Shown: positions 1 to 64,000, counted from the stretch's first letter. The stretch: DNA of 64,000 nucleotides from Burkholderiales bacterium (GCA_019635015.1 JAHCAG010000005.1:10810-74809); one strand, 5' to 3'. Made by a program: numbers and translations. The notes: generated by a model from the letters alone, not told the origin.

Positions 1-4
1 GCCG

Positions 5-523
5 GTGGAGACGATCGAAGAGCTGCGGGAAGAAATCGACCGCATGGCCGATGTGCCGGGCGACCGGATGCTGCCTGCCCTGAGCGGCAGGGTCGAGCAG
101 ATTGACTGCAGGAGCGGTGTCGAGGATCTGCATGCGCGCATGGCGCTGGAAGTGCGCGGCGGGCAGGTCGCCAGCTTCGCGTATTACAGCAAGCGGCGGC
201 CGCGCACCTGTTCCATGGACATGCGGCGGGATGATCCCTTCATCAAATGGCGCCTGACGCCCGAAGGGGCGACCCGGGTGCAGACGCCGCAGGGACTGTT
301 TCTGATCCGCACTTCGTCCGAGGCCTGGGAGTTCGAGTTTCTGGAGGTTGAACGCCAGAAATTCTGCGGCATGGAAGGTCATATCAACGGCAGGATGATC
401 ATCAAGCGCAGGGTTTCCAATCCGGAATGTTCGGTCACCGGGTTGTTGGATCGTGACGAAGAAGACCTGGCTGATGCCCCGGATCCGGCGCAGGTATTGA
501 CGGTGCAGGGTCTGCGGCGCTGA
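5..523 (+). CDS. hypothetical protein (no family recognised; possibly 5'-truncated by window edge)
   Basis: 172-aa ORF. GTG at nt 5 with the frame still open to the window edge. GC-rich codon usage like its neighbours. No motif I recognise. Confidence 0.4.
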   Translation: METIEELREEIDRMADVPGDRMLPALSGRVEQIDCRSGVEDLHARMALEVRGGQVASFAYYSKRRPRTCSMDMRRDDPFIKWRLTPEGATRVQTPQGLFLIRTSSEAWEFEFLEVERQKFCGMEGHINGRMIIKRRVSNPECSVTGLLDRDEEDLADAPDPAQVLTVQGLRR

Positions 524-621
524 GGTTGCGGGCTCCCGGACTCCGGCCTGCGGCCGTCCTCCGGGCTACGGGGTGGTGAGGGGGCGCGGTATGATGCGCG
601 TCCTTTTATGTCAGGCCGCAC

Positions 622-1830
622 ATGGATTTCGATGTCATCGTAGTGGGCGCGGGTGCCGCCGGCATGATGTGTGCGGCGGTGGCCGGCGCGCGCGGTCGGC
701 GGGTGCTGATCATCGACCACGCGGTAAAGCTCGCTGAAAAAATCCGCATCTCCGGTGGTGGCCGCTGCAATTTCACCAACCGCGAGGTCGGGCCGCGCAA
801 TTTCCTGTCGCGCAATCCGCATTTCTGCCGCTCGGCGCTGGCGCGCTACACGCCGCGCGATTTCATCGCGCTGATCGAGCGCCACGGCATCAGCTACCAC
901 GAGCGCAACCTCGGCCAGCTGTTCTGCGACGACAGCGCGCAGCAGATCATCGCGATGCTGAAGGCCGAGTGTGACGCCGCGGGGGTGCAGTGGGCGATGC
1001 CGGTGACCGTGGAGCGGGTGGCGCGGACGGCGGGGGAGGCGCCGGGTTTCGAGGTGGCGACTTCGCAGGGCAGTTACCGCAGCCGCGCGCTGGTGGTGGC
1101 CACCGGCGGGCTGTCGATCCCGAAAATCGGCGCCACGCCTTTTGGTTATCGCCTCGCCGAACAATTCGGCCTGCCCGTCGTGCCGCCGAAGCCCGCGCTG
1201 GTGCCGCTGGCGCTGCCGCCGGAGTGGCTGGCGCGTTTCGGGGCGCTGTCCGGTTCGTCCTTCGATGCGGTGACCTCCTGCGTGCAGCAGCCGCGCGGTG
1301 AACACTGGCCGTCGTTCCGCGAGGCGGCGCTGGTGACCCATCGCGGCCTCTCGGGGCCGTCCATCCTGCAGGTGTCCTCGTACTGGCAGCTCGGCGGTGC
1401 GCGCGGGCCGGTGGCGCTGGATCTGCTGCCGGAGATCGATGCCGCTGACTGGCTCGATCAGCATCGCCGCGGGCAGCAGGCGCTGGGTGCGGTGCTGGCG
1501 GAACATCTGCCGCGGCGGTTTGCGCTGGGTTTCGCCGAGCTGCACGGCTGGACGCAGCCGCTGGCGCAGCTGTCGAAAGCGGTGCTCGCGGAAATCGCGC
1601 AGACGCTGAAGGGCTGGCCGATCCAGCCCTCGGGCACGCTGGGTTATGCCAAGGCCGAGGTCACACTGGGCGGCGTGGACACCGATGCGCTGTCGCAGCA
1701 GACGCTGGAGGCGCGCAGCGTGCCGGGACTGCATTTCATCGGCGAGGTGGTCGACGTCACCGGCTGGCTCGGCGGCTACAACTTCCAGTGGGCCTGGGCG
1801 TCGGGGCAGGCGGCGGGGAACGCGGTGTAG
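622..1830 (+). CDS. NAD(P)/FAD-dependent oxidoreductase, YhiN/BaiN (HI0933-like) flavoprotein family
   Basis: 402 aa. N-terminal dinucleotide fold DVIVVGAGAAGMMCA, then KIRISGGGRCNFTN and C-terminal FIGEVVDVTGWLGGYNFQWAWASG, as typical of this family. Confidence 0.85.
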   Translation: MDFDVIVVGAGAAGMMCAAVAGARGRRVLIIDHAVKLAEKIRISGGGRCNFTNREVGPRNFLSRNPHFCRSALARYTPRDFIALIERHGISYHERNLGQLFCDDSAQQIIAMLKAECDAAGVQWAMPVTVERVARTAGEAPGFEVATSQGSYRSRALVVATGGLSIPKIGATPFGYRLAEQFGLPVVPPKPALVPLALPPEWLARFGALSGSSFDAVTSCVQQPRGEHWPSFREAALVTHRGLSGPSILQVSSYWQLGGARGPVALDLLPEIDAADWLDQHRRGQQALGAVLAEHLPRRFALGFAELHGWTQPLAQLSKAVLAEIAQTLKGWPIQPSGTLGYAKAEVTLGGVDTDALSQQTLEARSVPGLHFIGEVVDVTGWLGGYNFQWAWASGQAAGNAV

Positions 1831-1850
1831 GGCGAACGCGTAAAACTTCA

Positions 1851-1875
1851 ATATTAATAATGACTTGCTTGCATT
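1851..1875 (+). repeat. AT-rich box copy M1 (weaker: atattaataatgacttgcttgcatt)
   Basis: Intergenic. Shares ATATTAATAA with M3 and TTGCAT with M6, but the spacer is 2 nt shorter. Confidence 0.4.
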
Positions 1876-2015
1876 TCCTCCAGTAAAGGAGTACTTTCCC
1901 GCCCAGTTCATCGGCGGGAGTCCTCATCGTTAGTTTCAACCTGACATGGCGCGGCATCCTGGCAGCGGTCCTGCTGCCGGTCGCGTCGTCGGCCATTGCG
2001 GCGGAGTGGGGCCGG

Positions 2016-2786
2016 ATGGTGCTGCTGTCTTCTCCGGGCGAGCCGCTGCGCGCGGAAATCGAAGTGTCCGCCCCCTACCACAAGTCTGAAATTCCGGTGC
2101 TGCAGCTCGCGTCGGCCGAGGCCTATGCGCGCGCCGGCCTGCAGTACGACGCCGTGCTTGATGCGGCGCGCCTGCGGTTTGACCTGCGTGCCGACGGGCG
2201 TCCCTATTACGCCTTGCAATCGGCGCGGCCGCTTGCCGCGTCGCAGGTTGCGCTGCTGGTTGAACGCGTGGCGCCGGGGCCGCTGTCGCAACGTGCCTAT
2301 GTGCTGCAGATCGGTGGTACGGCGGATCGCGGCGCGGTGTTCGCGCCGGTTGAGCCGCGCAAACCGGCTGTGCCGCGTGTTGCTGCCACTGCGGACGATG
2401 CGCGCTGGCTGCGCGAGGTCGAGCGCCTGCAGGTGCAGGTCGATGCGCAGGGGCGGGCGCTGGCCGGCATGCTCGAACGTGTGGCTGCAATGGAATCGGC
2501 GGTGGCGGCATTGCAGCGCGGACTGGAAGCGCGGAGCAGTGCGGCCGCTGCGGCACCATCACCTGCCCCCGTCGCGGAGAAGCCGCCCGTTCCAGCACCG
2601 GCACCGGCGGCGGCATTGCCGCCCGCAGTGAGCGAGCGCACGGAACGCCAGGCCCTGTCGGCGTCCTGGGTCAATCACAGCCTGCTGCTGCTCGCTGCGG
2701 GTGTGCTGGTCCTGCTGCTGGGCATCGGCGGCTGGATGCTCTGGGGACCGCTTTCACGGGACGTGAAGGCGCCCGCGGCGCAGTAA
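2016..2786 (+). CDS. FimV N-terminal-domain-like membrane protein (short form)
   Basis: SSPGEPLRAEIEV motif typical of the FimV N-terminal domain, a central coiled-coil, Ala/Pro-rich linker and C-terminal TM helix. An in-frame signal-peptide-like stretch (WRGILAAVLLPVASSAIA) lies upstream of the tracked ATG, so the true start is probably near 1941 (see finding). Confidence 0.6.
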   Translation: MVLLSSPGEPLRAEIEVSAPYHKSEIPVLQLASAEAYARAGLQYDAVLDAARLRFDLRADGRPYYALQSARPLAASQVALLVERVAPGPLSQRAYVLQIGGTADRGAVFAPVEPRKPAVPRVAATADDARWLREVERLQVQVDAQGRALAGMLERVAAMESAVAALQRGLEARSSAAAAAPSPAPVAEKPPVPAPAPAAALPPAVSERTERQALSASWVNHSLLLLAAGVLVLLLGIGGWMLWGPLSRDVKAPAAQ

Positions 2787-2992
2787 TGCTTCTGCGCGCG
2801 CTGATTTAGCCGTTTTCCGGCGTTTTTCCGGCGTTTTGCGCCATTTTGGGCGCTATTTTCGCCCCTGCAAGTCTCGCGCAAGTCCTCCGCAAGCACTGCG
2901 CAAGAGCCCTCTGTAACCATCACGATCACCAGATCGCCCGCCGCTGCTGCGGCGCGGTGCCCTGCCTTTTGTTTTTTCTGGAGGAGTTCGTG

Positions 2993-3181
2993 ATGAAAAC
3001 AATTATTCCTGCGATCGGTTTGGCCCTGCTCTCGCTGTCAGCCTGGGCCGATGAAGTAGCGATTCCCGCGCCGGAAGAAGTCAGCCCGACGGCAATGATC
3101 GTGGTGGTGTTGCTGATGGTGGCGATGGTCGGCGGTTTTATTGCCTTCACGGTGTTGAAGGACCGCAAGAAAGACAAGTGA
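2993..3181 (+). CDS. small secreted/membrane protein (signal peptide + one TM helix)
   Basis: Internal ATG at 2993 preceded by GGAGGAG (2979-2985). 62 aa: MKTIIPAIGLALLSLSAWA signal, hydrophobic MIVVVLLMVAMVGGFIAFTVL, basic tail. The upstream part of tracked ORF 2846..3181 is not protein-like. Confidence 0.5.
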   Translation: MKTIIPAIGLALLSLSAWADEVAIPAPEEVSPTAMIVVVLLMVAMVGGFIAFTVLKDRKKDK

Positions 3182-3329
3182 TGCGGCACCTGATGTGACC
3201 GCTCCAGCGCGCGCATGGCGGCGCAGGGTATTCCCTCCCTCCCTGCACCCTGGGCCGCCGGGGAATGCGCGCGTGAAGACGGGGAAGGGGCGCAATGGAA
3301 CAGGCAGGCCCCTTCCCCTGAAGGTGTAA

Positions 3330-3350
3330 CATAACTATTTGATTTTATTG
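3330..3350 (-). repeat. AT-rich box copy M2 (minus strand: CAATAAAATCAAATAGTTATG)
   Basis: Between convergent genes. Contains an exact WATCAANNNNTTR match (AATCAAATAGTTA). Confidence 0.65.
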
Positions 3351-3386
3351 AAAAAATAAACCCGGCGCACCAAGGGCCGGGTTTAT
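3345..3386 (-). terminator. rho-independent terminator downstream of the alpha-hydroxy-acid dehydrogenase gene
   Basis: Stem aaacccggc (3358-3366) / gccgggttt (3377-3385). On the minus strand it is followed by a U-run (plus-strand aaaaaataaa 3351-3360). Confidence 0.6.
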
Positions 3387-3433
3387 CGGATGCCGGCGCA
3401 AGGCCGGCATGACGGTGGGGCTGATACGGCGGT

Positions 3434-4663
3434 TTACGACTCCGCAGCCTTGCCTTCGACGACGCGCAGTTGCGGGCGCTCTTTCGGTGCGCGCAGTTCG
3501 TGTTTGTCGGCAAACAGCAGGCACTGCGGGCCGATGTCGGCGATGGTGTTGCAGGCAAGGAGCGCCATGTTGCGGTGGATTTCGTCGCGGTAGATCTGCA
3601 GCGCGCGCGCCGCACCGGCTTCTCCTCCCGCCGCTACGCCATACAGCGTCGAGCGGCCGACCATGACGGCATTCGCGCCGAGTGCCAGTGCCTTGACGAC
3701 GTCACTGCCGCGGCGGATGCCGCTGTCCATGAAGATGGTCGCGCGTTTGCCCACCGCATCGACGATTTCCGGCAGCACTTCGATCGGCGAGACGATGCCG
3801 TCGAGATTGCGTCCGCCGTGGTTGGAGACGTCAATGCCGTCGGCGCCGTGGTCCACCGCGGTGATCGCGTCCTGCGGGTCGAGGATGCCCTTGACGATCA
3901 GCTTGCCCGGCCAGATCTTGCGCAGCGCATCGAGGTCGGCCCAGCTGATCGAATCGGTGCGCAGGCTGGCGCGTCCGGGCGGGCCCTTGGTCATTTTTGC
4001 CTTGGCGGCTGCCGGGTAGTTGGCATACATCGGCATGCCGGTGGTCATCAGGTAGCGGCCCATCACGCCCATCAGCCAGCGCGGGTGCGTCGCCATGTCC
4101 CACATGTTGCGGGCGTTGAAGCTGAAGGGCAGGGTGAAGCCGTTGCGCAGGTTGTATTCGCGGTTGCCGGCGGACACGCCGTCGACGGTGACCACCAGCG
4201 TCTTGTAGCCGGCGGCCTTGGCGCGGTTGACCAGTTCATGCGACATCGAGCGGTCCGGCCACAGGTAGAGCTGGAACCAGAGGTCGCCGCCGGCTTCGTC
4301 GGCGACGCGCTCCATCGCGGTGATCGAGCCGGTGGCGAGCGTGAAGGGGATGCCGGCGGCGCGCGCGGCCTTGGCGAGCTTGATCTCGCCTTCGTGCCAC
4401 AGCAGGCCGGCGACGCCGGTGGGGGCGATCACCAGCGGCATCTTGTACTTGGTGCCGAAGATCTCGGTTTCCTGCGAACGCTTGGAGACATCGACAAAGG
4501 TGCGGGTGCGGAAGCGGATGCGGTCAAACACTTCACGGTTGTTGCGCAGCGCGACTTCGTCTTCGGTGCCGCGGTCGACGAATTCGAAGAAGCCGCGCGG
4601 CACGCGTTTCATCGCGATCTTGCGCAGGTCGAATATGTTGTAGGCCTTCAGGTTGTCGCTCAT
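3434..4663 (-). CDS. FMN-dependent alpha-hydroxy-acid dehydrogenase/oxidase (LldD / mandelate dehydrogenase family)
   Basis: 409 aa. Family-typical N-terminus (FDLRKIAMKRVPRGFFEFVDRGTEDEVALRNNREVFDRI), PLVIAPTG, DGIDVSNHGGRNLDG and GRSTLYG motifs. Confidence 0.85.
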   Translation of the reverse strand: MSDNLKAYNIFDLRKIAMKRVPRGFFEFVDRGTEDEVALRNNREVFDRIRFRTRTFVDVSKRSQETEIFGTKYKMPLVIAPTGVAGLLWHEGEIKLAKAARAAGIPFTLATGSITAMERVADEAGGDLWFQLYLWPDRSMSHELVNRAKAAGYKTLVVTVDGVSAGNREYNLRNGFTLPFSFNARNMWDMATHPRWLMGVMGRYLMTTGMPMYANYPAAAKAKMTKGPPGRASLRTDSISWADLDALRKIWPGKLIVKGILDPQDAITAVDHGADGIDVSNHGGRNLDGIVSPIEVLPEIVDAVGKRATIFMDSGIRRGSDVVKALALGANAVMVGRSTLYGVAAGGEAGAARALQIYRDEIHRNMALLACNTIADIGPQCLLFADKHELRAPKERPQLRVVEGKAAES

Positions 4664-4896
4664 GGTGTTTTTCCCGGTATCTGGCGGTTGATTGCGGGCG
4701 CGGGGCGCCAGTTGTGCATTGTGGACGTTTTGCGGCTTGTAGCCCGCAGCTGATGCCCGAAAATACCGCGAACAGGCCCCCTGTGGCTAGTGCCCGCGCG
4801 ACCGGGACACCGCAGTCCGTCATCTGGTCCGGCGCGGCCGATTGCTGGCATACTCATCCGGGCAAATTGACGTTAAATCACGGGAGTCACAGTCAA

Positions 4897-5328
4897 ATGA
4901 AGGTTCTGGTCATCCACGGCGCCGGCCTCAACATGCGCGGCAAGGTGCAGCTCGATGTGTTCGGGCCGCTGACGCTGGCGCAGTACGAGGAGCACATCCG
5001 CGGCTACGCGAAGGATCTCGGCATCGAGGTCTCGTTTTTCCATTCCAACATCGAGGGCGAGGTGGTCAATGCGCTGTATGCCGCCTTCGACAGCGACATC
5101 GCCGGCTGCGTGATCAATCCCGGCGGTTACACGACGGTCACCGGCCCGCTGCGCGCGGCCGTGGCGCAGATGAAATTCCCGGTGATCGAAGTGCACCTCA
5201 GCAACCCGACCGCGCGTGGCACGGTGTCAGTGTTCCAGCCGGTGTGCAAGGCCTCGGTCTACGGCCTGGGCGTCGAGAGTTACAAACACGCACTGGCGGG
5301 GTTGAAGCTGCTGGTCAACAGGAAATAG
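4897..5328 (+). CDS. type II 3-dehydroquinate dehydratase-fold protein, divergent paralogue
   Basis: ATG 4897 with GGGAG 11 nt upstream. 143 aa aligning by eye to AroQ (IEVHLSN, INPGGYT, SNIEGE), but several catalytic positions are substituted (see finding). Confidence 0.7.
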   Translation: MKVLVIHGAGLNMRGKVQLDVFGPLTLAQYEEHIRGYAKDLGIEVSFFHSNIEGEVVNALYAAFDSDIAGCVINPGGYTTVTGPLRAAVAQMKFPVIEVHLSNPTARGTVSVFQPVCKASVYGLGVESYKHALAGLKLLVNRK

Positions 5329-5388
5329 TCAAACCGCGGCGCTCATTCGGGCGGGCGCCGGAATCCGGGCGCTGCCGACCCTGCCGGT

Positions 5389-5757
5389 TCAGTCGCGTTT
5401 CTTTTTCGCTTCGAGCTGCGCCTTCAGATCGGCGAAGGGATTGTGTGTCGCCGCCGGCAATTCCTTAGCGCTGTCGCTGCGTCCCGCCATGTCCTTGAGC
5501 TTGGAGTGTTCATGCTCATGGCAGTAAGTGCATAACAATTCCCAGTTGCTGCCGTCCGGCGGATTGTCTTCGTGATTGCCGTTCTTGTGATGGACTTCGA
5601 GCAGCTGCAGGTTGGCATGCGTGAAAGTGCGCGCGCAGCGCCCGCAAACCCAGGGATACATCTTGAGTGCCCGATCGCGGTAACCCGCAGCGCGGCGGTC
5701 AGCGTTGCGCCGCGCTTCGAGGATCACCTTGTCCAGGCGGTCATTGCTGGAGGTCAT
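5389..5757 (-). CDS. yajD: HNH nuclease YajD family
   Basis: 122 aa. YRDRALKMYPWVCGRCA ... VHHKNGNHEDNPPDGSNWELLCTYCHEHEHSK ... NPFADLK closely matches my recollection of E. coli YajD. Confidence 0.85.
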   Translation of the reverse strand: MTSSNDRLDKVILEARRNADRRAAGYRDRALKMYPWVCGRCARTFTHANLQLLEVHHKNGNHEDNPPDGSNWELLCTYCHEHEHSKLKDMAGRSDSAKELPAATHNPFADLKAQLEAKKKRD

Positions 5758-5806
5758 GGGCGGGATGATAACGCTGAAGGGCTGGCGTTCTGAAGGTAAG
5801 GTCGAG

Positions 5807-6229
5807 TCATCTTTTTTTTGCTGCGCGTATGGCGGCCGCAGCCCGACGCATCAGGCTCGGGTGCATTAGGCCGAGTTTGGGTGTCTGGCCGTGCGGTGCG
5901 CCGGGCGCTACTGCAAACCACAGCTCGTTGAAATCAAGTTCGAAGGTTTCCCCGAGATTAAATTTGGTCGGGTAGCTCAAGCCCGCAGCAGTGAACGCGG
6001 CGTCATCGACGGGGGTGATGGCGAATTCTCCAGCGTAGAGCTGATCCGTTTTCTGGCTGGTGCCGTAACACACCTCGACAACAGTGTGCCCTGCATGCTC
6101 GCCCACGCGCAGGACCAGCGCCGGACGCGGCTTGGGGCCGGGGCCGGGCAGGCCCCGCTGCGGGAACCGGCACCACACGATGTCGCCGACGCGCGGGGCG
6201 GCAAACCAGCGTGGCGCCGGTGATGCCAT
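5807..6229 (-). CDS. PemK/MazF-like type II toxin
   Basis: 140 aa. GDIVWCRFP...PKPRPALVL is the characteristic N-terminal MazF/PemK SH3-like signature. Its start overlaps the upstream ORF's stop by 1 nt (TGATG). Confidence 0.7.
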   Translation of the reverse strand: MASPAPRWFAAPRVGDIVWCRFPQRGLPGPGPKPRPALVLRVGEHAGHTVVEVCYGTSQKTDQLYAGEFAITPVDDAAFTAAGLSYPTKFNLGETFELDFNELWFAVAPGAPHGQTPKLGLMHPSLMRRAAAAIRAAKKR

Positions 6230-6549
6230 CAGAACAGGCTTTCTTTGACCGTCATGCGCCCCGAGGGCTGCATTTCGTGGATGGCTTCCTGTTGTTTCGC
6301 GGTGAGCGGGCCGGTATCCGCCTCATAACGCGGCAGGTTCTGCCGCGCGAAATGGGCGAGGGCGGCGTGGATGACCTGGGTTTCGGTGAGTCCCAGGGTT
6401 TTGGCGAGCTGGCTGGCGGTTTTTCGGGTGACACCGTACGGCGTGTCGGCATCGCGGTAGCGCAGCAGGATGCCCTCGGTGGCCGCTGGCTTGCCCCCCA
6501 AGGGGATTTCCTTCGCGGCGCGGCGGGATGCACTGGGTTTGTTGGGCAT
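6229..6549 (-). CDS. putative cognate antitoxin (RHH-like C-terminal region)
   Basis: 106 aa from ATG 6549 (MPNKPSAS...). TETQVIHAALAHFA resembles an RHH/CopG helix. Translationally coupled to the toxin. The tracked start at 6603 would read through the AT-rich operator repeats, so I prefer 6549. Confidence 0.5.
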   Translation of the reverse strand: MPNKPSASRRAAKEIPLGGKPAATEGILLRYRDADTPYGVTRKTASQLAKTLGLTETQVIHAALAHFARQNLPRYEADTGPLTAKQQEAIHEMQPSGRMTVKESLF

Positions 6550-6580
6550 GAGCGGGATTCCGGAGATGGGTTCAATTAAA

Positions 6581-6614
6581 GATATCATAATGATATCAAT
6601 CATTCAATGATATC
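6581..6614 (-). promoter_or_regulatory. three (T)GATATC(A) palindromic boxes upstream of the antitoxin-toxin operon (putative operator)
   Basis: GATATC at 6581-6586, 6592-6597 and 6609-6614, in an AT-rich patch immediately 5' of the minus-strand TA operon. Confidence 0.45.
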
Positions 6615-6693
6615 GGGGCCGGGCTCAATTGATTTTCATGAACTGCAGTCTGCCTCGAGGGAGGTGAGGCTATGCCGCGCCTTCGGCAAGACG
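6607..6693 (+). repeat. copy A of an imperfect ~90-nt direct repeat (partner at 8032-8128)
   Basis: Hand alignment: atgatat(c)gggg.cgg.gc.caatt.att.tca.ga...gcagtctgcc......aggtgaggc.atgc..cgcc...tcggc.aagacg is shared with copy B. Roughly three quarters identical, with short indels. Confidence 0.55.
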
Positions 6694-6932
6694 AACCTTT
6701 TGATTGCCGACCACCCGCTCTGTCAGGCGCTGGGAGTGGAGCGGTTCAAGGATGAAGTTGAAGCCGCTGTTGTGCGCTCGGTGCAGGCAGGTCGGGGCGA
6801 CGCAGTGCCAAAAGCGTCGGACCTCAAGTTCTGCGTTAAGAAGGGTAGTGGTATCGGTCGGACTTCAACGGCGCAGGCCAGGTGTGGCTGGCAGCGCCAT
6901 TCGCCATTTCAGCCATAATTGACTATACTGAT

Positions 6933-6944
6933 TGCCAATTGGCA
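6933..6944. promoter_or_regulatory. perfect 12-bp palindrome TGCCAATTGGCA just upstream of the Xre/ParS antitoxin gene (putative operator)
   Basis: tgccaattggca at 6933-6944, 11-17 nt upstream of the candidate start codons 6955/6961. TTGACT (6919-6924) lies just upstream. Confidence 0.35.
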
Positions 6945-6954
6945 GAAATAGAGA

Positions 6955-7419
6955 ATGATCATGGCAAATGTCGTGGTGAGTGCACCTGAATCGTTTCGCA
7001 ACATCGAGACCCTTCTTGGAGGACGAGGCGTGCTGCGCGCCACGCCGCGCTCAACGCAGGATTGGATCGGCGTAATCCGGCGCGGCATTCCGGCCGGTGC
7101 CGTCGAGGCATTGAAAAAAAACATCGAGGTGTCTCATGCCGAACTCGCGCGGGCACTGGGCATTCCGGAGCGGACTCTGGCGCGTCGTAAGCGCGAAGGC
7201 ATCCTGAGCAGCGATGAATCCGCCAAGCTTTGGCGCCTTGCACGGGCGGTAGGACGGGCCAATGAGGTGTTTGAGGATCCTGCAGCCGCGCTGCACTGGC
7301 TCAAGGCGCCCAATGCGGCCTTGTCGGGTGCCAGTCCATTGAGCATTATTGACACCGAGATCGGCGCCGAGAGCGTACTCGATACGCTGGGGCGCATCGA
7401 ACACGGGGTTTACGCCTAG
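6955..7419 (+). CDS. type II antitoxin, Xre-like with DUF2384 toxin-binding domain (ParS/MbcA family)
   Basis: 154 aa. HTH region SHAELARALGIPERTLARRKREG, then C-terminal LHWLKAPNAALSGASPLSIIDTEIGAESVLDTLGRIEHGVYA, typical of DUF2384. The start may be ATG 6961. Confidence 0.85.
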   Translation: MIMANVVVSAPESFRNIETLLGGRGVLRATPRSTQDWIGVIRRGIPAGAVEALKKNIEVSHAELARALGIPERTLARRKREGILSSDESAKLWRLARAVGRANEVFEDPAAALHWLKAPNAALSGASPLSIIDTEIGAESVLDTLGRIEHGVYA

Positions 7420-7427
7420 CCCGCCCG

Positions 7428-7889
7428 ATGCTGATCGTCTGGCGGGTGGTGACCGTACGTTTCGCAAAATCGGCGTTTTCCGGGGAGGGCGCGCGGTTGT
7501 ATGGCGGGCGCTGGAACCGCAAGGGCGTTCCACTGGTGTACACATCGGGCAGCCAGTCCCTGGCCATGCTGGAGATGTTGGTTCAGGACGAACCGTTGCG
7601 CGCACGTTACGTCATGATCGACGTGCGCATTCCCAAGGCAGTCACCATTGATCGCATCAGGGTCGATGACCTGCCTGCGGACTGGCGGGACGTCGCTGCC
7701 CGCGAAAAGCTTCAGATGATCGGTACGCAATGGGCTGTCAGGCAGGGTGCTGCGGTACTGGCCGTGCCGAGCGCCGTTGTCCCTTCAGAGACCAACTATC
7801 TGCTCAATCCGCTGCATCCGGATTTCCGCAAGATCAGGACTGGCCGGCCTCAAAAGGTGATGACTGATCCGCGGCTGCTCTTGACGTGA
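7428..7889 (+). CDS. RES-domain toxin (ParT/MbcT family, NAD+-targeting)
   Basis: 153 aa. GEGARLYGGRWNRKGVPLVYTSGSQSLAMLE and VPSAVVPSETNYLLNP carry the R-E-S signature residues. Sits 8 nt downstream of the Xre/DUF2384 gene. Confidence 0.85.
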   Translation: MLIVWRVVTVRFAKSAFSGEGARLYGGRWNRKGVPLVYTSGSQSLAMLEMLVQDEPLRARYVMIDVRIPKAVTIDRIRVDDLPADWRDVAAREKLQMIGTQWAVRQGAAVLAVPSAVVPSETNYLLNPLHPDFRKIRTGRPQKVMTDPRLLLT

Positions 7890-7891
7890 GC

Positions 7892-8035
7892 ATGAGAAAA
7901 CAGAATGGGCTTCTCCCGCTTTCCCGGACACATTTTTTCAAGGCTGAGGTGGTGCGACAGACGCTGACGCCCGGGATATCCACAGCACAGGTTGCGCAGG
8001 ATATGGGTCTACACAGCAACGTGCTGCGAGGATGA
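7892..8035 (+). pseudogene. remnant of an IS3-family transposase orfA (N-terminal HTH part only)
   Basis: My translation: MRKQNGLLPLSRTHFFKAEVVRQTLTPGISTAQVAQDMGLHSNVLRG*. The FKAEVV...G.S.AQVAQDMGLH.NVLR(K/R)W pattern is typical of IS3 OrfA. It stops after 47 codons, with no orfB or inverted repeats nearby. Confidence 0.5.
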
Positions 8036-8128
8036 TATGGGGACGGAGCCCAATTTATTCTCACGACAGCAGTCTGCCAGAGTGAGGTGAGGCAATGCTA
8101 CGCCGGGCGTCGTTCATCGGCGAAGACG
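8032..8128 (+). repeat. copy B of the imperfect ~90-nt direct repeat (partner at 6607-6693)
   Basis: See copy A. Copy B starts at the stop codon of the IS3 orfA remnant and carries an extra 11 nt (gggcgtcgttc). Confidence 0.55.
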
Positions 8129-8711
8129 CTAAGTCATTAACACTGGGGGTATTGCCGATTTTGTACGCTGGGATGCGGGCGTTCGTGATACTGGCGTGTG
8201 GCGTTCGCAAAATAACAAGACGGTCCGTCGTCTTCCGTCAATTTTATGGCACTCATGTCCGGGCAGCGGTGCCGAGTGGATTGAACATCTTAATCACATG
8301 TTTTTAAATGAATCTCCAGGGGGATGGCGGCGCATTCCTCATGGGATTCGCGGGTCAAACTTATCAATTTGGTAGATTTGACGATATCCCGATTCGCTTA
8401 CACCATCGAACAACAATAAACGGTCGATAGCGCAATGCTACGACCTTGCACAGGGGTGTGCGCATGCGGCAGTGGGGGGATTACTGCGGCAAGAAGAATG
8501 CCGGCCCGTTCTGGCGCCGGCTGGCGGGTTTTCTTTTTTCAAACGAATCGTTTCTCACGGAAATTGATTGTTTATTTCCACGGCGCTCTGTTGGCGACTG
8601 TGCGGGGCTGGGTGATCGATGCGTTTTTGTTCCGGGGGAATGTATGAATGTAAGACCTGCCCCCGATGTGTGTGCAGCATTATTGATGCGCAATTCGCCA
8701 CGGAGGCAGAT

Positions 8712-9311
8712 ATGGGTTTGGTAATTGCAGGCGCGCTCGCGCTTTATCTGCTGATAACAATCACGGTAGTCATCGGCGCAATCAGGTATGCGAAGAAAAA
8801 CGGCAAGAGTGCTAAGCGCTGGGGCTGTAGTGCTGCACTCGTCATGTACTTGATTCCGTTCTGGGACTGGATACCGACGATGGCAGTGCATCAGTATTCC
8901 TGCGCGACGGAAGCCGGGTTCTGGGTTTACAAGACGCCGGAGCAGTGGAAAAAAGAGAATCCGGGGGTGATGGAGACACTAATTAGTAACAGAGGGCAAG
9001 TTCGCAGTTTCTCCGGTGACAATGACAATTTTGTTCGTAAGAGTCTGATGAATCAACGTTTTGTTTACATCTCAAAACATAATGGCCCACTGTTCCTTAA
9101 TAGATGGCGATACGAACAACAAATTGTCGATAGTAAAACTGACGTTGTAATGGCTCGTAGCGTAGATTTCTCAACTTCGCATCAACGCCGTCAAGCTGGA
9201 TGGTCGGGTTGGAAATTTTGGTTAGACAGACAGCAATGTAATACATACGAAAATATAGATAGCGGATCACTTTCAACTATTGCGAAACAATTTGAGGGGG
9301 CTGAAAAGTGA
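8712..9311 (+). CDS. hypothetical 2-TM membrane protein with ~140-aa predicted periplasmic C-terminal domain
   Basis: ATG 8712 with GGAGG at 8702-8706. 199 aa: TM1 [23 protein letters not shown], basic loop [14 protein letters not shown]2 [20 protein letters not shown], Trp-rich soluble tail. Low GC. The stop overlaps the GTG start of the giant gene (GTGA, 9308-9311). Confidence 0.6.
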
Positions 9312-10210
9312 TCGACCTTCTAAAAGTTTTTCAACAAACGCAATTAGCTGAAGCGGCATACGCGAATTTTAGAGCAGTGGGTGGGGGAGTGATTTTCGAC
9401 AGAGATGGAATTATTGCCGCGCTTCAGGCTGAAAATTTCAGCGAATCCCAAGCCACTAACTTCGTCAACGAATGGGACGTAATCGACCATGTTCCTAACA
9501 CGGCCTTTGGCTTTTCGGCGACGATTTTCCGCAACCGGCAATCTGGCAATTACACATTAGCCATACGAGGCAGCAATGCTTCAAGCCTGGCGGACATTCT
9601 CAACGATATCAACATCATTGCGAGTGATGGGCTTGCTATTGCGCAATTAGTTAATCTCTACAACTTTTGGCAACGAGCTAATACTACACTTGACGCTGAA
9701 TACACTGCTGCTAAGGCAGTTGCGCAACTGGATGCAGGTAATGGAACGGTTTCCTACGCAATAAACTGGATTCCGTCCGCACAGCTCATTGATGCCAGTC
9801 TGCGGCAGGGTTCTGGCGCATTGACATCACCGCCTGCCATGCTGAATGTCACCGGCCACTCGCTCGGCGGTCATTTGGCGATGGCTTTTACCCGGTTGTT
9901 CCCTGATGTTCCTTCGACAGCACTCGTGGTCAACGCTCTGGGCTTCAAGCTTGGCACCCCCACTGTGGATTCTGTTTTTTCGCAGCTTGGGGGCGTGCCG
10001 GCATTTAACGCCTCGATAGTCACCAACATTTATGGCATTGCTGGTCCGGAGTTTGCTGCGATGAACAATGGAGTACTTCAGCAGCCCGGTGGTTATGAAG
10101 GTTTGTTTATCGAAAATGGTTCGATAAATCCGATTACCGGATTTCCGTCGCACAGCAGTGTTCAAATGACGGATAGCGCGGCCGTCTACGACCTTTTCAT
10201 TCGTCTATCC
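9308..10210 (+). other. lipase class-3 / family I.3-like catalytic domain of the giant protein
   Basis: aa 1-300: beta-strand-GHSLGG-helix motif at aa 183-188, preceded by the (A/S)IRGS strand motif typical of class 3 lipases. The DNA here is markedly lower in GC than the RTX part. Confidence 0.7.
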
Positions 10211-13200
10211 TCGCAAATCCGCAACAGCACTCCGACCGAAGCATTGGCAACGTTAAAGCCGCTGTTCGAAGCCAGCAGTGCCCAAGCCGACTCATCTCTA
10301 GAGCGCATCGTTGATGCGTTAGTCAATTTGCACGGACTGGACTTTGCTCCGCTGACTGCTGGCAAGATCGGTGATCGGGAGACGCTCTATGAGCGCATTG
10401 TGCCGCTTCAGGCGCTTGTTACGGGACTTTCCGACAACAACCCAGACGTACATGTGGATGTGCTGACCGCCACATCGGCTGAAAGCATGACCTTGCTGGC
10501 TTTGGATTCGACCGCGTTTGCCTACCGCTACGCCCTCAAAGAACTCAACCCTTTCGCCATCGTTGGAGACAATTCGCTTTACGCGATTCATAACCAGAAC
10601 GGTGAGCTCGATTTATATGATCCCATCGCTAAAACCGGCAATCTAACCAGCGATTGGATCGCCGACCGTGCAGAGTTTCTGGCCCGGAAGAACATGGCCA
10701 ATATTGCTGATGTGACGGCCATCATCAGTCCGGAGTTTGGCGTCGATAACCGCACGCAATTCAAGGATGTGGCGAGCGGTTATGCGCTTACGTTGTCGGA
10801 GGTCGGGTTGCCGGCACACAGCGTTTCAGCGCGACAGATCGCCTTTGGTTCGGATGCTTCCGATTTTCTGGAGGGCGGCTCCAAGTCAGACAAGCTCTAT
10901 GGCAATGCAGGCGCCGACTACCTGCGCGGCAAACTGGACAATGACCACCTCGAGGGCGGCCGTGGCATGGACGTCTACGAATACAACGGCCGCACGAGTC
11001 TGCTCAGCGCGTCCATGAATGACGGCAATGACACCCTCCTCGACACCGATGGCAAAGGCGTCCTGCGCTACGTTTTCAACGAAGGCGGTGTGGCGGGGAT
11101 TGGCGCTAAAAGCACCTCCACCATCATCCGCGACGTCAGCAACCGCGTCTCCGGCACGCAGTGGAACAGTGCAGACGGCAAATTCAGCTACCAGAGGGTG
11201 CAGAACGACCTGATTGTCACCATCACCGGAGATGCGGGTGGGCAGATTACCCTGAAGGATTTCAAGGAGGGGGATTTCGGCATTTACCTCCTTGATGAAC
11301 AGCGCGACCTTCCGGAGACCACGCGCGATATTTTGGGTGACAAGGGGTATGTCGAAAGCGCGGGGCAACGGACGCAACTGAAAGGGCCAGGCGGCGTGCC
11401 GCTGAAATATGGTGCCCCCGACTTTATCAGTCCTACGCTTTATCGGACCTATGAGCAGTTAGCGCTGGCCGAACCCATTCCGGCGGATTGGCACCACGCG
11501 CAACTATCCTCGCCCTATGTGCTTCACCACACGACGGTCAACGGTTCGGTCACGACCGAGTTCTACGCATTGCCGGTGACACTGGAATACCTGTATGTGG
11601 CCGAAGACGATCTGGGCAACCTGCAGCGCACGGCTGACGATCAGGCGGGTGAGGAGGATCGTCTTTACGACAGCGCGGGGAATGACCGGATCGCCTCGGG
11701 AAGCGGCAATGACCGGATTGACGCCTTTCGGGGCGGCGCTGATTTCATTTCCGCAGGGGTGGGGCGTGATGTGGTTATCGCCGGCGATGGGGATGACGTC
11801 ATAGAAGGCGGCGCCGATGGGATAGCGACCCTCGGCGGGGTGGTGACGGCAGGCGGCGACATGATCGCCGGCGGTGCCGGTAACGATGAAATTTATGGCA
11901 ACACGAGAATTGCCTTGTCGCTTGCCATTCAGCAGGGAGAGACGGCAACAGCCACCGATGCCATCGGAGATTTTCTGTCGGGTGGTGAAGGTAATGACTG
12001 GGTGGTGGGTGATGCTGGGAATGATTTTCTGGCTGGGGGTGATGGCGACGATATTCTGGTTGGCGGGGCAGGGCATGACAATCTGCTTGGGGATGACAAC
12101 CGCAAGGTGCAGGATGCGGGATGGAGCGTGGTGCGGCAGGTCAGTGGAGACGAGGTAAGCGGGCGCGTATATCGGATGGTTTTCAGTGGAACTGTGGAGG
12201 TTTCCGGCAGCGTCGAAGGGCGGGATGTCATCTACGGCGGCGCCGGGGGCGACTGGGCCTTTGCCGGTGGAGGTGATGATTTCATTGACGGTGGCAGCGG
12301 CGAGGATGTGCTGTTCGGCGGTGCTGGTTCCGATGTGGTGATCGGCGGTCTGCATAACGATGTGCTGATCGGTGACGGTGCAGAGGTGCCAGTTGAGCAT
12401 CATGGTGACGATTATCTTGATGGCGGTGAGGGCAACGACACGCTTTTCGGCGAGGGCGGCAACGACGTCCTGATCGGTGATGCTGGCCAGGATATCCTGC
12501 GCGGCGGAGACGGTAACGATATTCTGATTGGCGGCACGGGTGCCGATATCCTGATCGGAGGCGCTGGCAAGGATATTTACGTTTTCAATCGTGGCGACGG
12601 CACGGATACCATTTTTGATACTGCCGAAGCTGTCGGCAGTCCAGAGGCCAGCGTCATTGTGTTCGGCGAAGGTATCAGGAAAAGCGACGTCAAATTCGGC
12701 CCCGGCAGCCTGATGATCAATCTAGGCCCCTCCGACCCGGATGATCCGCTGGCAGGCAACGACCAGCTTCACTTCGAAAACTTCAATCACGATTATCCCG
12801 AGCTCACCGCCGCCATCGGCGAAATCCGTTTTGCCGACGGAACTTCGATGAGCTATGCCGATATCCTGGCGCAGGGCTTCGATATCGACGGCACGGCTTT
12901 GGACGACCTTGGTCCTGCCGCGCTGATCGGCAGTTCGATCACCGACCGCATTCGCGGCTTTGCCGGCAACGACGAACTGGAGGGCCGTGACGGCGACGAT
13001 GTGCTGATTGGTGATGGCGGATCGGACCGGCTGGATGGCGGCAATGGCAACGATGTGCTGGATGGTGGAGCCGGTAACGATTGGTTGGCCGGGGGAATGG
13101 GCAGCGACGATTACCGCTTTGTCAGTGGCGATGGCCTGGATACGCTGACGGAGGGTTCCCTGTTCGTGCGCGGACTGTCCGATCCGGTGCATGCGGACAG

Positions 13201-16200
13201 GATCATGTTCGGCGAGGGTGTGTCGCGGGAGCAGGTTTCCCTGTTGCGTTCGGCCGACGGCAATCTGAGCGTGCGGTATGGCGCGGGCGATGAAATCCTG
13301 ATCGAGGGGCAATACGGCACGGCGGGTGCGGATATCGAGCGCATCGTGTTTGCTGACGGGCAGACCATCGAAAAAGCCGAGCTTGATGCCCTGGAGATCG
13401 GGGTGCTGGAAGGCACCGGTGGCAATGATGAGTTGTACGGCACTGCGGGGAATGACGTTCTGCGGGGACATGAGGGTGACGATTATCTGGATGGCGGGCC
13501 GATACCCGAGCGCCGGGTGTCCGGTGGGACGCCAGTCACCGGCAACGACGTTCTGGAGGGTAGCGGCGGAGCAGATACCTATGCCCTGTATTGGGGCATG
13601 GGGGCAGACCGGATCATCGATATTGCCGACGGCGAAACCAACACGCTGCAGTTGCTGGACGGTGCGACTCTCGACAGCGTCAAGACTTCGCGCGATGGCG
13701 ACGATCTGCTGGTGACGATGCGCGGTTCGACTGATGGTGCGCGGATCGAGGGATTCTTTTCCGGGGGCGGTGCGGCTTCGTGGCAGATCGGCAGTGCTAC
13801 TGACGGCAACCGGCCCCTGCTGGAGCTTTACGTTGCGCAAAGCACGTCAACCAATGCGCATGCCGTTGAAGCGATGGAGGATTACAAGCAGCGCCTGCTG
13901 GGTGAATGGCGTGCCCGGGGGCAGTCTAATTTTGACCAGCCGACCCATGTTTATGTCAGATCGACCTGGTCGCAGACGATATCGGAGTGGACAAGACTGA
14001 TCCCGGCGTTACCAGAGCCCATCATTTATACGCAGACCATGGTCAACGACCCGGTGACCTATACGACGATAAACGGTTATGCGGTGCGACAGGGCGGCCG
14101 CTTTAACGCGCTTTCTCTGAACGGAAACTCGGCGTTTCAGCTTCATGTGGCACCGCTCATATTCAACCGGGAATCCGACGACAGCCGTATCGAGGTGGAA
14201 CAGTCTCCGGGTGGATCAACGGACTCGCAGTCTTACACCTATTTTGCAGGGATCAACGGGCCCTTCGACAACCAGCGCAGCTATTCGTACAGCAATGGTT
14301 TCATGGTCAACACCGTGACCGAGTCCAGTTACGAAGCGTGGATCCCGCTGTTTTTGCGTGAAGATGAGGAGGGTGATTTCAGCCTGAGTCATCACCAGAT
14401 CACCGAAAATCCGGTCATCGAGGAGATCGTTGCCGGCGCCGGAAACAATACGATTGTCGGAGCCTTGGGCAGCTCGGGCGACCACGTGGCCTTGATTGAT
14501 GCCGGTGCCGGGGATGATTCGATCGAGGCAGGGCAGTACGATTTTGTATTTGGCAATGAGGGTGACGACGAGATCTTCGGCGGCGCTTATGCCTATGGCG
14601 GCGATGGTAACGATACGTTGTCCGGCGGCCATTTTCTGTCCGGCGGAGCCGACGACGATGTGCTTGTTGGAGGGGAAGACGAGACCATTTTTCATTTCCG
14701 GGCCGACGAGGCGGGGCGGGACTGGGTCGAGGACAGAAATGGCATTTCGCTGAACGATTTTGCCGTTAAGGTGGGCCTTGTCGATTCTTACTCAAATCTG
14801 ATTTATGGCGGCAAGGTTCGTTACCTGAACAGTAATTTCTTGTATGAAGAGGCGTTCAGGAATTGGGTCGACAGGAATCCGTCATGGCCCGGTTTTTCTT
14901 ATGCAAACCTGGATCATGGCCTTCCCTACGAGGAAGCGCCGCAGGGCTACCATGTTTTGGGGAATTCCAGTGGATTTCCCCGGGGTGTTCCGGATAAATT
15001 GGCGAGGGGGTTGGCACCTGCCTGGGGGGATGGTTACTACACCTGGGTGTTCAATTCTGTCGAAGACATGATGCGGGATTTTGCAGATCTCGGTCTTGCA
15101 TTCAATCCTGCTGAAGTTCAAGTGATTCCCGGGGCGGCTGATCTGGCGGAATTCACGGCTGACAATCACGAGGCACTGAGACCGTTTTTTGATCAGGGCA
15201 TCCTGAAGAAAGATGTCGTGGAACTCGCAGGTTTCCGGCTGGAGACCGATGTTCTTGATGTCGGTTTTGTTCCGCCGGATGACACGGGCGACAGGCGGGC
15301 CCTGCGTCTGGTCTGGGGCGAAGATAAAGTCATCGAAGTTGAGCTGCCATCCGCGGATGATTTGATCGGGCATGGCGTCGAGACAATCAGTTTCGGAGGG
15401 GCTTCGTTCTACATTGGCGAGATGATCGAGTGGGCGGAGGAAACCGGAATTCTCGGAACACAGCTTGAGGATTACATCCAGGGCACGGACGCCAGCGATG
15501 TGATTCGCGGCATTGGTGGATGGGATTACATCAATGGCGGCGCCGGCGATGACATTCTGTCCGGCGGTACCGGTGCGGATACTTTTGCTTTCTTCGAAGG
15601 CGCCGGGACGGACACCATTCTCGATGGTGATGCCGAGGATGTCATTGAATTCGATGCCGGCATCACTTCCACGCAGTTGCGCCTGGGCCTGGGCTCTCTC
15701 CGCCTCGGTTATGGGGCGTCGGGCGACCAGATTCTGTTCGAGGGATTTGATCCGGACGACGTGCATGCCAACACCTTGTTCTCAGTGCTTCAGTTCTGGG
15801 ATGTCGAGGAGGTGGAACTGCCTGATGGCTCGCCTGATTTTGTCTGGACGCTGGTCGAAGAGCTGACATACGGACAAGTGCTGGAACGCGGTTTCGATCT
15901 TGTGGGAACCGCCGGGGATGATGTCCTGCGTGGCACCAATATCCACGATCGGTTCGAGGGCGGTGCCGGCAACGATTTGCTGACTGGCGGTTTCGGAAGC
16001 GACACCTATTTCTTCAGCGCTGGCGATGGCATTGACACGATCAACGACTTCTCGGAATCCGGGCAAATCAACCGGATTGTGCTGCGTGATCATCTGGAGG
16101 CTGACGTTGCCGGTGGCAGGGAAGGCGATTATGTGATCCTGCGTGTCGATGGATCCAGTGACGAGTTGCGGATCCGCTGGGATGACCCGACGGGCCTCGG

Positions 16201-19200
16201 TGTTGATGAGGTCGAGTTTGCCGACGGCGCGGTCTGGAACAGGGCTTATCTGGACAGTCTGGAGATTTCGGGCAATCTGCCGCCGGTGGTGGCGCTGCCG
16301 ATCGGGCCGGTCGCTTTCAACGAAGATGCAGCCTCGGGTTTTGTGGTTCCTGCCAACATATTCCAGGATCCGGATGCCGGCGATCTGCTGGGATATTCCG
16401 CTGCGCTGGCCGATGGCGGGGCGCTGCCGTCGTGGTTGTCGTTCGACCCGGAAACCCGGACCTTTTCCGGAACTCCTGCGAACGGCGATGTGGGCTCGTT
16501 CCAGATCCGGGTTACGGTGACCGACAGATATGGCGCTTCGGTATCCGACACCTTCAGCCTGTCGGTACTGAACACCAACGATGCCCCGGAGCTTGTGGCG
16601 GCACTGGCTGACCAGAGCGCCGTGCAGGGGCAGCCCTTCAGTTTTGCATTGCCCGCAGAAAGCTTTGCCGACGTGGATGGCGGTGATCTGCTGAATTACA
16701 CCGCGACCCTCGCCAATGGTGCGTCGTTGCCCGGGTGGCTGGTGTTCGAAGAGGCCACCCTGACATTCAGCGGCGTTCCCGGTAATGGTGATGTGGGTGC
16801 GCTGAAAGTCAGAGTGACGGCGACTGATGGTGACGGCGTATCGGTGTCCGATACCTTTGTGCTGCTCATCGCCAACGTCAACGACGCGCCGGAGTTGGCC
16901 ATTCCCTTGACGGATCAGGCGGTGACCGCGGGGGCGCTCTTCAGTTACGTGGTACCGGCCGACACCTTTGCCGATGCGGATGCCGGCGACAGCCTGAGCC
17001 TGAGCGCTCGGCTGGCTGATGGCAATGCCCTGCCCGGATGGCTCAGTTTTGATGCGGTAACAGGCACGTTCATCGGGACGTTCAGCGGCATACCGTCCGC
17101 ATCCAATGTGGGTGTGCTGGACGTGGAGGTCGTGGCGACCGACGACGGCGGCGCGACGGGAAGAGATTCATTCACGCTGACGGTCAATGCTGCGCCCGGA
17201 CTGGTGCTGACCGGTGCCGCCGGAGCCGATGTGCTTGAGGGTGGTTTCGGCAACGATTTGATCGACGGCCTTGCCGGCGCGGACCTGATGGCTGGCGGCG
17301 ATGGCGACGATACCTATGTGGTCGATCATGCGGGCGACGTAATTATCGAGCGCCCTGGTGAGGGACGCGACACGGTGCTGAGCAGCGTCAACTACATACT
17401 GCCTGATGAAGTCGAGAATCTGTGCCTCACCGGTGCCGCCAACCGCAATGCCACGGGCAATGCGCTCTCGAATGTCATCACCGGCAATGCGGGCGCCAAC
17501 CGGCTGGATGGCGGCGCGGGCGCCGATGTGCTGATTGGCGGACTGGGCAACGACATCTATATCGTCGATGACGCGCTGGATGCCGTGTTTGAGGCGGTGT
17601 CCGCCGGAACGGATACCGTGCTGTCGTCCGTCAGCCACGTGCTGTCGGCCAATGTCGAGCATTTGACCCTGACGGGTGAAGCCGTCATTGACGGCACGGG
17701 CAACGAACTGGCGAACACGATTACCGGCAACGCAGCCGCCAATATCCTGTGGGGCGGCATGGGCAGCGACCGGCTCATCGGTGGTGGTGGCATCGACACG
17801 CTGATCGGCGGCTTGGGCAATGATGTATATGTCATTGATTTTATTGATGATATTCTGGTCGAGTTTACGGGCGAAGGTACGGACACAGTGCAGGCGCCGT
17901 TTGACTACACCTTGCACGAACATTTCGAGAATCTCCTGCTGACCGGCGATGCGCTGGCAGGTATCGGCAACGCCGCGGCCAACCGGCTCACCGGCAATGC
18001 GCAGGCCAACGTGCTGTCCGGACTGGATGGCAACGACGTGCTGAACGGCGGCGGTGGCGCGGACATCCTTATCGGCGGCGCGGGAAACGATACCTATATC
18101 GTTGATGACGCGGCCGATGTGATCGTGGAACTGGCCGGTGAAGGGACGGATACCGTGCAAGCCGGCGTGACTTATACGATCGGCGAACACATCGAGCGAC
18201 TGGTGTTGACCGGCAATGCGGCAATCGACGGTACGGGCAATTCGCAGGACAACCGGCTCACCGGCAATGCTGCGGCGAACACGCTGCGTGGACTTGACGG
18301 CAACGACATCCTCGACGGCAAGGCGGGCGCCGACATCCTGATCGGCGGACTTGGCAACGACAGCTATATCATCGATCAGACCGATGATGTCGTCGTCGAG
18401 TTTTCTGGCGAGGGCATCGATACGGTTACTTCCAGCGTGGGTTATGTCTTGTCAGAGTATGTGGAAAACCTGATTTTGTCCGGAAGCGATGCTGTTGACG
18501 GAACAGGCAACGGGCTCGACAACCGGCTCACCGGCAACGCCGCGGACAACATGCTCTACGGACTGGACGGCAACGACGTCCTCGACGGCAAGGGTGGAGC
18601 GGATACCCTGATCGGCGGGGCGGGTGACGATGTGTATGTCATCGACAGCCTTGGGGATGTGGCCATCGAATACGCCGGGGAGGGCATCGACACCGTCCAG
18701 ACCACGCTGGCGTGGACGCTCGCTGATCACCTGGAAAACCTGTCCCTGACCGGGGCGGCAGCGATCGACGGTACCGGCAATGCCGCCGACAACATCATTG
18801 TCGGCAATGCCGGAGCCAATGTTCTGAGAGGACTTGATGGCAATGATCTGTTGGATGGCGGCACGGGTGCTGACACCCTGATTGGCGGTGCCGGTGATGA
18901 CCATTATGTCGTTGAACGGAGCACGGATGTGGTGGTTGAGGCCGCAGAAGAGGGTGTCGATACGGTTTACAGTCGTGTGACCTGGACACTGGGTGATCAT
19001 CTGGAGCATCTGGTGCTGACCGGCACGGCCAATACAGCGGGCACCGGCAATGCGCTCGACAACAGTATTTTCGGCAACACCGGCAACAACACGCTGGATG
19101 GCAGGGGCGGGGCTGACTTCATGGCCGGCGGGCTGGGTAACGACACTTATATGGTTGATGACGCCGGCGACGTTGTGTCTGAATCGGCAGGGGGCGGCAC

Positions 19201-20731
19201 CGATACCGTCAAGACCGCCATGACCCATGTCCTGCCGGTGCATGTGGAAAATCTGACACTGACCGGCACGGCGGCCGTCGATGCGACCGGCAACGCGCTC
19301 GACAACGTGCTGACGGGCAACAGTGGGGCGAATGTGCTAACCGGTCTGCAGGGCAACGACACGCTGGACGGCAAGGCCGGGGCGGATGTGATGCGTGGCG
19401 GCGAAGGTGACGATGTTTATGTAGTCGACAATTCGGGTGATGTCGTCATTGAACTGGCAGGTGAAGGAACGGATACCGTAAGGTCATCCCTGAACCATGT
19501 CCTCGGCGCTCATGTGGAGAACCTGGTGCTGACTGGCTCCGCGAATCGTAGCGGAACAGGCAACACGCAGAACAACGTCATTACAGGCAATAACGGTGCG
19601 AATATTATCGCCGGCCTGGAAGGTGACGATATTCTCGCCGGGGGACGGGGTAGTGATACCTACCGCTTCGATGCGGGCTTCGGGCGCGACGTCGTGGTTG
19701 AGGATGACGAGACGGCCGGCAACATCGATCGCATCCTTTTTGGCGCGGGGATTTCCTCGGCGCAGGTCGATTTGGGCCGGTATGGCGACGATCTGATCCT
19801 TCAGGCCGCGAACGGGCAGCACAGCGTGCAGGTTCTGAATTGGTTCGTCGCCGATGCGAACAAGATCGAGCTTGTCGAATTTGTCGATGGTACCGTCTGG
19901 GATGTGGCGACCATTGATTCTTTGGCCATGCAGAACGTTCAGATGCCCGGATTGTTGAGGGGTGGCAATGACGTGTCGATCTTGCTTGGGCAAATCGGCA
20001 ATACGGTTCTGGAGGGTGCGGACGGGGACGATGTGCTTGTCGATGACGACGGCAACAACGTGTTCTCCGGAGGTGCCGGCGATGATGCGGCGACAGGCGG
20101 GGAGGGTAACGATCTGTTCATCGGCGGCACGGGCAACGATACCCTGTTCACGGGGGCAGGAAGCAATCTGATCGCCTACAACGCCGGCGATGGAACCGAT
20201 ACGGTTTATTCAGAGGCCGGCTCCGGAAATGTGCTTTCCCTGGGTGGCGGACTGGCTTATTCGGATCTTTCGTTATCCCGGAACGACAATGACCTGATTC
20301 TGGGTACGGGAGGCGACGACAAGGTCATCTTCAAGGACTGGTATGTGGGCCGGAGCAATCTGCTTAACCTGCAGGTCATCCTCGATGCTTCGGAGGAATT
20401 TGACGAAAATTCGGCTGATCCGCTTCGCAACAGTCGTGTGCAGAATTTTGATTTTCTCGGACTTGTCGGTGCTTTTGACGCCGCGCATACCGCCAATCCT
20501 GGGTTGTCGAGTTGGGCGCTCGGCGATGCATTGACTCAATATCATCTTGCCGGATCCGGGGATGCCGCCATCGGCGGCGATCTGGCCTACTGGTATGCAC
20601 GAAACAACAGTCTGACCGGTATCAGTCTTGCTGCGGCTCAGGGGGTGATCGGTGCCAGTGGGTTCGGGTCAGAGGCGCAATCCCTGCGTCCTTTTTCCGG
20701 ACTGCAGGAAGGACTGATTCATCTGGGCTGA
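9308..20731 (+). CDS. giant (3807 aa) RTX calcium-binding repeat protein with N-terminal lipase (alpha/beta-hydrolase) domain; predicted type I secretion substrate
   Basis: Uninterrupted 11.4-kb ORF. N-terminal [23 protein letters not shown] ... [11 protein letters not shown] nucleophile elbow (Ser codon 9860-9862). Dozens of GGxGxDxL/I nonapeptides. Three cadherin-like/Ig-like modules. Nine composite repeats. Acidic, Cys-free, Gly/Asp-rich C-terminus without a signal peptide. HlyD gene 8 nt downstream. Confidence 0.9.
16270..17200 (+). repeat. 3 tandem ~100-aa cadherin-like / dystroglycan-type Ig-like modules (coding repeat)
   Basis: Three units of the pattern ...F.VPA..F.D.D.GD.L.Y.A.LA.G..LP.WL.F......F.G.P.N.DVG....V.V.ATD..G.S.SD.F.L.V.N.NDAPE. 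Confidence 0.7.
17210..19660 (+). repeat. 9 tandem composite RTX units of 81-90 aa (coding repeat)
   Basis: Unit pattern GND.Y.VDD..D.V.E...EG.DTV.S...Y.L...VE.L.LTG.A.IDGTGN...N.LTGN...N.L.GL.GND.L.G..GAD.LIGG. Units begin with [80 protein letters not shown] and [10 protein letters not shown]. Confidence 0.75.
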
Positions 20732-20738
20732 GATATCC

Positions 20739-22103
20739 ATGGCGTCCAACAGGACAGGTGTTTCTCCAAGGGATTTTTCCCCGCCGCTGTTGCGTATTCA
20801 GGATGGACCGCCGTCGCCGTTTGCGGGCTGGTTGCTCAGGGCGCTGCTGATCTTTTTCGGCTGTTTGCTGGCATGGGCCGCGTTTGGCCGGCTGGACATC
20901 GTTGCCGTTGCAACGGGCAAGCTGGTGCCCCAGTCCTATTTGCGTATCCTGCAGCCGGCGGAGCACGGCGTGGTCCGGGAAATCCTCGTGCGGGAGGGAG
21001 AGCGTGTCGAAGAAGGGCAGGTTCTCATGCGTATGGATCCCCGCATGCTGGAGGCCGATTGGCGGGTTGTTGAAGGCGAACTTGCGCTCAAGCGGCTGCA
21101 GATCAGGCGCATTGACGCGGAAATTGCAGGCGCCGCCCTGATCGGCGCACCGGGCGATGACGCCGGCTTGCTGGCCCAGGTGAGCGCGCAGTTGCGCGCG
21201 AGACGCCAGGCGCATCTGGATGCGATTGACCTGGAGCGGGCTTTGCTGCTCAAGGCGCAGCGTGACTTGCAGGCAGCGCGGGAAGTGGAGTCGAAGTTGA
21301 AACAGACTGTTCCGATGTACAAGGAAACGGCGGACGGCTGGGCTGATCTGGCGAAGCAGGGGTTCGCGGGGAAGTTGATGGCGCAGGAGCGCATGCGCCA
21401 GTACATCGAAAGCGCGCAGGACCTCAAGGCGCAAAGCGAGAGTGTGGCCAGCCTGCAGGCGACCATCGTGCAGGCGGAGAAACGCCTGTCGCAGATCCAG
21501 TCAAACCACCGGCAGCAACTTCAGGGCGAGCGCATCGAAATTGCCGCAGGAGTGCGTCGCCTGGAGGAAGAACTGGGCAAGCATCAGCACCGCAAGGGCT
21601 TGATGGAACTGCGCGCCCCTCAGGCCGGGATCGTGAAGGACCTGGCGACGCACACGGTGGGCACAGTGGCGGCCCCGGGTACCATCCTGATGACGCTGGT
21701 GCCGGTCAGCGAGCCGCTGGTGGCGGAGGTGTGGGTAAACAACGACGATGTGGGTTTTGTCCGGAAAGGGCAACCTGTCAAACTCAAACTGGCTACCTTC
21801 CAGTTCCAGAAATACGGAATGATCGAAGGTAACGTCAGGCAGGTCAGCGCCGATGCCAGCGAAAATCAGGGCAGCGGACCTGCGCCTGGCGTGGAGATCG
21901 GCAGGAACAGATCGGCGTTGCCGCTGGCTTACAAGGCCATTGTGGAGATGGGCTCCCAGGAACTCGTCAACGGGCAGGCGGCCTATTCACTGGTGCCCGG
22001 CATGCAGGTCGCCGCGGAAATCCATCTGGGGACACGTACGGTGCTGGAATATCTGTTTTCTCCGGTAAGTAGGGCTTTTCATGAGGCCGGGCGGGAGCGT
22101 TGA
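20739..22103 (+). CDS. HlyD-family type I secretion periplasmic adaptor (membrane fusion protein)
   Basis: 454 aa. N-terminal TM (LLRALLIFFGCLLAWAAF), then GRLDIVAVATGKLVP...LRILQPAEHGVVREILVREGERVEEGQVLMRMD, long coiled-coil, C-terminal beta-barrel region ending TRTVLEYLFSP, typical of the HlyD family. Confidence 0.9.
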   Translation: MASNRTGVSPRDFSPPLLRIQDGPPSPFAGWLLRALLIFFGCLLAWAAFGRLDIVAVATGKLVPQSYLRILQPAEHGVVREILVREGERVEEGQVLMRMDPRMLEADWRVVEGELALKRLQIRRIDAEIAGAALIGAPGDDAGLLAQVSAQLRARRQAHLDAIDLERALLLKAQRDLQAAREVESKLKQTVPMYKETADGWADLAKQGFAGKLMAQERMRQYIESAQDLKAQSESVASLQATIVQAEKRLSQIQSNHRQQLQGERIEIAAGVRRLEEELGKHQHRKGLMELRAPQAGIVKDLATHTVGTVAAPGTILMTLVPVSEPLVAEVWVNNDDVGFVRKGQPVKLKLATFQFQKYGMIEGNVRQVSADASENQGSGPAPGVEIGRNRSALPLAYKAIVEMGSQELVNGQAAYSLVPGMQVAAEIHLGTRTVLEYLFSPVSRAFHEAGRER

Positions 22104-22181
22104 GCGGGACAATCCTCGCGCTTGTGCGGCGCCAGGCGAAGTACGCCATGATCTGATTTTGTTCAGTGTTTGAGGTCAGGC

Positions 22182-22760
22182 ATGTCCTATCTCGTACTCG
22201 GTCTTTTAATCTTCCTCGGCGTCCATTCCGTGCGCATCGTCGCCGATGGCTGGCGCACGCGCACGATCGAACGCATCGGGCCGTATCCTTGGAAGGGGAT
22301 TTACACCCTGCTTTCGCTGGCCGGCTTCGCGCTGATGGTCTGGGGTTACGGCGAGGCGCGGCAGGTGCCGGTGATCCTCTACGATCCGCCGCTGTTCACG
22401 CGCCATCTCGCGGCCCTGCTGGTGCTGCTCGCTTTCGTGCTGGTGGCCGCGGCCTATGTGCCGGGCAACCACATCAAGGCGGCGGTCGGGCATCCGATGT
22501 ATGCCGGCATCAAGCTGTGGGCCTTTGCGCACCTGCTGTCGAACGGGCGACTGGCCGATGTGATCCTGTTCGGCGCGTTTCTGGCCTGGGCCATCATCGG
22601 GTTCATTGCCGCGCGGCGGCGTGACCGCAAGGCGGGCACGGTTTATCCGGCAGGCGTGGCCTCACTTTCGGTGCTGACGGTGATTGCCGGATTTATCCTT
22701 TGGGCGGTGTTTGCGTTCTGGGCGCACCGCTGGCTGATCGGGGTGGGGCCGTTCGGCTGA
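22182..22760 (+). CDS. NnrU-family membrane protein
   Basis: About 192 aa from ATG 22182 (GAGG 7 nt upstream). Polytopic, with LGLLIFLGVHSVRI ... HPMYAGIKLWAFAHLLSNG, typical of NnrU. Confidence 0.75.
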   Translation: MSYLVLGLLIFLGVHSVRIVADGWRTRTIERIGPYPWKGIYTLLSLAGFALMVWGYGEARQVPVILYDPPLFTRHLAALLVLLAFVLVAAAYVPGNHIKAAVGHPMYAGIKLWAFAHLLSNGRLADVILFGAFLAWAIIGFIAARRRDRKAGTVYPAGVASLSVLTVIAGFILWAVFAFWAHRWLIGVGPFG

Positions 22761-22800
22761 AGCGGCGTGTCCGGCCAGCGATGGTATTTACTGCGGAAAT

Positions 22801-22839
22801 GCAATAAATATTAATAAAAACAAATAGTTATGTTATTGC
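22801..22839 (+). repeat. AT-rich box copy M3 (gcaataaatattAATAAAAACAAATAGTTATGttattgc)
   Basis: Between convergent genes. The core is flanked by the 7-bp inverted repeat GCAATAA/TTATTGC. 24 of 25 nt match copy M2. Confidence 0.65.
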
Positions 22840-22865
22840 GCTGGCTGAGGTGCCGGTTTCCGGCT

Positions 22866-24374
22866 TCAGGATTCGAGCAACTTAAGCCGCTGCACCTTGC
22901 CTGACGGCCCCTTCGGCAGTTCATCCACGAACTTGATGATCTTCGGCGTCTTGTATTTGCCGAGCTCCTGCGCCGAGAACGCGGCCAGCGCTTCGGCTGA
23001 ACATTCGGCGCCGGGTTTGAGGATCACGCAGGCCATGATTTCCTGGCCGTAGTTGGGGTCGGGGATGCCGACCGCCGCGGCTTCGAGCACAGCGGGGTGT
23101 TTGAGCAGGGCTTCGTCGATTTCGCGCGGGGCGATGTTTTCGCCGCCCTTGATGATCAGTTCCTTGATGCGGCCGGTGACGAAGACGAAGCCGTCTTCAT
23201 CCATGTAGCCCAGGTCGCCGCTGTGCATCCAGCCGTCCGGCTCCAGCGTCTTCGCGGTGTTCTCCGGGTCCTTGTAGTAGCCGGTCATCACGTTGTCGCC
23301 GCGCACCATCAGTTCGCCGGGCGTGCCGCGCGGCTGTTCCCTGCCGGTGGCCGGGTCGATGACCTTGGCTTCGTTGCCCCAGGCGGTGCCGGGACTGCCG
23401 ATCTTGCGCTTCTTCGGGTCGTAGGGATTGGTGAAGCAGGGCGCGTTGGTTTCGGTCATGCCGAAGGTTTCGATGATGCCGATGCCGAATTTGTCCTCGA
23501 AGGCGCGGTGCAGTTCCGGCGGCAGCGGGGCGGAGGCCGAGCGGCAGAACTTGACGCGCGAGACGTCGAGGCCCTTGTCCTTCGGCGTCGGCGCGTTCAT
23601 CAGGTAGGCGATGATGGTCGGCACGACGTTGATCCAGGTGCATTGATGCCGGGCGACCATTTCCCAGTAGCCGCTGACGCTGAAGCGCCGCGGCATCACC
23701 ACGCTGCCGCCGTGCACCAGTGGCGCGACGGTGGTCACGATCTGGCCGTTGATGTGGTACAGCGGCATCGCGCAGAGCACGCGGTCCTGCGCGGTGAGTT
23801 CATGCGCGGAGCTGGTGTATTCGCCGCCGGCGCAGACGCTGCGGTTGGAGAGCACGCAGCCTTTTGGTTTGCCGGTGGTGCCCGAGGTGTACATCAGCAG
23901 CGCGTCGTCGGCCTCCGTGACTTCGGGCAGCGCGGCGCCGGGCAGTGCCGCAGGGTCGAGGATTTGCGTCGCATCGGGATCAATGGCGATGACGGTGATT
24001 TCACGCGGGATGTCCTTGAGTGCCGCTTTCAGGCGTTCGGCGAATTCTTCACTGGTGAACACGAGGCGGGTATCGGAATGCTCCAGCACGTAGGCGAGCT
24101 GCGAGGGCTGGGCCAGCAGGTTCAGCGGCGCGACCATGAAGCCGCCGTACATCACGCCGATCAGCAGGCGCGCGGTCTGGTAGCCGTTGTGCAGCATCAG
24201 CGCGACCTTGTCGCCCTTGCGCAAACCCTTGCCGAGCAGGAAGCGCGTGAGGTCGCGCGAGTCGCTTTGCAGTTGCGCATAGGTCATGCTGGCGCCGGTT
24301 TCCGGCGCGATCAGCCAGGTGGCGCCGGGCTGCTGCACGGCGCGGGTGTCAACGATGTGGCGGATGGTTCGCAT
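22866..24374 (-). CDS. AMP-dependent acyl-CoA synthetase/ligase
   Basis: About 502 aa from ATG 24374. LMYTSGTTGKPKGCVL, YGMTE-like FGMTET and GDLGYMDEDGFVFVTGRIKELIIKGGENI motifs. The tracked N-terminal extension would run into the stop of the upstream gene. Confidence 0.85.
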   Translation of the reverse strand: MRTIRHIVDTRAVQQPGATWLIAPETGASMTYAQLQSDSRDLTRFLLGKGLRKGDKVALMLHNGYQTARLLIGVMYGGFMVAPLNLLAQPSQLAYVLEHSDTRLVFTSEEFAERLKAALKDIPREITVIAIDPDATQILDPAALPGAALPEVTEADDALLMYTSGTTGKPKGCVLSNRSVCAGGEYTSSAHELTAQDRVLCAMPLYHINGQIVTTVAPLVHGGSVVMPRRFSVSGYWEMVARHQCTWINVVPTIIAYLMNAPTPKDKGLDVSRVKFCRSASAPLPPELHRAFEDKFGIGIIETFGMTETNAPCFTNPYDPKKRKIGSPGTAWGNEAKVIDPATGREQPRGTPGELMVRGDNVMTGYYKDPENTAKTLEPDGWMHSGDLGYMDEDGFVFVTGRIKELIIKGGENIAPREIDEALLKHPAVLEAAAVGIPDPNYGQEIMACVILKPGAECSAEALAAFSAQELGKYKTPKIIKFVDELPKGPSGKVQRLKLLES

Positions 24375-24432
24375 CAAAAGCGGTGAGCGGTAAATGGTGA
24401 GTCGTAAGGGGGAAATCCGGACTGCCGCGCCG

Positions 24433-25857
24433 CTAGATGCCGTGTTTTTTACGGTAGTTGCCGAAGATGTCATCCACCGATGGCTCGCGCGACGGGATCG
24501 TGCGCACGATGCGGGTGGTGTTCATGAAGTGGCGGTAGTTGAGGTTCTCGGAGAAGCTGTTGCCCCCCCAGGTGCCGCAACCCATGGTCAGCGAGAACGG
24601 CAGGCCGTTGTCGAAATTGCCGCCGTTGGCGATGGCGTGAGCCTGGTTGACGATCACGCGGCAGACTGTCATTTCCAGCCCAAGTCGCTGGATATGCTCA
24701 TCATTTTTGGTATGTATGCCGCAGGAGTGGCCGTTGCCCTGGTATGCGTAGATCGATTTCATGATGTCGCAGGCGTGGTCGAAGTCGCGCGCCTTGTAGA
24801 GGGCCATCACCGGCGACAGCTTTTCGCCGGAGAAGGGGGCGGACTGGCCGAAGGCGGCTTCCTCGACCATCAGGCATTTGCTGCCGAGGGCTTCGGGGCG
24901 CGTCAGTCCGGCGACTTCGCAGATGCGTTTGACTGATTGCGCAGTGACCGCGGGTGACAGCTTGCCGCCGGGGAACATCACGGCCTGCAGCGTCGTTTTT
25001 TCGTCGGTGGTGAGCAGCGCGCCGCCAGCCTTTGCCAGCGCTGCGAGCATGCGGTCATACACGGCGGCGTGGATGATCAGGCTGTTTTCGGAGGAACAGC
25101 TGGTTGCGTTGTCGAAAATCTTCGAGCGCATGATTTTCTGCGCGGCGTCATCGAGGTCAGCGGAGTCATCGACGATCACCGCGACGTTGCCGGCGCCGAC
25201 GCCCAGTGCCGGCGTACCGCTGGAGTAGCCCGCGCGCACATTGGCCTGCGAGCCGGTGATGACGACAAGGTCGCACTGCTTCATCAGTTCTTTCGAGAGT
25301 TCCTTGGTCACCGGGTGGGGCAACGTTTGCACCAGGTCTGCGGGCGCGCCGATGCGTGCGAACTCGGCATGAATGAATTCGAGCAGTTTCGCTGCGGTCG
25401 AGTATCCCTTGGGCGAGGGCGAGAGGATCACCGCGTTGCCGCACTTCAGCGCGTTGATGATGTTGTTGGCGGGGGTGGCGCCGGGATTGGTCGAGGGCAC
25501 AACGGCGGCGACGACGCCGACCGGGCGCGCAATTTCGGTGATGCCGAGTTCCGGGATTTCGGCGAGCACGCCGGTGGAGATCGCGCCCTGCAGGTCACGC
25601 ATCAGGCCCAGCGTCTTGCGGTGGTTCTTGTTGATCTTGTCTTCCACCGTGCCGAGGCCGGTGTCGCGCACGGCGATCTCGGCCAGCATGCGGTTGCGCG
25701 ACGGTTCCATGATGGCCCAGCCGGCTGCGGTGGCCAGTTCGTCGAGTTGTGCCTGGGACCAGGCATTGATGGCGGCCTGGGCCTTGCGCGCGCGGGTGAC
25801 CAGTACGGCGACGGCCTGTGCGGCGGGTGATGCGGCGGATGAAACGGCGGCGGACAT
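24433..25857 (-). CDS. CoA-acylating aldehyde dehydrogenase (EutE/PduP/AdhE-N-like)
   Basis: 474 aa from ATG 25857 (GGAGAG upstream). VVPSTNPGATP, catalytic Cys context NATSCSSENS, GCGTWGGNS C-terminal motif. The tracked 134-aa N-terminal extension overlaps tctA and is Arg-rich junk. Confidence 0.8.
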   Translation of the reverse strand: MSAAVSSAASPAAQAVAVLVTRARKAQAAINAWSQAQLDELATAAGWAIMEPSRNRMLAEIAVRDTGLGTVEDKINKNHRKTLGLMRDLQGAISTGVLAEIPELGITEIARPVGVVAAVVPSTNPGATPANNIINALKCGNAVILSPSPKGYSTAAKLLEFIHAEFARIGAPADLVQTLPHPVTKELSKELMKQCDLVVITGSQANVRAGYSSGTPALGVGAGNVAVIVDDSADLDDAAQKIMRSKIFDNATSCSSENSLIIHAAVYDRMLAALAKAGGALLTTDEKTTLQAVMFPGGKLSPAVTAQSVKRICEVAGLTRPEALGSKCLMVEEAAFGQSAPFSGEKLSPVMALYKARDFDHACDIMKSIYAYQGNGHSCGIHTKNDEHIQRLGLEMTVCRVIVNQAHAIANGGNFDNGLPFSLTMGCGTWGGNSFSENLNYRHFMNTTRIVRTIPSREPSVDDIFGNYRKKHGI

Positions 25858-25871
25858 GCGTACTCTCCGGG

Positions 25872-27374
25872 CTATTGCGGTTTGTGCTGCTGCTGGCGCA
25901 GGTAGCGGAACAGCGGGTAGATCAGGGTGATTATAGCGACGCACATGATTACGCTCGCGACGGGGCGGGTGAAGAGCACCGTCCAGTCGTTCTCGAAGCT
26001 GATCATCGTGGTCATGAAGTTGGTTTCGGCGAGCGGCCCGAGGATCACGCCCAGCACCATCGGTGTCACCGGGAAGCTGAAGCGTTCGAACAGGTAACCG
26101 ACGATGCCGAAGATCACCATCAGCCAGACGTCGGTCAGGCTGTTGCGCGCGGCGAAGGCGCCGAGCAGGCAGCAGATCACGACGTAGGCGGAAACGATGA
26201 CTTCCGGCAGGTCGAGCACCTTGACCATGTACTTGGTGGCGAAATAACCGATCACGCACATCACCACGATGCCGACGAATACCGAGGCGAACATCGCGTA
26301 GATGATGTGGCTGGAGGTCTGGAACACCTGGGGCCCGGGTTGCAGGCCGTGCAGCAGGAAGGCGCCGAGGATGATCGCGGTCGCGCCGCTGCCGGGAATG
26401 CCCATGGTCACCAGCGGGATGATGGCGCCGCCGACGGAAGCGGTGGCGGCTACCTGCGGCGCGACGATGCCCTCAGGGATGCCGGTCCCCATCTTGTTGC
26501 CGCGTTTGCCGTACTGCGCCTCGATGCCGTAGGACAGGAATGAGGCCACGGTGGCTCCGGCGCCGGGCACGATGCCGATGAAGATTCCGGCAAGCCCGCC
26601 GCGGATGAAGGTGGCTTTCATGGCCAGCGCTTCCTTCAGGCGCGGCAGCCGGGTGCGGATGTCGCCCGCCTTGTCGAGCTGGGGTGAGCGGAAACCCTGC
26701 TCCATGCGCATGAACACTTCACCGAGGCCATAGGCGCCGACCATCACCACCAGGTAATCGATGCCGTCGGCGAGTATCGGCACGTCGAAGGTGAAGCGGT
26801 GTGCACCATAGGTATCGTCAACGCCTACGGTGGCGAGCAGGATGCCGGCGAACAGGCTGATCAGCGCGTTGGCGAGCGAACCGCCGCCCAATGAAACGAC
26901 GCTGGCCAGTCCGAAAAAGATAATCGCGAAATACTCCGGAGATGAAAAGGTCAGCGCGATCTTTGCGACTGGCTGCGACAGCAGCACCATCGTGGTGGCG
27001 GCAACCATGCCGCCGAAGAATGCGGCGAGCAGGGTCCAGCCCAGCGCCTGCGCTGCTTCGCCCTTGCGCGCCATCGGGTAACCGTCCCACAGCAGCGGGA
27101 CGTCGATGGGTTCGCCGGGGACGCGGAAGAGGATGGATGTCCATGCGCCGGCGTAGGTGCCGGAGACATACATCGCCGTGAGCAGGATGATCGCCGGCGT
27201 TACCGCCATGCTGTAGGTGAAGGGCAGTGCCAGCACCACGCCCATGACCAGCGTTAGCCCCGGCAGCACGGCGACCAAGAGGCCGAGCACGATGCCGACG
27301 ATCAGGAACAGCAGGTTCACCGGCTGCATGACCTGCACGAATCCCTGCGCCAGCAGTACGAGGGTGTGGTCCAT
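25872..27374 (-). CDS. tctA: tripartite tricarboxylate transporter large permease TctA
   Basis: 500 aa, polytopic. The N-terminus (LLFLIVGIVLGLLVAVLPGLTLVMGVVLALPFTY) and GIPGSGATAIILGAFLLHG are typical of the TctA family. Confidence 0.9.
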   Translation of the reverse strand: MDHTLVLLAQGFVQVMQPVNLLFLIVGIVLGLLVAVLPGLTLVMGVVLALPFTYSMAVTPAIILLTAMYVSGTYAGAWTSILFRVPGEPIDVPLLWDGYPMARKGEAAQALGWTLLAAFFGGMVAATTMVLLSQPVAKIALTFSSPEYFAIIFFGLASVVSLGGGSLANALISLFAGILLATVGVDDTYGAHRFTFDVPILADGIDYLVVMVGAYGLGEVFMRMEQGFRSPQLDKAGDIRTRLPRLKEALAMKATFIRGGLAGIFIGIVPGAGATVASFLSYGIEAQYGKRGNKMGTGIPEGIVAPQVAATASVGGAIIPLVTMGIPGSGATAIILGAFLLHGLQPGPQVFQTSSHIIYAMFASVFVGIVVMCVIGYFATKYMVKVLDLPEVIVSAYVVICCLLGAFAARNSLTDVWLMVIFGIVGYLFERFSFPVTPMVLGVILGPLAETNFMTTMISFENDWTVLFTRPVASVIMCVAIITLIYPLFRYLRQQQHKPQ

Positions 27375-27950
27375 TCAGCGGATGCCCATGATGCCCATCA
27401 GCAGAATGCTGAACTGCGCGAAGGGGCCGCTGCCCAGCGGCAGCGAGATGTAAACCAGTTTCATGAACACGAACATCAGCAGCAGAGGGCCGCCGATGCT
27501 CATCATGACGATGACTTTTGTCTTCCGGTAACCGCCGATCAGCAGGAATGCGGCGAGATAGGCGGCCGTGGTCAGCACGAATCCGGTGCTGCCGACGAGG
27601 GCCACATAGGCGAGAGTTGCGGCCATGCCGGCGAGCAGGCGCCATGGATGACTGCTTGGCGGTTCTGCCGATTCCGCACCGGAGTCCACATCAGCCCCGC
27701 GCGTGATGTCCTCCAGCACGCTGCCGATTTCGGAGTCAGGGTTTTTCGCGAAGATGATGCGCAGGATTTCGCAGGTGCAGACGATCAGCAGCAGCGCGAG
27801 TATCAGCTTGGGCCAGAAGTCGGGGCCGAGCGTGCCCGCGCGGCGGTGGAATTCGAACTGCGTCGCCACGTAGAGCAGGTACAGGCCCGCGCAGCCTACC
27901 AGCACATAGGGTGCAAGCCGGCGCAGGGGTGTGCGGTGGATGGAAATCAT
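27375..27950 (-). CDS. tctB: tripartite tricarboxylate transporter small subunit TctB
   Basis: 191 aa, 4 predicted TM helices, directly abutting tctA in the standard tctCBA order. Confidence 0.7.
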   Translation of the reverse strand: MISIHRTPLRRLAPYVLVGCAGLYLLYVATQFEFHRRAGTLGPDFWPKLILALLLIVCTCEILRIIFAKNPDSEIGSVLEDITRGADVDSGAESAEPPSSHPWRLLAGMAATLAYVALVGSTGFVLTTAAYLAAFLLIGGYRKTKVIVMMSIGGPLLLMFVFMKLVYISLPLGSGPFAQFSILLMGIMGIR

Positions 27951-28020
27951 GCTGTCTGGGCGCTTGACGTAATCCGGGGCACAGCGTTGTTCGCTGCGCC
28001 CCGGCGGACTGGTCTACTGT

Positions 28021-28980
28021 CTACTTCTTCGGCGCGTATTTGCGCATGGCGTCAAGCTCGCCCTTCATGAAGGCGGCGGCGCCGGCGGCCGGCACGAAGC
28101 TGGCCGCATCGGCAAACTGTTCCTTCAGCCAGGCCTTGTAGTCGTCGGTCGCGGCGACCTTGGCGAGGGCGTCGGATACCGCCTTTACCCGCGCCGGATC
28201 GGTGCCGGCTTTCATGATGATGGCGCGGAACTGGTTGATGATGATGTCGTGGCCGAGTTCCTTGCCGGTGGGCACGTCCTTGAAGTCCGGGAAACGCTTG
28301 TCAGCAAATATCACCACCGGCCGCATCTGTTTGCTGTCGAGGAAGCTCTTGACGTCGCCCAGCTGCTCGTAGACCAGGTCGGCGTGGCCGCCCAGCACAG
28401 AGGTGTAGCGCTCCGCCGGTTTCGGGAACGGTACCGACTGCATTTTCAGGCCCTTGCCGGTGAAATAGAGCACGTGCAGGTCATCCGCGCTGCCGAAACC
28501 GGTGACGCCGACTTTGAGCGGACGTTTTTTGGCTTCGGCTTCGACGTCTTTCCAGGTCTTGAACGGGCTGTTTTCCGCCACCATGAAGGCCGAGGGCTGC
28601 TGGATCATGATCGCCGCCGGCACAAAGTCCGCAAGCTTCCACTTGGTGGCGGGCTCCATCTGCAGTGCCAGTGTGTCGGCGATGAACACCGAGATCGAGT
28701 AGCCGTCGTTGGCAGAGGTCAGCATCTTGGTGAGGCCGGTCTGCCCGGTGGCGCCGGCAACATTGATCACCGGCAGCGATACGCCGAGCGCTTTTTCGAG
28801 TCCGGGGCCGATCTTGCGCGCGAGCTGATCGGCACCGCCGCCGGGTCCCCAGGGCACCACGAATTCGATGGGGCGTGTCGGATATTTTTCCTGCGCGGCT
28901 GCCGGCGTGGCGATGGTGAGCGCACCAGCAGCGGTGATGCAGGCTGCGAGCAGGGTCCTGCCTGTCAATGCGGTATTCAT
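28021..28980 (-). CDS. tctC: Bug-family (TctC) periplasmic substrate-binding receptor
   Basis: 319 aa from ATG 28980 (AGGAGA upstream). Signal peptide, then YPTRPIEFVVPWGPGGGADQLAR, characteristic of Bug/TctC proteins. Confidence 0.85.
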   Translation of the reverse strand: MNTALTGRTLLAACITAAGALTIATPAAAQEKYPTRPIEFVVPWGPGGGADQLARKIGPGLEKALGVSLPVINVAGATGQTGLTKMLTSANDGYSISVFIADTLALQMEPATKWKLADFVPAAIMIQQPSAFMVAENSPFKTWKDVEAEAKKRPLKVGVTGFGSADDLHVLYFTGKGLKMQSVPFPKPAERYTSVLGGHADLVYEQLGDVKSFLDSKQMRPVVIFADKRFPDFKDVPTGKELGHDIIINQFRAIIMKAGTDPARVKAVSDALAKVAATDDYKAWLKEQFADAASFVPAAGAAAFMKGELDAMRKYAPKK

Positions 28981-29152
28981 GCGATCTCCTTTGGTGTTGT
29001 GGCTGCTTCGCGCGCCGTCTTTTTTATATGCGATCGTGCGATCCGTCGCTCCACGCGCAACGTCAAGGGTAGATGAAAGCGCCGCGGCAATGCAAACGCT
29101 TTCATTCGGCGTCGGATCCGTTGCGCCGGTCGTCATGGCGCGTTGTGGAATG

Positions 29153-29175
29153 CGCAATAAAAACAAAGCATTGCG
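29153..29175 (+). repeat. AT-rich box copy M7 (CGCAATAAAAACAAAGCATTGCG)
   Basis: In the divergent tctC / homospermidine synthase intergenic region. The arms CGCAAT/ATTGCG are inverted repeats. Confidence 0.6.
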
Positions 29176-29325
29176 AAATTCCTGCGAGCGCCGCATGGCC
29201 GGTCGCAGATGACGCCGGCATTGGCGAAGTGGTCCCGCGGCCGCAGGCCGCCGTCATTGCTGTGCCGGCCGGGTAAATGTTGTTAGACTCCGGGTTCTCG
29301 AAAAACGACAACACCAGTTTATGAA

Positions 29326-30741
29326 ATGGCAGATCAGAAATATTTCAAATTCCCGGGGAAAATCGTTTTCGTCGGTTTCGGTTCGGTCGCGCAGGGCGTA
29401 TTGCCGTTGCTGTTGCGCCACATCGATATTCCGAAGGAGCGCATCTCCATCATCACGGGCCACGATCGTGGCCGCGCCGAGGCTGAAGCCTTCGGCATCC
29501 GCTACGAAATAAATCCTCTCACGCGCGAGAACTACCGCGCGATCCTCGGCTCCAGGCTGGAACGGGGCGATTTCCTGATCAACCTGTCCGTCGACGTGGC
29601 AAGTTCCGCGTTGATCGAGTTCTGCTGCGAGAAAGGTGTTCTTTACACGGACTCCTGCATCGAGCCCTGGGTGGGCGGTTACACCGATCCGTCGGTTTCC
29701 GCGTCGCGCCGCTCGAACTACGGCCAGCGCGAGGAAGTGCTCGGGTTGCGCAGGAAATTTCCGTCCGGCCCGACAGTGATCCCGACCCATGGCGCGAACC
29801 CCGGACTCATTTCGCATTGGGTGAAGCAGGCTCTGGTCAACCTGGCGCGCGACATCCTCGGGCGCGAGGAGATCCCCGGTTCAAGGGAGGCATGGGCGAA
29901 TCTGGCGATGGAACTGGGCATCAAGTCCATCCACTGCTCCGAGCGCGACACCCAGTACGCGATGCCGCGCAAGCGTCCGGGCGAATTCGTCAATACCTGG
30001 TCAGTCGACGGCTTCATCGGTGAGGGTTCGCAGCCCTGCGAACTGGGCTGGGGCACGCACGAAAAGCATTTTCCGCCGGAAGGGCGGCATCATGATTACG
30101 GCTGCAAGGCGGCGATTTACCTGAATCGTCCCGGTGCCTCGGTGAAAGTGCGTACCTGGACGCCGAACGAAGGTGCCTTCCACGGTTTCCTGATTACCCA
30201 CGGCGAAGCGATTTCGATTTCCGATTATCTGACCGTTCGCGATGGGGGCAAGGTGATCTACAGGCCGACCTGCCATTACGCCTACCATCCCTGCGACGAC
30301 ACCGTGCTGTCGGTGCACGAACTCGCCGGGCGCAACTGGATAGGACAGGAGCAAAGGCGTTTGTACCGGGACGAGATCACCGAGGGCGTGGATGAGCTCG
30401 GCGCGCTGCTGCTCGGACACAAGAAAGGGGCCTACTGGTACGGCTCGCAATTGTCGATCCACGAAGCACGCCGTCTGGCGCCTCATAACAATGCCACCAG
30501 CCTGCAGGTGGCGGCCGGCGTGCTGGGTGGCGTGGTGTGGGCGATGGAAAATCCGCAGGAAGGCATCATCGATCCGGACGACATGGATTACCGCCGTGTG
30601 CTCGAGATCGCCAATCCCTATCTTGGCAAGCTGGTTGGGGCCTATTCGGACTGGACGCCGTTGCAGGGGCGCAACCATCCCTTCGAGGAGGATCTGGATG
30701 CGTCGGACCCGTGGCAGTTCAAGAACATCCGCGTGACCTGA
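29326..30741 (+). CDS. hss: homospermidine synthase (saccharopine-dehydrogenase-like NAD-binding fold)
   Basis: 471 aa. N-terminal KIVFVGFGSVAQGVLPLL Rossmann motif, THGANPGLISHWVKQAL, and length and pattern as I recall for bacterial HSS. Confidence 0.8.
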   Translation: MADQKYFKFPGKIVFVGFGSVAQGVLPLLLRHIDIPKERISIITGHDRGRAEAEAFGIRYEINPLTRENYRAILGSRLERGDFLINLSVDVASSALIEFCCEKGVLYTDSCIEPWVGGYTDPSVSASRRSNYGQREEVLGLRRKFPSGPTVIPTHGANPGLISHWVKQALVNLARDILGREEIPGSREAWANLAMELGIKSIHCSERDTQYAMPRKRPGEFVNTWSVDGFIGEGSQPCELGWGTHEKHFPPEGRHHDYGCKAAIYLNRPGASVKVRTWTPNEGAFHGFLITHGEAISISDYLTVRDGGKVIYRPTCHYAYHPCDDTVLSVHELAGRNWIGQEQRRLYRDEITEGVDELGALLLGHKKGAYWYGSQLSIHEARRLAPHNNATSLQVAAGVLGGVVWAMENPQEGIIDPDDMDYRRVLEIANPYLGKLVGAYSDWTPLQGRNHPFEEDLDASDPWQFKNIRVT

Positions 30742-30776
30742 GGACGGCGGCGGCAACCCGCTGCTGCTGACCGGGC

Positions 30777-31316
30777 ATGGCCTCCGCCAATTTGCCTTCC
30801 CATGCCACAATCAGCACGCCCTCGGCTTGGGTGCAGCGTTTTGCGCCCATGGTGAAGGCGGGCGGTACGGTGCTTGACATCGCCTGCGGACACGGACGGC
30901 ATGCCCTGTTTTTTGCGGATCGCGGATACCGGGTGGACGCTGTAGACCGGGATCCGGATGCGATTGCCACGCTGTCCGCCAGCGCGGCGGTGACGGCCCT
31001 GTGTGCTGACATCGAGACGGGCCCCTGGCCGTATGCCGGCCGTGCCTTTGACGCCGTGGTGGTCACCAATTACCTGCATCGTCCGCTGTTTCCCTTGGTG
31101 ATGGCGGCGCTGGCGCCCGGCGGCGTGCTGATCTATGAAACCTTTGCGCAGGGCAATGAAGCCTACGGCCGCCCGTCAAACCCGGATTTCCTGCTGCGGC
31201 ACGGTGAGTTGTTGCAGGTGGTGGGGGCTGCGCGGGTGCTGGCCTACGAGGATCTGGTCGTGGATGACCCCAAACCGGCGGCGGTGCAGCGGATTTGCGC
31301 TGTAAGCCGGAGGTAA
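30777..31316 (+). CDS. class I SAM-dependent methyltransferase
   Basis: 179 aa. Motif I VLDIACGHGRHALFFA and post-I DAVD. Confidence 0.7.
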   Translation: MASANLPSHATISTPSAWVQRFAPMVKAGGTVLDIACGHGRHALFFADRGYRVDAVDRDPDAIATLSASAAVTALCADIETGPWPYAGRAFDAVVVTNYLHRPLFPLVMAALAPGGVLIYETFAQGNEAYGRPSNPDFLLRHGELLQVVGAARVLAYEDLVVDDPKPAAVQRICAVSRR

Positions 31317-31438
31317 GCAAAAATCAGGAAAAGCCGTTGTAATTCAGACGGTTTTCGCGCTGCAGCAGTCCTCCATCCAAATTGACCGGGTAGCGCTCAC
31401 CCGGTAAAATCTCGCGGTTTAATCGGGCCGGGCCGGAA

Positions 31439-32200
31439 ATGCGGGTCAAGTTTGTAGCAGGCAACTGGAAAATGAACGGCAATCGGGCCTCCAACGAAGC
31501 CCTGTTGACGGATCTGGTGCCGTTATTGGCCGGAATTTCCGGTGTGGAAAGCGTTATCTGCCCGCCGTTTGTCTATCTGCAGCAGGTGCTGTCACTGATC
31601 GGCGGCACAAAAACCGCGCTCGGTGCCCAGGATCTTTGCCAGTTCGGCAACGGTGCCTACACCGGCGGCGTGTCTGCGGCGATGCTGAAGGATTCCGGCT
31701 GCAGTCATGTGATTGTCGGGCATTCGGAGCGCCGCGCCTTGTTCGGCGAGACGGATGCGCTGGTGGCGGAGAAATTTGCCGTTGCCCGTGAGGCGGGCCT
31801 GGTGCCGGTGCTTTGTGTCGGCGAGACACTGGCAGAGCGTGAGTCCGGGGCGACCGAGAAGGTTGTGGACAGGCAGTTGCAGGCGGTGATGCAGCGTTGC
31901 GGCGCGGCGGCATTGCGGGATGCGGTGGTGGCTTACGAGCCGGTGTGGGCAATAGGCACCGGCAAGACGGCAACCCCGGAGCAGGCGCAGGCGGTGCACG
32001 CATTCATCCGCGGCCGAGTGGCCGCAGCGGATGCCGCGGTTGCCGCGGAAGTGCGGATTGTGTACGGCGGCAGCGTCAAGGCTGCCAATGCGGAACAGTT
32101 GTTTGCGATGGCGGACATCGACGGCGGCCTGATCGGAGGCGCTGCGCTGGTGGCCGGAGAATTTGCTGCGATCTGCCGGGCGGCGGCGCAGAAACATTGA
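31439..32200 (+). CDS. tpiA: triosephosphate isomerase
   Basis: 253 aa. FVAGNWKMNG, VIVGHSERR, AYEPVWAIGTG, YGGSV. Confidence 0.95.
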   Translation: MRVKFVAGNWKMNGNRASNEALLTDLVPLLAGISGVESVICPPFVYLQQVLSLIGGTKTALGAQDLCQFGNGAYTGGVSAAMLKDSGCSHVIVGHSERRALFGETDALVAEKFAVAREAGLVPVLCVGETLAERESGATEKVVDRQLQAVMQRCGAAALRDAVVAYEPVWAIGTGKTATPEQAQAVHAFIRGRVAAADAAVAAEVRIVYGGSVKAANAEQLFAMADIDGGLIGGAALVAGEFAAICRAAAQKH

Positions 32201-32216
32201 TTGAGGCGGGCATGTC

Positions 32217-32609
32217 ATGGAAGTCATGATTCTGGTGGTACACGTCATAGCGGCACTGGCCATCATCGGCGTGGTGCTGCTGCAGCACGGCAAGGGCGCC
32301 GACATGGGCGCGGCATTCGGCACCGGATCCGCGGGCAGCGTGTTCGGTTCTTCCGGATCCGCCAATTTTCTCAGCCGCACCACGGCGATACTGGCGACCA
32401 TATTTTTCGTGACGAGCCTCGGCTTGACCATTGTTTCGTCGAAGGGCACAGCGGACAAGGGTGTGATGTCGCGGCCCGTGAATTCGGCACCCTCGCCGGA
32501 TTCGCTGCCGGCGCAGATCCCGACGCCGCCGGCATCAACTCCCGCATCCGCGGTTCCGGTGCCTTCGCCGGCCGCTGCAGGTGGCGAATCCGGCGGCGCA
32601 TCGAAGTAA
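32217..32609 (+). CDS. secG: preprotein translocase subunit SecG
   Basis: 130 aa. VLLQHGKGADMGAAFG...GSANFLSRTT signature. Standard position between tpiA and tRNA-Leu/nuoA. Confidence 0.9.
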   Translation: MEVMILVVHVIAALAIIGVVLLQHGKGADMGAAFGTGSAGSVFGSSGSANFLSRTTAILATIFFVTSLGLTIVSSKGTADKGVMSRPVNSAPSPDSLPAQIPTPPASTPASAVPVPSPAAAGGESGGASK

Positions 32610-32647
32610 GCCGGGGTTTTCAGCGGCAGGTTTTACAGGCAGTTGCG

Positions 32648-32732
32648 GTCGACGTGGTGGAATTGGTAGACACGCCGTCTTGAGGGGGCGGTGGCGAAAG
32701 CCGTGAGAGTTCGAGTCTCTCCGTCGACACCA
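32648..32732 (+). tRNA. tRNA-Leu (anticodon GAG)
   Basis: Hand fold. Acceptor GTCGACG/CGTCGAC + A + CCA. D-arm GGTGGAATTGGTAGACAC. Anticodon stem CCGTC/GGCGG with loop TTGAGGG. Long variable arm. T-arm GAGAG-TTCGAGT-CTCTC. Confidence 0.9.
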
Positions 32733-32802
32733 GGCAGAAGCAGTGCAGGCGTTCCGGGAGCAGCGGGGCGCGGGTTTCAGAAAAAATCGCATAAGGCAGC
32801 AG

Positions 32803-33171
32803 ATGCTGGAAGGTTATTTTCCGATTCTGATGTTCATCGCCGTGGGCCTGGCCTTCGGCGTGGCCCCGATTGTTGCCGGCTGGGTCGCCAGCCGTGCGGT
32901 CGGCTCGCACAAGCCCGATCAGCAGAAACTTTCACCCTACGAGTGCGGCTTCGAGGCCTTCGAGGACGCGCGCATGCGTTTCGACGTGCGTTATTACCTC
33001 GTCGCGATCCTGTTCATCCTGTTCGATCTGGAGATCGCTTTCCTGTTTCCCTGGGCCGTCGTGCTGCAGGAAATCGGGATGTTCGGCTTTGTTTCCATGA
33101 TGATTTTCCTTGCCATTCTGGTTGTCGGATTCATCTATGAATGGAAGAAAGGGGCGCTCGAATGGGAATGA
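32803..33171 (+). CDS. nuoA: NADH-quinone oxidoreductase subunit A
   Basis: 122 aa from ATG 32803. LSPYECGFE and [11 protein letters not shown] motifs. Confidence 0.9.
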
Positions 33172-33200
33172 CCGTATGGAAATGGTGCAGGGGGTGACCC

Positions 33201-33692
33201 ATGGGCGCAGTTGAAGCCATCAACCACGACCTGAACGAACGCGGATTTTTCACCACCTCGGTGGACTCGCTGGTGAACTGGACACGTACCGGCTCGCTGT
33301 GGCCGATGACCTTCGGCCTGGCCTGTTGCGCGGTGGAAATGATGCATGCCGGCGCGGCGCGTTATGACCTCGACCGTTTTGGCATCGTATTCCGTCCCAG
33401 CCCGCGCCAGTCCGACGTGATGATCGTCGCCGGCACCCTGTGCAACAAGATGGCGCCGGCGCTGCGCAAGGTCTATGACCAGATGGCCGAGCCGCGCTGG
33501 GTGATCTCGATGGGGTCCTGCGCCAACGGCGGCGGTTATTACCATTACTCCTACTCGGTGGTGCGCGGCTGCGACCGCATCGTGCCGGTGGACATCTACG
33601 TGCCGGGCTGCCCTCCGACGGCGGAAGCGCTGCTCTACGGCATCATCCAGCTGCAGAACAAGATCAAGCGCACCAACACCATTGCCCGCTAG
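33201..33692 (+). CDS. nuoB: NADH-quinone oxidoreductase subunit B
   Basis: [32 protein letters not shown] (N2 cluster ligands). Confidence 0.95.
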
Positions 33693-33720
33693 CCGCAACG
33701 CCAGCCTCCTACCGCCAGCC

Positions 33721-34335
33721 ATGACCACCCGTAACGAAAACCTGATTGCCGCGCTGCAGACCGTGCTTGGCGAAAAGCTTGTCAGCGCCGAGAACAGGCT
33801 GGGTGAGGTCACCGCAGTGGTCGGGGCCGGCGACCTGCTGGCGGCCTGCGCCGTGCTGCGCGATGATCCCGCGCTTCGTTTCGAGCAGCTGATCGACCTT
33901 TGCGGCATGGACTACAGCGACTACCGGGAAGGTGAATGGCAGGGGCGGCGCTTCGCGGTGGTCTACCACCTGCTGAGTGTTTCCCTGAACCAGCGCGTCA
34001 GGCTGCGGGTTTTTGCGCCGGACGACGATTTTCCGGTCCTGGAGTCGGTGATCGGCGTATGGTCTTCGGCCAACTGGTACGAGCGCGAGGCTTTCGACCT
34101 CTACGGCATCATGTTCACCGGCCATCCCGACCTGCGCCGGCTGCTGACTGATTACGGCTTCATCGGCCATCCCTTCCGCAAGGACTTCCCGTTGTCGGGC
34201 AATGTCGAGATGCGCTACGACCCGGACCAGAAGCGGGTGATCTACCAGCCGGTGACCATCGAGCCGCGCGTGATCACGCCGCGCATCGTGCGCGAGGAGA
34301 ATTACGCGGACTCCGAAGGCTTCCGCAAGGGCTGA
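33721..34335 (+). CDS. nuoC: NADH-quinone oxidoreductase subunit C
   Basis: 204 aa from ATG 33721. [26 protein letters not shown]. Confidence 0.9.
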
Positions 34336-34336
34336 C

Positions 34337-35590
34337 ATGGCTGAGATCAAGAACTACACGATGAATTTCGGGCCGCAGCATCCGGCGGCCCACGGCGTGC
34401 TGCGCCTGGTGCTGGAGCTCGACGGCGAGGTCATCGAGCGCGCCGATCCGCATATCGGCCTGCTGCACCGCGCGACCGAGAAGCTTGCCGAGAACAAGAC
34501 CTTCATCCAGTCGGTGCCGTACATGGACCGCCTCGACTACGTGTCGATGATGGCCAACGAGCACGCCTATGTGATGGCGATCGAGAAGCTGCTCGGCATC
34601 GAGGCGCCTGAGCGCGCGCAGTACATCCGCGTGATGTTTGACGAGATCACCCGGCTGCTGAACCATCTGCTCTGGCTCGGCTGCCACGGCCTCGACATCG
34701 GCGCGATGACGGTGTTCCTTTACTGCTTCCGCGAGCGCGAGGACCTGTTCGACATGTACGAGGCGGTGTCGGGTGCGCGCATGCACGCAGCCTACTACCG
34801 TCCGGGCGGCGTCTACCGCGATCTGCCGGATTCGATGCCCCAGTACTCGGCTTCGCGCATCCACAATGCTGCGGCGATCAGGGAGCTCAACGAAAACCGC
34901 CAGGGCTCGCTGCTCGACTTCATCGAGGATTTCACGCAACGTTTTCCGGCCTATGTCGACGAGTACGAAACCCTGCTCACCGACAACCGGATCTGGAAGC
35001 AGCGCACGGTCGGCATCGGCGTGGTGTCGCCGGAACGCGCGCTGCAGCTGGGATTCACCGGCGCGATGCTGCGCGGCTCGGGCATAGCCTGGGATCTGCG
35101 CAAGAAGCAGCCATACGAGGTCTACGACCGCATGGAGTTCGACGTGCCGGTGGGCGTCAACGGCGACTGTTACGACCGTTACCTGGTGCGCGTCGAGGAA
35201 ATGCGGCAGTCGAACCGCATTGTCCGGCAGTGCGTCGAGTGGCTGCGGAAAAATCCCGGCCCGGTGATGGCCGACAGCCACAAGGTGGCGCCGCCGTCGC
35301 GGGTGGCGATGAAGACCAACATGGAAGAACTGATCCACCACTTCAAGCTGTTCACCGAGGGCATGCACGTGCCGCCGGGCGAGGCTTATGCGGCGGTGGA
35401 GCACCCCAAGGGCGAGTTCGGCATCTACCTGGTGTCTGACGGTGCCAACAAGCCGTACCGGCTGAAGATCCGGGCGCCGGGTTTCGCGCACCTGGCAGGG
35501 CTGGACGAGATGGCGCGCGGCCACATGATCGCCGACGTGGTGGCGATCATCGGCACCCAGGACATCGTTTTCGGGGAGATTGACCGGTGA
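34337..35590 (+). CDS. nuoD: NADH-quinone oxidoreductase subunit D
   Basis: 417 aa. [15 protein letters not shown], ending GEIDR. Confidence 0.95.
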
Positions 35591-36075
35591 ACGCGCCGAT
35601 GATCCTGTCTCCCGAGTCGCTGGCGAAGATCGACAAGGCTGTGGCCAAGTATCCGCCTGAGCGCAAGGATTCGGCGGTGATGGCGGCGCTGACCATCGCG
35701 CAGGCCGAGAAGGGCTGGCTGTCGACCGAAACCATGGATTTTGTCGCGCAGTACCTGGGCATGCCGCCGGTCGCGGTTTACGAGGTTGCGACCTTCTACA
35801 CGATGTATGACCTGAAGCCCGTAGGCAGGCACAAGCTGACAATCTGCACCAACCTGCCCTGCGCGCTGCAGGGGGCGACCCATGCCGCGGAGCACCTGAA
35901 GAAGGCGCTGGGCATCGGTTTCAATGAAACCACGGCCGATGGCCGCTTCACGCTGAAGGAAGGCGAGTGCATGGGCGCCTGCGGTGACGCGCCGGTCATG
36001 CTCCAGAACAACCACAGGATGCTGTGCGCGATGAGCCCGGAGAAGATCGACCGGCTGTTGAAGGAGCTCGAATAA
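35587..36075 (+). CDS. nuoE: NADH-quinone oxidoreductase subunit E
   Basis: ICTNLPCAL ... CMGACGDAP 2Fe-2S ligands. GTGA overlap with nuoD. Confidence 0.9.
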
Positions 36076-37388
36076 TGGGCCTGCCGACTCCTCCCTTCGC
36101 CGGCGAGATTTTCGGGCCGGACGCCCTGATCATGAAGGGCGTCAACGGCAGCAACTGGCGCCTGAAGGATTACGAGGCCCGCGGCGGTTACTCGGCGCTG
36201 AAGAAGATCCTCGGCGAGAAGATGCCGCCCGACAACATCATCAACGAACTCAAGAAGTCGGCGCTGCGCGGCCGCGGCGGCGCCGGGTTTCCGACGGGCC
36301 TGAAATGGAGCTTCATGCCGCGCCAGTTCCCGGGGCAGAAATACCTGGTGTGCAATTCCGACGAGGGCGAGCCGGGCACATTCAAGGACCGCGACATCCT
36401 GCGCTACAACCCGCACATCCTAATCGAAGGCATGATCATCGGCGGCTACGCGATGGGCATCACCGTGGGTTACAACTACATCCACGGCGAGGTGTGGGAG
36501 GTCTATGAACGTTTCGAGGAGGCGCTGGAAGAGGCGCGCGCCGCCGGTTACCTCGGCGACAGGATCCTCGGCAGTGATTTCTCGTTCCAGCTGCATGCCC
36601 ACCACGGCTTCGGCGCCTACATCTGCGGGGAGGAAACCGCGCTGCTCGAGTCCCTTGAGGGCAAGAAGGGCCAGCCGCGTTTCAAACCGCCGTTCCCGGC
36701 GAGTTTCGGCCTCTACGGCAAGCCGACGACGATCAACAACACCGAGACCTTTGCCGCGGTGCCGTGGATCATCAACAACGGTGGCGAGGCCTTCCTCAAC
36801 ATGGGCAAGCCCAACAACGGTGGCACCAAGATTTTCTCGGTGTCCGGCGACGTGGCGCGGCCCGGCAATTTCGAGGTGAAGCTCGGTACGCCCTTCGCGC
36901 AGCTGCTGGAGATGGCGGGCGGCATGCGTGACGGCCGCAAGCTGAAAGCTGTGATTCCCGGCGGCTCGTCGATGCCGGTGCTGCCGGCCGAGATCATGAT
37001 GGCGACCGACATGGACTACGACTCGATCGCCAAGGCGGGCTCGATGCTCGGATCCGGCGCCGTGATCGTGATGGACGAGACGCGCTGCATGGTGAAGTCG
37101 CTGCTGCGCCTGTCGTACTTCTACTACGAGGAGTCCTGCGGGCAGTGCACGCCCTGCCGCGAGGGAACCGGCTGGCTCTACCGCATGGTTGACCGCATCG
37201 AGCATGGCAAGGGGCGGCCCGAGGATCTCGACATGCTCGACAACGTGGCGCAGAACATCCAGGGCCGCACCATTTGCGCGCTGGGTGATGCGGCGGCGAT
37301 GCCGGTGCGTGCGTTCCTGAAGCACTACCGCGACGAATTCCAGTACCACATCGACCACAAGAAGTGCCTGGTCGCACCTTATGTCTGA
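36075..37388 (+). CDS. nuoF: NADH-quinone oxidoreductase subunit F
   Basis: 437 aa from ATG 36075 (TAATG overlap with nuoE). [25 protein letters not shown]. Confidence 0.95.
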
Positions 37389-37415
37389 TCCGCGCCTATT
37401 GACCCTCACCCCCGA

Positions 37416-37438
37416 CCCCTCTCCCGAGGGGAGAGGGG
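37416..37438. repeat. GC-rich perfect hairpin (REP-like) in the nuoF-nuoG spacer
   Basis: cccctctccc (37416-37425) - gag - gggagagggg (37429-37438). 10-bp stem. Confidence 0.5.
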
Positions 37439-37457
37439 AGATACGTGAGCATGTGCC

Positions 37458-39827
37458 ATGCTAGAGATTGAGCTGGACGGCAAGCTGATGGAAGTGCCTG
37501 AAGGCAGCACCATCATGGATGCGGCCAACCAGGCCGGCACCTTCGTGCCGCACTTCTGCTATCACCGGAAGCTGTCGATCGCCGCCAACTGCCGCATGTG
37601 CCTGGTGCAGGTCGAGAAGGCGCCCAAGCCGCTGCCCGCCTGCGCGACGCCGGTCACCAACGGCATGAAGGTGTGGACGCACTCGGATGCCGCCGTCACC
37701 GCGCAGAAGGGGGTGATGGAGTTCCTGCTGATCAACCATCCGCTCGACTGCCCGATCTGTGATCAGGGCGGCGAATGCCAGCTGCAGGATCTGGCCGTGG
37801 GTTACGGCGGCAGCGAATCGCGTTACGCGGAAGACAAGCGCGTCGTCGCCAACAAGAACCTCGGACCACTGATCTCGACCGACATGACGCGCTGCATCCA
37901 CTGCACGCGTTGCGTCCGCTTCGGTCAGGAGATCGCCGGCATCATGGAACTGGGCATGATCGGCCGCGGCGAACATTCGGAAATCATCACTTTCGTCGGC
38001 AAGACCGTCGACTCGGAGCTGTCGGGCAACGTGATCGACCTCTGTCCGGTCGGCGCGCTGACCTCGAAACCCTTCCGCTACAGCGCACGCACCTGGGAGC
38101 TGACGCGCAAGCCCTCGGTCAGCCCGCACTGCGGCCTCGGCTCCAACCTGACTTTGCAGGTCAAGCAGAACCGCGTGATGCGGGCGCTGCCGCGGGATAA
38201 CGAGACTGTCAACGAGTGCTGGCTGTCGGACAAGGACCGTTTTTCCTACGAGGCGCTCAATTCCGAGCAGCGCCTGGCGAAGCCGATGCTGAAGCGCGAC
38301 GGCCGCTGGCAGGACGTCGAATGGCCGGTGGCGCTGGAATTCGTTGCGTCTGAACTGAAACGCGTCAAGGCCGCGCACGGTGCCGATGCGATCGGCGCGC
38401 TGGCGACGCCATACCAGACACTGGAGGAACTGCACCTGCTGCAGAAACTGCTGCGCGGCTTTGGCTCCGGCAACGTTGATTTCCGCCTGCGCCAGACTGA
38501 CTTCAGCACCGACGGCAAACTTGCCGGCGTGCCCTGGCTCGGCATGAGCATCGCGGAATTCGCGCAGCTCGACCGCGTGCTGGTGATCGGATCCACGCTG
38601 CGCAAGGACCATCCGCTGCTGGCGCACCGGCTGCGTCAGTCAACGAAGAAAAAGACCGAACTCAGCCTGATCCACGCCGCAGATGACGAGCTGCTGATGC
38701 GGGTCGCGCACAAGGCGATTGTTGCTCCGGCGCTGTTGCCGCAGGTGCTGGCGCAGGTGGTCAAGGCCGCGTCTGCGCTGAAAAATGTCGCTGTCCCGGA
38801 GGCGGTGCGTGCCTCGGTCGAAGGCGTGGCCGTGACTGACGCGGCACAAGGCATTGCCGGAAGTCTCGCCGCGGGAGAGAAGGCGGGCGTGTTCCTCGGC
38901 AACTTTGCGGAACAGCACGCCGCTGCAGCCACCTTGCAAGCGCTGGCCCAGGCCTTGGCGCAGATCCTCGGCTGTCCCTTCGGTTTCCTCGGTGCCGCGG
39001 CGAACAGCGTTGGCGGTTATGTCGCCGGCTGTGTACCCAATGGAAAACTTCCGGGAAAAAATGCGCGTCAGATGATCGAGGCGCCGCTGAAGGCCTACCT
39101 GCTGCTCGGCGCCGAGCCGGAACTCGATTGTGCGAATCCGCGTGCTGCCATTGCCGCGATGAAGCAGGCTGAGCTGGTAGTCGCTTTGAGTCCGTTCCAG
39201 CATGGGGCCACTGAATACGCGAACGTGATGCTGCCGATCGCGCCATTCACCGAAACCGCCGGCACTTTTGTCAGCACCGAGGGGCGGGTGCAGACCTTCA
39301 ACGGCGTGGTGAAACCGCTGGGTGAAACCCGTCCGGCGTGGAAGGTGCTGCGTGTGCTCGGCAACCTGCTTGGACTGGAGGGCTTCGAACACGACGGCGC
39401 CGATGACGCGCAGCGTGAAGCACTCCACGGAAAATCTGAAATAACTAATAAAAACAATAACTTGCAAAATGTCACCGGAGTGCTGCCGGTTGTGGCGACG
39501 GGGGTTTCGCGGATTGCCGAGGTGCCCATCCATGCCGCCGATGCGCTGGCGCGGCGCGCCCCCAGCCTGCAGAAAACCCGCGATGCGCTGCCGCCGCTGG
39601 CGGTGATGAACCGCAGGCTGGCCGATCGCCTGGGCCTGCGCGACGGTGATCTGGTCCGGATTTCCCAGGATGGCGGCGAAACCCTGCTGCCGTACGCGCT
39701 TGATGACGGATTGCCGGACGACTGCGTGCGCATCGCGCTGGCACGCGCGGAAACCGCGTTGCTCGGTGATGCGGCGGCGCCGCTGGCAATCGAACGCGTC
39801 GTCCAGGCGCAGAAGGCGACCGCGTGA
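37458..39827 (+). CDS. nuoG: NADH-quinone oxidoreductase subunit G
   Basis: 789 aa. [39 protein letters not shown] Fe-S motifs. Confidence 0.95.
39447..39467 (+). repeat. AT-rich box copy M4 (AATAAAAACAATAACTTGCAA) inside nuoG
   Basis: Lies in frame within nuoG and encodes part of [13 protein letters not shown]. Confidence 0.6.
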
Positions 39828-40897
39828 TGCTCGATTCGCTGCTCGCCTATCCGCAATCGCTGTTCGGCCCGCTGTGGCCGGTGGTGTGGACGCTCGCGAA
39901 GATCCTGATGATCGTGGTGCCACTGATGCTGTGCGTGGCCTACCTGACGCTGTGGGAGCGCAAGCTGATCGGCTTCATGCAGATCCGCATCGGCCCGAAC
40001 CGCACCACGTTCTTCGGCATCCGCTGGCTCGGCGGCCTGGCGCAGCCGATCGCCGACGGCCTGAAGCTGCTGGTCAAGGAAGTCATCGTGCCGAGCGGGG
40101 CCAACAAGTTCCTGTTCGTGCTGGCGCCGGTGATGGCGATCATGCCGGCACTGGCGGCCTGGGCGGTGGTGCCCTTTTCGCCTGAACTGGTGCTGTCGAA
40201 CATCGACGCCGGCCTGCTCTACCTGCTGGCAATGACTTCGCTCGGCGTCTACGGCGTGATCATCGCCGGCTGGGCCTCGAATTCGAAATACGCCTTCCTT
40301 GGCGCGATGCGCTCCGCTGCGCAGATCGTGTCCTACGAAATCGCCATGGGCTTCGCGCTGGTCGGCGTGCTGATGGCGGCGCAAAGCCTGAACCTCGGCG
40401 AAATCGTCAAGGCGCAGCAGGGCGGGGCGGGTTTTCTCGGCTGGTTCTGGCTGCCGTTGTTCCCGCTGTTCCTGACCTACCTGATTTCAGGCGTGGCCGA
40501 GACCAACCGCGCGCCTTTTGACGTTGCCGAGGGTGAATCGGAAATCGTCGCCGGTTTTCACGTCGAGTATTCGGGCATGACCTTCGCGGTGTTCTTCCTT
40601 GCCGAATACGCGAACATGATCCTGATTTCGATGTTGACCGCGATCCTGTTCCTCGGAGGCTGGCTGTCGCCGTTCCCGGCGTCCTGGGGGCTGCTTGGCG
40701 CCTCAAGCCCGCTCTGGCTGTTTGCCAAGATGTTCTTCGTGGTTTCGCTGTTCCTGTGGTTCCGCGCGACCTTCCCGCGTTACCGCTATGACCAGATCAT
40801 GCGCCTCGGCTGGAAGATTTTCATCCCGGTGACGCTGGTGTGGATCGTCGTGCTCGGCGCCTGGATGCAGACGCCGCTGTGGATATGGTGGAAATGA
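39824..40897 (+). CDS. nuoH: NADH-quinone oxidoreductase subunit H
   Basis: 357 aa. [25 protein letters not shown]. Confidence 0.95.
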
Positions 40898-40901
40898 GAC
40901 G

Positions 40902-41399
40902 GTGATGAGGATGACGGCGATCCGCAAATTTTTCAGCACTTTCCTGCTGTTCGAGCTGCTGAAGGGCATGGCGCTTACCGGGCGTTATTTCTTCGCGCGC
41001 AAGATCACCGTGCAGTTCCCCGAGGAAAAAACCCCGCAGAGCCCGCGCTTCCGCGGACTGCACGCGCTGCGCCGTTACCCGAACGGCGAAGAGCGCTGCA
41101 TCGCCTGCAAGCTGTGCGAGGCGGTGTGCCCGGCGCTGGCGATCACCATCGAGTCCGAGCAGCGCGAGGATGGCACGCGCCGCACCACGCGTTATGACAT
41201 CGATCTGACCAAGTGCATATTCTGCGGTTTCTGCGAGGAATCCTGCCCGGTGGACTCGATCGTCGAAACCCGCATTTTCGAATACCACGGCGAAAAACGC
41301 GGCGACCTGATCTACACCAAGCCGATGCTGCTGGCGATTGGCGATGCGTATGAAGAGCAGATTGCGAAGGACCGCGCGGCCGACGCGGCATACCGGTAA
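40902..41399 (+). CDS. nuoI: NADH-quinone oxidoreductase subunit I
   Basis: [12 protein letters not shown] and [12 protein letters not shown] 4Fe-4S motifs. Confidence 0.95.
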
Positions 41400-41405
41400 A
41401 ACGAG

Positions 41406-42020
41406 ATGAGCTTCCAAGAATTCATGTTCTGGTTCTTCGCCGCGGTGCTGGTGTTTGCCGCATTGCGCGTCATTACCGCGCGCAATCCGGTGCACGCTGC
41501 GCTGTTCCTGGTGCTGGCGTTCTGCACTTCCGCCGGCATCTGGATCCAGCTCGAGGCGGAATTCCTCGGCATCGTGCTGATCCTGGTCTACGTCGGCGCT
41601 GTGATGGTGCTGTTCCTGTTCGTGGTGATGATGCTCGACATCAACCTGACGCGGCTGCGCGAGGGTTTCTGGAGTTACCTGCCGGTGGGGGCGCTGGTTG
41701 CATTGCTGCTGGTCGCCGAAATGGCGCTGGTGCTGGCCGGGTCTTATTTCGGGCTGGCCGAGGCGCCCCGTCCCGAATCCGCGCCCGCGGGTTACAGCAA
41801 CACCAAGGAACTGGGCCGGCTGCTCTACACCGATTACGTTTATCCCTTCGAACTGGCGGCGGTGATCCTGCTGGTGGCGATAGTTGCCGCGATCGCGCTG
41901 ACCCTGCGCCGCCGCAAGCACGCCAAGTACATCGACCCGGCGCAGCAGGTTGCGGTGCGCCGCGGGGACCGCGTGCGCATCGTCTCGATGCCGGCGGAGA
42001 AGAAGGAGGGCGGGGCATGA
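41406..42020 (+). CDS. nuoJ: NADH-quinone oxidoreductase subunit J
   Basis: 204 aa membrane protein in operon position. [31 protein letters not shown]. Confidence 0.9.
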
Positions 42021-42325
42021 GCATCTCGCTTTCCCACTACCTCGTCCTCGGCGCGATCCTGTTCTCGATCTCGGTGATCGGAATCTTCCTGAACCGCAAG
42101 AACATCATCGTGCTGCTGATGGCGATCGAACTGATGCTGCTGGCGGTCAACCTGAATTTCATCGCCTTCTCGCATTTTCTCGGTGATACCGCGGGCCAGG
42201 TGTTCGTGTTCTTCATCCTGACCGTGGCGGCGGCGGAATCGGCGATCGGCCTGGCGATCCTGGTGGTGCTGTTCCGCAACCTGAACACTATCAATGTTGA
42301 AGACATCAACCGGATGAAGGGCTGA
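42017..42325 (+). CDS. nuoK: NADH-quinone oxidoreductase subunit K
   Basis: 102 aa. [26 protein letters not shown]. Confidence 0.95.
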
Positions 42326-42329
42326 TGCG

Positions 42330-44378
42330 GTGATGACCGAAATGCAGAAACTCTACCTGCTGGTGCCGCTGGCCCCGCTTGCCGGCGCGATCATCGCCGG
42401 CCTGTTCGGATGGGCCATCGGCCGCCGTGCGGCGCACGTGATCACCATCCTCGGCATGGTGGTGTGCCTGGTCGCGTCATTCCTGGTCTATCGCGACGTG
42501 ATGGCCGGCAACGTGTTCAACGGCCCGGTCTACACCTGGCTTGTTTCCGGCAACATCCGCTTCGAGATCGGGTTCCTGATCGATCCGCTGTCGGCGACGA
42601 TGATGATGGTGGTCTCCTTCGTGTCGCTGATGGTGCACATCTACACCATCGGCTACATGGCGGGTGACCCCGGCTACCAGCGTTTCTTCTCCTACATCTC
42701 GCTCTTCACCTTCTCGATGCTGATGCTGGTGATGAGCAACAACTTCCTGCAGCTCTTTTTCGGCTGGGAGGCGGTGGGTCTGGTGTCGTACCTGCTGATC
42801 GGCTTCTGGTACAACAGGCCGACGGCGATTTACGCCAACCTCAAGGCTTTCCTGGTCAACCGCGTCGGCGATTTCGGCTTCCTGCTCGGCATCGCGCTGG
42901 TGCTGATGTATTTCGGCACCCTGGATTACGCCGCGGTTTTCGCCAATGCCGGGCGCCTCGCCGGCAACAGCATCGAACTCTTCCCCGGCGTGGAATGGTC
43001 GCTGATCACGGTGATCTGCATCCTGCTGTTCATCGGCGCGATGGGCAAGTCGGCGCAGTTCCCGCTGCATGTCTGGCTGCCGGATTCGATGGAAGGTCCG
43101 ACGCCGATCTCCGCGCTGATCCATGCCGCGACAATGGTGACCGCGGGGATTTTCATGGTGGCGCGGATGTCGCCGCTGTTCGAGCTGTCGGAAACCGCGT
43201 TGTCCTTCGTGCTGGTGATCGGGGCGATCACCGCCTTCTTCATGGCGCTGATTGCCACGGTGCAGTACGACATCAAGCGCGTGGTGGCCTATTCGACCCT
43301 GTCGCAGCTGGGTTACATGACCATGGCGCTCGGTGCCTCGGCCTACTCGGCGGCGATTTTCCACCTCTTCACGCATGCTTTCTTCAAGGCAGTGCTGTTC
43401 CTCGGCGCTGGTTCGGTGATCATCGCGATGCACCACCAGCAGGACATGCGCAAGATGGGCGGGCTGGCGAAATACATGCCGATCACCTATCTGACGGTGC
43501 TGATCGGCGCCATCGCCAATGCCGGATTGCCGCCCTTCGCCGGGTTCTTTTCCAAGGAAACCATCGTCGAGGCGCTGCACCACGCGACGGTGCCGGGCGC
43601 CGGCTTCGCCTATGCGCTGGCGGTGGCCGGTGTGTTTGTCGGCGGTTTCTACTCCTTCCGCCTGGTGTTTTATGCCTTCCACGGCAAGGAGCGTTTCGCC
43701 GACCCGCTGCATCCGGACGTCAAGGCGGCGGATGCCGAAGCCGCGGCGGCGGGCCACCACGATGACCACGGGCACGACGAGCACGACGATCACCATGGCG
43801 AGGCGCACAAGCCGCACGAATCGCCTGCGGTGGTTTGGGTGCCGCTGGTGCTGCTGGCGATTCCCTCGGTCTGCGCCGGCTGGTTCATCGGCAGCTTCGT
43901 CTACGGCAACTACTTCGGTAGCGCGATCACCGTCAATCCGGCGCATGGCGCGATGGCGGTGATGGCGCAGAACTTCAATGGTGTCTTCGGCATGATGGGC
44001 CATGCCCTGGGCACGCTGCCGTTCTGGCTGGCGGTGGCCGGTGCCGCCACCGCTTGGTTCCTCTACATCCTGCGGCCGGAACTGCCGGCAAAACTGCGCC
44101 GGCAGTGGGGCGTGGTGGTGACGATCCTGATGGAGAAGTACGGACTTGACCGCTTCAACGACTGGTTCTTTGCCGGCGGCGCGCGCGCACTCGGCACCGG
44201 GCTGTGGAAGGGCGGCGATGTCGCGGTGATCGACAACGTGATGGTCAATGGCTCGGCGCGGCTGGTCGGCTGGTTCGCCGGCGTGATCCGCGAGGTGCAG
44301 AGCGGCAAGCTTTATCACTATGCTTTTGCGATGATCCTCGGCGTTCTCGGCCTGCTGACCTGGGCCTTCGTCCGCTGA
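42330..44378 (+). CDS. nuoL: NADH-quinone oxidoreductase subunit L
   Basis: 682 aa antiporter-like subunit. GWEAVGLVSYLLIGFW, KSAQFPLHVWLPDSMEGPTP. Confidence 0.95.
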   Translation: MMTEMQKLYLLVPLAPLAGAIIAGLFGWAIGRRAAHVITILGMVVCLVASFLVYRDVMAGNVFNGPVYTWLVSGNIRFEIGFLIDPLSATMMMVVSFVSLMVHIYTIGYMAGDPGYQRFFSYISLFTFSMLMLVMSNNFLQLFFGWEAVGLVSYLLIGFWYNRPTAIYANLKAFLVNRVGDFGFLLGIALVLMYFGTLDYAAVFANAGRLAGNSIELFPGVEWSLITVICILLFIGAMGKSAQFPLHVWLPDSMEGPTPISALIHAATMVTAGIFMVARMSPLFELSETALSFVLVIGAITAFFMALIATVQYDIKRVVAYSTLSQLGYMTMALGASAYSAAIFHLFTHAFFKAVLFLGAGSVIIAMHHQQDMRKMGGLAKYMPITYLTVLIGAIANAGLPPFAGFFSKETIVEALHHATVPGAGFAYALAVAGVFVGGFYSFRLVFYAFHGKERFADPLHPDVKAADAEAAAAGHHDDHGHDEHDDHHGEAHKPHESPAVVWVPLVLLAIPSVCAGWFIGSFVYGNYFGSAITVNPAHGAMAVMAQNFNGVFGMMGHALGTLPFWLAVAGAATAWFLYILRPELPAKLRRQWGVVVTILMEKYGLDRFNDWFFAGGARALGTGLWKGGDVAVIDNVMVNGSARLVGWFAGVIREVQSGKLYHYAFAMILGVLGLLTWAFVR

Positions 44379-44397
44379 CACTGAAGAAAAAGAACTG

Positions 44398-45891
44398 ATG
44401 ATGCAGGGATTACCGTTACTGAGCCTCGCCATCTGGGTGCCGATTGTCGCCGGTGTCGCGGTGCTGTTCACCGGCGGTGACCGCAACGCGCAGGCTGCCC
44501 GGGTGATCGCATTGATCGGTGCCGTGCTCGGTTTTGCGGTCACGGTGCCGCTTTATGCCGGATTCGACCTGCAGCAGGGCGGATTCCAGTTCGGCGAGCT
44601 GAGGCCCTGGATCGAGGCCTTCAACATCAACTACCACCTGGGCATCGACGGCATTTCGCTGCTGCTGATCCTGCTCAACAGCTTCACCACCATACTCGTC
44701 GTCGCTGCGGCCTGGGAGGTGATCCGGACCCGCGTCGCGCAGTACATGGCGGCCTTCCTGGTGCTGTCGGGGCTGATGAACGGCGTGTTCTCCGCGCTCG
44801 ACGCGATGCTGTTCTACGTGTTCTTCGAGGCGACGCTGATCCCGATGTTCATCATCATCGGCGTCTGGGGCGGGTCGAACCGGGTTTACGCGGCGATGAA
44901 GTTTTTCCTCTACACGCTGCTCGGCTCGCTGCTGTCGCTGGTTGCGCTGATCGTGCTCTACAACGCCGCGGGCGGCAGCTTCGCCTTCTTCGACCTGTAT
45001 CGCACGCCTTTGCCGATGTTGTTGCAAGTATTTGTTTTTATTGCTTTTTTCATGGCTTTTGCGGTGAAGGTGCCGATGTGGCCGGTGCACACCTGGCTGC
45101 CCGACGCCCACGTCGAGGCGCCCACCGGCGGTTCGGTGGTGCTGGCGGCGGTCATGCTGAAGCTCGGTGGTTACGGTTTCCTGCGGCTGTCCCTGCCGAT
45201 CGTGCCCGATGCCAGCCAGTACCTGGCGCCCGTGGTGATCTTCCTGTCGCTGGTCGCCGTGGTTTACATCGGGCTGGTGGCACTGGTGCAGGCGGACATG
45301 AAAAAACTGATCGCCTATTCTTCGATCTCGCACATGGGTTTCGTCACGCTGGGCATCTTCCTGTTCAACGCCCAGGGTGTCGAGGGCGCAGTGATCCAGA
45401 TGATTTCCCACGGCTTTGTCTCCGGCGCGCTGTTCCTCTGCGTCGGCGTGCTCTATGACCGCATGCATACGCGTCAGATCGCGGATTACGGCGGGGTTGC
45501 CAGCCGCATGCCGGTATTCGCCGCGCTGTTCATGCTGTTCGCGATGGCCAACGCGGGGCTTCCGGGTACCAGCGGCTTTGTCGGCGAATTCCTGGTGATC
45601 ATGGGCGCGGTCAAGGTCAATTTCTGGATTGCCTTCGCCGCTGCAATCACGCTGATCTTCGGCGCCGCCTATACGTTGTGGATGTACAAGCGGGTGATGT
45701 TCGGCGCGGTGACCAACGAACATGTCGCGCAACTGAAGGACATCAACATCCGCGAATTCCTGATCCTCGGCGTGCTGGCCCTGCTGACCCTGGTGATGGG
45801 CGTCTGGCCGCAGCCTTTTGCCGAGGTGCTGCATGTTTCCGTCAGTGAACTGCTGGCCCACGTCTCGTACAGCAAACTTCCGGTGCAATAG
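44398..45891 (+). CDS. nuoM: NADH-quinone oxidoreductase subunit M
   Basis: 497 aa. [39 protein letters not shown]. Confidence 0.95.
45022..45044 (-). repeat. AT-rich box copy M5 (minus strand: GCAATAAAAACAAATACTTGCAA) inside nuoM
   Basis: Carried by codons TTG CAA GTA TTT GTT TTT ATT GCT of nuoM. Confidence 0.6.
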
Positions 45892-45911
45892 GCCGGATAC
45901 AGGTAAAAACG

Positions 45912-47360
45912 ATGGAATACATCACCCCGCTTTGGCCCGCCTATCCCGAGCTCTTCCTGCTCGTGATGGCCTGCGTGATCCTGATTGCCGACCTTTTCAT
46001 CAGCGATGACAACCGCATCGTCACCTACGGGCTGACCCAGGCCACGCTGGCCGGCTGCGCGCTGCTGACCTTCTTCACCGGCAACGCCGAGCCGGTCTAC
46101 ACCTTCAGCGGCATGTTCGTCGATGACCTGATGGCCGACGCGCTGAAGCTGCTGACCTGCGTCGCGGTGATCACCATCCTGGTCTATGCCCGCGCATACA
46201 CGGTCGCGCGCGGCATGTTCCGCGGCGAGTTTTTCGCACTGGCGCTGTTCGCGACGCTGGGCATGATGGTGATGATCTCGGCCAACCATCTGCTGACCCT
46301 GTACCTGGGGCTCGAGCTGCTGTCGCTGTCGCTCTACGCGATGGTCGCGCTGCAGCGCGATTCGGTGCGGGCGACCGAGGCGGCGATGAAATACTTCATT
46401 CTCGGCGCGCTGGCCTCCGGCATGCTGCTCTACGGCATGTCGATGCTCTACGGCGCCACCGGCACGCTGGAAATCACCCAGCTTGCGCAGCTGTCCGCGG
46501 ATGGCGTGCGCGCCCAGGCGGTGCTGGTGTTCGCGCTGGTGTTCATCGTTGCCGGCCTCGGTTTCAAGCTCGGCGCCGTGCCTTTCCACATGTGGGTGCC
46601 CGACGTCTACCAGGGCGCGCCGACCGCGGTGACGCTGTTCATCGGCTCGGCGCCGAAGTTTGCCGCGTTCGCGATCGTCATGCGGCTGCTGGCGCAGGCG
46701 CTGGGGGCGGAAGCGCTGGTCGATGAATGGCGGCAGATGCTGCTGATTATGGCGGTGCTGTCGCTGGCGATCGGCAACCTGACCGCTATCATGCAGACCA
46801 ACCTGAAACGCATGCTGGCGTACTCGACGATTTCGCACATGGGTTTCCTGCTGCTTGGCGTGCTTTCCGGCACCATCGACGGCTACGGCGCCGGCATGTT
46901 CTACGTGGTCGTCTACGTGTTGATGACGCTGGGCTGTTTCGGCCTGATCCTGCTGCTGACCCGCGGCGGTTTCGAGGCCGAGGATCTTGATGATTACCGC
47001 GGACTCAACCAGCGCAGCCCGTGGTATGCCTTCCTGATGCTGCTGCTGATGTTCTCGATGGCCGGGATCCCGCCGACCGTCGGTTTCTACGCCAAGCTTG
47101 CGGTGCTGCAGGCGGTGGTCCAGATCGGCATGTGGTGGGTGGCCGTCATCGCCGTGGTGTTCTCGCTGATCGGCGCCTTCTATTACCTGCGCATCGTCAA
47201 ACTGATGTATTTCGACGAGCCGCGGGACGACACTCCGCTGCGTGCCGGCGGCGACGTTCGCGCCCTGTTGTCGGCGAACGGGCTTGCGGTGATCGTGCTC
47301 GGCATCGCGCCACAGCCGCTGATGGTGCTGTGCATCGAAGCCGTCCGCGCTTCGATCTAG
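45912..47360 (+). CDS. nuoN: NADH-quinone oxidoreductase subunit N
   Basis: 482 aa. [35 protein letters not shown]. Confidence 0.95.
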
Positions 47361-47363
47361 CCG

Positions 47364-47672
47364 ATGGCCATGGACTGGAGCACTGCGGCGCTGTTGCTGC
47401 TGGCGCTGGTGTTTGCCAACCTGCCGTTCCTGACCGAGCGTATATTTTTTGTCGGTGCGGCGCCAAAGGACGGCAAGTCCTTCGGCTGGCGCCTGCTGGA
47501 ACTGGTCATGCTCTATTTTGTTGCCGGCACCGCAGCCTGGCTGATGGAAAGCCGGGCCGGGCAGGTGCACCCCCAGCGCTGGGAGTTTTACGCGGTTACC
47601 GTCTGCCTGTTCCTGGTGTTCGCTTATCCCGGCTACGTCTACCGTTACCTCTGGCGCAAGCCGGGGCTGTGA
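47364..47672 (+). CDS. DUF2818-like small membrane protein
   Basis: 102 aa, 3 hydrophobic helices, immediately after nuoN as is common in betaproteobacterial nuo loci. Confidence 0.6.
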   Translation: MAMDWSTAALLLLALVFANLPFLTERIFFVGAAPKDGKSFGWRLLELVMLYFVAGTAAWLMESRAGQVHPQRWEFYAVTVCLFLVFAYPGYVYRYLWRKPGL

Positions 47673-47677
47673 GCCGG

Positions 47678-48250
47678 GTGGAGTTGCCGGTGGCGGAGAA
47701 GGTGCCCGGGGATTTCAGCGAAACCGCCCTCGATTCCGAGCCGGTGTTCGACGGCATGCTGCTGCACGTGCGCCGCGATGCCGTGCTGCTGCCGAACGGT
47801 GCCCGGGCCACCCGGGAATACATCCGTCATCCCGGCGCGGCGATGATCATCGCGCGACCGGATCCGGACACCATCCTGCTTGAGCGTCAGTTCCGTTATC
47901 CGCTGGGCAGGCATTTCATCGAACTGCCGGCCGGCAAGATCGATCCCGGCGAGGATCCGCTGGCGACGGCACAGCGCGAGCTGCGCGAGGAGTGCGGTTA
48001 TGCGGCGGCGCAGTGGCGGCACCTGGCCACGCTGCATCCCTGCATTTCCTATTCCGACGAACGCATCGAGTTGTACCTCGCCGATGGCCTGAGCCATGTC
48101 GGCGATGCGCTGGATGAGGATGAGTTTCTTGAGGTGATGACCGTGCCGCTGGTCCGGGCGCTGGCCTGGGTGCGCGAAGGCCGCATTACCGAGGCCAAGG
48201 CGGTGACCGGCCTGCTGTGGGCCGAAAAAGTCCGCAGCGGGGAGTGGTAG
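47678..48250 (+). CDS. NUDIX hydrolase (ADP-ribose pyrophosphatase-like)
   Basis: About 190 aa from GTG 47678. Nudix box GKIDPGEDPLATAQRELREECGY. The upstream two thirds of tracked ORF 47021..48250 overlaps nuoN/DUF2818 out of frame and is rejected. Confidence 0.75.
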   Translation: MELPVAEKVPGDFSETALDSEPVFDGMLLHVRRDAVLLPNGARATREYIRHPGAAMIIARPDPDTILLERQFRYPLGRHFIELPAGKIDPGEDPLATAQRELREECGYAAAQWRHLATLHPCISYSDERIELYLADGLSHVGDALDEDEFLEVMTVPLVRALAWVREGRITEAKAVTGLLWAEKVRSGEW

Positions 48251-48269
48251 CCCCGGCCGAATCGCCGGT

Positions 48270-50288
48270 TCAGGCCCTGCGCGAGCCGCGCACGCGCGCT
48301 GCAGTGGCCATGCTGCCCAGCGGGCTTACCGGGCGCAGGAAATTGCCCTGTGCGTAGAGCATGCCGGCTTCCTTCAGCAGGCCCAGCGTTTCCGCCGTTT
48401 CCACACCCTTGGCAACGACCTGGCGCCTGAGTTCCCGCGCGACACCGTTGACGGCCTTGATGAACACCAGGCTCTCGGCGTTGTCGCGCAGGTCCTGGGT
48501 GAAACTGCCGTTGATCTTGAGGTAGTCGACCTCGAAGCGCTTGAGGTAATAGAACGAGCTGAAACCGGTGCCGAAATCGTCCAGCGCGAAGCGGGCGCCG
48601 AGGGGGCGCAGCTGCTCGATGAAGGCGCTGGTGGCGTCGATGTTTTCCATCGCCGCCTTTTCGCTGACCTCGAACACCAGGCGGTCACCGGGAACGTCGG
48701 AGGTGCGCACGATGTCGACCAGTTCGCGCACCCAGGCGGCGTCGGCCACCGAGGCGGAGGAGAGGTTGACCGAATAGCGCCGCCGCTGGTTGCGATCGTG
48801 TTCGTGGATGTGGGTCAGCATCCGCGCCACCACGCGCTGGTCAAGCGCCGGTGCATAACCCAGTGATTCCGCGGTGCCCATGAACTGTGCCGCTTCTGTC
48901 CAGTTGCCGCGGTCATCCCGGATGCGCAGGAATATTTCATGGTGCACCTCGGTGCCGGTGCTGAGCTGCACCGCAGGCTGCACATAGAGCGCGAGCTCGT
49001 CCTGGTCGAGTGCTTCGGTGATCAGCCGCGACCAGTGGTTGCGGCGGTGGCTCGAGCGCAGGGCATCCGAGGCGGGATTGAACATCGTCACGCGGTTGCG
49101 GCCCTGGTCCTTGGCCTGGTGGGTCGCAGCGTCGGTGGCGGCGAGCAGGGCGTCCCATTCGCTGCCGTGCAGCGGATAGAGGGCAACGCCGATCGAAGCG
49201 GTGATGCTGGATACCACGCGGTTGGGGGCGGTTTCCAGACGGTAATTCTGCACGGCGTCGAGGGCGACAGCGGCTGTGGACAGCACCTCCTCCCGGCCGG
49301 CATCGTACAGGTGCAGCACAAACTGGTCTTCGCCGACTCGGAACAGTTCTCCGTTGCGGTCACGGGCGACGTTGCGCAGCACGCCGGAGAGGCCAAGCAT
49401 CAGCTGGTCGCCGGCACCGTGGCCGAAGACCGCGTTGATGCGCTTGAAGTGATCCATGTCGATCAGCACCACGGCGCCGGACTGCCCGGTATTCAGCGCG
49501 GCTTCCACCTGGCGCTGCAGTGCGCCGCGGTTCGGCAGGTCGGTCAGGGCGTCATGGAGTGCAACATGTTCGGCGCGGCGGATCGCCAGGTGCTGTTCGG
49601 TGACATCGCGGGCGGTACCGCGGATGCCGAGCATCCGGCCGTTCTCGTCGCGGGTGATCCGGGCGTTGATGCCGATCCAGCGGTCTTCGCCGCGCGCGGT
49701 CGTGAGGTGGGTGACGTGGTTCTGCACTTCGCCGCCGCGGCGCAGGGTGGACAGGAAACGGCGGTTAGGCACATGCGCGCCGTTGGTCTCGAAGCTGAAG
49801 AAACAGCGCCCGATCAGGTCCTGCGGAGCCAGCCCGAAGATTTCGTGGGCGGCGGCATTCAGGTAGGTGAACCGGCCCTCGGCGTCGGTCTGCCAGATCA
49901 GGTCGTGCGAGGTCTCCACCAGGTCGCGGTAACGGCCCTCGCTCTCGATCAGCAACTGGATGATCCGGCGCTTCTCGGCGAGTGTTTTCTTGATGCTGGC
50001 GAGTTCGCGCGAGGTTTTCTCCGCAAATCCGCCGCCGTTGGCCTGGACCAGGCGGTCGATGACTTCCCGCGGATACCGGCGGTGTCCGCCTTCCGTGCGC
50101 AGTGCGCCGAGGATGCCCTGTTCATCCCAGCGCCGGAGTTTCTGCGCGGAGATGCCGAGCAGGCGCGAAGTCTGCTCCATGGTGTAGGAGTGCTCGTATT
50201 CGGACATATCCTCGGTCTTGCCTTGCCCCTGGGCCCGGGATGGCCTTTTGCGAAGTCTAGCAGAGCCCCGCCGCTGATGCTTTTTCAC
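48270..50288 (-). CDS. MerR-type HTH - PAS - degenerate GGDEF - EAL signalling protein (RpfR-like position next to DSF synthase)
   Basis: 672 aa. HTH YTMEQTSRLLGISAQKLRRWDEQGIL..RTEGGHRRY. PAS (RYRDLVETSHDLIWQTDAEGRFTYLN). GGDEF domain with RVGEDQF in place of RxGGDEF. EAL domain with EIFLR, SVNLS, DDFGTGFSS, KGVET, QG motifs. GTG start with AAGGAGA 7 nt upstream. Confidence 0.85.
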   Translation of the reverse strand: MKKHQRRGSARLRKRPSRAQGQGKTEDMSEYEHSYTMEQTSRLLGISAQKLRRWDEQGILGALRTEGGHRRYPREVIDRLVQANGGGFAEKTSRELASIKKTLAEKRRIIQLLIESEGRYRDLVETSHDLIWQTDAEGRFTYLNAAAHEIFGLAPQDLIGRCFFSFETNGAHVPNRRFLSTLRRGGEVQNHVTHLTTARGEDRWIGINARITRDENGRMLGIRGTARDVTEQHLAIRRAEHVALHDALTDLPNRGALQRQVEAALNTGQSGAVVLIDMDHFKRINAVFGHGAGDQLMLGLSGVLRNVARDRNGELFRVGEDQFVLHLYDAGREEVLSTAAVALDAVQNYRLETAPNRVVSSITASIGVALYPLHGSEWDALLAATDAATHQAKDQGRNRVTMFNPASDALRSSHRRNHWSRLITEALDQDELALYVQPAVQLSTGTEVHHEIFLRIRDDRGNWTEAAQFMGTAESLGYAPALDQRVVARMLTHIHEHDRNQRRRYSVNLSSASVADAAWVRELVDIVRTSDVPGDRLVFEVSEKAAMENIDATSAFIEQLRPLGARFALDDFGTGFSSFYYLKRFEVDYLKINGSFTQDLRDNAESLVFIKAVNGVARELRRQVVAKGVETAETLGLLKEAGMLYAQGNFLRPVSPLGSMATAARVRGSRRA

Positions 50289-50311
50289 GCGTTTTCTCCT
50301 TCCCCTTCGGG

Positions 50312-51238
50312 TCAGTGGACGACGGCCGGTTCCTGCAGGCCGTTCTGGCGCGACACCAGGCGCTGCATCAGTTTCAGGTCGCGGGTGGTCAGGCGCAGCG
50401 CCGCGTCGACCCAGACGCCGACAACGTCCTCGAGCTCCTCGAAGGTGATCTGGTGCACGCGGCGGCGCACCGCGGCGAGCGCGGCCATGCCGTTGCGCGA
50501 GCGCGAGCGCTGCTTGATCAGTGCGTTGACTGCGGCTTCACCCTCGCCATCCTCGGCGACCACGTCGATCACCCCCAGATCGTGCATTTCCTCGGCGCTG
50601 TAGATTTTTCCCGAAGCAATGATGCTTTCGGCGGCGCGCTGGCCGACCTTGCGGTCGAGGAAGGAATAGGCGCCCATGCCCGGGAACAGGTTGAACAGGA
50701 TTTCCGGGAAGCCGAAGCGCGAGCCCCGTTCGGCGACGATCACATCGCTGGACAACGCGGCTTCGAAGCCGCCACCCAGGCATTCGCCCTGTACCAGCGA
50801 GACGGTGGTCACGGGCAGGTCGTGGCCGATGTAGTTGCGGTAGAGCACATCGATGCAGGCACGGCCGTAGGTGGACAGTGCATTGCGGTCGCGACGGTCG
50901 ATTTTCTGGCGGAACAGTTCGAGGTCGCCGCCGAGGTTGAACACCCCGGGCATGCCTGAGGCAAGGATCACGTAATCGATGGGTTCGCTACCGCCCCCGC
51001 AGTCGATCGAGCCGCCGGTTTCCGTGACAAAGTTGTAGTAGGTGCGGATGTCGGCGAGCAGGCCGGGGTTGAAGCAGGGACGCGGTGCCGCGGTCCAGCG
51101 CGACCACAATGCCCGGGTCTGGCGGTCGAAATGCGCGTGCAACTGCGGCGAGAAGCGGAACTCGGTGTTGCGGCTGAAATCCGGACGGACTGCGGCGTGG
51201 TGGACGTCGATGACGGCTGCCGGCACTTGCATTTCCAT
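50312..51238 (-). CDS. rpfF: DSF-family signal synthase, RpfF-like crotonase (enoyl-CoA hydratase/isomerase superfamily)
   Basis: 308 aa. VFNLGGDLELF, VSLVQGECLGGGFEAALSSDVIVAE, FPEILFNLFPGMGAYSF, IWVD-type C-terminus. Colinear by eye with my recollection of Xanthomonas RpfF (FNLGGDLALF ... LVQGNALGGGFEAALS ... LPEVLFDLFPGMGAYSF). Confidence 0.8.
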   Translation of the reverse strand: MEMQVPAAVIDVHHAAVRPDFSRNTEFRFSPQLHAHFDRQTRALWSRWTAAPRPCFNPGLLADIRTYYNFVTETGGSIDCGGGSEPIDYVILASGMPGVFNLGGDLELFRQKIDRRDRNALSTYGRACIDVLYRNYIGHDLPVTTVSLVQGECLGGGFEAALSSDVIVAERGSRFGFPEILFNLFPGMGAYSFLDRKVGQRAAESIIASGKIYSAEEMHDLGVIDVVAEDGEGEAAVNALIKQRSRSRNGMAALAAVRRRVHQITFEELEDVVGVWVDAALRLTTRDLKLMQRLVSRQNGLQEPAVVH

Positions 51239-51297
51239 GATGTATCTCCCTGTCGAGGCGTTGATTGAGCGGGAAGCACAGTGCTTTCCCGGGCTTG

Positions 51298-51326
51298 ATT
51301 AGAGGCCAGGACACGCAGGCCGGCAA
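51298..51326 (-). promoter_or_regulatory. candidate sigma70 promoter for the rpfF-like gene
   Basis: Minus strand TTGCCG (51326-51321) - 17 nt - TCTAAT (51303-51298), about 55 nt upstream of ATG 51238. Confidence 0.3.
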
Positions 51327-51356
51327 ATCTAACAAATTGGGAGATTTTAAAATAAT

Positions 51357-51378
51357 CATTAAAAACAAATGGTTGCAT
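51357..51378 (+). repeat. AT-rich box copy M6 (CATTAAAAACAAATGGTTGCAT)
   Basis: In the divergent rpfF-like / aas-like intergenic region, about 30 bp upstream of a candidate minus-strand -35 element. Confidence 0.55.
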
Positions 51379-51574
51379 TCATAATTCGGCGCCGGACTGC
51401 CATGGATGGCGCATCGTGACTCGTCGTGCACCATGGCTTGGGGCCGGGCCCGGCCTGGGTCCGCGTGCCGGCGGCCCTGGCGAACTGCCGGTGGAACTGT
51501 TTGACTCCAGAGGGACGAGCCGTTAAAACCATGCGCTGGTTACGACATCCCCGACACGCGTACTCCTACTGCCC

Positions 51575-53698
51575 ATGCTGCGCGCCATCCTGAAGTTGCT
51601 GTTGGGTCTCATGTTCCGGGTGCGCGTGGACGGCCATGTCGATGCGCTGCTGCGCGGCCGGCCGCTGGTGCTGGCCAGCCATGATTCCCTGCTCGATGCC
51701 CTGCTGGTTGTGCTGTTCCTGCCCGGCCGGCCGTTGATTGTGCTGCCGCGGACTCTCGCCGGGCACCGTATCGGCGCCCTGGTGCGGCGCCTTGCCGATT
51801 GCGTTGAACCGGGGGATGCCGGCGGCGGCGCGGTCAAGCGCCTGGTGCGGACCGTGCGTGCGGGGCGGCCGGTGGTGATGTTTCCGCAGGACCGTGTGAC
51901 CACCACCGGCAGTCCGATGAAGGTCTATGGCGCCGCCGGCGTCATCGCGTTGCGGGCGGATGCCGATGTCATTCCGTTGCGCATCCATGGCACCCTGCAC
52001 ACGCGCTGGGCGGCGACCGGTCCGCGCTGGCCGCGGCAGCGTTTTCCGCGGATCACGATGCTGCTGTTGCCGGCGCTGCGTTTCACGCCGCGGGCTGCCG
52101 GCATCGGCGGATCGCGGCGCCAGCGCATCAATGATGAGCTGCAGGGCATCATGCAGCGGGCAATGGCGGCGGCCGAACCCCGGCGTTCGCTGTTCCGGGC
52201 ATTGCTTGACGCAGCTGCATTGCACGGCCGCCGCACCCGCATCTTCGAGGATGTCCGCGGCCAGATCACCACCTATGCCGACCTGCTCAAGGGGGCATTT
52301 GCGCTGGGCCGGCTCACCGCGAAATTCACGCAGCCGGGAGAACGCGTCGGCGTGCTGATGCCGAATATCGGCGCCACGGTCTGCCTGGTCTTCGGACTGG
52401 CGTCCCGCGGCCGTGTCGCAGCGATGCTCAATTATTCCAGCGGCGCCGAGTCTGTGCGCGGGGCCTGTGCCGCAGCCGCCATCAGGACGGTGATCACCTC
52501 GCGCAGCTTTGTCGAGGTCGCGCGCCTGCAGCCGCTGCTTGATGCACTGTCGTCCTGCAGCATTGTCCATGTCGAGGACCTGCGCGGGACGATGGGGCTC
52601 GCCGACAAGTTGTGGATACTGCGCGCGCTGCTGCATCCGCGCAGCGCCTTGCCGGAGACCGACCCGGCGGCTACCGCGGTGGTGCTGTTCACGTCAGGAT
52701 CAGAGGCGCGGCCCAAGGGTGTCGCGCTGTCACAGGAGGGCATGCTGTCATCGATGGCGCAACTGCGCGCAGTGATCGATTTCGGGCCCGATGACAAGTA
52801 TCTCAACGCGCTGCCGATGTACCATATTTTCGGACTGGTGGTCGGCACGCTGATGCCGCTGCTGACCGGCACCCGTCTGTTCCTCTACACCAATCCGCTG
52901 CACTACAAGGTGATTCCGGAATATGCCTATACCCGGGATTGCACTTACATCTTCGGCACCAGCACCTTTCTCGGCAACTACGCGCGCCAGGCCCATCCCT
53001 ACGATTTCTACCGCATGCGTTTCGTCATCTCCGGCGGCGAAAAGCTGCACCCGGAGGTCGCGCAGCTGTGGTTCTCGAAATTCGGCCTGCGTGTGCACGA
53101 GGGTTATGGCGCCACCGAGTGCGGTCCGGCCATGGCCTTCAATGCTCCGCTGACCTACCGGGCGGGAACCGTGGGCCGTTTTCTGCCCGGCATCGAGTGC
53201 CGGGTGGTGCCGGTGCCCGGAATCGAGCAGGGTGGCGTGGTGCACGTCCGCGGCCCCAATCTTATGCAGGGTTATTTCTTCCACGACCGGCCCGGGATGC
53301 TGCAGCCGCCGCGTTCCGAGGTCGGCGAGGGCTGGTACAACACCGGTGACGTGGTCAGCGTCGATGCCGACGGTTTCGTCACAGTGCTGGGCCGGGTCAA
53401 GCGTTTCGCGAAAATTGCCGGCGAAATGGTGTCGCTGGAGCGGGTTGAAACCATTGCTTACCATGCTTCGCCGGGATTCAAGCATGCCGCTGTCGTCGAG
53501 ATGACGCGCTCGGGAGAGAGCACGGTGCTGCTGACCACTGATCCCGCGCTTGACCGAATCGCGCTGCAGCAGGCGGCGCGCCAGATCAATGCCCAGGAAC
53601 TGGCGGTGGCGCGGCGGGTGGTGAAGGTCGACAGCCTGCCGCTGCTTGGTTCGGGCAAGATCGACTACGTGACCCTGAAGGACATGGTGGTCCTGTGA
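51575..53698 (+). CDS. aas: bifunctional acyltransferase / acyl-ACP synthetase (Aas-like: lysophospholipid acyltransferase + AMP-binding domain)
   Basis: 707 aa. N-terminal PlsC-type HX4D motif (SHDSLLD), C-terminal adenylate-forming domain (FTSGSEARPKGV, GYGATE, GDVVSVDADGFVTVLGRVKRFAKIAGEMVS). Length and order as in E. coli Aas. Confidence 0.75.
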   Translation: MLRAILKLLLGLMFRVRVDGHVDALLRGRPLVLASHDSLLDALLVVLFLPGRPLIVLPRTLAGHRIGALVRRLADCVEPGDAGGGAVKRLVRTVRAGRPVVMFPQDRVTTTGSPMKVYGAAGVIALRADADVIPLRIHGTLHTRWAATGPRWPRQRFPRITMLLLPALRFTPRAAGIGGSRRQRINDELQGIMQRAMAAAEPRRSLFRALLDAAALHGRRTRIFEDVRGQITTYADLLKGAFALGRLTAKFTQPGERVGVLMPNIGATVCLVFGLASRGRVAAMLNYSSGAESVRGACAAAAIRTVITSRSFVEVARLQPLLDALSSCSIVHVEDLRGTMGLADKLWILRALLHPRSALPETDPAATAVVLFTSGSEARPKGVALSQEGMLSSMAQLRAVIDFGPDDKYLNALPMYHIFGLVVGTLMPLLTGTRLFLYTNPLHYKVIPEYAYTRDCTYIFGTSTFLGNYARQAHPYDFYRMRFVISGGEKLHPEVAQLWFSKFGLRVHEGYGATECGPAMAFNAPLTYRAGTVGRFLPGIECRVVPVPGIEQGGVVHVRGPNLMQGYFFHDRPGMLQPPRSEVGEGWYNTGDVVSVDADGFVTVLGRVKRFAKIAGEMVSLERVETIAYHASPGFKHAAVVEMTRSGESTVLLTTDPALDRIALQQAARQINAQELAVARRVVKVDSLPLLGSGKIDYVTLKDMVVL

Positions 53699-54489
53699 GT
53701 GTCGCCGCGGCACCCGGCAAGCCGGTGGTGATTGCGCAGTTCTCCGACCTGCATGTCGTGGCAGGAGCGCGCGACGGTTTCGGCGTTGATACCGTCAGCG
53801 GCCTGGAGCGCTGCATCCGCCATCTGCGCGCGCTCGACAGCCCCCCCGACCTGCTGGTGGCGAGCGGTGACCTCGTCGATCAGGGCGAGTCCGTCGAGTA
53901 CGCAAGGCTGCGTGACATGCTGGCCGCGGTCGAGGTGCCCTTATGCCTGATGCCGGGCAACCATGACCGTCGTGCGCCGCTGCGGCAGGCCTTTGCCGGT
54001 CACGACTACCTCGGCAGCTCCGGCCGCATGTATTACCATCGCGACGTGCGCGGCCTGCGGGTGATTGCGCTCGACAGCGTGATCGAAGGAAGGGATGGCG
54101 GCGACCTCGACGGGGCCCAGCTGCAGTGGCTCGACGGGGTGCTGGGAGAGCAGCCTGCAATGCCCACCCTGATATTCATGCATCATCCACCGGCGGCAAC
54201 CGGTTTTTCGCGGATGGATCGCATTGCGGTGGCGCCGGGGAGTGCGCGGCAACTGGGAGAGCTCGTCGCCCGGCATCACCAGGTCAGGGCCCTGTTGTGC
54301 GGCCATGTGCACCGCGGGGTGCAGAGATTGTGGCAGGGCGCGCTGCTGTCGGTCTGCCCGAGTACCGCGTTTCAGGCGCGACTGCGGCTTGGGGCGGGGC
54401 GTTTCGAGCCTGATTTGCAGGAGCGCCCGGCTTACCAGTTGCATCACTGGGACGGCGACGCGCTGGTCACCCACACGGTTACTGTTTGA
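53695..54489 (+). CDS. metallophosphoesterase (CpdA/GpdQ-like phosphodiesterase)
   Basis: 264 aa. FSDLH, SGDLVDQG, PGNHD, MHHPP, CGHVH calcineurin-like motifs. 4-nt overlap with the aas-like gene. Confidence 0.8.
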   Translation: MSVAAAPGKPVVIAQFSDLHVVAGARDGFGVDTVSGLERCIRHLRALDSPPDLLVASGDLVDQGESVEYARLRDMLAAVEVPLCLMPGNHDRRAPLRQAFAGHDYLGSSGRMYYHRDVRGLRVIALDSVIEGRDGGDLDGAQLQWLDGVLGEQPAMPTLIFMHHPPAATGFSRMDRIAVAPGSARQLGELVARHHQVRALLCGHVHRGVQRLWQGALLSVCPSTAFQARLRLGAGRFEPDLQERPAYQLHHWDGDALVTHTVTV

Positions 54490-55181
54490 GGAGAGACGCG
54501 ATGGCGCAGATGCACGAGGGCGGCGGCAGGCAGCCGGTCCTGGTATGGGATGTTGCGGTCAGGGTGTTCCACTGGACGCTGGTGCTGTTGCTCGGGTTTT
54601 CATGGCTGTCGGCCGAAATGGACTGGATGGACTGGCATTTCTATTCGGGCTACGCCGTGCTGACGCTGATCCTGTTCCGGATACTCTGGGGCTTTGTCGG
54701 CAGCACCCACGCGCGTTTCGGCGACTTCCTGTACGGGCCGTCTGCCGTCGTTGATTATCTGCGCACGCTGCCTTCGCGCACAGCGGCGAAGTTCGCCGGG
54801 CACAATCCCCTGGGCGGCATCAGCGTCGTGCTGATCCTGCTCTGCGTGCTGGTCCAGGCGGGCACGGGGCTGTTCGCCAACGACGACATCCTCTACGAGG
54901 GGCCGCTCTACAAACACGTCAGCAAGGATCTCAGCGACTGGCTGACGACCATCCACAAGTATAATTTCGAGGTGCTGCTGGTGCTCGCCGGCGTGCATGT
55001 TGCTGCCGTGCTTTATTACCTGCTCTGGAAGTCGGAGAACCTGGTCAAACCGATGTTTACCGGCCGCAAACAGCTGCAGCCGGGCATCGCGCCCGCGCAT
55101 GCGCAGGTGCGCAGCCTTGGCCTTGCGGCAGTGCTGCTCGCCGTTTGCGCGGCGGCGGTGTGGTTCCTCGTCAACAGCTGA
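54486..55181 (+). CDS. cytochrome b561-family membrane protein (Ni/Fe-hydrogenase b-type cytochrome-like)
   Basis: 231 aa, 4 TM. VWDVAVRVFHWTLVLLL ... HNPLGG ... HKYNFEVLLVLAGVHVAAVL His ligand pattern. 4-nt overlap with the upstream gene. The start could be ATG 54507. Confidence 0.75.
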   Translation: MRRDAMAQMHEGGGRQPVLVWDVAVRVFHWTLVLLLGFSWLSAEMDWMDWHFYSGYAVLTLILFRILWGFVGSTHARFGDFLYGPSAVVDYLRTLPSRTAAKFAGHNPLGGISVVLILLCVLVQAGTGLFANDDILYEGPLYKHVSKDLSDWLTTIHKYNFEVLLVLAGVHVAAVLYYLLWKSENLVKPMFTGRKQLQPGIAPAHAQVRSLGLAAVLLAVCAAAVWFLVNS

Positions 55182-55195
55182 GTCCCGGTTCGCAG

Positions 55196-55222
55196 AAAAA
55201 AGCCGCCCGCGGGCGGCTTCTT
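55196..55222. terminator. bidirectional rho-independent terminator
   Basis: aaaaaa-GCCGCC-cgcg-GGCGGC-ttctt between convergent genes. Confidence 0.7.
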
Positions 55223-55241
55223 AAATGATCAATCCGGACTG

Positions 55242-56309
55242 TCAGGCCTTTTTGCGGTTTTTCTCCAGCCAGCCGTCCACCAGCGCGACAGTCTGGTCGA
55301 CCACGTCGAGCTGCATGCCTTTCTGCGCAGCGATGGTCTTGACCAGGCGGTCGACACGTTCGATGTTCGGCGCGCCGGCGGCCAGCGCGCGGGCTGCCGA
55401 CGAGGGGCTGCCCAGCGACAGCGCGGCATTGGCGTATTTGTCGAAGGGCACCATGTCCTTCTCGCTGGCGCCGAGGGACACGCACAGCCGGACCACCCAT
55501 TCGTAAACGGCGCGCGAGGCGGCAATGTCGGAATGCACTGCATCCTTGATCGGACGCATCGCATCCTTCTGCACGCAGCGGTAGTTGCCGGCGATCAGCA
55601 TTGCCCACTTGGCCAGCGGCACGAACACCGAGTCATGCACCTTGAGCTTGACCGGCAGTTCTATTTTTTTGCCATCCCCGGCATCGAAACGCACGGCGTC
55701 GATGTCGGATTCGAGTTGGCGCAGAATCGCGGTATGCGCGTCGGATTCGAAACGCGCAGACTTGAAGTTTGTCGGCAGCCGCACCTGGAGCACATTGACT
55801 TTTTCCTCCGGCGGCCGGAAGGCCTGGGGATCGGGGCTGCACAGCGTCAGGGTCTTCGGGTCAAAGCTGTCCCAGACCGAGGCTTCGGTGTAGCAGTCGC
55901 GGCAGGCGCTGGCGTCAAGGCCGGGGATCCGCTTGAGGTAGGGCAGCGGCGGCATGTTCATGATCGACATGCAGGGCACACGCGACTTGGCGACGCGGTC
56001 CAGCAGTTCGCGCACACCTGCGGAACGGTACTGCGGCTCCTGCATGGCCAGCACGATCAGGTCGTAATCGGTGGGGTCGGCGGATTCCGGACCGCCGGCT
56101 GACAGTTTGCCCGGAAGTGTCCTCGAGCTGATTTCAACCAGGCCTTCGCGCCCCTTGACCGGCATGCGTACGATGGCGCCTTCCGCATTGAACAATTCCG
56201 CTTCGGCGGGCAGGCAGATCATCTTGACGGTGTGCCCCGCAAGCAGCAGCTTGGTGGCCAGTAACGAACCGTAGGAGGCGCCCAGGATCAGGATCTTGTA
56301 GGTACGCAT
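55242..56309 (-). CDS. NAD(P)-binding Rossmann-fold oxidoreductase, ketopantoate-reductase-like (function unknown)
   Basis: 355 aa. N-terminal KILILGASYGSLLATKLLLAGH dinucleotide fold. The rest is not confidently assignable by eye. Confidence 0.45.
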   Translation of the reverse strand: MRTYKILILGASYGSLLATKLLLAGHTVKMICLPAEAELFNAEGAIVRMPVKGREGLVEISSRTLPGKLSAGGPESADPTDYDLIVLAMQEPQYRSAGVRELLDRVAKSRVPCMSIMNMPPLPYLKRIPGLDASACRDCYTEASVWDSFDPKTLTLCSPDPQAFRPPEEKVNVLQVRLPTNFKSARFESDAHTAILRQLESDIDAVRFDAGDGKKIELPVKLKVHDSVFVPLAKWAMLIAGNYRCVQKDAMRPIKDAVHSDIAASRAVYEWVVRLCVSLGASEKDMVPFDKYANAALSLGSPSSAARALAAGAPNIERVDRLVKTIAAQKGMQLDVVDQTVALVDGWLEKNRKKA

Positions 56310-56572
56310 GCAATACTTTCCTCTTGTGGAATGGCAAACGGCGATGATGCTTGCAGGAAGAATCTGTTGTTGGAGGCTTCTGAGGCCTGCAGCAGCCGCA
56401 ATGGTAGTCAGTTAGGCCGGACGGTGCAATCGCGACTCACCAGATGAAATGCGGCGACGGGGATCGTGATGCGTCACCTTGCGCCGCAATGCAGCATTGC
56501 GGGTCGTGCATCAAGGGTGATCCGTAAACGCCTGCAGTAAAGCAGGAAAGGGCCCCTGCGGCTCTCTTGCCG

Positions 56573-64000: not shown

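Follow-up and report, generated by a model that had tools for sequence, protein, structure and literature searches.

A lineage-specific family of 34-bp AT-rich boxes resembling IHF sites in a GC-rich Burkholderiales genome

The window analyzed here is a 64-kb stretch of DNA (64,000 nucleotides) from a Burkholderiales bacterium. Its genes include an lldD-like gene of the FMN_dh family (3434–4663, −), a giant gene for a 3807-residue RTX-repeat protein, convergent genes for NnrU (+) and an acyl-CoA-synthetase-like protein (−), a tctCBA operon (−) with products assigned to the TctC, TctB, and TctA families, a saccharopine-dehydrogenase-like gene divergent from it, the nuo operon, and a divergent pair formed by an rpfF-like enoyl-CoA hydratase gene (50312–51238, −) and an acyltransferase/AMP-ligase gene (51575–53698, +). 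The sole tRNA of the window, tRNA-Leu(GAG), is unrelated to the boxes described below. The genome is ∼62% GC, and a scan of the window shows the boxes to be nearly its only AT islands. At a cut-off of at least 75% A+T over 30 nucleotides, 8 of 10 AT-rich islands are boxes or weak relatives of them. The sites are listed here with scores from a 34-column position weight matrix (PWM) unless stated otherwise:

1841..1874, plus strand: M1, TAAAACTTCAATATTAATAATGACTTGCTTGCAT; 18.2 bits (19.6 bits with a 23-column PWM)
3325..3358, minus strand: M2, family site TATTTTTTCAATAAAATCAAATAGTTATGTTACA; 41.3 bits
17821..17854, minus strand: weak family-like site AATATCATCAATAAAATCAATGACATATACATCA, with a one-mismatch match to the 11-mer; 32.4 bits
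22804..22837, plus strand: M3, family site ATAAATATTAATAAAAACAAATAGTTATGTTATT; 51.6 bits
29147..29180, plus strand: M7, family site GGAATGCGCAATAAAAACAAAGCATTGCGAAATT; 32.8 bits
39438..39471, plus strand: M4, family site in nuoG (37458–39827), sense; 48.6 bits
45018..45051, minus strand: M5, family site in nuoM (44398–45891), antisense; 47.8 bits
51323..51356, minus strand: relic of an older site, with the block GCAAATCTAACAAAnTG kept and the core changed from TGATAG to TGGGAG
51349..51382, plus strand: M6, family site AAAATAATCATTAAAAACAAATGGTTGCATTCAT; 45.3 bits
22813 (+), 29156 (+), 39447 (+), and 45042..45032 (−): exact matches to the 11-mer AATAAAAACAA

The family of AT-rich boxes in the window is real. 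The exact 11-mer occurs four times, as an earlier note on this DNA had counted, whereas 100 dinucleotide shuffles gave 0.01 on average, and seven matches are found with one mismatch allowed where 0.22 are expected. A 23-column PWM built from the six boxes M2–M7 and scanned over the window returns these six at 33–39 bits; after a gap come 17847 (−), with 24.5 bits, and M1, with 19.6 bits. The family is thereby split into six strong sites and two weak ones. Of the seven members first proposed, M2–M7 are thus strong, whereas M1 is marginal. M1 has TCAAT and TTG in register, but because T replaces the otherwise invariant C of the core and the 34-column score is ∼18 bits, it is at most a degenerate relative, and its membership of the family is doubtful. 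The other weak site, overlooked earlier, lies within the RTX-repeat gene and combines an A/T tract with AATCAA but lacks TTR. Four strong sites are on the plus strand and two on the minus strand; the GC skew of the window is uniformly positive.

The sites occupy diverse contexts, which the earlier note had described essentially correctly, although calling the genes that harbor M4 and M5 “essential” is an assumption. M2, whose core is a perfect IHF match (AATCAA-ATAG-TTA), directly follows the intrinsic terminator (stem 3374..3361 plus T-run) of the lldD-like gene. The convergent NnrU and acyl-CoA-synthetase-like genes are separated by a 105-bp spacer, which contains M3. M7 is located in a divergent spacer, ∼50 bp upstream of the tctC start and ∼150 bp upstream of the saccharopine-dehydrogenase-like gene, and M6 separates the rpfF-like and acyltransferase/AMP-ligase genes. 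Across the divergent, tandem, and convergent spacers of the lineage, the orientation of the boxes relative to genes is mixed, and several boxes run antisense in operons or face the 3′ ends of converging genes.

No single annotation type fits these placements, as had been stated before. Some features hint at transcription signals: the TTGCA(A/T) at the end of four window copies is similar to a −35 hexamer or a sigma-54 −12 element, the A-tract upstream of it is similar to an UP element, and M2 follows a terminator. The boxes might thus be read as promoters, either of the type with an UP element and a −35 hexamer or served by an alternative sigma factor, as terminators, or as signals acting in RNA. 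However, consensus scans for −35/−10 hexamers at 16–18 bp, or for a GC-rich hairpin plus T-run, found neither sigma-70 promoters nor intrinsic terminators at a constant position relative to the boxes; one nearby hexamer match ends at the start of M6. In relatives, CTTAYR stands where the window has TTGCA, so that only TTR is kept and TTGCA, originally counted as part of the consensus, falls outside it. A sigma-70 promoter or UP element was ruled out on these two grounds, and a sigma-54 promoter was ruled out from the sequence, which has no GG at −24. A terminator or RNA hairpin was likewise ruled out: no stable or consistent hairpin was found on either strand of the boxes, most copies fold no better than shuffles, and the structures differ between copies. 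The inverted arms GCAAT...ATTGC noted earlier occur in M5 and M7; M3 and M6 have them in another register and M2 and M4 lack them, so they are not a family feature. An Rfam scan of the window at the gathering threshold gave no match. On all these grounds, and with several boxes antisense or directed into converging 3′ ends, a promoter, terminator, or RNA signal is highly improbable.

The family unit, RAAAWWWTYAATAAAAWCAAWWACTTRYR, is 34 bp long, asymmetric, and AT-rich; similarity among copies ends at 34 bp, and there are no common flanks. Column statistics were derived from 15 independent sites of the lineage, chosen among the top PWM hits. In this set, the invariant or nearly invariant columns are the A-rich positions 1–6, A10, A11, T12, A13–A16, W17, C18, A19, A20, T25, T26, and R27. 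Within the core, A occupies positions 15 and 16 in all 15 sites, C18 and A19 never vary, and 14 sites have A20. Position 17 is always W, with A in 10 sites and T in 5; hence, WATCAA is exact in 5/15, and the other 10 differ by T to A only. Counting these variants, the WATCAR core is present throughout the set. Four bases 3′ of the core follows the TTR element, with T25 and T26 in 15/15 sites and position 27 occupied by A in 10 and G in 5, but never by T or C, the AT-rich surroundings notwithstanding. Positions 1–6 form an A-tract, with A in 8–13 of the 15 sites, otherwise mostly T, and C in none. Two AA steps lie exactly 9 bp apart, namely A10-A11 (14 and 13 of 15) and A19-A20 (15 and 14 of 15).

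An IHF site spans 34 bp. Its 5′ half holds a tract of 4–6 A, ∼12–17 bp upstream of the core C; it also has two AA steps separated by 9 bp and a WATCAA core, with TTR 4 bp further on (PMC1874591). These four canonical elements are recognizable at canonical spacing in all 15 independent sites, so that the IHF-like alternative raised in the earlier note is supported as far as sequence goes. The boxes also share the asymmetry of canonical IHF sites, of which lambda attP H′ (AAAAAA-N8-TATCAA-TTTG-TTG) is the archetype, and some of them (M5) have AAAAAAGCA and TTGCA in common with H′. The two AA steps of an IHF site are the points of proline intercalation. In contrast to canonical sites, the boxes usually carry AAACAA (10/15 sites) instead of the consensus AATCAA, and they additionally conserve T12-A13-A14, which are invariant, and A23/C24, preferred inside the nominally free N4. 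In some copies (e.g. M5), the A-tract is 1 bp out of register with lambda H′, up to 1 bp nearer the core. A dif/XerD arm (TTATGTTA in M2 and M3) was rejected because this tail is common to two copies only and comes with no left arm or palindrome, and a similarity to Tus Ter sites was dropped alongside it. By eye, none of the response-regulator direct repeats or the Fis, Lrp, FNR, and NifA consensus sequences fits.

We compared the window with loci of related genomes (given below by L numbers). Close relatives contain 19 exact copies of the 11-mer in 342 kb, whereas other betaproteobacterial loci of high GC content (1.39 Mb) have none. With a generic four-element IHF pattern, built without any family-specific column, the lineage yields 25 sites in 360 kb (69.5 per Mb), and other loci yield 3 in 1.84 Mb (1.6 per Mb). 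Sites scoring at least 40 bits with the 34-column PWM number 19 in the 360 kb, and below the strong ones the scan reveals a graded tail of degenerate sites. The density is ∼1 box per 5–10 kb, with 6 strong sites in the 64-kb window and ∼4 per 21 kb in L161–L166. The boxes do not follow one gene tree cleanly: they are present in L100 and L109, whose saccharopine-dehydrogenase-like proteins show 78% and 70% identity, and otherwise absent from L098–L108.

AT islands are five times more numerous in the box lineage than in outgroups. In the lineage, 38 of 89 islands contain WAWCAR-N4-TTR, against 1.5 ± 1.2 after within-island shuffles, so the enrichment of boxes is not a by-product of AT-richness. 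In outgroups, the same core is found in 8 of 62 islands (1.1 expected); taken together, the two excesses indicate that IHF-type cores mark AT islands throughout the whole group. These numbers bear on the idea that the islands act through DNA physics or as silencers, either by H-NS-like nucleation or as points of melting or curving under supercoiling. The high-affinity motif of H-NS is TCGATAAATT, and TCAATAAAAA in the boxes agrees with it at 7 of 10 positions, including the central TpA step; the A-tracts show rough helical phasing, and the near absence of other AT islands from so GC-rich a genome would also suit such a role. We nevertheless consider it very unlikely, as composition alone falls far short of the observed core matches, the invariant C18, T25/T26, and R27 and the fixed register of the elements would be left unexplained, and nucleation within nuoG and nuoM would do harm.

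The family is lineage-specific and kept at orthologous positions in relatives, with copies of M3, M4, M5, M6, and M7. Orthologous copies of M3 lie at L081:3437 and L090:3255, those of M7 in L088, L089, L090, and L096 (with a decayed copy in L081), and those of M6 at L165:9859 and L161/L163:9847. As orthologs drift, the 11-mer changes and the A-tract, core, and TTR stay, as in the L161 version of M6, AAAAATTACTTATAAATCAATATCTTA; the same holds for a lower-scoring site in L086, AAAAATACTTTAATAATCAAGTATTTA.

This pattern of drift speaks against the second alternative of the earlier note, a species tag for DNA uptake or recombination spread by biased uptake or gene conversion. Like the DUS of Neisseriaceae and the USS of Pasteurellaceae, the boxes are short, lineage-specific, found on both strands, conserved among related species, and tolerated within coding DNA, where they occupy tolerant protein regions and permissive frames and are kept at orthologous positions. 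However, DUS and USS occur at ∼1 per kb, and the boxes are ∼10-fold sparser, strongly intergenic (13/15 independent sites), and graded in degeneracy, and their 11-mer is no sharp core. Moreover, they are AT-rich with IHF-like internal structure and do not form inverted pairs acting as terminators. An uptake tag therefore has little to commend it, and we give it a very low probability.

The intragenic copies demonstrate constraint at the DNA level. M4 encodes 10 residues of the variable linker of the nuoG product, and GAA ATA nnn AAT AAA AAC AAY is kept at synonymous positions in six genomes, whereas neighboring codons vary (joint codon probability 7e-9 at GC3 0.85). The sense strand at M5 encodes 12 residues of a transmembrane helix of the nuoM product, and the window, L001, L161, L163, and L165 all keep CAA .. 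GTT TTT ATT GCW TTT there (joint codon probability 1e-11). Both copies are composed of rare A/T-ending codons, whereas more distant relatives use GC-rich codons for the same residues; thus, nuoM of L002, L003, L005, L006, and L022 encodes the same or similar residues via G/C-ending codons. Box and box-free homologues of nuoM differ there by base substitutions alone, with no indel.

This origin by substitution argues against a miniature mobile repeat of the REP, BIME, or MITE type, or remnants of one, which the many near-identical copies might suggest. Indeed, IHF sites are dispersed by known repeats, namely the RIP/BIME-1 elements of Escherichia coli, in which REP pairs flank an IHF site, and the Correia elements of Neisseria. 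The boxes resemble these in being dispersed, stereotyped, IHF-type, present in many copies per genome, and mostly in spacers, often right after genes. In contrast to them, the boxes possess no REP palindromes, terminal inverted repeats, or common flanks, their likeness being confined to 34 bp; they show no signs of mobility, arise by point substitution also inside genes, and are stable at orthologous positions. A mobile repeat is thus hardly credible.

The M6 spacer holds a case of site turnover. In the outgroups L005, L006, L167, and L169, the strand opposite M6 carries GCAAAAAAGAGAAATCTATCAGTTTGTTAGATTTGC, which reads AAAAAA-N8-TATCAG-TTTG-TTA-GATTTGC and is nearly superimposable on lambda H′. 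L161 and L163 possess both sites, the older one slightly decayed, whereas in the window and in L165 the old core is gone and only the new box remains, ∼25 bp away on the other strand. In the window, the relic and M6 overlap in one AT tract. In this spacer, a putative older IHF-type site was thus replaced by the new box on the other strand, and such turnover, like the drift pattern, counts in favor of the IHF reading.

We lean toward the view that the boxes are a proliferated, stereotyped family of high-affinity bending sites for IHF or a very similar heterodimer of the DNABII class. One protein dimer would wrap and sharply bend each 34-bp box, with a minor groove made narrow by the 5′ A-tract, kinks at the two AA steps, and protein contacts at a core of AAWCAA plus TTR. 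The boxes would then act as architectural elements at the DNA level regardless of gene orientation; their mixed orientation would be expected of an architectural protein rather than of promoters or RNA signals. In the divergent spacers, M6 and M7 probably shape promoter geometry, whereas boxes after stop codons or in long operons are more likely local organizers of the nucleoid or its topology. Because the 15-kb nuo operon has almost no intergenic DNA, we propose that its boxes had to sit in coding sequence, where rare A/T-ending codons would maintain them.

Several features count against IHF as the binder. The family is more uniform than the known IHF sites of E. coli, the described IHF determinants do not explain T12, A13, A14, and A23/C24, and the non-consensus AAACAA core predominates. 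The information content, inflated by the choice of top PWM hits, is probably still above what ∼1 site per 5–10 kb needs. The boxes could accordingly be read as sites of a different sequence-specific protein restricted to the lineage, for example a global regulator or a nucleoid-associated protein of a new kind, with a partial or convergent likeness to IHF sites; restriction to one lineage, the extra conserved positions, and more information than in typical IHF sites would all agree with that. We regard it as unlikely, since it needs a coincidence of all four IHF elements, their spacing, the R-only position 27, and W at the third core position, and the turnover with a textbook IHF-type site in the same spacer would be a further coincidence. 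The box is also asymmetric and lacks the direct or inverted half-sites that dimeric regulators typically recognize.

Returning to IHF, the protein is to our knowledge universal in Proteobacteria, so that something more must account for a ∼40-fold enrichment of sites confined to one lineage. This could be an altered specificity or abundance of IHF, a second factor, or a lineage-specific use. Searches with tblastn found no ihfA, ihfB, or hup gene in the window or the lineage loci; IhfA and IhfB are expected in the host from that universality. A bolder and rather improbable extension is that the boxes are a lineage-wide chromosomal signal selected at ∼5–10-kb intervals and read by an IHF of sharpened specificity or by IHF with a lineage-specific partner. 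Such a signal would enter essential genes where long operons lack spacers and would amount to an architectural “punctuation” with no described counterpart.

These putative IHF sites differ from the canonical ones in forming a large, near-identical, lineage-restricted family with conserved intragenic copies. A full-text literature search for the 11-mer gave only unrelated matches among those listed (phage, influenza, yeast ARS, etc.), and thus did not contradict the earlier note, whose author knew of no described element with such a consensus. The 34-bp consensus provides a ready probe for binding assays and a marker for binning or recognizing genomes of this uncultured Burkholderiales group. 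If the boxes are IHF sites, an architectural protein can impose a dense, nearly uniform family of sites on a GC-rich genome, with pressure enough to override codon preference in respiratory-chain genes over the whole existence of the lineage. They would then offer a natural system for how nucleoid-protein sites originate by point mutation, turn over, as is visible side by side for the old and new site in one spacer, and constrain coding sequence.

The source of the window is an uncultured bacterium of the Burkholderiales (sensu lato), whose closest relative in the genome collection is a Burkholderiales MAG (locus L001) with an 88% identical NuoM. The window has a G+C content of ∼62% along its whole length apart from 8–12 kb, where G+C is lower. 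A tctCBA operon and an lldD-like gene lie in the window, as does an rpfF-like enoyl-CoA hydratase gene (named "DSF synthase" by one source) that is divergent from an acyltransferase/AMP-ligase gene and adjoined by a MerR-PAS-GGDEF-EAL gene. The six clear AT-rich boxes (M2–M7) are distributed as follows.

Boxes and neighboring features of the window
3325–3358 (−): box M2, directly 3′ of an intrinsic terminator
9308–20731 (+): gene for a 3807-residue RTX-repeat protein
20739–22103 (+): HlyD-type membrane-fusion (secretion) gene, 3′ of the RTX-repeat gene
22804–22837 (+): box M3, between convergent genes
29147–29180 (+): box M7, in a divergent spacer
31.4–47.4 kb: tpiA-secG-tRNA-Leu(GAG)-nuoA..N
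39438–39471 (+): box M4, in nuoG, sense strand
45018–45051 (−): box M5, in nuoM, antisense strand
51349–51382 (+): box M6, in a divergent spacer

Statistics firmly confirm the repetition of near-identical AT-rich boxes described in the earlier note. Four exact copies of the 11-mer AATAAAAACAA lie in the 64-kb window (22813+, 29156+, 39447+, and 45042−), compared with a mean of 0.01 per window in dinucleotide-preserving shuffles, and allowing up to one mismatch yields seven matches versus 0.22 expected. A position weight matrix built from the six clear copies scores these at 33–39 bits. Set apart from them are a weak copy in the giant RTX-repeat gene (17847(−), 24.5 bits), which the original list of seven sites had overlooked, and the seventh listed site, M1 (19.6 bits), which is marginal because a T replaces the invariant core C (18 bits with a 34-column matrix). 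Ten AT-rich islands (at least 75% A+T over 30 nt) are found in the window, eight of which are the listed boxes or their weak relatives.

AT-rich islands outside the family lie at 6566–6614, 8279–8316, and 9232–9261. The first, ATGGGTTCAATTAAAGATATCATAATGATATCAATCATTCAATGATATC, with its three (T)GATATC(A) units, is a possible operator within the low-GC DNA that precedes the RTX gene. The RTX protein itself combines 24 matched RTX nonapeptide stretches with He_PIG Ig-like and HCBP_related domains. The fall in G+C to 50–57% at 8–12 kb, in the region upstream, suggests that an adhesin or type I secretion island was acquired here.

Loci of relatives were gathered with NuoM (genome collection), the saccharopine-dehydrogenase-like protein (metagenomes), and rpfF-like homologues. 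NuoM proteins of 65–75% identity were also found on contigs L013 (PGYK01000013.1), L064, L066, and L076, whose records name a Methanomicrobiales archaeon or MAGs of Enterobacteriaceae, Sphingomonadaceae, or Rhodanobacteraceae; these labels are probably binning or labeling errors in public records. Comparison of the relatives' loci defines the unit as an asymmetric AT-rich box of 34 bp, approximately RAAAWWWTYAATAAAAWCAAWWACTTRYR, whereas TTGCA, originally proposed as part of the consensus, is not conserved. Likeness between copies stops at the box edges, and the flanks are unrelated. Sites of at least 40 bits number 19 in 360 kb of the lineage (close relatives, window included) and 0 in 1.84 Mb of other betaproteobacterial loci, a count that is partly circular in that the 34-column matrix was trained on lineage matches; however, an initial matrix derived solely from window sites had already picked up copies in relatives. 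The exact 11-mer occurs 19 times in 342 kb of relatives (11 loci) and 0 times in 1.39 Mb of other betaproteobacterial loci with a GC fraction of at least 0.57.

Boxes are kept at orthologous positions, in six genomes for nuoG, five for nuoM, five for M7 (with a decayed copy also in locus L081), three for M3, and three distinct genomes for M6 (the copies in loci L161 and L163 are one and the same). Two more spacers, both absent from the window, likewise keep their boxes. The family is lineage-specific and under purifying selection at the DNA level. In weaker or drifting copies (e.g. AAAAATACTTTAATAATCAAGTATTTA in L086 and AAAAATTACTTATAAATCAATATCTTA in L161), the A-tract, core, and TTR are kept and the middle varies. 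A weaker IHF-like core, AAAATCACAATAAATCAATGGTTTGCG, lies at 5440–5470 of locus L082, ∼40 bp downstream of a strong box at L082:5388; therefore, tandem boxes can occur. Relatives with an 84–86% identical rpfF-like protein carry ∼4 sites per 21 kb. The alternative of a DNA-uptake sequence or species tag, also raised in the earlier note, is not supported, as this density is ∼10-fold too low, 13 of the 15 independent sites are intergenic, and degeneracy is graded.

Two further elements were observed beside orthologous boxes. Just upstream of the M3-orthologous box, beside a gene in the NnrU position, L081 (3350–3410) and L090 (3170–3235) carry paired 16-bp palindromes that follow the pattern TTGAKNNNNNNMTCAA (e.g. 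TTGATGAATTCATCAA and TTGATGTTTACATCAA), which resemble FNR/Dnr-type boxes but have a center of 6 bp instead of 4 bp. Upstream of the saccharopine-dehydrogenase-like gene, a strongly conserved leader, AAAAATTGNTAGACTCNNGNTTCCCGAAAAACGACAACACCAGTTTATGAAATGGC (window 29240–29325), occupies the same position in L081–L097 and is retained even with a different upstream gene; it is likely a promoter with a conserved 5′ UTR element.

The intragenic copies reveal on what the constraint acts. The nuoM box is the reverse complement of TTG TTG CAA GTA TTT GTT TTT ATT GCT TTT, with codons used at frequencies of 0.03–0.13 in a gene whose GC3 is 0.846 (joint codon probability given the amino acids, ∼1e-11). 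Five genomes share CAA .. GTT TTT ATT GCW TTT unchanged although they differ from one another at many neighboring positions, whereas the next relatives (NuoM 78–80% identical) encode Q-V/I-L-I/V-F-I/L-A-F by CAG GTC CTG ATC TTC ATC GCG TTC, with no indel at the box. In nuoG, GAA ATA nnn AAT AAA AAC AAY RAC TTR is constant in all six genomes, synonymous positions included (joint codon probability, 7e-9), whereas codons on either side vary synonymously to an ordinary degree. Therefore, the intragenic boxes arose by substitution rather than insertion and are maintained against codon preference. Because transcription crosses the two boxes in opposite orientations, and spacers contain this sequence as well, we infer that the constraint acts on DNA rather than on mRNA or protein.

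Several other explanations were tested. A mobile repeat is disfavored by the lack of shared flanks, of inverted repeats, and of an indel at nuoM. A terminator or RNA structure finds no consistent or stable fold and no Rfam family. As for a promoter, the boxes show no σ70-type hexamer pair in register, relatives do not keep TTGCA, and several boxes aim into gene 3′ ends or are antisense within operons.

The canonical 34-bp site of integration host factor (IHF) comprises WATCAA, a TTR four bases beyond it, two AA steps nine bp apart that form the proline intercalation points, and a tract of 4–6 A in the 5′ half (PMC1874591). The box columns were compared over 15 independent sites, one per orthologous group plus singletons.

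Columns of the box in 15 independent sites
Positions 1–6: A-rich, C in 0/15
Positions 10–11: AA (14/15, 13/15)
Position 12: T (15/15)
Positions 13–16: A
Position 17: W (A 10/15, T 5/15)
Positions 18–20: CAA (15/15, 15/15, 14/15)
Positions 25–26: TT (15/15)
Position 27: R (A 10/15, G 5/15; T or C 0/15)

All four canonical elements are present at the correct spacing, which supports the IHF-type consensus with upstream A-tract proposed in the earlier note. The drift of the weaker copies described above points to the same reading. So does a generic four-element pattern without the family-specific columns, whose density is 69.5 per Mb in lineage sequence versus 1.6 per Mb elsewhere. AT islands are five times more numerous in the lineage, and 38 of 89 contain WAWCAR-N4-TTR, compared with 1.5 ± 1.2 when bases are shuffled within each island; among outgroup islands, the core is found in 8 of 62 versus 1.1 after the same shuffle. 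Composition therefore does not explain the IHF-type cores, which mark AT islands across the whole group. An H-NS-type or purely physical AT island would leave C18, T25/T26, R27, and the fixed register unexplained.

The spacer of M6 records site turnover. Between the rpfF-like gene and the acyl-ligase gene, outgroup loci L005, L006, L167, and L169, whose rpfF-like protein is ∼60–72% identical, all carry GCAAAAAAGAGAAATCTATCAGTTTGTTAGATTTGC or a close variant of it. On the strand opposite M6, this site reads A6, eight bases, TATCAG, TTTG, and TTA, and is almost superimposable on the λ H′ sequence. The extended form AAAAAA-N8-TATCAG-TTTG-TTA-GATTTGC lies at L005:16690–16730 and L006:8810–8850, as well as in L167 and L169, with a relic at 51323–51356 of the window. 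L161 and L163 hold a slightly decayed old site plus an adjoining family box. In the window and L165, the flanking block GCAAATCTAACAAA is kept, TGATAG has become TGGGAG, and the new box alone remains, ∼25 bp from the old core, with an AT tract common to both. Thus, within one regulatory spacer, a textbook IHF site has given way to a family box; of the indirect arguments for a function shared by the two, this is the strongest. Because the H′-like site is conserved across several outgroup lineages in this divergent spacer, it suggests IHF-dependent control of the putative rpfF-like signaling locus.

The best-supported mechanism, which we favor by a modest measure, is the one first proposed, with the boxes as predicted IHF-type sites. 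Knowledge of Escherichia coli IHF does not predict the uniformity of the family (T12–A14 and the preferred A23/C24 within N4), its core of mostly AAACAA rather than AATCAA, or the ∼40-fold excess in one lineage despite IHF being universal. No DNABII gene lies in the window or the lineage loci. That a different, lineage-specific protein reads the boxes seems unlikely, and the remaining rivals are less probable still. For predicted IHF-type sites, these features might stem from an IHF of narrower specificity, from a partner protein, or from a use of IHF sites particular to the lineage. Such use might be chromosome organization at 5–10-kb intervals, which would explain two intragenic boxes in a spacer-less 15-kb operon. 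In kind, the boxes would belong with known IHF-type architectural sites; what is unusual is their scale, their uniformity, and their maintenance within genes.

Follow-up and report, generated by a model that had tools for sequence, protein, structure and literature searches.

Introduction

The type I secretion system (T1SS) is usually regarded as exporting host-directed toxins, adhesins and exoenzymes in a single step. Among its substrates, the serralysin-type RTX proteases are matched by established periplasmic inhibitors of the Inh/AprI type, which bind the enzyme 1:1 and are encoded inside the same T1SS cluster (PMC3034196). Here we describe a locus from a Burkholderiales bacterium (GCA_019635015.1, JAHCAG010000005.1:10810-74809; this whole stretch of 64,000 nucleotides is termed the window), in which a small membrane-protein gene, the partner, lies directly upstream of a giant RTX gene whose product begins with a lipase-like head. 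A first-pass annotation of the window had read the pair as a candidate T1SS-delivered lipase toxin with an immunity-like partner.

The locus resembles AprA-AprI, PrtA/B/C-Inh and PrtSM-SmaPI in joining a T1SS RTX hydrolase to a small, adjacent and probably periplasmic protein. It differs in that the enzyme is a lipase-like serine hydrolase and the partner is membrane-anchored rather than soluble, with no similarity to Inh in Pfam (E<=10) or in sequence and profile searches of the PDB. To our knowledge, polymorphism, arrays and orphans are not described for Inh. The giant protein also resembles family I.3 lipases (Pseudomonas TliA/PML, Serratia LipA) in an N-terminal GHSLGG serine hydrolase, C-terminal RTX repeats, apparent lack of a signal peptide, near absence of Cys and presumed export by T1SS. 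By contrast, the head described here has no detectable sequence relation to any solved lipase chain, its nearest folds are fungal class-3 lipases and the proteins that carry it can exceed 3800 aa. We know of no dedicated partner gene for family I.3 lipases. LapA-type adhesins are likewise giant RTX proteins with Ig-like repeats and a folded N-terminal domain that is exported last and could stay at the envelope; here, however, that domain has an enzyme fold, no LapG or LapD gene was found nearby and the same head is also found on proteins of ~500-800 aa.

Tle1-4/Tli pairs place a GxSxG alpha/beta-hydrolase lipase beside a periplasm-facing cognate protein, often a lipoprotein, and extra or orphan immunity genes are common among them. 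Tox-ABhydrolase domains, which are lipase-like, count among the known toxin modules (PMC3482391). Unlike Tle/Tli, the present pair stands in a T1SS/RTX context, with a variable junction and an upstream, translationally coupled partner whose family is unrelated to annotated ones; in an unsystematic inspection of the loci, T6SS genes did not come to notice. CdiA-CT/CdiI and Rhs systems offer a further parallel, having a sharply bounded variable cassette, an adjacent small cognate gene, arrays of displaced fragments and conserved flanking motifs. Here, by contrast, variability lies at the N-terminal end, the partner gene comes first, the fragments lie 5', the large protein exchanges only ~53 aa and the catalytic domain is conserved. 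Interbacterial polymorphic toxins are known for T5SS, T6SS, T7SS and other routes; they are defined by C-terminal toxin diversity and carry C-terminal cassettes (PMC3482391). No account of a T1SS lipase paired with an upstream partner turned up in a full-text literature search, and a toxin-antidote or self-recognition system of this layout looks undescribed.

Anatomy of the gene pair

The window was compared with 81 related loci containing 78 head starts; loci named below (L011, L081 and so on) belong to this survey. The features of the pair and its surroundings are as follows.

8192..8711, + strand: conserved untranslated leader 5' of the partner gene, 76-79% identical to its L011 and L081 counterparts
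8712..9311, + strand: partner gene, 199-aa ORF, ATG start at 8712 after GGAGG
8712..8980, + strand: partner aa 1-90, the constant part, with TM hairpin and juxtamembrane motif
8981..9466, + strand: polymorphic junction cassette, partner aa 91-199 and giant aa 1-53
9308..20731, + strand: giant RTX gene, 3807 aa, GTG start within AAGTGA
9308..10717, + strand: head (~aa 1-470), class-3-lipase-like alpha/beta-hydrolase core to ~aa 283 and a helical extension
10808..16282, + strand: RTX beta-roll blocks, HCBP_related modules and unassigned middle regions (Pfam PF00353, PF06594)
16283..17188, + strand: three tandem He_PIG (Ig/cadherin-like) domains, ~aa 2326-2627 (PF05345; 125 bits for two copies, 69.5 bits for one)
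17189..20140, + strand: long RTX repeat array (PF00353, 19 stretches, 245 bits)
20141..20731, + strand: acidic C-terminal non-RTX region of ~196 aa; last GGxGxD at aa 3606
20739..22103, + strand: gene for a HlyD-family T1SS membrane-fusion protein (TIGR01843; Pfam HlyD_3)

Both ORFs were verified, as was the GTGA through which the end of the partner gene overlaps the start of the giant gene by 4 nt (9308-9311), confirming the pair of a membrane-protein gene and an RTX gene as first described. Partner homologues begin at the same MGLVI as the 199-aa ORF, and GAGGGGG lies 9-15 nt 5' of the GTG of the giant gene. The leader holds a terminator-like hairpin with a T-run (~8498-8545); it had no Rfam match and a promoter scan found no sigma-70 consensus.

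The evidence supports reading the giant protein as a substrate of the RTX/T1SS type whose N-terminal head is a lipase-like alpha/beta hydrolase. The first-pass annotation had noted the lack of a signal peptide, RTX blocks and an acidic tail. The N-terminus is hydrophilic and shows no hydrophobic stretch, GGxGxD motifs number 39 and the pI over the last 150 aa is 4.4. PF00353 scored 225, 54 and 245 bits on three segments, and the whole protein has a pI of 4.05 and a single Cys. The RTX-free tail is compatible with a presumed uncleaved T1SS signal. The HlyD gene starts 8 nt past the giant gene and scored 314.9 bits against the TIGR01843 cut-off of 208.65. No T1SS ABC transporter gene was found in the whole window. 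Among related loci, T1SS ABC and HlyD genes are flanking genes in many cases and lie directly 5' of the partner in L023, L031, L054, L056, L059, L073, L075 and L079; with IS200-like transposases they are the recurrent neighbours in 80 loci. The giant protein is 80% identical to the L011 product over 3343 aa and its L081 orthologue has 3811 aa. Short forms of ~500-800 aa with few repeats bear the same head and partner.

T1SS export runs C-terminus first, so that the N-terminus leaves last, closest to the producer envelope. The head would thus be the last part out and remain near the producer rather than being displayed at the tip, which speaks against the initial suggestion that the RTX and cadherin-like scaffold presents the lipase at the cell surface.

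The head models as a class-3-lipase-like hydrolase

The head carries LAIRGS (aa 83-88) and GHSLGG (9854-9871), the latter with Ser185 as TCG at 9860-9862. S185, E269 (10112-10114) and H282 (10151-10153) are invariant among 43 homologues. E269 and D289 (10172-10174) are both candidates for the catalytic acid. An AF2 model of the head was confident (pLDDT 90.6, pTM 0.91) and shows the fold of class-3 lipases, in which Ser sits at the nucleophile elbow and His is the catalytic base residue. Its best Foldseek match was Yarrowia Lip2 (3o0d, E 1e-5), with Rhizomucor lipase and feruloyl esterase A next; the top matches (3o0d, 3ngm, 1tgl, 6a0w, 1usw) all had a probability of 1.0 and target TM-scores of 0.40-0.50. 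The alpha/beta-hydrolase reading made at first pass from the AIRGS and GHSLGG motifs is supported by the model. Pfam Lipase_3 (PF01764) reached only 14.9 bits against a gathering threshold of 22, covering just the elbow (aa 176-195), and thus the lipase assignment follows from the fold and not from the Pfam model.

The proposed likeness to family I.3 lipases did not hold. A PDB sequence search returned only elbow-level matches (E ~0.4) to unrelated hydrolases, and no bacterial RTX lipase was present among the 50 Foldseek matches listed; family I.3 membership was ruled out on both grounds. The head looks like an active serine hydrolase, which may be lipolytic and may be toxic.

PF26363 is precomputed on many head homologues. 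The local Pfam search gave no PF26363 match on P0162, P0139, P0187 and P0193, though all four carry it, and a full-text literature search on PF26363 found nothing. In a plasmid collection no partner homologue was found, and the head matched only distant Mbeg1-like proteins.

The partner is membrane-anchored and very probably faces the periplasm

The partner consists of a predicted TM hairpin (aa 2-24 and 37-59), a basic loop and a Trp-rich C-terminal domain of ~140 aa that contains Cys64 and Cys176. Of the two TM helices first noted, TM1 is strongly hydrophobic. TM2 is only moderately so (mean Kyte-Doolittle ~1.4, hand-calculated) and stayed below the cut-off of 1.5 in a 19-residue hydrophobicity scan. 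If TM2 did not span the membrane, the C-terminal domain would be cytoplasmic. Across 16 divergent partners the anchor varied between a two-TM hairpin, a single TM helix and a lipoprotein signal; only the two Cys were invariant, and a neighbouring Gly was nearly so. The basic loop, the two invariant Cys and the lipobox-anchored relatives together indicate that the domain very probably faces the periplasm, as had been proposed.

The partner family is large and unannotated; its homologues number 1259 when clustered at 90% and fall into 581 clusters at 50% identity. No Pfam (even at E<=10), NCBIfam or PDB relative was found, the PDB having been searched by sequence and by profile. The AF2 model, built on a 27-sequence alignment, had a pLDDT of 58, with confident helices and a weak C-terminal domain that was modelled as beta-rich at low confidence. 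A Foldseek search with this low-confidence model gave no meaningful match and no known inhibitor or immunity fold. W51, D52, P55, T56 and H60, all in the TM/juxtamembrane half, are invariant in the partner, and column conservation is 0.67-0.75 for aa 41-90. The conservation of this half may point to a function other than anchoring alone.

Partner and head genes are linked as one conserved module

The partner gene lies directly 5' of 65 of the 78 head starts, mostly with a 4-nt overlap, confirming that the upstream gene is a real, translationally coupled partner. The other head starts are preceded by remote partner relatives with one or two TM helices or a lipobox. Remote partner types accompany remote head types, and a second partner type comprises 627 clusters at 90% identity. 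This pairing is far beyond chance and the two genes are one conserved module, common in Betaproteobacteria of environmental importance, among them Rhodocyclales, Gallionella, Thiobacillus and Methylophilaceae. Tandem partner-head pairs are common, partner and head co-duplicate and several pairs can share one T1SS locus. Between paralogues within a locus, partners diverged more strongly than heads, with partner and head identities of 49 vs 67%, 31 vs 53%, 18 vs 43% and 24 vs 42%.

Partners also occur away from heads. In ~16 of 80 loci the small gene has no head nearby, two of these adjoining lolCD-like genes, and intact orphan partners in housekeeping contexts were seen in L005, L008, L015, L029, L037, L041 and L046. 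The ~16 loci without a head would be expected if the adjacency were meaningless and the partner were a housekeeping membrane protein that shares an operon or mobile island with RTX genes. Against this stand the retention of the 4-nt overlap in Beta-, Gamma- and Zetaproteobacteria and Desulfuromonadales, the co-duplication, the matched remote types and the co-variation of the partner C-terminal half with the head N-terminus (below). This reading is close to refuted and we consider it extremely improbable.

Intact partners were also found beside truncated or transposase-disrupted heads, although many loci come from MAGs and some truncations may be assembly errors. In L017, L021, L031, L047 and L069, arrays of partners with 5' head fragments lie 5' of full-length genes; such arrays, like orphan partners, are common among the loci. 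The tight operon coupling, the presence of one partner per head and the tandem co-duplication would suit a folding or secretion helper, with the partner acting as a Lif-like factor or activator that matures or releases the head; membrane-anchored, periplasm-facing Lif is known for family I.1/I.2 lipases. However, the partner had no Lif/Lipase_chap or other Pfam match at E<=10, Foldseek with the weak model found nothing, and the modelled domain is beta-rich (low confidence) in contrast to the helical Lif scaffold. Lif acts on lipases of the Sec/T2SS route, whose folding takes place in the periplasm; T1SS lipases acquire their fold outside the cell (PMC3034196). Orphans, partners beside destroyed heads and strain-level diversification would also be unexpected of a helper, and we consider this role improbable.

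The expectation that alternative N-terminal heads would come with other upstream, periplasmic partners was borne out, as the layout recurs with non-homologous parts in two loci. L019 encodes, twice, a signal-peptide protein with a Lipase_3-type RTX protein. In L030 a signal-peptide protein lies 5' of an RTX giant headed by a serralysin-type M10 protease, beside a partner-lipase pair.

The gene junction is the variable unit

Over ~12 kb the operons of L081 and L011 share 97-100% identity, except for one ~490-nt patch of ~55% identity (L081 1680-2165; window equivalent 8981-9466). This patch spans partner codons 91-199 and giant codons 1-53, and the catalytic core keeps 99% identity between the swapped alleles. 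The same pattern was seen in L017, L063/L056 and L009/L032, giving four of five close pairs overall, whilst identity over partner aa 1-90 is 89-95% in four of these five and 80% in the remaining one. Family-wide conservation profiles agree: nowhere in the operon is variation greater than in the C-terminal half of the partner. The variable region is bordered by conserved motifs, ENPGV on the partner side and QLAEAAYA and W.V.DH.PNT.SGFSAT on the head side. By these comparisons the pair behaves like a polymorphic, allele-specific module in which the variable unit is the gene junction and not the whole head. The exchanged unit is thus not the lipase head, as first proposed, but the C-terminal half of the partner with ~53 head codons.

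The cassette is a regional GC trough (GC 0.42) in which dS is saturated. Since synonymous sites are saturated too, positive selection alone was rejected as the origin of the divergent patch and allelic replacement is indicated. The low GC of head and partner had been taken as a sign of module exchange, but the dip is present in 13 of 13 relatives. Nor does the adjacent IS remnant bear on exchange: the IS3 remnant and the toxin-antitoxin genes belong to an unrelated insertion on the upstream side that L081 lacks; there an HNH gene lies directly upstream. The C-terminal half of the partner co-varies with head aa 1-58 (partial r 0.42) but not with the catalytic core (0.04); as the 3' half of the partner and the 5' end of the head are contiguous, both co-swap and co-variation could be due to linkage alone. 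The objection that stronger conservation in the partner than in the head argues against an immunity protein was rejected as an averaging artefact of a conserved N-terminal and a variable C-terminal half.

The position of the variable segment also bears on allele-specific docking or self-recognition without toxicity, in which the partner would capture the giant N-terminus, the last part out of the T1SS. This could be a two-step adhesin tether of the LapA type or an identity determinant as in Proteus IdsD-IdsE, with the lipase serving surface or lipid remodelling. The variable part of the giant is its first ~53 residues and not the catalytic core, T1SS polarity places this end by the producer envelope as in LapA-type retention, and the He_PIG and RTX body is adhesin-like. 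The conserved TM/juxtamembrane half of the partner could touch the secretion machinery, and several pairs per T1SS locus could be orthogonal tethers. A plain tether, however, leaves unexplained the strain-level polymorphism of the cassette in otherwise 97-100% identical operons, the intact orphans far from heads and the partners kept beside decayed heads. In addition, the ~500-800 aa forms with the same head and partner are not adhesins, lipoprotein-anchored partners suit a soluble binder better than a machinery component and no LapG/LapD-like genes were seen near the scanned window genes. We regard docking without toxicity as unlikely, though less so than a helper role.

A possible lipase toxin and allele-specific inhibitor

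The explanation we favour, at about an even chance, is that the pair is a lipase toxin and its allele-specific periplasmic inhibitor, an immunity protein. The giant would be a type-I-secreted RTX protein whose ~470 N-terminal residues form a class-3-lipase-like serine hydrolase. The partner, translated first and coupled, would be anchored in the inner membrane with a disulfide-bonded C-terminal domain in the periplasm, and this domain may bind the cognate head in an allele-specific manner. Contact would most likely lie between the variable C-terminal half of the partner and the variable segment at ~aa 21-54 of the head. In this way the partner could neutralise lipase at its own envelope, whether leaked, retained late in secretion or arriving from siblings, and strains with different junction cassettes would have strain-specific protection.

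The gene linkage, the signs of a periplasmic orientation, the T1SS context, the lipase-like fold, the cassette swap, the co-variation, the stronger divergence of partners among paralogues, the orphans and decayed heads, the arrays and the parallel layouts in L019 and L030 all speak for this explanation, and the Inh/AprI inhibitors of T1SS RTX proteases are a precedent for it. Several points count against it, among them, from the results above, the possible effect of linkage, the conserved TM/juxtamembrane half, the moderate hydrophobicity of TM2, the weak partner model without a match to an inhibitor fold and the MAG origin of many loci. We know of no route for a secreted RTX lipase into the periplasm of another cell. 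The swap takes ~53 head residues and no catalytic core, unlike classical toxin-domain exchange. In the prevailing view, moreover, T1SS substrates pass through the envelope with no periplasmic intermediate (PMC3034196).

A broader form of the toxin-inhibitor explanation, which we hold tentatively and at somewhat less than an even chance, is a widespread T1SS polymorphic effector-immunity or kin-recognition system that mirrors CDI/Rhs. In such a system a 5'-junction specificity cassette, made up of the C-terminal domain of the partner and ~50 head residues, would be swapped between conserved flanking motifs, displaced cassettes would collect upstream, and the RTX body with its C-terminal export signal would be conserved. 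Of the features that mark polymorphic toxins, a sharp-edged variable cassette that includes the adjacent cognate gene and arrays of displaced or orphan cassettes are both found here; C-terminal toxin variability with a downstream immunity gene is not. The mirror-image arrangement suggested at first pass therefore stands in its bounded cassette and 5' fragment arrays, and fails in that the exchanged unit is not the head with its immunity gene.

A T1SS partner-effector module would add a secretion route and an N-terminal/upstream architecture to the catalogue of polymorphic toxins, and would assign a role to two sizeable families of hypothetical proteins, the partner type of this window (581 clusters at 50% identity) and the second partner type (627 clusters at 90%). 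It would also raise the question of whether and where T1SS cargo meets the periplasm; the broader form of the explanation would imply that lipases exported by T1SS come into contact with the inner membrane on its periplasmic side, within the producer or within neighbouring cells. L081 and L011 form a natural allele pair suited to a comparison of specificity.

Organisation of the partner and giant genes

The first-pass annotation reported a 199-aa membrane-protein ORF (the partner) overlapping the start of a 3807-aa RTX protein (the giant), and this was borne out by the ORF calls, their translations and the underlying nucleotide sequence. The features of the window are as follows.

Features of the window
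5389-5757 (-): HNH endonuclease gene
5807-6229 (-): MazF/PemK-like toxin gene
6955-7419: Xre-family antitoxin gene
7428-7889: RES-domain toxin gene
about 7890-8040: IS3-type OrfA remnant
8712-9311 (+): partner gene
8981-9466: junction cassette (partner 3' half and giant 5' end), a GC trough (0.42)
9308-20731 (+): giant gene
20739-22103 (+): HlyD-family adaptor gene (TIGR01843, 315 bits), starting 8 nt 3' of the giant gene

The partner ORF runs from ATG 8712, with GGAGG 6 nt 5' of it, to TGA 9309-9311, and its homologues share the N-terminal start MGLVI. The giant starts at GTG 9308 within AAGTGA, giving a 4-nt overlap with the partner gene, and GAGGGGG lies 9-15 nt upstream. LAIRGS occupies aa 83-88 and the GHSLGG motif carries Ser185 (codon 9860-9862). 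The giant contains one Cys, has a pI of 4.05 and carries 39 GGxGxD motifs. Besides numerous RTX repeats, Pfam detects three He_PIG domains and HCBP_related modules in it, and it ends in an acidic, non-repeat tail of ~196 aa. An NnrU gene lies 3' of the HlyD gene.

A type I secretion (T1SS) ABC exporter query had no match within the 64-kb window, where the HlyD gene stands alone; the exporter gene must lie outside it, either on the remainder of the 146-kb contig or in another part of the genome. In the closest related loci (L009, L012 and L032) HlyD is likewise 3' of the giant gene. A terminator-like GC-rich hairpin with a T-run was also observed at 8498-8545, ~170 nt 5' of the partner start codon. 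The surrounding leader is 76-79% identical in the related loci L011 and L081, and neither an Rfam family nor a sigma-70 consensus was found there. The hairpin may act as an attenuator or mark where an upstream unit ends.

The head resembles class-3 lipases

The N-terminal ~470 aa of the giant (the head) had been called a lipase, with family I.3 as the comparison. Pfam Lipase_3 scored only 14.9 against a threshold of 22 bits, at the elbow only, and sequence searches with the head alone gave matches confined to the nucleophile elbow. In an alignment of 43 homologues, Ser185, Glu269 and His282 were invariant and Asp289 nearly so. The AlphaFold2 model built from this alignment was confident (pLDDT 90.6, pTM 0.91), and its top Foldseek matches in the PDB were class-3 fungal lipases and feruloyl esterase A, in the order 3o0d (E 1e-5), 3ngm, 1usw, 6a0w and 1tgl (probability 1.0, target TM-score 0.40-0.50). 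No bacterial RTX lipase was among the matches listed, hence we regard the head as class-3-lipase-like and not family I.3. On this model, the head is a serine hydrolase that is distantly class-3-lipase-like and carries a helical extension. The lipase call thus holds for the fold, supported by AlphaFold2 and Foldseek, but not for family I.3 or for Lipase_3 at the Pfam threshold.

PF26363 is precomputed on many head homologues (P0139, P0147, P0150, P0162 and others), although our local Pfam copy gave no PF26363 hit on P0162, P0139, P0187 or P0193, which are annotated with it. It had no match on the head of the window and was not found in the literature searched. In a plasmid collection, the only head relatives were genes for distant (23-35% identity) Mbeg1-like proteins or alpha/beta hydrolases on plasmids of Campylobacter jejuni/coli, plus unannotated stretches of Ralstonia solanacearum megaplasmids; Helicobacter plasmids were also among those listed. 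No plasmid in the collection carried a partner homologue.

Head and partner form a constant unit

Scanning a single genome for each species gave 80 partner-bearing loci. HMM mapping placed the partner gene immediately 5' of the head start in 65 of 78 cases, the two genes mostly overlapping by 4 nt, and we consider it hardly credible that this adjacency is meaningless. The proteins encoded 3' of the partner ranged from ~500 to >3300 aa; what stays constant is the head with its partner, and the RTX body varies in length. T1SS ABC and HlyD genes lie directly 5' of the partner in L023, L031, L054, L056, L059, L073, L075 and L079, and 3' of the RTX gene in other loci.

No Pfam, NCBIfam or PDB relative of the partner was found. 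Its homologues (1259 at 90% clustering; 581 clusters at 50% identity) are all stand-alone 'hypothetical' proteins of ~190-260 aa. Conservation is high across residues 1-90, which include a TM hairpin as well as the motif [30 protein letters not shown]; the AlphaFold2 model was confident for the helices only. TM2 is moderately hydrophobic, with a hand-calculated Kyte-Doolittle mean of ~1.4, under the scan cut-off of 1.5. Heads without a window-type partner have other upstream proteins instead, among them a ~190-aa, two-TM 'type C' family (627 clusters, unannotated), larger two-TM forms, and lipoprotein forms with canonical lipoboxes (L069 'LAISGC', L021 'VLAAC'). The two L069 lipoproteins gave short HMM matches (E 4e-8 and 6e-6 in a small ORF database) at profile positions 50-78. 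The L021 form had no HMM match and is tied to the family by the motif and by an alignment of 16 divergent partners. These similarities hint that the lipoprotein forms may belong to the partner family.

In the 16-partner alignment the only invariant residues were two Cys (Cys64 and Cys176 in window numbering), with a nearly invariant Gly. This Cys pair, the swapping of membrane anchors and the basic inter-helix loop support a putative periplasmic location for the C-terminal domain. A role of the partner as a foldase or helper is improbable.

A polymorphic cassette spans the gene junction

Locus L081, reached via the partner homologue P0002, encodes a giant of 3811 aa. L081 and L011 come from separate samples and are 97-100% identical in nucleotide sequence across ~12 kb except for one sharply bounded patch (L081 1680-2165) of ~55% identity. 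This patch spans partner codons ~91-199 and giant codons 1 to ~53. Of the five most closely related pairs, this one included, four display the pattern, with no swap in L055/L057.

Identity between closely related pairs (partner N-half; partner C-half; head aa 1-55; head core)
L011/L081: 0.94; 0.38; 0.48; 0.99
L017 tandem copies: 0.91; 0.27; 0.65; 0.98
L063/L056: 0.95; 0.53; 0.52; 0.88
L009/L032: 0.80; 0.31; 0.58; 0.78
L055/L057: 0.89; 0.94; 0.85; 0.87

Family-wide, column conservation was 0.67-0.75 at partner aa 41-90 versus 0.15-0.48 at aa 91-199, and 0.73 at head aa 11-20 versus 0.15 at aa 21-30. Between the window and L011, pS was 0.78 in the divergent patch, which is saturated, and ~0.4 elsewhere. 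This saturation of synonymous sites indicates that the patch would reflect allelic replacement rather than selection alone. The window allele is of the L081 type (partner 82% and head aa 1-100 86% identical to L081). The catalytic head had been proposed as the exchangeable part, whereas the segment swapped is the partner C-half with giant codons 1-~53. Low GC of partner and head had likewise been read as module exchange; it was present in 13 of 13 relatives checked and is a family trait.

Divergence of the partner C-half tracked that of head aa 1-58 (Spearman 0.44, partial r 0.42; 47 pairs) but not that of the catalytic core (0.09, partial 0.04; 47 pairs). Paralogous partners within one locus were also less alike than their heads. 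The co-variation agrees with a partner-head interface but falls short of proof, since the 47 pairs are non-independent and the two segments adjoin each other in the DNA. A role as an allele-specific tether or as an identity determinant is an unlikely, though not negligible, alternative for such a partner.

Separately, giant aa 101-200 and 301-400 (window 9608-9907 and 10208-10507) shared only 60-63% identity with L081 and with L011 alike, against 79-90% for the segments beside them; synonymous sites in both were saturated between the window and L011. Both are hypervariable parts of the surface and are independent of the cassette at the junction. Residues 133-156 are possibly a lid or hairpin, and the other region possibly part of the helical extension.

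The partner as a candidate inhibitor

On the best-supported reading, to which we give about even odds, the partner would face the periplasm and serve, as a cognate and allele-specific protein, to inhibit or confer immunity to a lipase-like effector exported by T1SS. The first-pass annotation had proposed a T1SS lipase toxin with an immunity-like partner; the lipase-like head and linked polymorphic partner stand, while the exchanged catalytic head and the low-GC and IS arguments do not. Classical polymorphic toxins are defined by C-terminal toxin cassettes (PMC3482391), of which the partner-head module is organised as a mirror image. T1SS export proceeds C-terminus first (PMC3034196), thus the head would be the last part out and not, as had been suggested, a distal warhead on a surface scaffold.

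The main problem for an inhibitor is where head and partner would meet: in the current view, T1SS cargo crosses the envelope without entering the periplasm. They might meet through leakage of cargo, the role proposed for Inh, through the folded N-terminal head being retained as secretion ends, or through entry of the head into neighbouring cells.

Two loci provide parallel cases. In L019, a T1SS ABC gene and an orphan window-type partner are followed by two tandem pairs (10838-17420), each of a 230-257-aa signal-peptide protein and a ~796-aa RTX protein. The RTX head scanned is a different, Mbeg1-like lipase head that exceeds the Pfam Lipase_3 threshold (27.7 bits). In L030 (14468-20596), the gene directly 5' of an RTX giant (>1837 aa) encodes a 195-aa signal-peptide protein without Pfam matches, and the giant begins with an M10 (serralysin/matrixin) metalloprotease. 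In serralysin systems Inh/AprI, a periplasmic protein, is a proven inhibitor (PMC3034196), and the L030 pair may be a giant-protein version of this arrangement. The layout of a small, predicted periplasmic protein followed by a T1SS hydrolase thus recurs with unrelated components. We infer from sequence that the module would be of the hydrolase-inhibitor or toxin-immunity type, on T1SS, with the junction cassette as its distinctive part. No description of a T1SS lipase with such an upstream partner was found in the full-text literature searched on the topic.

Insertions, arrays and orphan partners

The MazF-like gene, Xre/RES pair and IS3 OrfA remnant (5807-8040) sit between the HNH gene and the leader. 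In L081, which lacks this block, the HNH gene is only ~620 bp 5' of the partner gene, which argues that the block is a lineage-specific insertion. The IS remnant, formerly taken to fit module exchange, thus belongs to a separate event.

Tandem partner-head pairs occur in L017, L022, L026, L031, L049, L060, L061 and L069, and units of a partner with a 5' head fragment lie 5' of the full-length gene in L017, L021, L031, L047 and L069. Intact orphan partners were found amid housekeeping genes in L005, L008, L015, L029, L037, L041 and L046. In Desulfopila sp. IMCC35008 (L030), whose genome is complete, a 215-aa head fragment and then an IS200-like transposase come after an intact partner. Like the L022 carrier, Sulfurisoma sediminicola BSN1, this bacterium is culturable. 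Heads were intact or possibly intact in ~35 loci, truncated in ~13, of which some in MAGs may be assembly errors, and absent nearby in ~16; the remaining loci end at a contig edge.

Genes for IS200-like Y1 (RAYT-type) transposases of ~244 aa recur just after the partner gene or within disrupted heads (L013, L016, L021, L024, L030, L035, L038, L043, L050, L066 and L076; for example L030 11362-12168 and L021 13186-13920), with four or five copies in L050. This suggests that the 5' end of the head gene is an insertion hot spot or REP-like target for these elements. Two orphan partners adjoin lolCD-like ABC genes for lipoprotein release (-3490 to -1570 in L008 and +748 to +2771 in L046, relative to the partner gene), which may be plain synteny or hint at a link with envelope lipid or lipoprotein traffic.
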